Part shown: one piece after another, positions 1-64,000 of the stretch
Position numbering within the stretch: the first letter of the stretch is position 1
How the letters are laid out: every line of letters starts with the position of its first letter
Assembly (NCBI GenBank): GCA_965649765.1
Contig: OZ287754.1
Location: 14,136,001-14,200,000, forward strand
Direction of reading: 5' to 3'
Source of the DNA: Bispira polyomma
Lineage: Eukaryota
DNA: 64,000 bases
Position numbers and translations under genes: made by a program
The notes under the pieces: model-generated
Database searches by the model: none
The model's input: the letters and a program-made list of their open reading frames with translations, nothing else
Told to the model about the DNA's origin: nothing

Positions 1-2714
1 AAAAAGTCAAAATAAATTGTGAAATACTAATATCTAAAATGATTCCATCTAAATTAGGGGATTTCCCAAAATAGGGACCTTATTAAATAGTTTTTGCTGT
101 CATATTCACTTTATAGAGCCTTTTCAAAGTTTTCTTCTTTGTGTACTTGTTTTCTAAAGTGGCCCTAAAACACTATGCTCTATGGGAAGACCACCACCAG
201 GCCACAACATCAGACTTTTGTATTGTGTTATTCTATTCAAATTTATATTCTATATTTATACTTTATAATTATATCTACCTTTACACAGTATTTAAAGAGT
301 TAAATACCCTTTCCTTGACTGCCAACCAGTATTTCAATTTAATAGGAAAACACCTTAAGTGGGACTCACACTTATGCGATCCGTGAAAGAGAAGCCAGCA
401 CATTTGCTACGAGAATGCTGTGCGAATCCGGTAGTTATATTCGCCTTGTAATTGAGTTTAGAAGGATCAAACATTTACCGTCTTAGCGTTAGATATTCAT
501 CGCATGACATCGGCCGAAAATGCGCCAGCGATAGCGGAAATTTCTCATTTCTCCATATTTCCGCAATGGTACATGGTAAGATCGCTCACAGCAGGGCTGG
601 AAGTTGAAGAAAGGTTTGAGCAGGGGTCAAGTTGACAATGCATCACCATCACAATAAACATGTACTGATTTCCCCATTCACAGAGCTTGTACAAGGTAAG
701 CCTTGTGCACATCTAATTAAACTCCCACAGAAGCTATAAAGATTAGTTTAACAACTTTATCTTTAATGATGTTAAGGTAATTTAGCAGTCATATAATGTG
801 AGAATGTTTAAATTTAAGCTAGTTTCATGCTATTTATCATTGTGTTAGGACCAAGTTAAGAAAGAATGGTGAATGCTCAAAAGCATGCCCGTTCAGTGCC
901 GGCGATTGCCATTTGTAGATTGTATAATTCACACGGGAATCGCTAGTTTATGTTGTGAAAGTGGGAAGCCGCCTTTACTGGAATCTTGTAGGCTTTGTTT
1001 CTCAGATTTAGTTTAAAAGATAACTTCTTAATTACCTCTAGATTTTGTAATAAGATATCAATGTACCCAACAATTATGGCCCTTTATGGTTTAAGTTGAG
1101 AATTTATTAAAGAAGCATTTTACTTCCCAAGATCTCTAAATAACCGCTGAGATTTCCTCTTTAAACTGGCTTTATGGGATGTACCTCTTGACACATTTAA
1201 AGTCTACTGTGAAAAACTCATGTATACCATGAATATATTGAATTTGAAAGCCAATAAATTGAGTTCGTAAGTCAATAAATCAAATTTGTAAATCAACAAA
1301 TCGGGTTTGTAAAGACGCTAAATATAGTTTGAAAGTCAACAAATACAAAAACATTTTTACATAAGGCCCTTATCAGCTTCTGTGAATAACTTGTTTTTAT
1401 AGGATTTTTTTAAGCCCATTCTCGTGGAGCGATAGTTTAGTAAACAGTAAATTATATCTGTCATAGAATCTCTAGTGGATATATGCCAATGTACACATCT
1501 ACGCAGTTCATACCAAAAGAGGGTTTAGTTATTAAGTGGTTTCCTCAAGTCGTATATCTGCCTTGTACTTTTTTAACATCTAAAACTTATATTCTTCGGG
1601 TAACCTACTGTATTAAAAAAAGGCTATGTTGGAACTATGACTTTGTTCCCACGATTCCAAAAATGTGGCCAAGTCGAGGATAATAAAAACCTTATTGAAA
1701 GATTAATGACTCATTGAACTTTTATTATTGCAAACTATTTCTTACTCCAGCTACCCCATACTGTTCATATAAAAACCTTATAAAAGATTGATGACTCATT
1801 GAACTTTTCTAATTTCAAACTATCTCTCACTCTACCTGACCCATATTGTTTATATTTTTTTTAATATGTATTATGTTACATAAAGTTTTATCGGGTATTT
1901 CCTATTCTTGTGTCAGAAGAAGCGGTCTGAGGACACCATATACACTTTTGTATCAAATAATTTGATTGGCTGATAAAACTGTCTAAAGCAATCTGATTGG
2001 CTAAAATGAAGCAGGGAAAAGGAAGATATTGTATATTAAGTTTATTAACACATTTGACTGGCGAGAATGTCTATTTTGAATTTGCAAATGTAATATATCT
2101 TAAAAAAAGAGAAAAAATTACTGGCGCAACCCCAAATGCGAACACAAAACACTAGGTAGCATATTCTTCTTTTTTTAAACAAAACATAACTACTTCCTCA
2201 TATAAAAGTAAAACTTTAAATCACAATTAGATTAACCAATTGGAGGGAGCGAACAAGACTTTAAGAAGCTGATTTCACTGCCACCTCAGAAATCTTATAA
2301 TTGGTAAATGACTTAAATGTCACATTCTAATTTTATGAAATATATAAATGTGAAATATCACTTACATTGTAGTACTATTGCATTACAATATACTATAATT
2401 CTCCATGCAATACTCAATCTCTCCCATGGTCCAGTCTTTACGGAGAGTTGGCCTGGTGATCAGACGATTCTCAGTTTGACTGCCACTTGGTTTAATTGTG
2501 TCTTCTGGTGGGAAGGTCCACTGTTTGACCCCTTCTAATGCCGCTAGATTCACTCATGGGATAACATACTTAGGCCAGATATGAACATGCCATTACCTTG
2601 TAGTGACGACCTAGTCTCTGTTGTAAAACTAGTGCTTACACAGAGCTAGTTCTTAAGGGGATAATATATATTTCTAGGACACTGAACAAATGTTTCAATA
2701 ATAATAATAATAAT

Positions 2715-3310
2715 CTGGAGACCTTATAAACCTGTATACAATTTAAGCAATGTCTCCAAACTAGTGAAATGAATTCATGGCCCACGAAGGCGCCTCAAAT
2801 ATATACCACTCAGCAAACAGATGCTTTAATTCCACTCAAAACGTCCTGTTAAAAAAAATATTTTAAATGATGTCTCTGCTTCTGTTGACAATGGCAGAGC
2901 AGTAGCACCTATACTGTTGGAGCTCTCTGCTACCTTTAATACCATCGACCATATACTATTCTCTCCAACTGTTTAACAAATGGGTTTAGGATTGATGGCA
3001 CTGCCCTCAGTTGAACCGAGTCCTATTTACATACTAGAAAGCAAAAGAAAATCAAAATTGATGATCATTTCACAGAAGCTTTCGCACTCGCCAACGGTGT
3101 TACACAAGGTTTTGTATTGGGCCGTCTCCTCTTTGTTATGTACACACCAATCTCCTCAGTAACATAATCGCTTAGCTTAATGTTACTCTTCACCTGTATG
3201 CTGACGAAACACAAATATATTTAGCACTAGATACAACAAACTTTAACTCAAGCATAAAATGGACGGGACGTGTCCAAGGTTAAACTTAACCTAGACAAAA
3301 CAATGTATTA
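2715..3310 (+). mobile_element. Degenerate LINE (L2/CR1-like) reverse transcriptase fragment
   Basis: Frameshifted matches to RT motifs: LLELSATFNTIDH (cf. LLDLSAAFDTIDH), GVTQGFVLGP, LYADETQIY. Confidence 0.75.
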
Positions 3311-3569
3311 ACTCAATGAATTATACAGGCGACAGTGCTATTCGAGATCAGTCCCCTCGAGAACAATACATCTTTGACTAAGACAACTCATACAGCAGTC
3401 ATACAGCCATTGTCTTCTGGGCCTGCTATCACCATCTACACAATCTGCGCAGAATACAGCCATGTTCACTATACCTAAACAAACTCAACTGGTAACCTGG
3501 TGAAAAGCGCATTCTTTTCAAATAAAACCTTTTTGTTTAAAGCTATCAAAATCAACTAACCTCCTTAAG

Positions 3570-4089
3570 CGGATGTGCTTAGGCATAGCGACACCTCTTC
3601 TCGATAGGCCTCAATGATGGCTTTACAGACCTCACGAACGACGGTGGACATGGTGTTATAAGCAACTCTCGGAGTCTCGGAGGCCAGGTATCAACATCTG
3701 ATAGGCAACTTTAACCCAAGTAAAAATGGTTGGCGGTAAATGGTACTTTTATATTCTATCAGGGGACCCTCTCTATCAAGAAGCTCTGTAAACAGCTCAG
3801 GCTCCATATGGATGAAGTTTTTAAAGGCAGCCATGTCTTCAAGCTGAAGATCCTGCATCAGGTTTTCATACTGGCCAAAATTTGTCCTCCTCAGCAACCA
3901 GGGTCAGACCCAGTAGGCTCTCCTTCTCGGTCTTCTATCATGCCTACTTCGCAAGTAGTTGTAGACAGCTACATTGTTTCTGAGGTTTATATAATTCATC
4001 TGCATGTGAGCCCTGCAGCAGCAACATGCAACATGAAGAGCTGGCTGTATATTCATTGTTACATATCTATGATGGGAACACATTGACAA
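3570..4089 (-). mobile_element. PIF/Harbinger transposase (HARBI1/ALP1-like) N-terminal remnant
   Basis: ORFs 3904-4089 and 3691-3897: RRAYWV..LLRR..GQYENLMQDLQLED..FKNFIHMEP..F.ELL..LKL..RYLA, followed by RVAYNTMSTVVREVCKAI; frameshifted. Confidence 0.7.
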
Positions 4090-6142
4090 CTAAATTATGA
4101 ATGAGCCAATGTTCAAAACTGCACGCTTTAACCAAGCTTCTACCACCTCCCATCATCGAGGAATAGCCTTATGTCACTGTTTACAGCCAAAACTTTTCTG
4201 AAGCCTTGCCCTTTCCAACCTTGCAATACCTTGCATATAACATTATCTCAGCCGTGTCAACCAGTTATGGTACCTGGAGACGCTATATAAATGTCAGGCT
4301 ATTTCAGCCAGTTACTAAAATTTACCCTCCTCACCTTATCTACGCTGTATCATAACTAAAGAAATACTTTGCAAAACGGTTTTACCTCTGAGGCCTAATC
4401 GTCCCAAAGCTTTTTTGCATATTTCCAGGTGAAGTGAGAGGAAGGTTACATAAACTTCTATAACCATGAAACTTAATGTAATTGCATATTGATGGCAGAA
4501 ATCATTTTAATCCGCATAAACGTTAATTGGGACTGTGATAACTGTATTAATATTTAGTGTATATCTTCAGGAGGAACCTCGGAAAAAACCTATTTCTCTT
4601 TCCATTCTTAAAGTTATGTCAATCGAAAGATTTCAAAGACTCAGTAATAGAAGTTGTCCTTTAGCTTTTTGTGATTGGAAACCAGAATGACTACAAAGCT
4701 ATTACACTTAATATTAGGTTGTTGATGTTTCTATGCATTTGCCAACAAGACAAGAAGATTTTTTTCAATATAACAAGAATTAAGTTTAATCATGTTGTAA
4801 AAAGATCATCTCATTATCACAAGATTAACTTGTTGTCACAACTTAATTATTTCGTTGTAACGAGATAAATCTGGTCATAACGAAATCAACTTGTTCCAAC
4901 AACCTAATCATCTTGTTATAATGAGATATAAATCAATTGTAGGCACAAGATCATCTTGTGAGAACGAGATAAGGGTATAAACTTATTTGTATATCCGTAA
5001 AGGGGCTCTGTAGAATGGTAATCTAGTTGGCGCTTCTTCTTTTAAACAAGTTTTTGTTAGACATTTTCATTGGCGAGAAACTCTATCTTTAAATTTGCTG
5101 ATGTAATAGGTCATCGGAGGAAAAAAGCATTACTGGCGCAACCCCAAAACCAATACAAAGATATTGTATAGCATGTTTTTGCATATAAACTAACTAAGTT
5201 CTTTCTCGTTTTAAAATATAGCCCCTTTAAATCTTATTGTAAGTATTTCCTCGTTTTAAAATATGGCTCGTTTAATCTAACTGTATAAGCACTTCCTCGT
5301 TTTTAAATATAACATCAAAACACGATTATATTAACCAATAATATGGAGTCTACAATACTTTAAAAAGTATGCTGATTTCACTGCCACCTCATAACTCTCT
5401 TAACTTTATGAAATAGAAAGTTTGAGTGAATTTGTACAGATATTCATTTTGGAGATTGTGGCTTGTATTGTTTTAACAATGCAATATTTAATGCATTACA
5501 CTCTGATAATAACCAGTAAGTTTTTAAACATATAATTGGTTTCTGTCTCTTTCTGTGTAATATATGTGTATGAAATAGTGTATTAAATAAAAGAAAGCTA
5601 AATGAGTAAAACCCATGCCAGAAGTGTGAGAGGATTACATCATATGGTGGTGTATATATTTTGAATGCATAAAGTGGAAAAATGTGACTACGCTTTTCTC
5701 TCTGCTCCTCAGAAAATAACAAGCCCATTTTCTTAAATAAATAATTGGTCCATATAAAGCTAATGGTACTGGCAAAACGCGATAATTCGGTTTTTAAGCT
5801 TGGAAGGTGTGACGATATTATTGCATAGTCAAAGATGTTGTCACAACATAAAATCCTTCAGCAATCCTTGACTATGACCTATGTGGATAGGAAAATCAAT
5901 GACTTACTGCAGAGACGGAAACATAATAATTCTTAAGATAACAACCATGAATAACAATTATTTTAAGTATATTTTAATTGTATGTATATTACTAAATATT
6001 TTACTTAATTAATTTGTTTAGTTTTTTAAAAAGATTTGGTTTATTGCATGAGCCCCATGTGACACCCACCCCAGGTAAAAAGATGCCCTCTGTGATAAAT
6101 TTTCTCTATGAATCCATGCAGCACTTTGTTTTACTTTTCTAG

Positions 6143-6277
6143 GCATTCTGTTTTCCTGTGGATCCTGCCTGGGAGATCCTTGTGACAACCCTACAGACAT
6201 CTCTGATGAGCGTAGATCTGTGAGGTATCAGAGTTTAGATGGGAATTATTTATGTGACCATGGTATGATTCAGGAAG
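6143..6277 (+). CDS. Exon E1: probable end of signal peptide and start of D8C domain 1 (GILFSCGSCLGDPCDNPTDISDERRSVRYQSLDGNYLCDHGMIQEG)
   Basis: ttttctag acceptor, GAAG|gtatgt donor, 135 nt, phase 1-1; DPC..RS..CD pattern of uromodulin-like D8C. Confidence 0.85.
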
Positions 6278-7349
6278 GTATGTTATCATAGTCAAGACTA
6301 GTTGCTGGTTCTAGTTTTGTCCAGTGAAATTATGTGTCATCTTTGCTCTTAACAGACACTATTTTTATGGAAAGTCCCACTCACGGTTTATAGCAGAGCT
6401 TAGACTTACCTCACATGATGGCTACGTGCAAGTTTCTGCAAATAACCTATTCATATCAAAGTATTCATATCATAAGAATTCTGAGTGCTGAATTCAAATA
6501 TGCAGAGTATTATTATTAATATTTGACTAAACTGCACTGTAGAGAAATGTGTATATTAGAGTTTGAGTTTAGCTTAATATTTTTGTTTGGTGAATGGCCA
6601 GAACAACAATAAATCAGATATATGTCCACAACCAACATGCCCACATGTTTAAAACGAATAACACAATCCTGTGTACCGTTGTTTTTTTATAGGGCCTCAA
6701 TGATATCTCTTAAACAAATGAGGGTTAATAAGCCGATAGACCAAGTATTCTGCCGCTAATGACGGCTTTTTTGCATGATTATGCCAATGTGTATTGGCAT
6801 AATCATGTTATCCTGGAGTAGGAGGGAAGGGGTAGTGGAAGGCCAACAGTAACGTATGGCAACATCCTGTCAACAGGGTAATCTCTAAATCTGTCAGGAG
6901 TTGTGCTCTCATATTTGGAATATATACACTCTCTGGTCTCTAGTTAGTCCAAAATTAATTTGGCTTGACTATATGGAATATAGTATGAGTTATTTAAGTT
7001 TTATATATTGAGATGGTCAGATTTGATTGAAGGGTCATTTTCATACTAAACATCATGACTTGAATTTTAATTTGAATTAGTATTTTTAGCGTCCACTGTA
7101 GTACATGTTTAGGTTATATTGGGATGGGTAGTTGGAAACGCTGGAGGAAACACTGCATACAGTTGATCTAGGTTCTGCACCAAAACCAGAAAACCACAGT
7201 AAGGAACTACCACCTTTCCCACATAGGCATCGATGGGATTCGAAACTCACGCCGCCCAGAGGTGAGAGACCAGTGATTGTGAAGCGCAATGCTTGCTAAC
7301 CACAAGGCCAGCGCGGCCCCCACTAAACATCATAATATACATGGTATTC

Positions 7350-7383
<34 letters not shown>

Positions 7384-10300
7384 TTTATGCCCTGTTTGGT
7401 ACAACAAGTGAATGACATCACAGCCCAGATATCAAAAAGAGTGTGCGTGTGAGTGACTGGGGTTTACACTTGTCAGTTCTCATACATATACTGCTGGTCA
7501 CAATATTTGGCATGATATAATTGCTTTATTTTTTTTACTGTTTTAATTATTTTTGATAATTTTAGACAATCTAATCATATATATATGTTACAGTGAATAT
7601 GCATAATCAGATAATACGCGTATTCCCTAAAATTTTAAGTGAATACGGGTCTTCCGTGTTTTGGTCAGGGAATATCTGTATTCCCTAAAATTTACAGGGA
7701 ATATGCGTATTCCCTGATATTATTAGGCAGTTACAAATATTTACTTAACCAATTTAGTGAATATGTGTATGGGATAAAAGCAATTTTCTCATAAAACTAA
7801 TGTAACAATATGCGCATGAAACGGTTCATGGATTGTTTAAATGAAATTAATTAATATCAGATACGAGTATAACTGTTCAGTTTAACACATCTCATTTATT
7901 TTTAAGGGATTAAAATCAATTTTACATAAAATTAATGTTAAAATATGCACATAATAAAGTTCAAAGATTCTTTTAATGAAATAAATTAATTTATATGTGT
8001 GAGGGGGGGGATGCGGTGGCCTTGTGGTTAGCAACCATTGCGCTTGACAAACACTGGTCTCTCACCTCTGAGTTCGAATCCCGTCGATGCCTATGTGGGA
8101 AAGGTGGTAATTCCTTACTGTGGGCCGCTGGTTTCGGTGCAGAACCTTGATCAACTGTATGTAGTGTTTCCTTCAGCGTTTCCAACTACCCATCCCAATG
8201 TAACCTAAACAGGTACTACAGTGGACGTTAAATATCAAAATTTAGTTAATTAATTATGTGTGTGAGGGATTATACATATACTATATTAATATTAATAGAA
8301 TAAATATTTTTCAATAATTTAAGTTAAAACCCTTATTGGCTTCCCATATGATAAACTAGAAATAATTCTTAAATATTTTTTCAATGTATCAAAATAAGCT
8401 GATGTCTTCACATCATTAAATGATACCTTCCAGTCAAGAAATTAATATAAAGATGAAAAAAAAAATATTATTAGTGCACAGGTAATTCTTAGGATTATAA
8501 AGCTTATAGGATTACTGGAAGTTGATTGGCTTGAAGTATGAAGCAAAGTATTTGGATGCAATAGGCTCTTTTCAGATGTACACCATATTGTAATGGCTTC
8601 TCACCTAAATGTTCTTTCTAAGGTATGTTTTTTTTAAATTCAAAGAAACATCAAATACCATTCAGTGTAAAAGAATAAATTTCAAAACGCTTTTGAAATA
8701 TAATAAATTGCAATTTAGGGAATACATATATTCCCTGAATACAAATATTCACTGTAACATAGATGTATATATATATATATAAAAATGCTTTGAGTTTAAA
8801 GCATTCATTTTATTGTTTGTTTAAAACAACAACACATACATTAACTTCTACCCTAGCTATAATTACTGGCCTTAAAAATTGAAACAGTTATAATAGAACA
8901 GAATTTTGACAACCAGTGTACTGCTGTGAAGTGAAAGCAAAGTCAAACACCTCCCTTCTCATATACATTCGCTGATGGTCACTGTGTGTCCAGGTCATGG
9001 TTGGTTTATTTTTTTCTTTGTTGATTCTTTTTATTAATTTGAACACAACACAAATATCTGTTGAACTGGATTTTAACTAAGTTGTATATTTACCTTAAAT
9101 CAATATACTTTTTAGGTAGGTTGCGTGTAACCAATGCGCCTATTAGATTGATGTGTCTGACTTCCCTCTGTCCATCCGTCTATCTGTCCATCAATATTTT
9201 GGTTTCCGGACATGTAATGGAAAACTGCTTGAGGTATCATCACCAATTTTTTGTGAATGTGTATCATGTCAATAGCTTAGTTGGGATTTTATTAGGGCCC
9301 ATTCCAAAAAGCAAGATGGCCGCCACGGCCGCTAATGTGAAAACGGTTTCTGGACATTTAAAGGAAAAGTATTGCAGCTATCATCACCAAATTTGTTGTG
9401 GAGGTGTATCATGTCAATATCCTGGTTGGGATTGTATTTGGGCCCATTCCAAAAAAAAACAAGATGGCCGCCATGGCCACCATATTGAAAACGGTTTCCT
9501 GCCATTTAAAAGAAAAATATTGCAGCTATCATCACCAAATTTGTTGTGGAGGTGTATTATGCCAATAGCTTGGATGGGATTGCAGTTGGGCCCATTCCAA
9601 AAAAAAAACAAGATGGCCGCCACTGCCACTGCCTACATAAAAGTGTAAAAAAAAAACATTTTGTAGGTTTTATAGTCAACATTTTTGTTGTAATTTTTGA
9701 TAACTACAAGTATTAATTATGTCTTATATAATGTGGTAGGTTATTGGAGGTTTATTCATAATATATGATATAGTGTCAGCGGCGATTTACTGGACCTGTG
9801 ACCAAATGGTTGGACCTATAAGAATAATTCATTTAAAATATTTGTTTCGTGTGACAACACCTATATCAGAAAAACTATCATCTTTCCATTTAGTCTGTGG
9901 TTGTATATTGATTAATCTAATAGCTATACACACTAGTATAACTTATGGCTAACCTTTAAGGAATTCCTTACAAAAATAGCATTATTTAAAAATATTGGCG
10001 TATATTTCCCCTTTCAAAAGAACATAATAAACTGCTGTGTCAGACTTACAATGAAAAAAAATATTATCAACACTTTTTTTAGGTGATTCGATTGTTTATA
10101 CATAGATTTCTCAGTTTGAATTTTTCACTTTCATTTAACTTACTAGGTACCCACAGTAGATGGTCCTTGAAATCCATTTCAAACCACTAACTAGTAACTG
10201 GCTCGCTATTTTCGAATTCATCAGTAACTTGCTTTGTAGTGGCATTACCATGATATGGCCGCCAGGCCGTTCTCTTTTTGTTACCTGATATATAGCTAAT

Positions 10301-13300
10301 TGGTGACAGAGCGGCTACCATAAGCAAAACGTTGTAAATCAAAATCGGCATGTATAGAGATAGAATCCAGCTAAAAAACATTTCCTTATTCCTTATATAT
10401 GATATGGTAGCCGATTTTGTCTCATTTCATGCCAAAATGTGTACTCATTAATTAATATAAAATGAAAACTAAAACCACAAACATTGGCTCAAAAACTCTG
10501 TCAGCCATTTTACGTCAGACTATATTAAGAATGTTTTGGTAGCAGTATCTGTTCTGTCCCTTATCTTGTATTCCATCATCAAAATAACAGCAATGAATCT
10601 CGCTAAAAAGGGACAGATTATTCGGTTAAGAAGCTGGTAACTTCCCACTCATTGACTGTTATCATGTTGTTCATAAAGTCGTACATGGAAAAATGTATGA
10701 AGAAATTCGACAGTGGGATATACAATTACAAATAGTATGTCTCTGGATCTTGTGCCGTGTGGGCATAAATACCAGGCAACGAGATTGCATCTTGTTGTAG
10801 ATATGTATGATATTATCACCGGACTTCAACACAAATCTAGTTTGTGTTTTGGCATTCTACTAGGCGCACTAGTAATAATGCACAAATTACATCAACATTT
10901 TATTCTAAACTAAGATATGTCTTTTTTTTTTGTATATATATGTATACTATGTCTATGCAATGAATAAGTAATACCTTACTGACTGGTTATAGAGAAACAG
11001 TTTGATTCTGATGTATCATATTAATACTATATCATAATGTTATGGTTACTATCATAACGCCGTAATATACAAAGTCACAAATAAAATTTTGTTCATAATG
11101 CTCTCTTAATGACAAAGGCTTTTGAAGTGCATTAGGTTCATTGAGCTATATTAAACTTAAGACTACACATTTTTGTATAACATTCACAAATGCAAAAACT
11201 TTAACAACTATATTAGGCTTACCATTGACCCACTGTGGATTCACATTCATTTACAATTAAAGTATGCTTGTATTAAAAATATATGTAAACTGAACAACAG
11301 TCAGATGGTGCAGCCAAATAACTATTTTTTTAAGGTGGGAGACACATATATGTATACATATAGTGATATAGATGTACTTATTGCTCTTATATTCCTGCAC
11401 AGATTCATATTGGGTTGTTGTTTTTCATACTTATTTTTTTCTGTTTTCTTTTTCTTTGATTTGTTCAGATATTTAAATTTGCTGAGTGGATTATGATTTT
11501 TTTTACAATAATTTTATGATACAAAAAGGGTTTGTAAGCCGGGTGTACTTTTTCAGTCATAATGTACACTTTTATGTCATATCACATATTGGCTGTGAAA
11601 GATAAAACATCATTTGGATTTCGTAATTAGCATATCGGTATTATAACCATGGTGTATATCAGGCAGTATAGTAGAGCATCAATTTACAGACATCAAATTT
11701 GTTCAGAGGGAATTGCTAGACATGAATTGCTGGACATTAGTAAATGCTAAGAATCCATTTGGTGATATGCACTAACAGGAAATAAACAACTATATTTAAT
11801 TCCATGAAAGTGGTGACATTTGGTGTCTATATAATAATATCACAAGGTAAGGTACATACTGTTTTAAAATAACCTTCATATCTATTTAGGAATGTCTACA
11901 GGGGAATAAATTAGCATCACTCACACAAATGAAGTAGTCATGTGGTATAGATGTTAACAAACTACATGTTTCATGCATGACCTTTGTGTATTCTTAAAAT
12001 TCATCATAATTATTTAATATCGAAAACAATGCTACCCCTCACCGTCGCTCTACCCCCCACCCCTGCCACATACAAACTCCTGGATCCACCTATGTGACTG
12101 CTCTTGTTTACAGGAAACTGGTACACATTTGACACACACACAGGTGGTAAAATGCCCGAGACATGTCCTGAATTTTATTCATGTGGAACACAAGCACCCA
12201 TTTGGTTCAACGATGTTCATCCCACAGGTATGCAAGAGTTTATGTTTAAAACTCCTTAAATTTACCCAAGACAAATCATATACAGTAAATCATATACAGT
12301 AAATTTACCATGATTGCAGGCATAAGAACACAAGTATTTCTACGCTTTCACGAGTGGTAAAATTCCTGTATATCGCTGGTTTGGAATGGGTTATTACTAT
12401 TCTAACATGACATATGAAAGTTAATCTTGAATTTTTAAGAATAAAATTATGTTACTGGAGGAATTACTTAACAAAGTGGAAGAAATTGATTAATTCATTG
12501 GGGTTTAATGTCGCTTTCAACACATTCTATAGGTCATATCACAAAAGGCAGCTTTACTGATGAGTAAAAACAGTACATACTAGTTGGTCAAGATTCTGCA
12601 TTGTAAACCAGCATCGGCAAGTAATTTCAACTTTCCCATATAAGGAATAGTGTGGAAGAATACAGTCTATGTTTTGTCCAAAATTTGACCATATTCTAAA
12701 CCAATCAGAATCAATGACACAAGCTCGGTATATAAAATTCATGTTTCAACTCATTTTTTTCTATTATCCTTTTATGATTAATTATTTTATTGTATTACAC
12801 AGTCACTGTGCATAATTATCCCTGGTTTCATTCAAGATCTCGCATACATAATCTACCACACAAAAAAGAGACAAATCCGTTCTAAAGCTTGTTTAGTAAC
12901 AAACCTTACCTTAAAGTCCCTCAAGATCTACTTTGCTATAACTCATTTTTCTACAAGTTAATTCATAACCAGATACCATTGATGTAATCACTGATCAACA
13001 TAATGTAAAATAAATTGTATGTGGTATTCTTTACTTGTTCAATGGTTTTTAGTGAATCCTTTGTAAAAAAAATAACTTTACTTTTTAGCATTGCAATGGC
13101 AAAAGAGCTGTTGTAGTATATTATATATCTTGAATGCACTTTATTGATGTAAGGCATCTTCTCAAGCACAACAATCGAATCAATCAACCAACCATGTGTC
13201 CTACAACATAGCTTGGGTCATCTTCAGTAAGCAATGGCTTGTTCATATGTTACCAAATGATACAATCCCAATACACCTAGTGGCATCAGCAGGGAACGAA

Positions 13301-16300
13301 TCCGGAACCTTCTGATCACCATACCCATGCCCCTACTGGCATTTAAACCGGGAACCTCTTGATTACCAGACCAACTCCTTAATTCCACTAGGCCATGGGA
13401 GAACACAAAAAAACTTAAATGATATTCTACTTATATATGTTACAGTTAATCTGTGAAACCAGTCATTACGCGTAATGACTGAAACCACTAGTCATTACGT
13501 GTAATGACTGAAATTTGTGATTAATTTTTACACAGATTCACTAATTAGTAATATGAGATTTCAGTCAATCTGTGTAATGGTGTTAGTGATAGTTTTATGT
13601 GATAAGATGTAGGAAGTAAATATGGTATGACATATAAATATTTTAATGCCAAAAGTCTCTTTGTGTAACTGTTTTGCAGCAGCAGCAGGTGGACTTAAAT
13701 TCTATGAAGCATTGTTAAAATTCATAAATTTCATGCATTATAAGTGTCTTGGGTGGGATTGATTTGTGTAACTTACCATTATTTCATGCATTGTAAGTAT
13801 CTCAAGCAGGGTTTTATATTGTGTGAATAACAAAATACAATTGGGAAATATTTTATAATTTATCCTCTAAATGGGAATGGGTTCACATGTGACTTCTATG
13901 ATTTTAAAAAGTCCATGTTCTTTGATGTTTTATGTTGTTATTTGAAAGCAAATTTCAAAAAAGAACAAAAGTAGCTGATGGATACTATGAAGTTAAGCTT
14001 GTCCACTGGTATTGCTTCAAGTGCAATCCAGCATAATCCTTCTTTTGTAGTTGACTTATTTGTGTTGCTACCTGTGTGAGGGTTTAATTTAGTTTAGTTA
14101 TCTTTATGCAACTACTTCACAGTGTGAAAGCCTTAGTAGAGATTTAGTTGAGCTCCAACTTAACCCTGAGTATCACTTTTAAATGCAACTGTGCTAGAAA
14201 TATAATAATGTGAATTCAACAGATGCAAGCGCTTTATAAACCAAATTAAATGCTTCAGTAATTGTCATAGCAGCATCTCGTGTAAAAATATATGGATAGA
14301 TAGAAAAAAAATTTTTATTATTATTCTGACATGGTGTGATACATATGTACATATATACAGAAGTTTTATTAATTATCAACACTCAGCTTTAAGGTTTGTA
14401 AGTTAGTTTAAATATGATATACCAATTCAATGTGTGTACAAAAAATCCTTACAAATTTTGATTTCCTATATTTCCACAACTTACACAAACATTTTGCCAA
14501 TATTTTAATATGTTTATCTTTGAGTGACATAAAATGAATGGATATTTACAAAATATAGAGTACATGTAGAAATAAACACTCAAGGGGAAACTAATGGAAT
14601 TAACCATGGTTATCTTTAGTCTTTATAATTTATATTTTGAATATGTGCTGATAGAGAGCAATAAATGTGTGTTTACCCATATTTTATCAAATTATATGTT
14701 TTATACTTTATTGTATGTCTATGTTAGTGTGTAATAAACATCAGCTTGTTTGTCTTCAAATGTTCCATTTCCTATTGAACATAATGATATATGGCAATAT
14801 GGCAAGAAAAAGGCAAACACGTACTACCAAGAAGATGAACTATTAAAAATACTTAAATTGACAGTAAAAATTTCATTTGAAAAATATGTGATCATGATAC
14901 ATTATATTATTGGTCTGCTCAATGTAGTTTCAATCATTACTCTTAATGACTGGACCATATTTTCAGTCATTATCAGTCAATTATGACTAAATTTTAGTCA
15001 TTATGTGTAATGACTAGTAGTTTCAGGTATTACTCGAAATGACTGAAAGTTTCTGTCATTGAGCGTAATGACTGGTTTCACAGATTGACTGTAACATATA
15101 TACATATATAAATATATTGATGTTGTTTATGACTTGTACTGCTAGACTCTGAAGTTCACGATGCCACAGTATGTGTAAACATCAACAGTTGTTGTGAGAT
15201 TGCATATGACATTCAAGTCAAGAAGTGTCCAGATGAAAAGTATATCTACAGATTGGCAGAGCCTGTTGCTTGTGATTTAGCATACTGTGCAGGTTCTGGG
15301 CTACCTTGTGAACCTGGAAAAGTTTGGGTGGAATCACTTGAAAAGTGTTCTGGTGTGGATTGGTTTATATTTATTTATTTATTTATGCATATGGAGTATT
15401 GGTTGTCTTATCAATTATTTTAAATGCATGTATATTTCTAAAGGCATAGTCCAGATTGCATAAAGTAAACACTCCCCAAAAAAGTGAAAACATATTTTAA
15501 ATTTGCAATCAAACAATTTTAATCGTCAATAAAATAATCTTAATCGACAAAAATTAATTGATTCTAGAATTCAAACTACAATATTTTTGGAAGCATTGTA
15601 ACTGTATCGTTTTAACTTCAAAACATATTTTTACCACTGTCAGATGGCTATCCTGTGATGTCTGGTCCCCCACATTTATCTGATCCTATTGCTCCAGATG
15701 ACCTATTTCGAGGAACATTTCAATTTAGATGTACAATCAATTACTCAGATAATGACGGTAGAGCCATGTTTGAAGTGTACTGGTATTTTGACAATGAAGA
15801 GGTACAAGTGCTGATTTAACATTTTCTTGTTTGAAATTATACTTCCAAATTACATATTAAACAGGCGTCAATCTTTAAGTCTAATAAGTACTGGTATTCT
15901 GTTTTTAGTCTTGTTACAAATGAGCCAAGGACACAAAGCTTTCACTACAACATTTTAGATTTTCACCATGTAACTACAATCTCCACTTATGGAGAATATC
16001 TAAAATAGCTAGATACAATCGAACATTTTTATTTTGAATGTCAAAATGTCTATCTTCTATGGAAAAAGATCAATAAATGAATAAGCCAATTATTTAAAGT
16101 TCACATTGACCTGACCATTTTAGAAATACTATTAGATATGAACAAAGTATGATATTTTTGACATTATCAATTTTCTTATTTTACATGTTATATGGAATAT
16201 ATATATATGTATTTTTAGAAAAAGCAGGTTACCATTACATATTATAGTTTTCTGTTTTTAAAAGATAGAATAAAAATCGAGTTGTATCTGATGCACATTA

Positions 16301-19300
16301 GTAATATTGCAAAACATAATAAAGTTAACATATTCAATTGATTGGAAAATTAGTATGTATGTTGCAAGGTCAATATGTAATTCTTTATCTACGTTTGTAT
16401 CCACAATTTGTTTAGTGACATATATATCTATGTTAAAACATAGTAGAAGTATTTAATTCATAAAAAAATGCATACCTTTGTTATAGAAAGTTGTAATGCA
16501 GTGTCGGACTATAAAAATTTAAATCTTTTTTTCGAAAACCATGTCTGTAAAACATTGAAACAAATTCTAATAACTAGATTACCTTCAAGTCATTGAAGTA
16601 TACCTTCAATGAATGATAAACATTTTACAAAAAATGTGGTATTACTATAAGCTTCAGTTAGTATCGAAAATTAGGTATGGTACAAGCCACTGGCTAAATT
16701 ACAGATTAAGGTAATAAAAATTTTAATAAAAACATTTGCTTAATATTATAATTTTACACTCTGTTGGTTGCCTATATTTTAAAATACTCAAAATTTAAAC
16801 ATGTTTAAAGCTATATGACTCATAAATAATAGTGAAAAAGAGATAACCTATGATAAAGGTCACACTTTATAAAAATTAAAAATACAAACTTGTATAATAT
16901 GAAAACTGAACATCAACAAATACATATAGTGTCACATAATACTAGCTAGTTCACCAATACTAGGTACAGCCCATGTTACAGCTACGTTATTAAATCTGAG
17001 ATAATTCTGAAGAGAGTATCCTAAAATTTACAGTAGAAATGAACAGTGGAGAACGAGGTTCTATGCCATTATGTCCTGGTCACACCTACACGTTCTAGAG
17101 CTTCGTTTGTGTCACGTTGTGTGAATTTAGGAAACGGTTTGAAACGTAGTAGGAAGTAAGGATCCTTTCTGTGATCGTTTCTTTACGTTTTCCGACGGAT
17201 AAAATCGTTCCCAAAACGTCTCCGTTTTGTCTTTTTTGTGTAGTGCTTCAAACTGTTTGAAACGCTACAGCCTCAGCTCCGTTTCTCCCCGTTTCTCTGT
17301 TCGTCCCCGAACGTTTCCGAAGGTAGCATAGATGTATCAGTGAGTAGCTATATGTAGTGGTAGGTAGCGAGGAAGTTCCAGTAAGTAGTGAGATCGTCTC
17401 CAGTCGTTGTATTTGTTTTACTAAGCAGCAGAACGAAGCAGAACGCACCAATAAGTAGCAGTACAGTAGCTACACCTAGTAGTAGGTAGTGATATTCTAC
17501 CAGTAAAGGGCCCGTTCTTTGCCCCTGCTCCTTGTGTATAAGTACCAACATCATCACGAAACGTCATGAAACGTCACAAAAACGTCACAATCAACTACCC
17601 CTTTATCTAAGTGACGTCACTTTGACACAGAACTTCCACGTTTTCAGTGTATATCAATTGGGTACGTTGAGAGACGTTAACAGGTGTAGGTGTGACCAGG
17701 TCATTACCAACGTTTTGGCTATGGGCATTATTACCACCGATCTGCTCATTTTTTTTGTTAAATGAAGTAATGCTGTGTACATATATATTCTGAGAACGAC
17801 CCCAGTTTTATCTAAATATGAGTAAGGATTGTTTTGTTTGTTTCTTTAAGTGCAAAGATTATCCATGTGTTTTAATCACTATATGTTTTAGGATCCGAAT
17901 GTTGGACCGGAACAAATTGATGGGACAGAAGCCTATCTTGATGAGCTGAAACTGGTTGGACATGTTGGGAAAACGGTATTTCATTGTCTTCACAAGTTGT
18001 ATGTTGTCCTGGTGTAATGGGCTTGATGAAGTATATGAACTCACTTTTCAATTATTAATTTTTTTCCTCCATTTTAGCAATATTTTTTTCCTAAGGATCA
18101 GATATATTAAAAACGCTTGTGTTACTTTAGTAGCAAAACAACCATGGAACAAAGCTGACAACATATCTTTGTCTATTTTTTAAAACAGTAATCACCAAAT
18201 AGTGCTTCAATTTTCTAAAAAAGTTTGCTTGATTTATATGTATATATATAGATATATACAGTTACTGTATATTTTCTAGTTTGGTCTATAGTTTGAGCAT
18301 TTAACATGTTTTCTCTTCTAGTTAGCCTAGTTGACCTGGCACAGTCATAAAAGTAAAAAATTGGACATGGCGGTATCACAGTCTCGTGCCACCCCTTAAA
18401 CACCTTTACATATTATTATGTTCAATGGTATTACCAAGTATACCAATCTGTAGGATTCTAGTCTAGTAGCTCAGGTTATATTTACTAGTTGTGTGGATAT
18501 GTCTTTCTATTATACAATAACTATAGCTGTATGATTGTGTTATAACAGGTTGCATTATTGTACCATTTATAGTTGCAGTTTCAAGTGCCTTCACAATTAC
18601 AATTATTAGGCAACTAAAAATCTAAAAACATTGCTTTAATTCTATCTTGACAACATTCTTGGGATTAAATCTTGTCAAACTTATTTTGTTGAAAGAAACA
18701 GTAATTACCATCAACACAATATAAAATACAGGACACTGCATTGTAAAAGCCTATTTTTACTGATGCCATACTTAAATTGATGTTTAAATTCATTGAAACC
18801 ATTTTCCTAATTTGATTGATTGTTATACCTTCTTATTTATGCCTTTTTGCGATAGATTCAGTATGAGACATGTTAAGGTGTTAAGCATGTAGTTACTGTT
18901 AACATGATGGTGCTTCTTTGAAGGTTTCGTGTGGTGCTAGGAGTTATTGGCCAGACCATCCAAATACACCAAGTGACACACTAATTAGTGACAATGGATA
19001 CTGGGTTGGGATTAAGGTACATTATGGACACGTTCTATTTCTTTTATCCATTGCCATCAATAATAAATCCGTATATAATGTAAGTGGTAGAGAAAACTAA
19101 AAGGGCATATAGTAGAGCGTACACCTTTAGTCAAAGAATACTGTGCTAAAGTGCTTCTGACAATCGAAGTTACATGAAAAAGAAAGGCATTTTGGAATAA
19201 AGTATACTTAAATTGATATAATTTGGAGAGGGTTGAAAGCTGTTCATCAAATTCAATATTTGATTGTACTGTACTTATGGCAAACGTAACCAACCAACAA

Positions 19301-22300
19301 ACACGAGTAAAAACATAAGCTCCTCTACGAAGATAATTGGCTAGTGTGGCTACTGAAAGTGTTTCTACATAATTTACTTGAAATACCATGACATTTTTAT
19401 GATATAAATTTAGTTAACATTTTGGTAGAAATTACATAGAGGAAAATCTCTTTCGAACAATTACCAAATAAACATGGTATGCTATTGCAGGTTCCAGCGG
19501 AAGTAAATCTTACTGAAAGTAAAGCCGATACCACAATAGAATTAGAATCCACAGTTCCTATAACTTGTGGTTGCTGCAGAAAGACTGATACTCAAGATGG
19601 GTTTAAAGATCAGACTGAATGTCAGTAAGTTATTTAATGAGTATTTCACTCAGCATAAAAATCATAAGACCCTTTGTTATTTGGGAATAAATAATAATAA
19701 TCAAAATTTGAGCATAAAATCTCTTTTCTAAATTTAGAGGGCAATATTAATCCGTCATTTGAGGGATGTTTGATTGCATTATCTTTCTGTATTTTTAAAC
19801 AAAAGTATTGATTAAAAAACTGGTTCAAAACAATAATGGCTATAAATTCTGTTTTGTTTTCAGATTATTTATAACGGTAAACAAAAAAATATTTAGGCAG
19901 TTCATGTTATAACTTAAATCATAGCAATAAATAAACAACGTCTGGTGTGTGATCGTCCTGAGATCAAACAAATACAGCCCATTGGTGGCACATACTAGGA
20001 ACAAGATGTTCGGTTTGTTCCTACTAGGGCAACTAGGATTACCCGTGATCGGCACGCAGTGTCATATTTTGTCAGCATCGGTTACATCGGTGATATTTGA
20101 GTACTTGAAACCTATTAAATTATCGCTTATAATCCTTAGTCACTTCATCAAAACAATAGTTTGTTATAATGTTTGCAGCTATGTATGTTTTTCACCTAAT
20201 TCCTAATATTTCCTAAGATGGTTGTTTTTTTTGTTCACTGGATTTTGTTTACATCAGCCGCCATATTGCCTGACCGGTTTCTGAGATTTGTTCATACTAA
20301 CTTTGCGGGCACCCTAATTTAAGAAGATTGTATCTTCGTGATTGCCTGGCCTGCATTTTTGCATTTGTGTGACATAATACATAAAAATTATGCTAGAGAC
20401 AAATTATGCTAGATAAATATAGCTTTCATGGTAACAATTTAAAGACAACGTAATATCAAAACTTACAAGAATCTCAGCTTTCATATTTGGCATAGATATG
20501 GGATCCATTTTTATGAGTGGGTTGTAGTAATAGTATTCTATGGCCAATCAGAGAATTTAAACCCAAAAAAATGAAGTGTGACGTCAGTTTTGGGTGAAGG
20601 TAGTTTCGTTATATAGCTGTAAAATAGCGTGCGCAGTAGGTGTGTAGGAATTCTGGGTACAAAAAACGAAAGATCAAATTGTATAAAAACAATTAATATG
20701 GAAGTCTTAAAAATCGAAAATCAAAATCAATTTTTATAATATATTACCATATTGTGTAGTTTGTTTTAATTTCTTTTTCACAGATTTTGAAGTATATATG
20801 TTACAGTAAAAATGTGAAATCATAAAAAACGCACATTTACTGAAAATTTCAGTAAATTCGCGTACTTAGTGGTTTTGGGCCTGCATTATTCCACAAGTTT
20901 ACTGGTGGTCATTTTAGTAAACATGTGGAATGTGTTCATTTTACCACCTTAAGGCAAAAAAGGTTATTCTAATACAGCCTCTGATGAGAATACCCATAGG
21001 AGTTCGAAATATATTAACCAATATTAATATATAAGGCAGTCAGATTACTCCTGTCACCTGCACCAAGTTCAAACAAACTTTTATATTATTCACTTGGGTA
21101 TATAACCATGAGTGCAAGTGACACAGCTCCATCCCAGCACTTAAAGCAGATAGGCAAGAAAAACAATTTTAGCATATTTTAACATAGACAATAAATGATG
21201 GTGAATACAATACAACACACATTCCCACTCCCTCTAGTATGTGTAGAACTAGAGCTTTTTATCTCAAATCTGACAAGTGATCCATCTCTCCCGCTCAAAC
21301 AGGCAATGTTTTGATATGACATCAGTATAGCCACCAGTACACTGTACATGCACTGATATATAGTGTAGTTTAATTCCTTCCCTTCTCTCTCTTTTATTTA
21401 TCTCTCTCTATATATGGATACATATGCTGTTATATACCAAAACAGTTTACTGCTAGTTTTCTGTAAAGTTTCTTGTATAAATATTAATATTTTAGTGGAT
21501 TATCACTCTACATTGAGCTATATATTCATACACACATCTCCTGTATCTACATATTGCATGTACTAGACATACAGAATGTATACTGGGTTGTTACTTGTTC
21601 CACCCTATTGGAGTTAATATAATGTATATACAAATTAAAATTGTATACTGCTTTGTCCATGACTGTAAAAATGATTCTAGATCTCAAAAATCTGTGTTCA
21701 TGGCCCACTCAGTGACAAAGACTGGATAGTGAATGGCTGTAGGGCTCATAAAGGATTACAAATGTTTCTCAATAACAAAGTTTTTTTGAAAGATATTGGA
21801 CAACTGTCATTGGGTCAATCTTTGTATCAAAGTTTACCACAGGATTTCTGATTAAGATGAAATAATTGTTTATGCATATAACTGTAAAGATGACTGTAAT
21901 GGCCTTAAATTTAGTTTTTGATAACAATTGACATAGTGAAATAATTACAAATATGAAAACGTATCTGGCACAGTTTAAACAAAAAGCTGTGAGTTAAAAA
22001 ATACTGAATTGTTACATTTTTAATACTATAATAATTGAAGCTATTTGAGGTATTTAAATATTAAAATCACATAAATAGCAACTATTTTATTGTTTTTGAA
22101 AATGTTGTTTGTTAAAAAATCATGATAGTGAATAATGCATAAAAGTTATCATTGAGAAGCTGATTACCTTGTATATAGTCACAAATATTTTGGTACATTA
22201 TTACCATTTTTATATATTCATACAATGTAAAAACATTTATTATTACCAGTGTCTGAAATACTGCATTAGACATAACCCAAACTATTCTAAGAATAAAAGC

Positions 22301-25300
22301 TTTGTGATAATATGGCTGTTTATTACTATAACTTAAGTGTGTACCAGGGTCGGGGCCGATGTAATAGAAGTAATAGAAAAGTAATAGATTTGTTGAAATA
22401 ATAGTTATAGATTTCAAAATTTGAAATGTAATAATAATAGTAATTGATTGCAAAGTAATAGATTTATCTATTACTTTTCTTTTACTTTCTATAATTTTCA
22501 TTATCGAACATATTCTATTAGGCACTCACATTAGTTACACTGCATAACAAATTAAATATTGCAAGATTTCCACTCGCAACACAGAGGTTATTTAAATGAA
22601 CCATTTTCAGTAACCTCATTGACAAGGGACATTTGATATATATTGATTCCCCTTTTTAAAATTATTTCATGTTAAAAACCCATATACATGTACATCTATT
22701 CAGATTTTTTACACTTAAAACATTTTGAATTTTAGAAAACACTTTTTCAAGAAATAAAACCTTATATGAACAAAATGATAATGTATAATTACAAATGATA
22801 CATAAAATCAGACTTTTTTGTCAAATCTCAGATCTGTCAAATCTCAGATTATTAAATCTCAGACTGTTTTGTTTCTAATTTATTAAGCTTTTAACTAATT
22901 TTAGTGTGATAAGTATAGGATTTATTTAGTTATTATGGCAAGTATAGGATTTATTTAGCAATTAAATGTTTTATTGTTCTTTTAAATATATGTTGTTTTT
23001 ATCTTACAGTGTATCATTGTAGAAGTAATAGAAAGTATTAGTAATAGATTCAAAATTTATAATGTAGTAGTAATAGATGGCATGTAATAGATGACATGTA
23101 ATAGACCCCCAACCCTGGTGTGTACCTGAGCAATAATTCTGAAAATATATCCTTATGACTTCCACACAAATCAGCTGGAATCTGATCATTTTCACTGCTT
23201 TCTGAAGTTGTTTTACTACAAGAGTCCTGATGTAATGGATTTGATTTGGGGGGGTTCAAAACAGTAAGATTTTAAAACTCCCTGAAATCTTTTTTCACTA
23301 AATTCCTCATCAGAACAAAAAATGGTATCCATACTTATAAATGGTGAACTGCAATTCAGTTTTCAAGTATTCTATATTTCTTTGTACATCTATAGGAAAG
23401 TAAGCCAGTTGCACTTTTATTCTTAGTGTTATGACAGAATTGATAGAAAGCCACTTTATAATATTAGTATACAATAGTATACAAGTACAAAATATATTGA
23501 GAATTACCTCCACAATTACATAAACTTTTACAGCATGCCTGAGTACTGCATACACAGAATCTCTATATAAAATCCCCCTCACTATAATGATGTCACACAG
23601 CTGAGAGAGCTTTCCAGGAGAAAAACAAACACATTTCTCTACAGTGGAGATAAAAAGCCAAATATCTGCTGTGGTGTGTGTGTGTTTTTACAAGAAAGAG
23701 TTGAGAAGTGTGTATAAGTACACAAACCAGTTTGAATATTATAGGATTCATGCATTTGGTGAAAATAATTGCCCATCTGCTTTAACCACCTATAAGTGGA
23801 ATAAAGTTCAACATTCAATACTCCAGAGTCAGGTACACGTATACCTGGCAACAGATTGAGTCATCATACTCTGAGCCTACTGGTAGAAGCCGCAAAAAAA
23901 ACTTGTGGCCCCCCCCCAAACCCATCAAAAGTCCACCCCAGTTTTCAGGCACTTTAGTCAGACAACACTCTGCCAAAAATATGGAGTTCAGTATTGTTTA
24001 TTGGTTAGGCTTGGATAATGAGGCAAATAATACAGAGAGATGCAGATGTCAAGAACTGTACTATATTTGGTCCTTACCAACCCTCTACCCCAACTGGGAT
24101 TAATGTATTTGTGTGATGAGGCCCTCTTACCTGGCACCCTTACCCTAGTGCCCCTTTACCCTTCATATGATATACATGTAGTATTATTTGGTGGTTTGTG
24201 TTTAAAGTTATTAAAGTATCTGGATTTAGTTAGGTCACTTTAAAGCATGCCACATCACATGTATTTTGTATATAGATTATTGTTCATTTACACAAGTGTG
24301 GTTAAAATATTGGTTGACACATATTACATACAAATTGAACACTCTTAATTGTTTTACATTTAAAATTGAATAATTATAAAACTGTGAAAATTAAATATAA
24401 TTTTAAATTACTGTTTTATTAAATAAAGAATAAAGGTTATAAGGTACAAGTTTGTAAAACTTTCTTTTGATATTAATGTAACCAGTTAACTGTGGCTTCT
24501 ATAGCATCCAAATATCGTCAAAGACTCAATTACATGTCTGTACAGGCCACACTAGCTTTGAAGGTAATATGGTAATTAAATGAAAAGAACCCTATACAAA
24601 CCCTTCTTTTGATGTAGCTAAAACTGTAAAATGTGGTTTCTGTGTAAGGTAAATATCCTGGAAGACTCACAATTGCCTATATTGATGCTGGTCATCCAAT
24701 TATATGTGATACTTGTGGCTTCTTAACTTTAAATACAATTACAGGTAAGTTGAGATGTGGCTTCTCAGATTGAGAAATCCATTGGGCCAGATTAAGAAGG
24801 TTCAAAATAATCACCCATTGAATTTAAAGTTGGCCATTAATTGTAATTATCACATACTCTTGTATATAAATAAAGACTGCTTGCCTGCTATCAATTCATT
24901 TAAGACTTGTACATGTACAAAATGGCTGATTTAGTTGAACATAGATTCATACAAGATTTATACACTAAATTTCAGCAAACTAAAAAAAATTATTCCAAAA
25001 GATGAATATTTTCAAATGATTGAAAAGATAAAAAATGCTGAACAAAATAAGAGCAGACATACATACTATTACCAACTACTTATACATCAAATAGTGTGGA
25101 AAAGGAAAAATAAAAAGTTTGACAAACATTGCTTATACCTTATATGAAGTTCGCCAATCAATATACAGTAAAATATGTGAAACCATGACCTTCTTTGTTG
25201 TTAGGATTAAATAATATGACATTTGCAAAGGTATAGTTTTTATTTTTATACTGGTAGTATCACAGATTTGAGGAATTTGTATTTATCGCCAAATAAAGAT

Positions 25301-28300
25301 TTACACTAGCGAATTAAAATCAGTTTGGTGATAGATATATTAAGTTAATGAGGGCAAAAACAGCACTTTCTGCTTTTTGTATTATTTTTATTCTTATCGC
25401 CCACTGAAGACGGACCATATACCGACTGTGTCCTTGTCAGTAATGGTGGACTCGCAAATTTCAGAATATTGTAGGCGCATCCGCAATCTTCACAAATGTT
25501 GCGGCCCAGGACCACCAGATTCTCATTTTGTTGAGACTAGTTGTCTGGATAGCTGGGCATGGGCAACCAAAGTTTGTCCTAGCTAGTTCCTGGAAACTGT
25601 AAGACCAAGGAAACTTGCATTTGTTACAATTGTTACTTCCTGTATGCAGTCATGCCAGATTGTGGTCTGATTTAAGCCAAACACTGTGAGGTTTCGGCAT
25701 CTTTGATGCTATTGTTTATACTACAGTTGCTTTATTATTAGGTTCGAAATCAAGATGAATTCAGCTCCGAAGATTAGCAATGTGCCAAGTAATTGCATTG
25801 CAATTTTTAACCCGTCTAAGACAAGAGCAACCTTCACCTTAAGTCCAGTGCGGGAATACACACAACGGAGAGACCTTACACAAGTGTTTTATCAAAATGT
25901 TAAATATAGTGCTGATGCAACAGCAATTTGGAAAGACTACAATATTGGCCCTTCCAAGGTAATCAAAGCTAGTTATATATAACCCCAACACCAACTTCAT
26001 TAGTTATTTATGTTGTCAAACGGCCTCACTCTTAGGGTTGATGGAATAAGTAATGAATGGTAATAGTAATGATCACACTTACTAAACATACTTTTATTAA
26101 ACATATTAAACATAATATTTTTTACTATGACTAAATTGTATTTCTGGTCATTTTCAGGAAAACTATTACAAAGTTTGGGCATGTAACGAAAAACATGGCT
26201 GCCGTTCATGTCCATGTGAACAGAGTTCTGCTTATTTAGGAAAAAGTAGTTCACATATCTTTACCAAATTTAATACACAAGTTTATTATTGGGTGTAGTC
26301 TGTGTGGGATTGAGTCTGGCTCATTAAAAAAAAAATGCTGTCATCAATGTAAAAATGGTTTCTGCTCAAGTGTAGCCCTAGATTATGTGAACAATTTTCC
26401 CATAGAAACATGTCCAATGTGTTTATGACATGGGATGTCTTTACTTTCTCATTAAATTAAACATACATAGGGAGCCCTTTTTAGGACATACAAATATTTT
26501 TCACGCCCGTTATTGTGTGTTAACAAGATGATCTTGTGCTCACAATTTAATTATCTCATTGTAACAATATCATGTTGTTTTAACGAGATAATTAAATTGT
26601 GAGCACACGATTTTCTTGTTAAATCAAAATCTATCTCATAACAATGAGAAAATTAAGTTGTGGGAAAGGTATAATTAAATTGTGGACAATTCATCAAAAG
26701 ATAGAGATTTTAATACCATTTTGTATATCTAAACTGTGCATTATTTACAAAATAATATTACTGATTCTATGTGTTTTAGGTACATATTACCAATGACCAG
26801 AGAATGGGGCTATGTGAGTCAGTCACAGATCCCCACATCAAATCATTTGACAGAATGTCGAATAAGTTACCTTACTATCATCTGTATCAACCAGGAAAAT
26901 ATATACTTGTAAAAAGTACATCACCAAGAGTGCTAGAGGTATGTCAAACTCAAAAACTTATATATTTTTTATTGTCATCTAGTTACTTTAATAGTACTTA
27001 CTTGCATTTGGAGAAAATAAGGTCTGGATTGTTCATGCAATTATCAATGATAGACGTATAATTATCATGACAGCCTGGTAAAAAGAAAGGTAAACAAAGA
27101 AAGTATAGTTACGAACTCAGAATATCAAAAACTTTTACTGTTTAACTGCTACAGTAGCAGTACATCATGTGTGTGACGTCATGGCCATTGTTAGAGCTTT
27201 TGTATGTTTGATTGTTTAATCTTGTTATCGTAAAGAGATAGTCACTGACGGATACAAACTGTTTACAAATATAAATTATAATCTTTTTGCAATATTATTA
27301 TATCTAAAACTCGATTTTATAATGGTACTGTTTGCCTAGCAATTGTGGACAACCCTGTTTTAATACAAGACAAATATATTAATTCTGTGACAATATTTGC
27401 TTGTTTATCAATCGCAGATCAAAGTAGATGACTGTTGAGATGATTTACACAATGTAACATACACACTGATTGCACATGAATGCTACCCAGGCAGTACATG
27501 TTCAGAATTATTTAAGGTGATAAATCCGTACCTTTTGCTTGCAATGCCTGGTTTGGATTGATACAAAGATAATGATTACATATTATAAGTGCATACTGAA
27601 TGTAAATGACACTTGTGGCATGTATAATTAAGTTAAAGAAGACAACAAGCTCACCATCAACTCATTTTGATTGGCTTTATCTTCTTGCCGTATTTAATTT
27701 AATCATATAAACCACTAAGAGTACAGTTTTTTTAAATATTCAATTTTGTAGATACATTCTCTGTTACGGACATGTGAACTGAAAACTACAGTGGCGTGCA
27801 ACTGTGGAGTGGCAATCCGAGAAGGCAACCTGATGTATGGAGTTGATAACTGTAAAGGTCAATTCAGGACCTTCAAGAAAACTCTTGTGGATGGCACATT
27901 AAACAAGGGAACTTTAACTACAAATGCAGCTGGTACAACATTTACGGTATTGTTTATTATTGTGTATTTTAGTGTTGTTCAAGTAACCATAATATTAAAA
28001 TTGTCTGTTTGAAAACGTAGTGTTACGGTCATGGGAGCAAGCGCGGTAGCAATTACCAGTTGCTTTTAGGTTGTAACAAGAAAAGACAAAAAGTTTCACT
28101 TAACAAATTTATTTAACAAATAAAATAACAATTACAGAATTACAGTCAACTGAGATACTCTTAATAGTTCATACAATAATACAATAATGAAACCAATCTG
28201 ACCTGACCACAGTCCTGTCCACATAAGTAACAATTAAACAAGTTTGTCCACTGTATCCAGCAATCTGTCTTGAGATCCGCTCGGTGTCCACACAATGCAT

Positions 28301-43300: not shown

Positions 43301-46300
43301 CCATGTGTTGTTAACATTCAAATTAAACTTCAAATTTAACTTTGATGTTAGAGTAAGTGATCTACATGCATGATTGTATTATGTACTGTGTTAATATTAT
43401 CTTCATCAAAGACTGTAACTGTCCCCATCCAAAATTTTTAAGGCACTACTGGCTTATGCCATGTAATTTGAACCTTTCAAGCTTTAGTGATCTATATGGA
43501 TGATTGTGTTAGTTGCATATAATCTTCATCAAAGATTCAATAGAGCTGTTGCTTTAAGACAGCAATTAACGTATATTCTGCATCCACTTTAAAGTTGTAT
43601 TATACATAAAGAACTTTCCTGATATGAACTTCTGTTATATATTTTATAATTCTGGGTCATTGAGCTACTTGTACTCATTTTGTGACACATTTCTATAATT
43701 AATATACATTGCAAGCTCTATGTATTCATACCTCTTCTGTTTTTTGAACAAGCTGTACCAAATCTTATTCTCCCTACATCTTTGAATGACAGTTGTTCTA
43801 CATATTTATGCTTTATTATTTATTATACAGCCAGATACATGTGCTATCGATGGTAAATGCTACACAGGTAGCACTTGTACTGCATGTGAGGAAGCCATTG
43901 ATATTGGGCATCCAAAGAGAAGTGCAGCTTATAAAACTCAAGCCAATGAAACTCAACGTTGTGATGCATCACATATAGAAGAGGGTATGAATGTCAGCTT
44001 ATAACTTACCATCATATTGTCGTGCCATCTGTTATTTTTGTTTTACATAGACTTTTTTTTATCAATTTTTACTTTAAATATTTGAAATATACCAAATTCT
44101 GGTCCATCCCAAACTCCAGTATAACATTTTCAAACATTAAATAAAAATGCTAACACAAGCTTAATGTAAGTAGATTGCTTGCTACGTTTATGGCTTTTGG
44201 TGAAAGATAAGTGCTCTAAAATATTAGAACTGCTATCATATGAAAGACCTATACATTTTTTTAAGAAGACTGGAAATGGGTACAGCCATTATATATAGAA
44301 AATATACAGTTGAATCTTGATTATCCGAGCCAACCAGGAGACAAGGTCTGGGTTTGGATAATTGTGACATTTGGATATTCTATAGAGACTATGATTCGCA
44401 GTAAAACAGACAAAGATTGACTTAAGAGGCAAATGGACAAAATTTGGCTTTTGTAAACTTTAACATTCAGTTAGAATTTCATTTCAATCCTAGGAAACAT
44501 ATATTAAGTATTTTTTATTTATCAATAATATAGTTTCAGGGAAACTGTATATACCGTCATATAGCATTTGAATTAATTATGTATTTTTATACATCTTTGG
44601 TGGGATGACATTCTTTGGCGAGATGTGTAACCGCCATTGCCTACTAAGGCTATTTTGTAGGGCACATAATGTGTTGATTTATGTGGTTACTGCACTTTGG
44701 AGGATGGCTTGCATTAGTGAAGTGCATTAGAAATGAAAACACAATAGAACATATTTTTTTTTAAATGTGGTTTGAGCTTGACATAAAAGGCATGATTATT
44801 TATAAACGGACAAAGTGACACATGCCATGGTTTTATTTTGTTGTAAAATTATAATAGAATGTGGGAGTTATAGAATCCTTAACATCATCACTTATACTTA
44901 AACTCATATTATTTTAAATGTTGACAATTTTTTTTTTTGACATACGTTTTACATACATGTTCAAAAGTTTCAGAGTTTACATTTGTTTGGGGATGACATC
45001 CCACAACATTTATTTAATTTAGAAGCAGTTTGTCTCGCTATAATATGTGTTTAGTGGCAACATATTTTAAGAACAGTAGTAATAATTATATTATGTACCT
45101 GCCTACACTTTAAATGTTATTTGTATATTCTTCCTAAGTACTTTTAAAGTATTTGTATACAGCCAACTTGGTGTTTTGGCATATGCAATATCCATAGAGA
45201 ATTTTGACATATTTCATGTTCACAGGGAAATGGTACAGATTTAACCAGTACACTGGCAATGAAATACCAGAACAGTGTATTAGTACAGGGCATTGTGGAA
45301 CAAAGAATACAATATGGCTGGATGGAATGCACCCAACTGGTATGATACAGTAGAGCTAGTTTGAGCTTTCCTGACAGTATAATCACATCATGTATTAGTG
45401 TAATAAAATATACTTTGAAATAAAATATAATTTAGTTACTTTTTTGATTGATATAATAATATATAAAAAAGTGACATTGATGGTGACTGTCAAACTTAAG
45501 TAATTACGTAAATTGTTTTAAAGAAATGAATTTGCAATGAAAATGAAAGACATCAATTAATGTGTGAAGTAATTTTTTTTTTTCACCATTTGCAAATGTT
45601 TAAGAAAATGATCTGTAATAAATTAGTGCTTCAGCTTAATTTATTAAAATGACGGTGCCATGATTTTATATTATATGCCATTATATTATATGTGTGTAAC
45701 ACACTTGTCTAAAATGGGAAGAACTTAGGTTCGATCCAGTTGGGTGACCAGGTACAGGCATACATCGTGGCTTGGATGACAACTTAAAATTGTGATCCAC
45801 TGTGATTGTGATTCGGGTCATATTCATTGTGGCAGGCTAAAAATCCTCAGGGATCTTGATAAATGATAATCCTCAAGATTTCCTATTCACTTATGGAAGT
45901 GACAATTACACATTTACTGGTGCTGATTGGTTCTACTTAAACAGTCCAGTAAAAGGTTAATTAGTCGTTTGAACAAATAGAAAAAAAGTAGACAAATACA
46001 CTGAATATAAAGTTGAATACAATACAATATATGTAAATCCATTCAGAAAACATTTAAATTATATTTATTTAATTTAGTGCTTTTATCAGATCTTTTGCTC
46101 ATAATTATTTATACATAAAAACCAGTGTTAGATTAGACAACATGTAATTCCAAGGCCTGAACCAGAAGTTTAATGACATCCTGGTTATATCTTAAACCTA
46201 TATCCATGATCTTACCTTAACTATAATGAACTTTCACAGGTTCTGGTTATGTTACATCATTATAGTAGACAAACAAGTTCAGTGCATAATACATGTAAAC

Positions 46301-49300
46301 CTACCCTTTTAATGCTGTCTAAGAGTATATAAATACAGGAGATAAAATGCACAATAGTTAACACAAGGTGCTTGTATTGTGTCATTTCACGTCATTTTTT
46401 ATCCTAACGATGCAGGTATATGCTCGAACTTGTGTGCTGTCATGTATGTGGGAAAATTGGAGTTGACTTGACAAATGTCGGTGGTTTTGAAGAGCAGAAA
46501 ACCTTGATAAACTACTTTTTGTTCAGATTTTCTCCACTGGTGAACTGCCATTCGTGATTTGACCCAAATGTGTAAAATGTACTGAAAGTGATGTTAAACC
46601 TGAACCAAACTGATACTCTTTCAGTATATAATTTTGTAAATATCGAGCAGTCTGGTCGTTTAACTATTATTTCTTGCCAAAACATATTAATTCCTATGAA
46701 AATATGATTGTGTTTGTCTTTCAGCTGATGTCCCTGTGACCACAGGCATTACCTGTGCTAATTACTATGATGAAGGATGCTGTGATTGGAGTGCTCCAGT
46801 AACTGTTAAATACTGCAGAGATGCTGTAGACCAACCCTTCTATGCCTATCAGCTGATGCCACCCCCTGTCTGTGAGACAGCCTTCTGCAGTGGCAACATA
46901 ATGCCTTGTGGTGATAGAGAAGAATGGGATGAAGACAGTGAAGCATGTATTGGTGTGTTCTTATTGACAATATAACATCTATTATACAAATATTTATCAA
47001 CACATTTTTACACTCCCAAATTTGCTTTCATAACATATTTGTGTAACAGTGGTTCTACTGTATTTAAGTCTTTTATTCGTACACTAGGGCAATAATAATA
47101 TAAACAAAACTAAAACAAATAAAGATTGCAAAAAACCGATGGAGACATTGGAAAGAAGTGCATGATATGTGTATGAAGGAGTCAGGTATTAGAGTGTATT
47201 TTGAATAGTTTGAGTACATTGTTATGTATAGGGGTCAAGAAATGCATAATATAAATGAATAATGAAGGTCTAACAGCTAGTAATCATGTTCATTTTCAAA
47301 TTTGAATTTAGTTGGGTTTTACATCGCTTTCAACAGCTTAGGTCATATGATGACAGAATATTTTCATTAAACTAATCTCTTTTGACAAAAATTCTTTGAC
47401 ACAAAAAGCAGTGATTTTGGAATATAAGCTACATCAATTTCAAAAGAATTGTAATTGTAGATAAGTGGCACATTGATTTTGTACTACACAGGTTCACATT
47501 GGCCTACCCTTGGCCTCAGCCATCTCAAAATTTGCGTTGACTTTGTACCAGTTTAATTGGGGAGCCGCAGCCAAGGTTAACTCGAAGAAAGCGCTACTTG
47601 TGTATCTGTTTAACTTAGATTGTTGTCACTTTTCAGATGCCTTTCCTGTGATGTCTGGCCCACCACATTTATCGGATCCTATTGCTCCAGAGGACCTATT
47701 TCAAGAAACATTTCAATTTAAATGTACAATCAATTATTCAGATGATGATGCTAGAGCCATGTTTGAAGTGCGCTGGTATTTTGATAATGAAGAGGTACAA
47801 GTGCTGATAGTTTTAAGTTATACCATCCACATTACATATTAAACAGGCGGTATTATTTTATTTTAATACTGGATTACCTTCAAGTCTTCTAAGTATACCT
47901 TTGAACAAATGATGATTATTTTGTAAACATGTAGTATTACTATAAGCGTCAGTTAGTGACCAAGCATGGTACAGGTCACAGGCTTAATTCAAGATTATGG
48001 TAATTTTGATAAGAAATTTCCTGAAGCCTAGCACAAGATAGTATAGTTTTACAATGTTTCAGTGGCCAATATGGTAAAATAATAAGTTTAGATCATGTGT
48101 TTAAAGCTGTAGGACTCACAGATGAAAGTCAAAATGAGATAAACATAATAAAAAGCCACACAAACATTAAAAGGTAAAAATGGAAACTTGTATAATACAA
48201 AGACAAGGTATAATAAACAAAGATAGAGTAACTGAAAGCTGGTTCACAAATACTAGGTTCACTTAATCAGTACTGTGTACCTAAAATGAGTAGTTTGCAC
48301 TCTTTTTTTTGTCTTGCCCTTTTTGGCAGCCATCTTTGATTTGTTGGTCCTTTTTCGGAAATTCCAAAAATGAGTGATTTTGAGCTTTTTTTCGACCAGC
48401 AGCGCAAATTTTGTGGCGCATATGGCAACTTTTTAGAAATTTTCCAATTTTGACAGCCATCCTGAACTTCTGTGTCTTTTTTGAAAATATCCATATTCTC
48501 CAAAAGTGTACCAGATAGAGTGGTTTTAAGTGAATGACAAATATTACTTTTCAGGTATTATCAACTTAAACTTTATTTTAACCATGTACACTGAAACAAC
48601 TTTATTATTGCTTCAACTTTTGTTTCAAAAACCGTTTTCTAGTTGATTGTTAATGTTTTAGGATCCTAATGTTGGACCAGAACAAATTGACAGAACAGAA
48701 GCCTACCTTGATGAGCTGAAACTGGTTGGACATGTTGGGAAAACGGTATTTTGTTGTCTTCATAATTTGCATCTTGTCCCAGTGTAATTAGCCTGATAAA
48801 GTCAATATACTTACCTTTGAATTCTTAATTTTTTATGATTAACATCCATTTTAGCAATGGTTTTTAAGAATATACTACTCCATAAACTCTAAAAAAAAAC
48901 TTATTTTGGCAGCAATAAAACCATAGGACAATGCTCAGAACATCTCTTTTCTATTACATCAAAAAAACTATGTTCTAACCTGTTTGAGTGAACTTATATA
49001 TTATACAAATATTCATATTTATTGTTTAAATCCATCAAAACATTTTATGCCTTATGCCAACAGATTCAGTTTGAGTCATGTTATGGTACGAGGCTACTGG
49101 GATTAAACCAATTCATTAGCAAGTGTGCTGTTCACACAATTTAGGTCTGTGTTAAGTGTTATTTAATCACTTCACATTCTCAAATTTTATTCTTACTGTT
49201 TTACATTTAAAAAAAATGTATTTCATGAATCTTGAAACAACCATTCAACTTTCAATTTTAAACAAACACATCCCTACTTACTTCTAAAGTGATGGTTCTT

Positions 49301-52300
49301 TTTTTAAGGTTTCTTGTAGTGCTATGAGCTACTGGCCAGACCATCAAAATACATCTAGTGACACACTAATGAGTGACAATGGATACTGGGTTGGGATTAA
49401 GGTAAGTTATGAGCCTGTTCTATTACTTTCATTTAATTACTATAAATAATATATTCATGTATAATGCTAGTCATATAGAGTAAACTAAAAGGGCAGAATT
49501 TGCTTCGAAAAATAAAATTGACTTGTTACAACCTACCAAATGTCATTTTAATTGGTGTCGACAACTTTATGTAATACAGTAGAACCTCCATGATCCGAAC
49601 ATATTGCCTAGGCAAGATTATGTGCACAGAATAAAAGGTACCTGAAATAGAAGAGGCATTTTAGTATAAATAAAATATACTATAAATTTGGCAGAGTTGA
49701 AACCTGTTCATAAAATTAAATATTTTAATATACTGTACTAGTAGCAAACCAACCAACCAACCAATGTACACAGGTAAAAACCTAACCTCCTTGATGGAGT
49801 AAAAAAGGTAGTATGGCTACAGAAAATATTGTATAATTTAGTGGAAATATAGACAAATATTCCCGTATATTCGTTGCATCCAGCAGATTCTGGTTAGTGA
49901 GCTTTTGTCCACAAATAGGCCTCCCCATCCCCCTATTGCCCCTACTGTCACAAAGTTGTATATTTAAAATTCTAATAGGAACCTGTGACTGACCAATACA
50001 AAGTCATACAAAATTGAGGTGTACTTCCACTAAAACCCACTAACACTAATCCACACCAATGAGAAACAAAGACATCACAAACACTAATGAAAACCCACTA
50101 ATAGCAACAGTAATGCACACTAATCCTAACAAGTCGCGACTAACTGCCACGTTTGCGATACCACCTAACAAATGCTTACTGATACCATTGAATGGTTACT
50201 TACTAACTGCTGCTAACTGACATTAATGCAAAACAAGTCTACACCACCTGCTTCTGATAAGAAACATTAAAAACTAATCAAGATGTGTGCCCATCCCCCT
50301 GCCCCCTCTAGCAAACCCTAACATACTAGCTTTCTGACATGAATTTTTTCAACATCCTAAAATATACAAAATGTGTGGCAGCTCAACAAATCACTCCCAG
50401 TGTAGACAAATCTGAAACTAAAATGAAATGTATGTTCCCTGATACAAAAACGTTTGTAGTGTCTTCGTTTCATTTGTTAGTCTGTAACTAGGTATAAAAT
50501 TCTTTAGTGTAAAAGTGAAAGTGTAAATATTGTATGTGGAAATTCAACGGGGGAAACTCTCTTTGGAACAAGTACCAAATAAATATGGTTTCTATTGCAG
50601 GTTCCAGCGGAAGTAAACCTTACTGAAAGTGAAGCTGATACCACAATAAAATTAGAATCCACAGTTCCTATAACTTGTGGTTGCTGCAGAAAGACTGATA
50701 CTCAAGATGGGTTTAAAGATCAGACTGAATGTCAGTAAGTTAATCAAGATTTGGTTAGTTTTTGGAAATTGCGACACCTAGGAAGTTTGTATTTGGTGCA
50801 ATTGTTCCATACTGGGTGTAGTCATGCAACATTGTGCTTGATTTAACGCAAAAGCTGTGATGTTTCAGCATCTCTGATGCTATTGTTCACACCACAGTTG
50901 CTTTTTTTTAGGTTTGAAATTAGGATGAACTCACTGCCAACGTTTAGAAATACACCAAGTGATTGCATTGCAGTATTTAGCCCGTCTAAGACCAGAGCGA
51001 CCTTTACCATCAGTCCAGTACGGAAATACATAAAACGGAAAGACCTCACGCAAGTGTTTTATGAAGATGTCACATATAATAAAAGTGATATTGTAACAGC
51101 TATCTGGAAAGACTATAATATTGGCTCCTCCAAGGTAATCAAGGCTAGTTGTGTATAAAAACAACCCATTTCTTATTTATGTTCTTAAAAATGCCTCAGT
51201 ATAAGTATAGTTGAAATAAGTCACTCATGAATAGTAATGATAACACTTACTGGTTGTACCTTTATTTTACTCTACTATATATAGCCTTTTAACAGAAAAG
51301 GATGACAGATAATGTCAGCAAATGTCATACATAGGTTTATTATGGGTATAGTTTGCTTGAACTATATACATAGTCATTTAAAAAGTATTACAGATATTGT
51401 CAGCAAATGTCATACATAGGTTTTTATGGGTATAGTTTGCTTGTACTATATATAGTCATTTAAAAAATTTTTTTACAGATATTGTCAGCAAATGTCATAC
51501 ATAGGTTTATCATGGGCATAGTTTGCTTGTACTATATATATTCATTTAAAAGAAAATTATTACAGATATTGTCAGCCAATTTAATATATAGGTTTATCTT
51601 TAACAAATTGGCAGCTTGTTGCCATCAACCTGTCAACAGTTTCTGTTCATTTAAATGAAAATATTCATCAAATTTAAAACATAGGTTTATTATGGGTATA
51701 GCTTCTGTACGATTAAGTTTGGGCCTATTCTTAAAAAAATGCTGCTTTTTCTGTCAACGTAAAGATGGTTTACAGTCATTTAAAGATAAAGTATTATATC
51801 TTTAGATATATTCACTAAATTTAATGCACAAGTTTATCATGGGATACCTTGTGTGGGATTGAGAAACAAAATAGTCGCCATTGCCATTAACATAAAAACG
51901 GTTTCTGCTAATTTTAGCTAAAATTATTTCAAATATTTAGCAAAGGAGGGAGGGGGGTTTAGATTCACACATATTTTCATACAGAAACAGCTTCTGTAGA
52001 AATATGTCCCATTTCTAATGGCCTATGGCGAGTTGGTACAATTTCCAGTGTTAATACATTAGTGAATTCCCTGCGAAGTGTGACATGTTCTTATAAGATG
52101 GGATGCACTTGCTCATTACCTAAAGAAACATAAGGGCCCCTTTTAGGACATAATAATTTCTTTCACACGCTTTATTTTATTGTTATTAACTTGTGCAAAC
52201 AAAATAATTAAATTGTTGGCAATTTAATAAAAAAGATAATAGGTGTCAATCAAGTATATCCTTAAAGGAGCTCCACACACATTATTTACAAAAGCATTTT

Positions 52301-55300
52301 AATAATTCCATGTGTTTCTAGGTACTTATTACTAATGACCAGAGAATGGGGCACTGTAAGTCAGTCACAGATCCACACATTAAATCATTTGACAGAATGT
52401 CGAATAATCTACCTTACTATCATCTGTTTCAACCAGGAAAATATAAACTTGTCATTAGTACGTCACCAAGAGTGCTAGAGGTATGTTAAAATGCATATTG
52501 ATATACATATGTTCTGCCTATCCCAGTTCATTGATTTTACATTAAATTTCTTATAGTATTGCTTTATTGAAAGTTTAAATTATGGATGTATAAATAATAA
52601 TTATGAACTTTTGTTTGTTTGGATGGTATTAATATTATTATAGTAAACAGATAGAGTTACAAACTGATACGCACTTTTGACAACTATAGAACAAAATAAC
52701 TTGGCAATGTTAATATACAGAAAACTCAATTTTAGAATGGTACTAGTTGCGTAGCAACTATGGTGACTTATGGATGCCCTTACTTTTCAAACACAAATTT
52801 AATAGTTCCACGACAATATTGCAATTATCGAGTTTATTAATGGCAGATAAAGTAGTTCACTATTTAAATAAAATACACAATGTGACATAAGCAATTTCAT
52901 CTTTAATAATGAAGAAATTACCATTATTATTGAGGGGGACCATAATTAAGCATCCCGTAAGGGCGTTTGTTTGTATATAGGAGGTAAATTTACGCATTTT
53001 CGGTCATACGACTTATTTGATTGGTCGAAATGTAATGACACTATATTGAAAATTTGCCCAAGGTCTACTGGATACATGTGCCAAATTTGAAAAGAATCCT
53101 TCCAGTGGTTGCTGAGTTACAGCCAATTCAAAATGTGTGACTAAAAAAATTTCCCTTGTTTTGTATACAGGAGATAGCTCCCGCATTTTCTATTGGCTAT
53201 AGCTCAGCAACCACTGGGCCGATTCTCTTCAAATTTGGCACATGTATGCAGTAGCCCTGGAAAAAAAATTTAAATATAGTGTCATTACATTTCGACCAAT
53301 CAGAGAAGTCACATGACCCAAAACACGTTTTTTAAAGGGGTATGCTTGTCCGGATGATAACTTCAGAAGCGCCTTACCTATTCTCACGAAATTTGACAAG
53401 TAGGTGTCTTATATAGATGTCCGGAACTAGATAACTCTGATAAGTGATCCGATACAAAATAGCCGACTTATTAACGATTAATTAAACGTTACGATTTTTC
53501 GAAACAAAGAAAATGAAAAATCCTTAATATCTCAGAAATGGTGCGAGATAGAGCGATTTCGGCTGAATTTTGGGCCTAGAGGGTATACTCAGTATTCTCA
53601 AAACTCAGCAACTTGGCAAAAAATTCAAAAATTAAATTTTTTTAAAAAAGTCAAAATTTAAAAAATTTTAAAAAAGTCCTCAATCTCAACAGAGGAAATG
53701 AAAAATCCTTAATACCTCAGAAACGGTGAGAGATAGACTGATTTGGGCTGAATTTTGGGCCCACAGGGTATAAAAATTTTTTAAAAACATTAAAATTTTC
53801 AAAATTTTGCAAAAGTCCTCAATCTCAACAAAGGAAATAAAAAATCCTTATTATCTCAGAAACGGTGAGAGATAGAGTGATTTCGGCTGAATTTTGGGCC
53901 CACAGGGTATAAAAAATTTTTAAAAATGTTAAAATATTTAAAATTTTGCAAAAGTCTTCAATCTCAACAAAGGAAATGAAAAATTCTTAATATCTCAGAA
54001 ACGGTGAGTGATTTCGGCTGAATTTTGGGCCCACAGGGTATAAAATTTTTTTAAAAATGTTAAAATATTTAAAATTTTGCAAAAGTCTTCAATCTCAACA
54101 AAGGAAATGAAAAATCCTTAATATCTCGGAAACGGGGAGAGATAGAGTGATTTCGGCTGAATTTTAGGCCTAAAGGGTATAAAAAAATTTTAAAAATGTT
54201 AAAATATTCAAAATTTTGCAAAAGTCTTCAATCTCAGCAAAGGAAATGAAAAGTCCTTAATATCTCAGAAACGGTGAGAAATTTTGACATTTTCAAAATG
54301 TTTTTTTAAAAACTTGAAATTTTTTTTTTTTAATTTTTTAAAAAATCGCTCTCTCTCCATTTTTGGCCGCCAACTTGAATTTCTGCGTTTATCTCGGAAA
54401 CGGTGCCAGATAGAGCAATTTCGGCAGAATTTTGGGCTCGGAGGGTATATGCAGAAAATTGCTCAATGTCTTATTCGGACGCTTTGTTTTTGCTCTGCAA
54501 AAACAATTTCCTTTCATTTGCAAAGCAGTACTCTAGTTTTGTTTGGTCCATAATTGTTAGCCACATAGTATAAGTTTAGAATTATCTAAGGTGACAAATC
54601 AGAACATTTTGCTTACATTGCCGTGAGTTTTCAATATTTTATTGCTTTATTTGGTTGATTGTTTAATATTTAGATATTTTTAAACATAATAGTTACATAC
54701 TATAAGTGTATTCTGAACATAGAACGACTCCAGTAGCATGTATGATTTATTTATAACTCAAGAAGACAAAAATAGTTGGCTCATGTTGTAAGGTTTTGTA
54801 TTTTTTCTTGATATAATTTAATCCTACAGTGCACTCTTGTGGTTTATACTGCTATATATATATATATACATATATAAAATGTCACAATCTTTTGAGGATC
54901 ATGTTTATTTTTACATGCAATTTTGTAGATCCATTCTGTTTTACGGCCATGTGAACTGAATCCTAATGTGGCATGTAACTGTGGAGTGGCAATCCGAGAA
55001 GGCAACCTACTCCTTGGAGTTGATAACTGTAATGGTCCATTCAGGACCTTCAAGAAAACTCTTGTGAACGAAATATTGACTGATGGAACCTTAGCTACAA
55101 ACACAGCTGGCACAGCATTTACAGTATGGTTTATTGTTTTGTATTTCAGTATTTTTCAAGTAACCATAATATGATAATTGTCTTTTTAAAAATACAAATC
55201 CACACAGTATTTATTTTTATTAGTCAGTTAGGCGTTACCAGCAGATAATCATGCTGATTCAGTGTCTGCAACATTGTGTATACACCAGATCCCTTAGCAA

Positions 55301-58300
55301 AATTATTTCATCCTATCCTTCCATGGAGTATCACTTTTATGCTGTAATCAAAAGACACCTGCTACTGCTTTGGAAGTCCTTCAAAAATTCTTAGCAGATG
55401 TTTAGAATTAGATGGCACTAAATATGCTCAAGCTGAATCTGGATAAGACTGAATTGATATTGTTTGACTCTGGAACTCAACGTGATGAACTATCAACTGG
55501 TTTTCCAGTAAAAATTCTTGGGACACTGTTTATGTCTTTATCTCCTGATAAAGTGAAAAACTTGAGAGTTTTGTTTGATATTGATTTTTGCTTCTCTAGT
55601 CATATCCAATCAGTATGTAAGTCATGCTTCTTGAGACGTCACGAGAATTAGGAGGCACCAATCAATATCAGTTGCAATAATTGAAGCAAATGCTCTGGTA
55701 AGCAGCATAATGTATTACTGCAATTCACATTTTTTTTTTGACAAAACTGACCTAAATCAGTTGCAATGCATCCAGAATTCATGTCAGTTGTTCTGCTCTG
55801 CTTTTCACATACTTCACCCACAGGTATTGGTGTGCCATATGATTGTAACAATAGTGCCTCACCCGTAAAATCTTGCTTGCTTGATCCGTGGCCCACATTC
55901 CTTGTCAAAGAATGTATTGACATTTTATTGCCCTCAATCACAAAACTTATCAACCTCTCGTTGATAAATGGCATCTTTCCAGATGATTTTAAAAAGGCTA
56001 TTGTCACTCCTTTAATGAAAAAACCTTCTCTTCCAAAGGCTGACTTGAAAAATTACAGTCCTGTCTCAGGCCTTTGCTATATCTCTAAGTTGGTAGAACG
56101 TGCGGTTGCCTTACAGATCAAACAACATGTTGACGTCAGCAATCTGTCCAATAAGTATCAGTCAGCGTACAAAAGTGGTCATTCTACTGAGACTGCACTT
56201 CTCTACATCAAAAATGATGTTCATACATCTTTATCCGAAGGTATGCCTACTGCCTTAGTACTGCTGGATCTGTCAGCAGCCTTTGATACTATTGATCACA
56301 AAGTTCTTCTTGAGTGCCTATCGTCTTGGTTCGGTATCAGCGGTATGGCGCTTAAGTGGTTCACGGCATATTTGTCTGATAGATTCCAATCAGTCAAAAT
56401 TGGCAATATCTTATTCGACTCAACATGGTTAAAATTTGGTGTTCCCCAAGGTTCCGTCCTGGGTCCCATTTTGTTTTCCATGTACACCACTCCACTCAGC
56501 AAGATTATTGCTGCATACAAAAACATAAACTTTCACTTCTATGCTGATGATACCCAACTGTACATCCACCTTACACCTGACTCTGCCCAGGCAGCTTTCA
56601 CTTCCTTACAGAACTGCCTTGTTGATGTACAACACTAGATGGCAGCAAATAAACTCAAGCTGAACCCTGAGAAGACTGAGTTTATTTTGTTTGGCTCCAA
56701 GTCGCAACGGGAAAAATTGTCCAGCTGTTTTCCACTTGACATTCTTGGCAGCAGGTTTTTTCCAGCTGACAAAGTACGAAACCTGGGTGTGGTGTTCGAC
56801 TCTGAATTCTCCTTCTCTAACCATGTCGCATCGGTGTGTAGATCATGTTTTGTTGGCCTCCGTGATTTCAGGCGGATTCGACGCTATCTTTCCAAATCCA
56901 CTGCAATCACTGTTGCCAATGCTTTGGTCAGCAGCAAGCTTGATTACTGCAACTCTCTGTTCCGTTCCTTATCTCGTAGTGATCTCAGACGCCTTCAGAA
57001 TATCCAACACTCATTGGCACCTATTGTGACCAAAACTTCTAAATTTTCCCACATTACTCCTGTACTCAAGTCACTGCACTGGCTCCCAATAAAATATCGT
57101 GTTGCTTTCAAAACAGCAAAAATAATATATAAATTTCTAAATTCTGGATTACCCACTTATTTTAGCCCCCATCTATCCAAAAAAAACATGCTCAGTCAGG
57201 ACAAGGCACAGTAACCCTGATATATTATACCATAACATTCCCACTTTCGACCCTCGCATCCACAAATCCAAAGTTCAGTTCAATCACTGCCTAGCTCATG
57301 ATGGCCCTCTCATTTGGAACAGCCTACCTGGTCATGTTCGCCTGGCTCAAACTTTCTCCTCTTTCAGGAGTAAGCTGAAGGCCTATCTTTTTGAACATGC
57401 TTTTCCACCTTAGCCGTCGCAACCATTTACGGTAGTCTCCCTGGTTACGACTTCCATCCGCCCACTATTTTTGATTTTCGATTAACGTTTTGGGTTTGTT
57501 GCACCTTAGAATTTGTTGTACAAAGATTAAGCGCTATAAAAGTACGACTAGATTAGATTAGATTAGATTGTTCATTCGAGTTTGCCTAAATACTACAGAT
57601 CAACACTTATGCGACTACAAATGTAGTGTTAATACCAGACAGGCTACTCCCAAAAATAAATTCTTTTTGGTTCCGAAATATAAGTCCAAAGTGCACAGGT
57701 CAATTAAAGGTTCACTTTGATGAAAGTTTGGCAAATGATGTATCTACTCTATGGAATAGTTTACCTCAACACAATAGAACTGCTCCATCCCTGTATTCCT
57801 TCAGGAGTAGTTCAAAGACATATCTGTTCAATTATGCATTCCATCAACAGTCTCTTTCTTGTTCCCAGTGGACATATTGATGACAACTTTTTTTGTTAAT
57901 CATTAATGACTATTGGCTCTGGTTTTTGCACCTTAAAAAGGTACTATAATAATATTATTTCAACTAACTGGGTTTAACCAAACTTTGAAGGATAAAGTAT
58001 AGCTTTGACCAGAGTTGCCAAGCTCTACAAAATACCTTATAGCTTTTCATCATCCGCCCAGGTTTAATGGCACTTGGGCTGATAATAATTTATGTTGGGC
58101 TTTTGAAAATCGATATTGCTCCACAAAACCATGGTATTAATAAGTTGGGCATTACTAGTAGATCATCATGCGAGGTCCATAGTTTTGTGTTTTAGTTTAA
58201 AAAATATGGTTTAAAATTACATAGGATTTTAACCATACTATTATAGTTATTATGATATTAATTATAGTGTATTATGTTACTAATTTTTTGGTTTGATGAT

Positions 58301-61300
58301 TTAAGTTGAAGGTTGACCAGAGTAGACCAAGTTTTCTGTCCTCGACAGTGCTTTGATTAACTGACGGTACTCATGGAGAGGACTGAGTCGTTACTATAAC
58401 AAATACTTGTAAATCTGACACAGTTGTTTGTTATGTTCTCTTTAACGGGAAATATACAGCAATATTTTCAAATAATGAGATTTAATTAATCAAGTACTTT
58501 TAGGTTGTCCATAAGTTATAATATTTTGTTAAATAAAAACATAAGCCTTATCCAGATGGTATAGTCAGTCTTATAGCTTGGCAGAGAATCCACCAATTAA
58601 ATTTGTTAAAATGCGAATATGTAAAAAACATAGAATCTGATATGAACTAGCAGTTAAGCCCCATATAAATCCATCCATATCACCGAAACTAAAATGAATG
58701 TTGAAAATAGTTATTTCTACTTTTACAACATTAGGGTTCAGTGTTATCCTTAAGGTATAGCATGATGTAAATAAAATCCAACATGTGGTCAGGTCAATAT
58801 CACCTAACTGATGTCGAACAATATTGACCATACCTCTGGGGTTATATTTCCTCATATGGCCTGTTTGAACAATTTATATTCTGTAAAAATACCAATATTA
58901 TTTTTCTTGATATCATGAAGTACTCTTGTTATGAATACACAGGACTTTACCGGCAGTTAAACTCCTGTTTGGGTGATACCTATTGTTAAAATCAGGTGCT
59001 TCTTTTTAAAGAATGTACTGTCTGCTTTCTGGGCCACATTATTGAATGACCTTGTTTAATAAATTACTCAGTTCAAGTTTACATCTGTACATCATATTCA
59101 GTAACTTTTAAATATATAATACATTTATTCATCAAAATTATGATATAAAATTATATTAACAGAAAATTGCATCGCCTTACCTTTATTTATAATTATAATG
59201 GGTGTATGTGTATTTAGAAATTCGAAATGACTAAAAAATACAGTTTGTTACCGTCGCGTTAGTTTTCAGCAGTTTAAGTCAGAGAATTGCCTCGAATCAG
59301 GTGTTTCTTTAAATTAATAGTCCTCGCCTTCGGCTCAGACCATTATCTTAAAGAAACACCTGATTCTTGGCTATTCTCCTACACATAATACTTCTTCACC
59401 AGTTTTGCATATCGATTTACCCACCTTGTTGAAATACTGATGTTAATTTTTTATGATAAGATTGTTTATTTGGTTTTATATTTGTCATATTTTATAATTA
59501 ATTTTAGAATATCTATACAATTTTTAACTTAACTACTTATTTTAGAGTATTATTTTACTAATTTCAGTACTTTTGAAGTTTGTACTGAAGTTTTGCTTTA
59601 ATCAGAGTGGGTAAAATAACTCTCTAACTGCACAACAACCCTTGGTCTGATTCATGTCAAGCTTTGGTAAAACTATAATGCCATTTATAATTGTCATTTT
59701 TAGATTGTAATGCCAAGTGGTGCCAAAGTTGTAGCCACAGAGGATAAACATTGGCACCTTAATGTTGATGTTTTTCTGCCAAGTGAATTCTACAATACTA
59801 CTTCTGGACTGTGTGGCATTTGGGATGGGGATGCCAGCAATGACTTTCAGCTACAATTTAGTAATGAAATAGTTTCCAGTTCCGAAAGTCTGCCCAAAGT
59901 GTTTACAGATTCTTTTAGGTAGCGACTAGTAGGGTTTCTTTTATCAAAGATTCGTATGCAGCAAGAGTGTTTGATAATGTTCTTCCCTGTTTTGTGGCCT
60001 TAGGATAGCATTATATATTTCAAAAATGTTAACCAATTAGTTCCTAATTAAGACTTGACAAACAATTTGCCACATTTTTTGCAATACATTCTAAAAAGTT
60101 TGTAAGGGCCTGATGTAGGAATATGCATATATATATATAGATATGTGTGCTACATTGTCATTAAGAAAGTACGTAGAGTAGCCAAAATAGAATAAATTAA
60201 AAGCAGTTCACGGACTGTAAAGTCAAGTATATTTAACTTACTAAGCAAAGTTCATTGCACTATAGAGAAGTAAATGCTATTTTGTAAAGCACAGTGGGTT
60301 GTTTCTACTTGATCTTTCATTATACTCGGATACATTTTTGGTTTATCATTGTGTTTCGATTCAATTGTTTACCTTACGTACCTTTTAGTATGGCCCTTGC
60401 AAGTAATAGTTTTTGACAGTACTCGCTGGATGTCAGAACAGTAGGAAGAAAGTAAGATGTCAGATGGTAAACAAATATCTGAAAAATCAAAGAAAGCTTT
60501 GAATTAATTTTATTCAACCCTTAAATTACCCTTAAATGATAAAACATCTTGTTGTTTTGAAAATGTAATGATCGTGACCCCTTTATTTTTGCTTCAATAC
60601 ACCATTTATTTGTTGAATGTAATAACGCTACTCAAAACCTTAACTATCTATTTTTGGGGCCCAATTTCATGAGAAACAGTAAAGCTAGGTCATCCATTCC
60701 AAGTTGTACTTTTTGTAGTTTTGCACTAATGTTCAATAATCTGAACTTTAATAATACCAGGATTAGCTCTGCCCATGCTTCCTGATATGAATATTTATTT
60801 TCATACTGTACTGCCCGTAGGTTTTTTTTTTTCATTTCTGTCTGTCCGTTTGTTATGTCACATATGAGATATATGACAGAATCAAAGGTCAGTTAATGCT
60901 TATTTTTGGTCTTGTATTATTATTATATACAAACTTTGTACTTGCATTGACAGTATTCAAATAGTGGATCATGTCAGCCTTATTACAACCAAAATGGCTG
61001 CCATAGTACTTTTCCTAATAAAGGGACAACAAGATTCAAACCCAATCTGGCAATCTTAAAAGTTATGCAGCCTAGCATTAGAAGTTTCTTTGTTTTACAA
61101 GATATGCATTACATAAGCTAAATATATATTACATGCTAATATGTTATAAATATGTGTTTACATCTCTGTTTGATCAAATATTTTAGCTTTTCTATTTTCT
61201 TTATATTTTAGTGTATGCATTATTTTGAAACATATATTCGGAAACCCACAATTTCCTATTATTTCTACTTTGATTGAAGTTTACTTAGTTAGGAAATAGA

Positions 61301-63864
61301 CACTGTTTCTGGAAATAGATAACCCAATCTAATCCGCCATAAGTATAACAGCTGAATGTATCTCCAAGTTATTTGTATAACAGTTTAACTTCATTCCAAA
61401 ATCACTGCAACAACCACATGGATCTCTGTCATAACTGTCTTGCTTCTTGGTTGTCAACACTAACTTTAGATTACATTTGTTTGAATCCAGAGATCAAAGT
61501 TTACATCAACAATATTTGCATTCTAGTGAGATAATATGTTTAGATTACATTCAAAATTTTCTCTGTTAAATTGTTGTTATAGAGGTTTATGCCTTGATTT
61601 TCCTAAATTAAACTGTACATTTGTACAAACCCTTTAAATGCAGAACTAATTTGCCATAATTACAAAGTAGCTATTTCGTATTATTTTAGAATTCCAAAAG
61701 GAGAAAGCTTTTTTGAAACAAACCCATGTGTGGAACTTCTTGATCCAGAAGCTTTCTATTACTGCGAATGTGTTCAAGGCGAGGTCAACTGTGTCAACAC
61801 TAGAACAATAACAGATGTTGCAATTGGTATTTTTTTTAAATGATTTAATTTGATGCTTTACAATACCACTAAGATGGGTAATTGTTTGAACTAATAGCAT
61901 CCATTTAAAGATAGCATTTTCTGACTTTATATATTTGTTTAATTTTTCAGAGGTTACAACTAAACATAGTGGCAGTTCTCTTACAACCACAATGTGCATG
62001 TTCAGCATATTGCCGGGTGACACATTACATGTCCATATACATTACATGTCCATATACTACGGATTTTATGAATGGAAAAAAAGAGTCTCGTAGTTCTTGG
62101 TTAATGAATGAAAGTCAGAGTTTTTGTCACTTTTGTGGAGTGCAGATTTAATATTGTTAAATGGAGTATTGAATGACGCATTTATATAGCTATATATGTC
62201 AAAAAACGTTGTTTTTGTCATTTAGGGGCACTCACTTTACTGTGCTATTTTCCAGGTAAAATCAACTGCAAAAGCTGCTTTTGCAATATAAAGTTATCTT
62301 ACAAACTAAGTATCAGTTTTCTATTAATAATAAAATGGATAACCTTTCAGCCAAAATGTCCAGAACTAGTTCAACTATTACCCAATAGTCACTCTTAAAA
62401 TCATTATAATTATATTTACAGATAATACATTTTCTAATGTTTGTGCCAGCAAGCGCAAAAGACAAGCAGATGACTTTAACCTGATATTTGCTGACCTGGC
62501 TGAAGAAGAGGAGGATACTCAACCAATGTCAGTATAAATACTTTGTACCATCTAACCAACTTATAATTTAAGAGATGCAAAACCAATTCCAGTATAAATA
62601 CATTCTACCTGCTAACCAACATATAATTTAAAAGATGCAAAACCAATGTCAGTATAAATACTTTGTACATTCTAATCAACTTATAATTTAAGATGTTCAA
62701 AACCCATGTAAGTATAAATGCATTGTATCTTGTTACCCATTTGGAACTGAAGAGATACAAAACGTGTGAAGAACAGGTGTAAGAGGTAGGAAGTACTTGT
62801 TTATGAAGTCTGCATACTTACATATGAGGAAGTTTAACTCTCTGATTTTTGATTCGGGAAGAACCATCAACCATGTGTTTTTCTCTTCTCATTCAAACAA
62901 AAGGTCAATATTAACGCACCACAGGGACCAGATGTTAAACATTAATATTATGTCATTTATGCTAAGGATTGTTTCTGTATTGTGTGATTTTACCTTTGAC
63001 ATACATATATTAAAATATGTACAGCAGTACACATTGACACTGATTAAGATTTTTTACCAGTAGATATAAAGACCAATATTTTAAAAAAATGTTGTATTTA
63101 ATAACTTTTTCTATCATCTGTATGTATGAAGAGATTTGGAACAAAATAATTCACAGTTGGATAACTTTGATAAAGGTTTTGCATTTGATGTTCTTACCTG
63201 TGGAATAATTTACCTCATGGCATCAGGAAGGTCATACCTTATATTCCTTTTGTCGCAGATTAAAAACATATTTCCTCCATATCTGTCTCCAAGTTACCAC
63301 TTGATCCTCTGTTGTTGACTTTTTTACATTGATTTTTGAATAGTGACTATCATTTAACCCAGAGCCTTTATTGTAATCAAAAACAATTGATAAATATTTG
63401 GATAATAATAAAAAGCGGGGTCTGAACTGAAATTCTTGTCTGAATTCTAAAAATTAAAGCATCTGAATGAAAGTTTATGTATAATAATTTTTTTGTTACT
63501 GTTATGTTCTGTCTTATTAAAGTCTAAAAAACATAAGTCACAAAATGTTAAAATTGACAATGGTATGTCCAGCTTATGGAAAGTACACAACAAAATGTAG
63601 GAGAGTACTTTTTCTATGCCTGATATACTTTGTTGATGACAGCTTGTATCTTATCCAGTCATATGTACTGCATTAAAATATCAACCATGTGTTTTATAAC
63701 ATTTCAGTGAGCTTACTTGGCCAACTCCGTCGGGTATTACTAAAGATGAAGCAATTGAAAAGTGCAATGCAGTTCTTCAAGAATCTCTTGCATATGATCT
63801 GTGCCAGAATGTTGTGACTGTAGACACTGAGGAAATAAAAAGCATCTGTAGATTAGATATACAG
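6143..63864 (+). CDS. VWDE: VWDE-like secreted protein gene with an internally duplicated ~914-aa module; 31 exons in window, partial at the 3' end and probably the 5' end
   Basis: 31 exons with AG/GT boundaries splice in one open frame. Motifs: D8C (DPC..RS..CD..GxWYxF..CGT..IW..HP..CC..C..YC), VWD start CxSVTDPHIKSFD and end TSGLCGTWDGDATNDF, WPTxSGIT..C, EGF CINQCSGHGLCNNGTCDC..GADCS. This order matches the VWDE family; the symbol denotes family likeness, not proven orthology. Exon n is paralogous to exon n+17. Confidence 0.88.
7057..7321 (-). mobile_element. tRNA-derived SINE, full length
   Basis: Reverse-complement copy of the 8003-8247 SINE with pol III A/B boxes; 12-bp TSD ACTAAACATCAT at 7045-7056 and 7322-7333. 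Confidence 0.85.
7352..7382. repeat. (TG)n microsatellite
   Basis: About 15 perfect TG units. Confidence 0.95.
7586..8759. mobile_element. MITE with TGTTACAGTGAATAT terminal inverted repeats, inserted in a TA run
   Basis: TGTTACAGTGAATAT...ATATTCACTGTAACA; subterminal GGGAATA..TATTCCC palindromes; flanked by (TA)n. Confidence 0.8.
8003..8247 (+). mobile_element. tRNA-derived SINE inserted inside a MITE
   Basis: A box TGGCCTTGTGG, B box GAGTTCGAATCC; imperfect TSD aattaat..tgtgtgaggg on both sides. Confidence 0.85.
9110..9635 (+). mobile_element. Helitron/Helentron-type non-autonomous element with about 3 internal ~145-bp tandem repeats (AAGATGGCCGCC motif)
   Basis: Units start near 9201, 9344, 9492; preceded by a ctgtccatccgtctatctgtcc microsatellite typical of such elements. 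Class assignment is inference. Confidence 0.6.
12114..12227 (+). CDS. Exon E2: D8C domain 1 (GNWYTFDTHTGGKMPETCPEFYSCGTQAPIWFNDVHPT)
   Basis: 114 nt, phase 1-1, canonical splice sites; same length as paralogous E19. Confidence 0.9.
12498..12650 (-). mobile_element. SINE fragment (3' part), related to the 7057/8003 family
   Basis: gggtttaatgtcgctttcaaca..cagtacatactagttggtcaagattctgca..actttcccata resembles the SINE core; similar fragments near 46430-46610 and 47300-47355. Confidence 0.5.
13438..15096. mobile_element. Non-autonomous DNA transposon with long TIRs (TGTTACAGT..), inserted in a TA run
   Basis: TGTTACAGTTAATCTGTGAAACCAGTCATTACGC at left, inverted at right; repeated palindrome CAGTCATTACGCGTAATGACTG; TATA flanks. 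Confidence 0.85.
15146..15352 (+). CDS. Exon E3: end of D8C domain 1 (..VCVNINSCCEIAYDIQVKKCPDEKYIYRLAEPVACDLAYCAGSGLPCEPG..)
   Basis: 207 nt, phase 1-1; Cys pattern shared with E20. Confidence 0.88.
15644..15801 (+). CDS. Exon E4: Ig-like region (YPVMSGPPHLSDP..FQFRCTINYSD..FEVYWYFDNEE)
   Basis: 158 nt; paralog E21 has the same length and 44/53 identical aa. Confidence 0.9.
17072..17703. mobile_element. PIF/Harbinger-type MITE
   Basis: TIR TGTCCTGGTCACACCTACAC / GTGTAGGTGTGACCAGGTCA; TTA target-site duplication at 17069-17071 and 17704-17706. Confidence 0.85.
17892..17975 (+). CDS. Exon E5 (DPNVGPEQIDGTEAYLDELKLVGHVGKT)
   Basis: 84 nt, phase 0-0; paralog E22. Confidence 0.9.
18924..19016 (+). 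CDS. Exon E6 (VSCGARSYWPDHPNTPSDTLISDNGYWVGIK)
   Basis: 93 nt, phase 0-0; paralog E23. Confidence 0.9.
19491..19624 (+). CDS. Exon E7 (VPAEVNLTESKADTTIELESTVPITCGCCRKTDTQDGFKDQTEC)
   Basis: 134 nt, phase 0-2, gtaagt donor; paralog E24 differs at only 4 nt. Confidence 0.9.
20974..21040 (+). ncRNA. Type I hammerhead ribozyme motif, probably from a Penelope-like element or retrozyme
   Basis: Stem I ACAGCCT/AGGCAGT; core CTGATGA 20981-20987; stem II GAATACC-cata-GGAGTTC; GAAA 21006-21009; stem III TATATTAA-ccaata-TTAATATA; AUA cleavage triplet 21031-21033. Confidence 0.75.
22345..23117. mobile_element. hAT-type MITE
   Basis: TIR CAGGGTCGGGG / CCCCAACCCTG; perfect 8-bp TSD GTGTGTAC (22337-22344, 23118-23125); subterminal GTAATAG repeats. 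Confidence 0.88.
25742..25958 (+). CDS. Exon E8 (FEIKMNSAPKISNVPSNCIAIF..IWKDYNIGPSK)
   Basis: 217 nt, phase 2-0; overlaps ORF 25755-25982; paralog E25. Confidence 0.88.
26780..26938 (+). CDS. Exon E9: VWD domain start (GLCESVTDPHIKSFD..)
   Basis: 159 nt; TDPH motif as in VWDE-type VWD domains; paralog E26. Confidence 0.92.
27752..27946 (+). CDS. Exon E10: VWD domain (VACNCGVAIREGN..)
   Basis: 195 nt, phase 0-0; paralog E27. Confidence 0.92.
28021..28721 (-). mobile_element. Solo LTR (probably Gypsy-type)
   Basis: TGTTAC...GTAACA ends; near-TSD GTAG/ATAG; TATA (ggtatatataagg) and AATAAA on the minus strand; absent from the paralogous intron after E27. Confidence 0.7.
28800..29221 (-). mobile_element. 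Possible decayed tyrosine-recombinase (DIRS/Ngaro-like) fragment
   Basis: AFLEYLVQTDSSPYTINKYLAVIKHL resembles the N-terminal SAM-like helix region of YR retroelement recombinases; no catalytic motifs recognisable. Confidence 0.3.
29437..29651 (+). CDS. Exon E11: VWD domain end (MPSGAKV..TSGLCGTWDGDATNDF..FTDSFR)
   Basis: 215 nt, phase 0-2; classic VWD GLCG.WDG...NDF motif; paralog E28. Confidence 0.93.
30862..31004 (+). CDS. Exon E12 (IPKGQSFFETDPCVELLDPEAFHYCRCAGGTSKINCENTGTIEDDPI)
   Basis: 143 nt, phase 2-1; paralog E29. Confidence 0.9.
31165..31931. mobile_element. Harbinger-type MITE related to 17072-17703 (right end intact, left end degenerate)
   Basis: Ends GTGTGACCAGGGCA followed by TAA; CpG/AAACG-rich body. 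Confidence 0.55.
32679..35410 (+). mobile_element. Helitron/Helentron-type non-autonomous element interrupted by a BEL/Pao insertion
   Basis: 5' palindrome GTATCCACCGACTCGGTGGATAC; matching subterminal GTGGATAC 35367-35374; 3' hairpin GCATCGG-ttct-CCGATGC then CTAG; internal repeats (aaaagtgctta..ctataggaaatcatgggct) continue across the insertion. Confidence 0.72.
33290..35223 (+). mobile_element. BEL/Pao LTR retrotransposon, internally deleted; pseudogenised integrase and intact 3' LTR (34567-35223)
   Basis: Integrase motifs DYFGPF, FTC..TRAVHIEV, IWSDNGTNF, WTFNPPEASHMGGVWER, LTPNHLL with stops; both LTR starts TGTAACACCTAGTTTAAA; 5-bp TSD GCAAC (33285-33289, 35224-35228). Confidence 0.9.
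37273..37985 (-). mobile_element. 5'-truncated LINE (L2/CR1-like) ORF2 C-terminus, 3' UTR and tail
   Basis: ANAFVSSRLDYCNSLF..LQCIQNSAARIV..ITPVLKKLHWLPV; AATAAAAG followed by (ATTACA)n-type tail. Confidence 0.88.
38119..38224 (+). CDS. Exon E13: linker with KRKR basic site and acidic tract (DEYPNLCANKRKRQVDDFNLIFADLAEEEEDTQP)
   Basis: 106 nt, phase 1-2; paralog E30 has the same length. Confidence 0.88.
38650..39560 (-). mobile_element. Highly degenerate LINE remnant, partly shared with the paralogous intron (about 62800-63200)
   Basis: Minus-strand VANALVSSHLDYCNS at ~39040-39080; homologous text occurs in the E30-E31 intron. Confidence 0.55.
40099..40255 (+). CDS. Exon E14 (DLSWPTQSGITEEEAIEKCNDVLQESLAYDLC..ICRLDIQ)
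   Basis: 157 nt, phase 2-0; WPTxSGIT motif characteristic of VWDE-like proteins; paralog E31. Confidence 0.92.
41518..41725 (+). CDS. Exon E15: includes EGF-like start (CINQCSGHGLCNNGTCDC)
   Basis: 208 nt, phase 0-1; EGF Cys spacing. Confidence 0.9.
41946..42109 (+). CDS. Exon E16 (YLGADCSFRKGTAPTIKDVALGGICDTYLGTCHG..CRFTSIE)
   Basis: 164 nt, phase 1-0; completes the EGF (GADCS). Confidence 0.88.
42683..42916 (+). CDS. Exon E17 (..VFCQLP..YNLALSLDGEVFS..IFNSVCVDCTSDGFCTIK), IPT/TIG-like region
   Basis: 234 nt, phase 0-0; overlaps ORF 42671-42928. Confidence 0.88.
43831..43984 (+). CDS. Exon E18: junction exon, module-1 end (PDTCAIDGKCY) fused to D8C-2 start (C..RSAAYK..CDASHIEEG)
   Basis: 154 nt, phase 0-1; 3' half aligns with E1 (RS..Y..CD..I.EG) and uses the same donor position. 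Confidence 0.87.
45226..45339 (+). CDS. Exon E19: D8C domain 2 (GKWYRFNQYTGNEIPEQCISTGHCGTKNTIWLDGMHPT)
   Basis: 114 nt, phase 1-1; paralog of E2 (17/38 aa identical). Confidence 0.9.
46725..46952 (+). CDS. Exon E20: end of D8C domain 2 (TCANYYDEGCCDWSAPVTVKYC..YQLMPPPVCETAFCSGNIMPC..)
   Basis: 228 nt, phase 1-1; paralog of E3. Confidence 0.9.
47637..47794 (+). CDS. Exon E21 (paralog of E4)
   Basis: 158 nt; FPVMSGPPHLSDPIAPEDLF..WYFDNEE. Confidence 0.9.
48662..48745 (+). CDS. Exon E22 (paralog of E5)
   Basis: 84 nt; DPNVGPEQIDRTEAYLDELKLVGHVGKT. Confidence 0.9.
49309..49401 (+). CDS. Exon E23 (paralog of E6)
   Basis: 93 nt; VSCSAMSYWPDHQNTSSDTLMSDNGYWVGIK. Confidence 0.9.
50601..50734 (+). 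CDS. Exon E24 (paralog of E7)
   Basis: 134 nt, phase 0-2. Confidence 0.9.
50912..51134 (+). CDS. Exon E25 (paralog of E8, 2 codons longer)
   Basis: 223 nt, phase 2-0; overlaps ORF 50877-51158. Confidence 0.9.
51306..51600. repeat. Intronic tandem repeat, ~85-bp unit, about 3.4 copies
   Basis: acagatattgtcagcaaatgtcatacataggttta..gggtatagtttgcttg recurs near 51306, 51389, 51475, 51562. Confidence 0.85.
52322..52480 (+). CDS. Exon E26: VWD-2 start (GHCKSVTDPHIKSFD)
   Basis: 159 nt; paralog of E9. Confidence 0.92.
52925..54556. mobile_element. Inserted element (Helentron/HINE-like) with a long internal inverted repeat and a ~138-bp satellite array (about 53510-54280)
   Basis: Absent from the paralogous E9-E10 intron; unit aaaaatccttaatatctcagaaacggtgagagatagagtgatttcggctgaattttgggcccacagggtata.. 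repeated about 5-6 times. Confidence 0.7.
54929..55123 (+). CDS. Exon E27: VWD-2 (paralog of E10)
   Basis: 195 nt; VACNCGVAIREGN. Confidence 0.92.
55847..57570 (+). mobile_element. Young 5'-truncated LINE (L2/CR1-like) with near-intact RT, nested in an older LINE remnant (about 55270-55846 and 57571-57940)
   Basis: ORFs 55766-56638 and 56639-57214 are in the same frame, split by one TAG; LLDLSAAFDTIDH, GVPQGSVLGPILF, FYADDTQLY; (TAGAT)n tail; candidate TSD GATTGT. Confidence 0.92.
59282..59378. repeat. ~97-bp imperfect palindrome (probable transposon end)
   Basis: GAGAATTGCC..GAATCAGGTGTTTCTTTAA ... TTAAAGAAACACCTGATTC..GGCTATTCTC around a cgccttcggct loop. Confidence 0.75.
59704..59918 (+). 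CDS. Exon E28: VWD-2 end (paralog of E11)
   Basis: 215 nt; TSGLCGIWDGDASNDF. Confidence 0.93.
61690..61826 (+). CDS. Exon E29 (paralog of E12, 2 codons shorter)
   Basis: 137 nt, phase 2-1; IPKGESFFETNPCVELLDPEAFYYCEC. Confidence 0.9.
62422..62527 (+). CDS. Exon E30 (paralog of E13; CASKRKRQADDFNLIFADLAEEEEDTQP)
   Basis: 106 nt, phase 1-2. Confidence 0.88.
62521..62764. repeat. 60-bp minisatellite (4 copies) overlapping the E30 donor site; degenerate paralog at 38219-38560
   Basis: aaccaatgtcagtataaatac..aaccaactt..aagagatgcaa with an exact 60-nt period. Confidence 0.88.
63708..63864 (+). CDS. Exon E31 (paralog of E14; ELTWPTPSGITKDEAIEKC..); gene continues beyond window
   Basis: 157 nt, ends CAG|gtatcg with no stop codon. 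Confidence 0.92.
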
Positions 63865-64000
63865 GTATCGGTCTATGGTCATATTATCAAACCGTTTGAT
63901 CTAAAACGGTACATCCTGGCATAGTCTGGCTGTATTTAAGTTTAATTAGTATTTGAATCCTGCAAATAAAGCCGTGTGTTATAGGTGTTGTAGTAGCATC

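Follow-up and report, generated by a model that had tools for sequence, protein, structure and literature searches.

Probable in-frame tandem duplication within a two-body VWDE-like gene of Bispira polyomma

The exons of a VWDE-like gene recur along one strand within 64,000 nucleotides of the Bispira polyomma genome (hereafter the window: positions 14136001-14200000 of contig C7 in a 1.035-Gb assembly, G000), which raises the question whether they belong to one enlarged gene, to two neighbouring genes or to an error of assembly. The reading favoured here, with a probability of roughly 0.6, is that of one secreted VWDE-like gene (gene A) grown by in-frame tandem duplication within itself.

Exons and repeat within the window

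Self-comparison of the window, translated and nucleotide, gave a single colinear run of exon-sized matches pairing ~12.1-40.4 kb with 45.2-64 kb, all on the plus strand. Exons were placed at AG/GT sites found at homologous positions in both copies, with phases tracked. The resulting 31 canonical AG/GT exons (6143-63864) joined into 4880 nt, or 1626 codons, free of stops. This joined model was used for the frame check and for dN/dS alone, and search, family, fold and structure tools were run exon by exon. Each body opened with a putative Ig_VWDE-like region, after which came VWD, a linker, the 'WPT.SGIT' region, one teneurin/tenascin-type EGF and a Cys-rich tail, and was preceded by a D8C unit of one of two types (N-type or C-type, see below). 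The exons, in window coordinates, were as follows; gene B is a paralog outside the window.

6143..6277, + strand: E1, 135 nt; encodes the last part of the signal peptide and Cys 1 and 2 of the N-type D8C (placed on AG/GT sites and phase; no in-frame ATG; acceptor kept in gene B)
12114..12227, + strand: E2, 114 nt; N-type D8C part 1 (Pfam D8C_UMOD E=6.8e-6, 26.6 bits)
15146..15352, + strand: E3, 207 nt; N-type D8C part 2; phase-1 donor (Pfam D8C_UMOD E=1.4e-7, 32 bits against a cut-off of 27)
15644..15801, + strand: E4, 158 nt; opens body 1 and the duplicated unit; Ig_VWDE-like; 83% amino acid identity to E21
17892..17975, + strand: E5, 84 nt; body 1; 27/28 residues as in E22
18924..19016, + strand: E6, 93 nt; body 1; 26/31 residues as in E23
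19491..19624, + strand: E7, 134 nt; body 1; 42/44 residues as in E24
25742..25958, + strand: E8, 217 nt; body 1; 50/74 residues as in E25; the body 2 and gene B counterparts have 223 nt
26780..26938, + strand: E9, 159 nt; start of VWD with the motif C..TDPH..FD; 46/53 residues as in E26
27752..27946, + strand: E10, 195 nt; middle of VWD; 48/65 residues as in E27
29437..29651, + strand: E11, 215 nt; end of VWD (Pfam VWD E=6.1e-8, 33.6 bits against a cut-off of 22.9)
30862..31004, + strand: E12, 143 nt; Cys-rich linker 3' of VWD; 32/47 residues as in E29
38119..38224, + strand: E13, 106 nt; acidic linker; donor set between AAT and GTAAGT; 27/34 residues as in E30
40099..40255, + strand: E14, 157 nt; conserved 'WPT.SGIT' region, matched in every homolog module; 45/52 residues as in E31
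41518..41725, + strand: E15, 208 nt; tail, closing with the first half of a teneurin/tenascin-type EGF (Pfam EGF_Teneurin E=0.0022; copies after body 2 and in gene B)
41946..42109, + strand: E16, 164 nt; tail, second half of the EGF
42683..42916, + strand: E17, 234 nt; tail, last residues '...CTIK'; phase-0 donor; 234 nt in all three bodies
43831..43984, + strand: E18, the junction exon, 154 nt; phase-0 acceptor; codons 1-19 are tail ('PDTCAIDGKCY...'), the remainder starts the C-type D8C
45226..45339, + strand: E19, 114 nt; middle C-type D8C part 1 (Pfam D8C_UMOD E=4.2e-4)
46725..46952, + strand: E20, 228 nt; middle C-type D8C part 2; phase-1 donor, GTGTGT after G (Pfam D8C_UMOD E=0.006)
46953..47636, + strand: mosaic intron, 684 nt; holds the duplication joint (blastn)
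47637..47794, + strand: E21, 158 nt; opens body 2; no in-frame ATG in the upstream open frame
48662..48745, + strand: E22, 84 nt; body 2; splice sites shared with E5
49309..49401, + strand: E23, 93 nt; body 2; splice sites shared with E6
50601..50734, + strand: E24, 134 nt; body 2; splice sites shared with E7
50912..51134, + strand: E25, 223 nt; body 2; splice sites shared with E8
52322..52480, + strand: E26, 159 nt; start of body 2 VWD
54929..55123, + strand: E27, 195 nt; middle of body 2 VWD
59704..59918, + strand: E28, 215 nt; end of body 2 VWD
61690..61826, + strand: E29, 137 nt; body 2
62422..62527, + strand: E30, 106 nt; body 2
63708..63864, + strand: E31, 157 nt; body 2, final exon in the window

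The match of E4 alone to Pfam Ig_VWDE was weak (E=0.077, 13.4 bits against a cut-off of 28.1), the domain spanning several exons, and E9 was colinear with the VWD starts of homologs. The sequence-only reading had E2-E18 (17 exons, 2742 nt) recurring from E19 onward with matching phases and lengths, and this was confirmed: the total was exactly 2742 nt, and the paired exons (114/114, 207/228, 158/158, 84/84, 93/93, 134/134, 217/223, 159/159, 195/195, 215/215, 143/137, 106/106 and 157/157 nt) were of equal length or differed by a multiple of three, with phases identical throughout. Protein identity between copies was 68-96% in the body exons and just 31-43% in the two D8C exons. The joined frame passes between the copies without a stop, and neither a signal exon nor a conserved start codon was found there, in agreement with the same reading, which saw no stop, second signal peptide or gene break there. 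Its expectation that domain scans would return D8C, VWD and EGF twice was borne out for D8C, with Pfam D8C_UMOD found in both copies; for VWD, the exon-by-exon scans recognized the domain in E11.

That the copies are uncollapsed haplotypes or a false tandem join is scarcely credible, and a haplotype origin had been thought unlikely from the outset. Nothing beyond the general risk of repeat-rich assemblies speaks for it, whereas 19% of residues are not shared between the copies (dS 0.26), intron lengths diverge by kilobases, the transposons inserted in the introns are not the same, and the intron at the joint is a clean mosaic.

Much of the difference in intron length between copies was due to retroelement ORFs, which were present in introns of both bodies (55412-57410 on the plus strand, 37376-37981 on the minus strand and 33876-34529 on the plus strand) and comprised reverse-transcriptase ORFs and an integrase-like ORF. 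Intronic tandem arrays were located at 53634-54279 (period 139 nt), 9201-9629 (148 nt) and 51273-51597 (85 nt). A further array of 60-nt units (62521-62763, 4.1 copies) began inside E30 and repeated the E30 donor site, and body 1 carried a 72-nt array at the matching position after E13 (38278-38411); these two arrays could offer alternative donors. A hammerhead ribozyme candidate at 20974-21040 found no support in Rfam: no family reached its gathering score across the window, and a local Rfam search of 20800-21200 at E<=1 yielded nothing beyond a weak mir-3012 hit (20880-20940, minus strand).

As the acceptor of E1 is phase 1, an upstream exon with the ATG must exist. None was identified among the blocks conserved between the upstream regions of gene A and gene B. 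The sole such block within 10 kb was a tRNA-like SINE, a 3-kb block further upstream was conserved in all frames and hence not coding, and a sensitive short-word search for the first coding exon upstream gave no other candidate. The SINE family occurred upstream of gene A, upstream of gene B and between the two genes, with an inverted pair at 7089-7329 and 7980-8205 and another copy ~1.6 kb upstream of the window start.

Register of the repeat and the duplication joint

Gene A continued beyond the window. Exon peptides were mapped over 40 kb upstream and 220 kb downstream, and six more exons were found where the gene resumes, at C7:14201043-14204713 (window coordinates above 64000 are C7 positions minus 14136000):

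65043-65250, 65519-65682 and 65853-66086, + strand: the three tail exons of body 2 (peptide mapping)
66517-66670, + strand: second junction-type exon (peptide mapping)
67888-68001 and 68436-68663, + strand: the two last D8C exons (peptide mapping)

After the last D8C exon the frame stayed open for 16 codons and closed at 68711-68713 (stop; C7:14204713), 4.7 kb beyond the window, an end assigned from the reading frame alone. Gene A was thus laid out as D8C, body 1, D8C, body 2, D8C, with ~38 exons across ~63 kb and 6029 coding nt from E1 to the stop, that is, at least 2010 codons, counting one base from the missing first exon.

The suggestion that further modules might follow beyond the window was not upheld, since exactly two bodies were found, followed by a junction-type exon, a third D8C and the stop. 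No third body was present within 46 kb upstream and 220 kb downstream, gene B excepted, and whole-genome searches with E17, E18 and E11 returned three close copies of each and no more. Counting modules downstream, as had been proposed, therefore gave a sole other close copy genome-wide, the inverted single-body paralog. The frame of gene A closes after its last D8C, and a search there with body-type and related-species exons returned no EGF exon. Two candidate 3' exons were discarded, one at 72992-73162 (window coordinates, beyond the window) as a transposon ORF and one at 76575-76909, in a block common to the downstream flanks of both genes, as lacking an open frame.

Gene B lies inverted on the minus strand (C7:14288026-14341821), ~88 kb past the window end. 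It contained equivalents of all exons E1-E18 and two D8C exons, and so formed a single body with a D8C at each end; no body was found after its last D8C. The initial description of the locus as a whole protein repeated was right as to a real, in-frame repeat, and overstated in that this single-body relative has D8C at both ends.

The D8C units were of two old types. The N-type, encoded by E1-E3, was found in gene A and gene B. The C-type, encoded by the junction exon and two further exons, was found in three copies of 496 nt each, with 88-93% nucleotide identity among themselves. Per exon, C-type and N-type shared about a quarter to under half of their protein residues. The 'heads' of the two copies are divergent because E2/E3 and E19/E20 pair old N-type and C-type paralogs, outside the recent duplication. 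The repeat unit first proposed, E2-E18, was consequently shifted: the duplicated block was E4-E20 (2763 nt), comprising a body, the junction exon and the C-type D8C.

The mosaic intron upstream of E21 displayed the joint. By blastn, 46962-47123 resembled the flank 3' of the last D8C exon of gene B, 47179-47312 gene A's last D8C exon (its end and the adjoining flank), and 47364-47636 the last 118 nt of intron 3 (15526-15643), ahead of E4. This fusion of a 3' flank to intron 3 places a tandem-duplication joint at 47313-47363. The phase-1 donor after the C-type D8C reads GTGTGT in the middle copy, GTATGT in gene B and GTGAGT in a related species; it was gone from the last D8C of gene A through a ~225 nt deletion, so that the frame runs to the stop. 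The frame was preserved because the C-type donor is phase 1 at a position homologous to that of the N-type donor.

The history suggested by these features would start from an ancestral form, surviving in gene B, with a signal peptide, an N-type D8C, a body, the junction exon and a C-type D8C. In gene A, a segment would have been copied in tandem that began in intron 3, 118 nt ahead of E4, and extended a few hundred nt beyond the last D8C exon. The C-type D8C exon would then splice to the copy of E4 via the shared phase-1 donor, leaving the frame intact.

The last D8C exon of gene B (C7:14288026) kept a good phase-1 donor, and its unspliced frame held 70 codons more; the last D8C exon of the related species (L034:12498-12722) likewise kept a good phase-1 donor. 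Both genes may thus splice onward to 3' exons. In the related species, the last D8C is followed at 9.3 kb by a same-strand exon encoding three calcium-binding EGF repeats (L035:13300-13700) and at 15 kb by a TSP1 exon (L035:19388-19624); the two belong either to the 3' part of that gene or to an equinox-like neighbour. An exon-like match, 'ENE..FKEAIA...YC..HTEECC.AM', was shared between C7:14282235-14282366 (minus strand), 5.7 kb downstream of gene B, and L035:20764-21000, downstream of the related species' gene (50% over 44 aa), and suggests conserved synteny.

One gene or two

Each body with its junction exon comprised 806 codons and was stop-free in all three bodies. Pairwise comparisons gave the following values:

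Body 1 and body 2: dN/dS 0.37, dS 0.26
Body 1 and gene B: dN/dS 0.42, dS 0.17
Body 2 and gene B: dN/dS 0.34, dS 0.26

When the distances were split over three branches, body 2 showed a dN/dS of ~0.32 on its own branch. Body 1 and body 2 are both under purifying selection (dN/dS ~0.35), and all splice sites of the 17 exons of body 2 were intact. The three bodies were equidistant from the related species' copy (55-56% aa). Sites informative for the three possible trees, rooted with the related species, numbered 9, 5 and 2, weakly favouring a grouping of body 1 with gene B. The closeness of body 1 to gene B (dS 0.17) relative to body 2 (dS 0.26) argues against a simple recent duplication. Two histories would account for it: gene B arose later as an inverted copy of the first part of gene A, or sequence was exchanged between body 1 and gene B.

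An alternative is that the gene ends at the middle D8C, with body 2 a 5'-truncated duplicate, silent or a minor read-through product. Left unspliced, E20 reaches a stop 7 codons beyond its donor (46973), with an AATAAA ~150 nt further; this flank is homologous to the sequence 3' of the last D8C exon of gene B, which itself has no body after that D8C. We nevertheless consider an early end unlikely, as a silent copy this old should be broken, whereas the 17 exons of body 2 retain their splice sites and 806 stop-free codons at a dN/dS of ~0.32 and a dS of 0.26. Moreover, the donor at 46952 was retained in the middle D8C, and the truly terminal copy has lost its own. No start or signal exon for body 2 was found, there being no Met in the open frame upstream of E21; the sole short ATG...GT candidate in the 684-nt intron would yield 'MKES' and offers no hydrophobic leader. 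An open frame and a constrained body 2 without its own start make a two-body protein the best reading. The stop and AATAAA past E20 would also allow a one-body product like that of gene B, and one-body isoforms by block skipping are possible, in frame since the blocks share phases. A word search with E20 returned no protein of the present or a close species.

The junction between E17 and E18 bears on a second alternative, two tandem genes, of which the first would stop after E17 ('...CTIKVGV', 42926) and the second would start at an ATG at 43786 and encode D8C, body 2 and D8C, as in gene B. A stop does lie four codons beyond the E17 donor, and the in-frame ATG opens onto 'TVVLHIYALLFII', whose hydrophobic residues might serve as a signal peptide. 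That stretch, however, doubles as the pyrimidine tract of a good acceptor, and the ATG is unique to the first copy in gene A: gene B reads ATA at that position, and the copy following body 2 and that of the related species lack an equivalent. All copies nevertheless conserve the exon's first half as coding sequence, which requires splicing from the tail exon, and homologs have the same residues immediately after the tail. Two genes are a less likely arrangement than even an early end at the middle D8C.

Homologs of E18 were found after body 2 (82% aa), in gene B (90% aa) and on a contig of the related species (ENA ERZ22147071, ctg31213l, about 430-665 kb, loci L033-L035; 59% aa), where the homolog lies between the tail exon and two C-type D8C exons. 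The order from tail exon to junction exon was kept in all three copies of the present genome and in the related species. The AG acceptor was kept in all three copies of the present genome, and in the related species the translated stretch upstream of the E18 homolog ended as expected for a pyrimidine tract with a CAG acceptor. A junction exon welded as a chimera by the duplication was accordingly not borne out.

The colinearity extended to other proteins. The end of E17 aligned with residues 606-630 of a VWDE-like protein of Ptychodera flava (ending '...CTLK'), and 'CAIDGKCY' of E18 with its 'CEINGQCF', 3 residues after the E17 match ('CTLK-KFA-CEINGQCF'), which is the spacing predicted by an E17 to E18 splice. 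A Bulinus protein showed the same order of E17 then E18. This colinearity implies that the first half of E18 is a normal continuation of the tail and that E17 to E18 splicing is ancestral; E18 itself is an ancestral exon and not a product of the duplication.

One gene grown within itself remains the preferred reading. A single two-body mRNA is likely, and it would use both splices, from 42916 to 43831 and from 46952 to 47637.

Relatives and significance of the two-body architecture

Gene A displayed three features of the VWDE family, namely a D8C near the N-terminus, a VWD and colinear similarity to annotated VWDE and VWDE-like proteins; E9-E17 matched in order in the Ptychodera protein and in a fish VWDE. 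As in VWDE (PMC7390686), a D8C/D10C head, a putative Ig_VWDE-like region, VWD, 'WPTPSG' and EGF follow one another in the same order. VWDE, however, has one D8C, one VWD and a C-terminal EGF array, whereas gene A has three D8C, two VWD in one open frame and a single split EGF per body, with no C-terminal array found among the exons searched. Functional work on VWDE concerns vertebrate limb and fin regeneration only, and covers deuterostomes only (PMC7390686).

An exhaustive protein search with E11 placed giant multi-VWD proteins at the top of the list, with identity above 50% in two 70-aa fragments only. The proposal to look for multi-VWD homologs of VWDE was thereby rewarded, as predicted relatives with 2-5 bodies were found in molluscs and a nemertean: Argonauta hians (GAB1607640.1, GAB1607641.1), Bulinus truncatus (KAH9523928.1) and Tubulanus polymorphus (XP_074642559.1). 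In these lophotrochozoan proteins, all uncharacterised models with 30-40% identity to gene A, 2-5 copies of the body, with VWD, 'WPTPSG', EGF and the Cys-rich tail, follow the exon order of gene A within one predicted protein. No D8C match was obtained in the multi-body relatives scanned, whereas the linker between bodies in gene A is a D8C unit. The Tubulanus relative carries a Laminin_G_3 domain, and the Argonauta sequence looks LamG-like by eye only; gene A has no LamG-type domain between its bodies.

Within the present genome, distant paralogs of E17 (35-37% aa) were located on the minus strand at C10:26114726-26114950 and C7:68998054-68998308, the latter near D8C-like exons (C7:69006335, 69053548). 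These two probably belong to more conventional VWDE-like genes.

All five D8C units shared the count of 2+10 Cys with the decoy module of UMOD and GP2, a beta-hairpin with D10C (PMC8930769), and E20 gave a weak match to the D10C region of uromodulin (6tqk, E=0.0099). VWDE is listed among D10C proteins (Stsiapanava et al. 2022, PMC8930769). Gene A differs from UMOD and GP2 in having no ZP module. Tandem VWD in a large secreted protein is also seen in FCGBP, gel-forming mucins and VWF, and E11 matched the solved VWD domains of FCGBP, VWF and MUC2; in gene A, by contrast, no C8 or TIL was found after VWD, and the repeat unit and linking domains differ.

The product of gene A is probably a large, secreted, disulfide-rich protein, in which three putative D10C modules on a two-VWD scaffold might act as a multivalent binder or polymer in mucus or matrix. 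A bolder proposal, to which we give less than an even chance, is that of a lineage-specific protein of ~2000 residues, with three uromodulin/GP2-type D10C decoy modules alternating with two VWD assemblies under selection, that would be secreted to trap pathogens as a multivalent decoy or to form an adhesive polymer, occur in one- and two-body isoforms, and represent an undescribed VWDE subfamily (D8C, body, D8C).

The combination of D8C units with two bodies is new among VWDE-like proteins, and the mechanism is ordinary. Its biological weight is limited, as internal tandem duplication is common in such genes and multi-body relatives are already in databases. For annotation, the locus should neither be split into two genes nor be given a third module. 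What the locus offers is a clean, datable example of a large extracellular protein enlarged by copying a 17-exon block, a copy in frame only because two old D8C paralogs have equal exon phase, and it indicates that VWDE relatives outside vertebrates can bear D8C at both ends and between bodies.

Follow-up and report, generated by a model that had tools for sequence, protein, structure and literature searches.

A type I hammerhead motif in an intron of Bispira polyomma and its probable origin in a young, internally deleted family of Penelope-like elements

The hammerhead motif and the intron that holds it

The window, i.e., the whole stretch of DNA analyzed here, comprises 64,000 nt of contig OZ287754.1 (contig C7; positions 14,136,001 to 14,200,000) of the 1.04-Gb genome of Bispira polyomma. 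It carries a gene with VWD and EGF domains, and one intron of this gene contains a split copy of a Penelope-like element (PLE) with a hammerhead motif, together with two other repeats (Table 1). A second module of the gene occupies window positions 46700-64000 (exons 77-92% identical), and a further paralogue (L202; C7:14.33 Mb, minus strand) lies about 170 kb away. In other introns of the window, broken frames of LINE-type reverse transcriptase (RT) and a fragment resembling the integrase of an LTR element were recognized by eye.

Table 1. Features of the window, in window coordinates
Feature	Position	Strand	Remarks
Host intron of the VWD/EGF-domain gene, 6.1 kb	19625..25741	+	Donor GT at 19625; acceptor at ~25741, by eye
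MITE-like repeat, left part	20793..20933	.	Target of the PLE; older, ~90% identity
PLE copy, 5' part	20934..21144	+	98-99.5% identical to family copies
Private G>T	20965	+	In 1/96 aligned copies; strengthens predicted decoy pairing with stem II
Hammerhead stem I, 5' strand	20974-20980	+	Read from sequence
CUGAUGA core	20981-20987	+	Read from sequence
Stem II	20988-21005	+	One A.A mismatch, one U-G
GAAA core	21006-21009	+	Read from sequence
Stem III	21009-21032	+	AU-rich, 6-nt loop; read from sequence
AUA triplet	21031-21033	+	Predicted cut between 21033 and 21034
Stem I, 3' strand	21034-21040	+	Read from sequence
Site A	21083..21090	+	Preferred 3' end of the family, about 50-57 nt past the cut; internal here
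Non-autonomous DNA transposon, 2.64 kb	21145..23781	.	13-bp terminal inverted repeats; splits the PLE copy
PLE copy, 3' part	23786..24163	+	Ends at site B
MITE-like repeat, right part	24164..25087	.	First five bases match the site-B end (microhomology)
LINE-type RT frames and LTR integrase-like fragment	55412-57877, 37376-37981, 33429-34529	+, -, +	By eye

A preliminary description of this DNA had listed the parts of a type I hammerhead on the sense strand of the intron, and every one of them is present: CUGANGA, GAAA, and an NUH triplet follow in order with three helices at 20974-21040, and the whole motif equals the family consensus with no difference. The minimum free energy structure of the bare 67 nt is the three-way junction (-11.3 kcal/mol, z -2.07). 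A descriptor scan of both window strands returned this motif as its sole match; among 300 dinucleotide shuffles the strict descriptor was found 0 times and the loose one in 36. The Rfam search that had been proposed as a check went the other way, since the Rfam hammerhead models gave no match in the whole window at gathering thresholds and none in 19000-23000 at E<=10. A covariance model of our own, made from six other PLE families of the same genome with the window's family excluded, matched exactly 20974-21040 at 51.8 bits (E 2.9e-9, a rough value), with the runner-up at 18.2 bits. Among nine sequences, stem II showed 14 cells with both sides changed, a number that kinship inflates and that 0/500 shuffles equaled; double changes affected 3/5 pairs of stem II and 1/7 of stem III, and stem I is uninformative for covariation because it is invariant. 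An invariant CA precedes stem I and an invariant A lies in loop II, with no recognizable canonical contact between loop II and stem I. Stem III is a full 7-8-bp helix as opposed to the minimal one described as typical of metazoan PLEs (PMC4209133). Judged from its sequence, the type I hammerhead is real as a motif, and its cleavage is predicted.

The two parts of the PLE copy complement each other. The ribozyme, priming site A, and the start codon of ORF1 (21108) lie in the 5' part, while the 3' part holds the remainder of the ORF1 5' region, a deletion junction at about 23920-23930, and a remnant of the GIY-YIG C-terminus (stop 24114-24116). The copy is 5'-truncated 100 nt upstream of the cut, directly past what we take to be GC boxes of the family; the label "initiator" used below is likewise our presumption. 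The DNA transposon that separates the two parts is bounded by a TTAA duplication (21141-21144 / 23782-23785), is 98% identical over its full length to a copy on contig C1 (L214), and has presumably Kolobok-like ends. Its family is abundant, 2.6 kb long with 13-bp inverted ends, and has at least seven full-length copies at 87-98% identity. The PLE copy in turn interrupts an older repeat (20793-25087), presumably a MITE, of which 78 bp were deleted without target duplication. The order of layering was the MITE-like repeat first, then the PLE derivative, and last the TTAA transposon. Paralogue L202 is continuous over 20361/25528, with 20362-25527 absent, and the corresponding intron of the second module in the window is about 177 nt long and lacks a hammerhead, as had been described; the window copy is absent from both paralogous introns. 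It differs from the family consensus by 8 substitutions in 595 nt (1.3%; family median 1.5%), and on this measure it is a recent insertion that diverges like its sisters.

A non-autonomous family and its three-ORF partner

The preliminary description had also asked for genome-wide copies and an association with PLEs, and both were found directly. The 29-nt ribozyme core has 98 exact copies in the genome (control, 0), and a genome search with 20934-21100 yielded 507 candidates, 40 of which were scored and were all 98-100% identical. The repeat unit measures 1,269 bp, is often arranged in tandem, and has one ribozyme and no stop-free frame longer than 75 aa. Compared with an autonomous three-ORF PLE of the same genome, it shows 84-88% identity in three homology blocks with a deletion junction, and joins the ribozyme and the ORF1 start to the end of the RT/GIY-YIG ORF. 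By this alignment, the 1,269-bp unit is an internal-deletion derivative of a Neptune-type PLE. Within the young family the 67-nt ribozyme has a divergence of 0.7% versus 1.6%; selection on the ribozyme was considered on that ground and rejected, since an exact match to the core was the criterion by which many loci had been chosen.

Several loci of the family deserve a separate record. At C7:61483654-61496404 (L067/L030/L068) a tandem array of about 12.7 kb mixes 1,269-bp and 922-bp units, possibly as a source locus or an incipient satellite. At C11:9.96-9.97 Mb (L061/L062) one A-primed copy has been tripled inside a segmental tandem repeat of ~5 kb, with identical flanks. L081, in which an arm of the window's family abuts a PLE ORF, was considered as a parent and rejected, as the ORF belongs to a different family. 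There (L081:2757-4600) the arm stands head-to-head with a 5'-truncated copy of the other family, and no target duplication was seen; the junction arose either by a template switch or in two events. By eye, two strong motifs like 5' splice sites are present on the minus strand of one copy (L017, about 940-980) and several CRE-like motifs in the 3' region of the unit, and these would allow for possible antisense transcription.

The autonomous partner is a unit of ~5.5 kb in the order ribozyme, ORF1, ORF2, ORF3, ribozyme. ORF1 has about 255 aa, ORF2 about 800 aa with RVT_1 and GIY-YIG domains, and ORF3 260-360 aa with two C2H2 zinc fingers. In ORF2 of L163, RVT_1 was found at E 4.7e-8 and GIY-YIG at E 1.8e-4, just under the cut-off; in L180 GIY-YIG is above the cut-off. 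The arrangement of RT followed by a C-terminal GIY-YIG endonuclease (EN) is that of the EN+ PLEs, and the KGLxF and DKG motifs, a Cx5CxxC linker, and a hammerhead in the terminal repeat agree with the descriptions of the Neptune clade (Arkhipova et al., 2013, PMC3846280; Craig et al., 2021, PMC8557442). The same descriptions cover the partial tandems, the head-to-head inverted and 5'-truncated arms, the target duplications, and the one-ended "tail," all of which the elements studied here display. The linker lies between RT and EN at residue 657 of L163 ORF2, and PMC8557442 defines Neptune/Nematis by a Cx2-5CxxC linker in this position. Going by the linker and the motifs, the autonomous partner would be of Neptune type.

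In the main descriptions of EN+ PLEs these are single-ORF elements (PMC8557442, PMC6431247, PMC6515669). In contrast, the elements of this genome have three ORFs separated by stops at the DNA level, with ORF1 as a separate frame before the RT ORF and the C2H2 ORF after it, although ORF1 may be joined to ORF2 by splicing. The ribozyme and the three ORFs occur in at least six diverged families of this genome, some of which do not have every ORF in one locus. Among public assemblies searched at near lengths, ORF1 has nine stand-alone homologues (200-283 aa) and ORF3 three full-length ones. ORF1 gave no Pfam match and no usable Atlas match; its predicted model is helical (pLDDT 71, pTM 0.48) and found no match in PDB at E<=0.001. 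It carries a conserved basic KKRR patch, possibly a nuclear localization signal, and a long helical core (L163:2577-3359). Past its two fingers ORF3 has one to three TQT/xQTD-like motifs (L168:6417-7190, L180:8778-9836, and sisters), which we take to resemble binding sites of the dynein light chain LC8 as in ASCIZ/ATMIN.

Paired 3' ends and 5' ends at the predicted cut

Copies have two fixed 3' ends, which also occur in sister families. Site A lies about 53 nt past the cut and site B about 50-60 nt past the ORF2 (RT) stop, each within a pyrimidine/AU-rich stretch. Folding either site as a single sequence gave nothing significant, and a conserved hairpin around site B was rejected as weak, with only a 4-bp closing stem in the consensus fold and one double change. 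Two-armed loci numbered 86, or 80 after removal of duplicates sharing their flanks. In these 80 unique insertions the ends were A+B in 67, A+B at a locus edge in 1, A+A in 0, and B+B in 1 (L197, unexplained), with one unclassed end in the other 11. Another B+B case, L171, which has the identical flank on both sides, fell outside the 80 but belongs in the count, and four loci picked as likely B+B all turned out to be A+B. Independent choice of sites would give at most half A+B, from which a binomial p of about 1e-19 was computed for loci that were chosen by motif or protein matches and are not a random sample. An adjacent duplication of >=8 bp accompanies 52/67 A+B insertions with a mode of 14-15 bp (shuffled flanks, 1.5). 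Rare variants are shared at about 2 per 1,000 sites between the arms, or the tandem passes, of a single locus versus 0.08 between loci, roughly 25-30x as often, and this points to one template.

These patterns are best explained if the PLE protein, a dimer by prediction elsewhere, nicks both target strands about 14 bp apart and reverse transcription of a single RNA is primed at A for one of these strands and at B for its partner. The window copy would then be a single arm that was primed at B, read 100 nt beyond the ribozyme, and joined to the target with the 78-bp deletion. In the Anolis Poseidon element PAc, RT initiation is likewise internal at two fixed sites, one of them downstream of the ribozyme, both strands of AT-rich targets are cut, and the ribozyme is often read through (Frangieh et al., 2024, PMC11167929). 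The two RT start sites of PAc are adjacent and the in vitro data given there show no pairing of strand and site, whereas A and B are paired in the genome almost without exception. Published PLEs have a tail of 30-40 nt, often at one end only (PMC8557442, PMC3846280), versus ends that are here about 0.8 kb (deleted unit) to about 2 kb (autonomous) apart. The pairing of distant A and B sites is the same rule as the published one-sided tail and the two adjacent RT start sites, with the sites set far apart.

The source of the template may be described differently. As a classical non-LTR retrozyme, the RNA would be cut at both ends and ligated into a 1,269-nt circle for rolling-circle reverse transcription; this is compatible with the reading as a PLE derivative, as the template alone differs. 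The 1,269-bp unit resembles animal non-LTR retrozymes in being a non-coding tandem unit with one type I hammerhead per unit, in its dispersed copies, and in its PLE origin (Cervera and de la Pena, 2020, PMC7229834; Li et al., 2026, bioRxiv 10.64898/2026.07.22.740005). Arms reaching two units and beyond (L073, 2,603 bp) and the rare variants in common between tandem passes would fit a circle, and circles have been demonstrated for coral retrozymes and are named for mussels in a section heading (PMC7229834). The unit is, however, longer than the 150-450 bp given for the short units of retrozymes and than any consensus in the survey of Li et al. (2026, bioRxiv 10.64898/2026.07.22.740005), where lengths range over 51-972 bp. 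Unlike retrozymes as described in these sources, it is a traceable internal deletion that extends beyond the terminal repeat and keeps remnants of ORF1 and the endonuclease together with both priming sites. Moreover, the same patterns are expected if uncut RNA of a tandem source locus is read through, arrays of this kind exist (the one on C7), and unprocessed RNA was the main substrate in vitro (Frangieh et al., PMC11167929). We regard the circular template as a tentative alternative, somewhat less probable than not.

The 5' ends were counted in the region from C1 to C4:30.9 Mb, at loci found mainly by the site-B motif and after eight duplicates sharing their flanks had been removed by hand. 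The bin 0..+19 past the predicted cut holds 15/124 arm 5' ends, the bin -20..-1 holds 1, and no other 20-nt bin shown (-300..+239) holds more than 5. When only the 82 ribozyme-reaching arms are considered, 15 (12 insertions) stop 0-19 nt past the cut, against a rough expectation of 2-3, and 67 read through. Exact starts at +1 were seen in four arms over all loci, and in sister families 5/23 post-cut leaders (4 insertions) start at the cut, which makes three families whose genomic 5' ends coincide with the predicted cut. The copy in L240 starts at the cut, ends at site B, and is flanked by a 14-bp duplication; in L230 both arms meet at the cut. For the youngest copies (>=96% identical to the young unit) 3/28 arms stop at the cut versus 12/54 of the others; these small numbers are in line with the lower predicted activity of the youngest copies given below.

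A transcription start site, with stem III as a TATA-like element, could also collect 5' ends here. The window's family does have GC boxes, an AT-rich stem III that resembles a TATA box, and at +7..+12 an initiator-like hexamer, several ends fall at +8..+19 where a start near +9 would explain them, and a rotifer PLE has been described with a comparable TATA/Inr arrangement (PMC3846280). But the pile-up begins sharply at +1, upstream of the putative initiator, which leaves the +1 ends unexplained, and such ends recur in two sister families without the initiator-like hexamer. A preceding G is present at one exact +1 junction only (L240), where it is part of the target duplication. A start site is thus quite an unlikely cause of the pile-up. 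We infer instead that it is a genomic footprint of in vivo cleavage, and the window's family appears to cleave in vivo. Since many sister insertions start at the predicted cut, the ribozyme likely trims the element's own RNA; since 67/82 arms read through it, cleavage is partial at best. The template RNA would sometimes be already cut by the ribozyme, so that the cDNA runs off at +1, and would more often be uncut or re-ligated and be read through. The passages on PAc in Frangieh et al. (2024, PMC11167929) report no RNA-seq reads starting at its cut, whereas the genomic 5' ends of the elements studied here pile up at theirs.

Predicted folding in the host intron and meaning of the element

In five flanked contexts at 37 C the predicted share of the active fold was 0.0000-0.0006 for the window copy, as compared with 0.002-0.02 for family copies, 0.38 for the bare core, 0.04-0.25 for the autonomous L163, and 0.001-0.014 for the autonomous L165, all being equilibrium estimates without tertiary contacts, proteins, or co-transcriptional kinetics. 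The window copy has the lowest share of the copies tested because of its private G>T. In the host pre-mRNA the ribozyme would thus mostly misfold, and slow cleavage by an intronic hammerhead would be tolerated by splicing. Consistent with this, hammerhead-cut introns were still spliced in the experiments of PMC2995048, in which a fast HDV ribozyme blocked splicing.

The preliminary interpretation had two parts. The PLE/retrozyme origin stood, with both the family and an autonomous partner found; the proposal that cleavage could alter how the host gene is spliced or expressed went unsupported, as the insertion is recent, absent from two paralogues, and split by a transposon, and its active fold is predicted to be rare. 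With the cut 4.7 kb before the 3' splice site and a family that apparently cleaves in vivo, a small host effect may nevertheless occur; that such an effect would be measurable is improbable. An unselected passenger could cut the pre-mRNA often enough to lower the mature mRNA of this module: it lies on the sense strand, its core is identical to that of a family apparently cleaving in vivo, the distance to the acceptor leaves time to fold, and splicing is reported to fall with faster intronic ribozymes (PMC2995048, PMC10274809). The very low predicted active fraction, the few stops at the cut among the youngest copies (3/28 arms), and the continued splicing of hammerhead-cut introns (PMC2995048) all speak against it, and we consider such a loss of mRNA unlikely.

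Intronic ribozymes can affect host mRNA, as reported for the conserved CPEB3 ribozyme (PMC10274809). Like CPEB3 and the ultraconserved amniote hammerheads (the latter known to us from a reference title), the present motif lies in a sense-strand intron and is self-cleaving, here by prediction. An intact core in this position and the CPEB3 precedent (PMC10274809) would be compatible with co-option as a regulator of the host gene. Those intronic ribozymes are old and conserved, however, whereas this one is a recent mobile-element insertion that diverges like its sisters, is missing from the paralogues, and was disrupted by a later transposon. Near the core, the only private change would by prediction lower activity, and nothing suggests selection for a host effect. 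Co-option is accordingly highly improbable.

Taken together, the hammerhead is very probably the ribozyme of a PLE family, retained in a young, internally deleted, non-coding copy in the intron, where its likely targets are the tandem transcripts of the element itself, and for the host it is likely a passenger with no function. Hammerheads in PLE repeats (PMC4209133), animal retrozymes (PMC7229834), and the PLE origin of retrozymes (bioRxiv 10.64898/2026.07.22.740005) have all been described before, which makes the motif as such ordinary; as one passenger among about 100 copies, it is without importance as an intronic regulator. Our literature search, which covered the main texts of freely accessible papers, returned no three-ORF EN+ PLE, no count of A+B pairing, and no 5'-end footprint, and the supplements of PMC8557442 or Repbase entries could already hold such elements. 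On balance we lean toward the view that the partner elements represent a new lineage of three-ORF Neptune-type PLEs with obligate priming at two sites kilobases apart on one RNA, whose insertions record hammerhead cleavage in vivo.

In this family the birth of a retrozyme-like element from a PLE through internal deletion can be followed at the nucleotide level, and the autonomous partner adds two accessory ORFs to a class described as single-ORF. The inverted arms and the "tail" of PLEs lack a mechanism, and sites as distant as A and B make a rule of one of each countable. Genomic 5' ends at the cut in three families can be set against the RNA-seq reads of Frangieh et al. (2024, PMC11167929), none of which is reported there to start at the cut. 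If true, the three-ORF, two-site reading would explain the one-sided PLE "tail," and the 5' ends would be the first direct sign that PLE hammerheads process the template of transposition.
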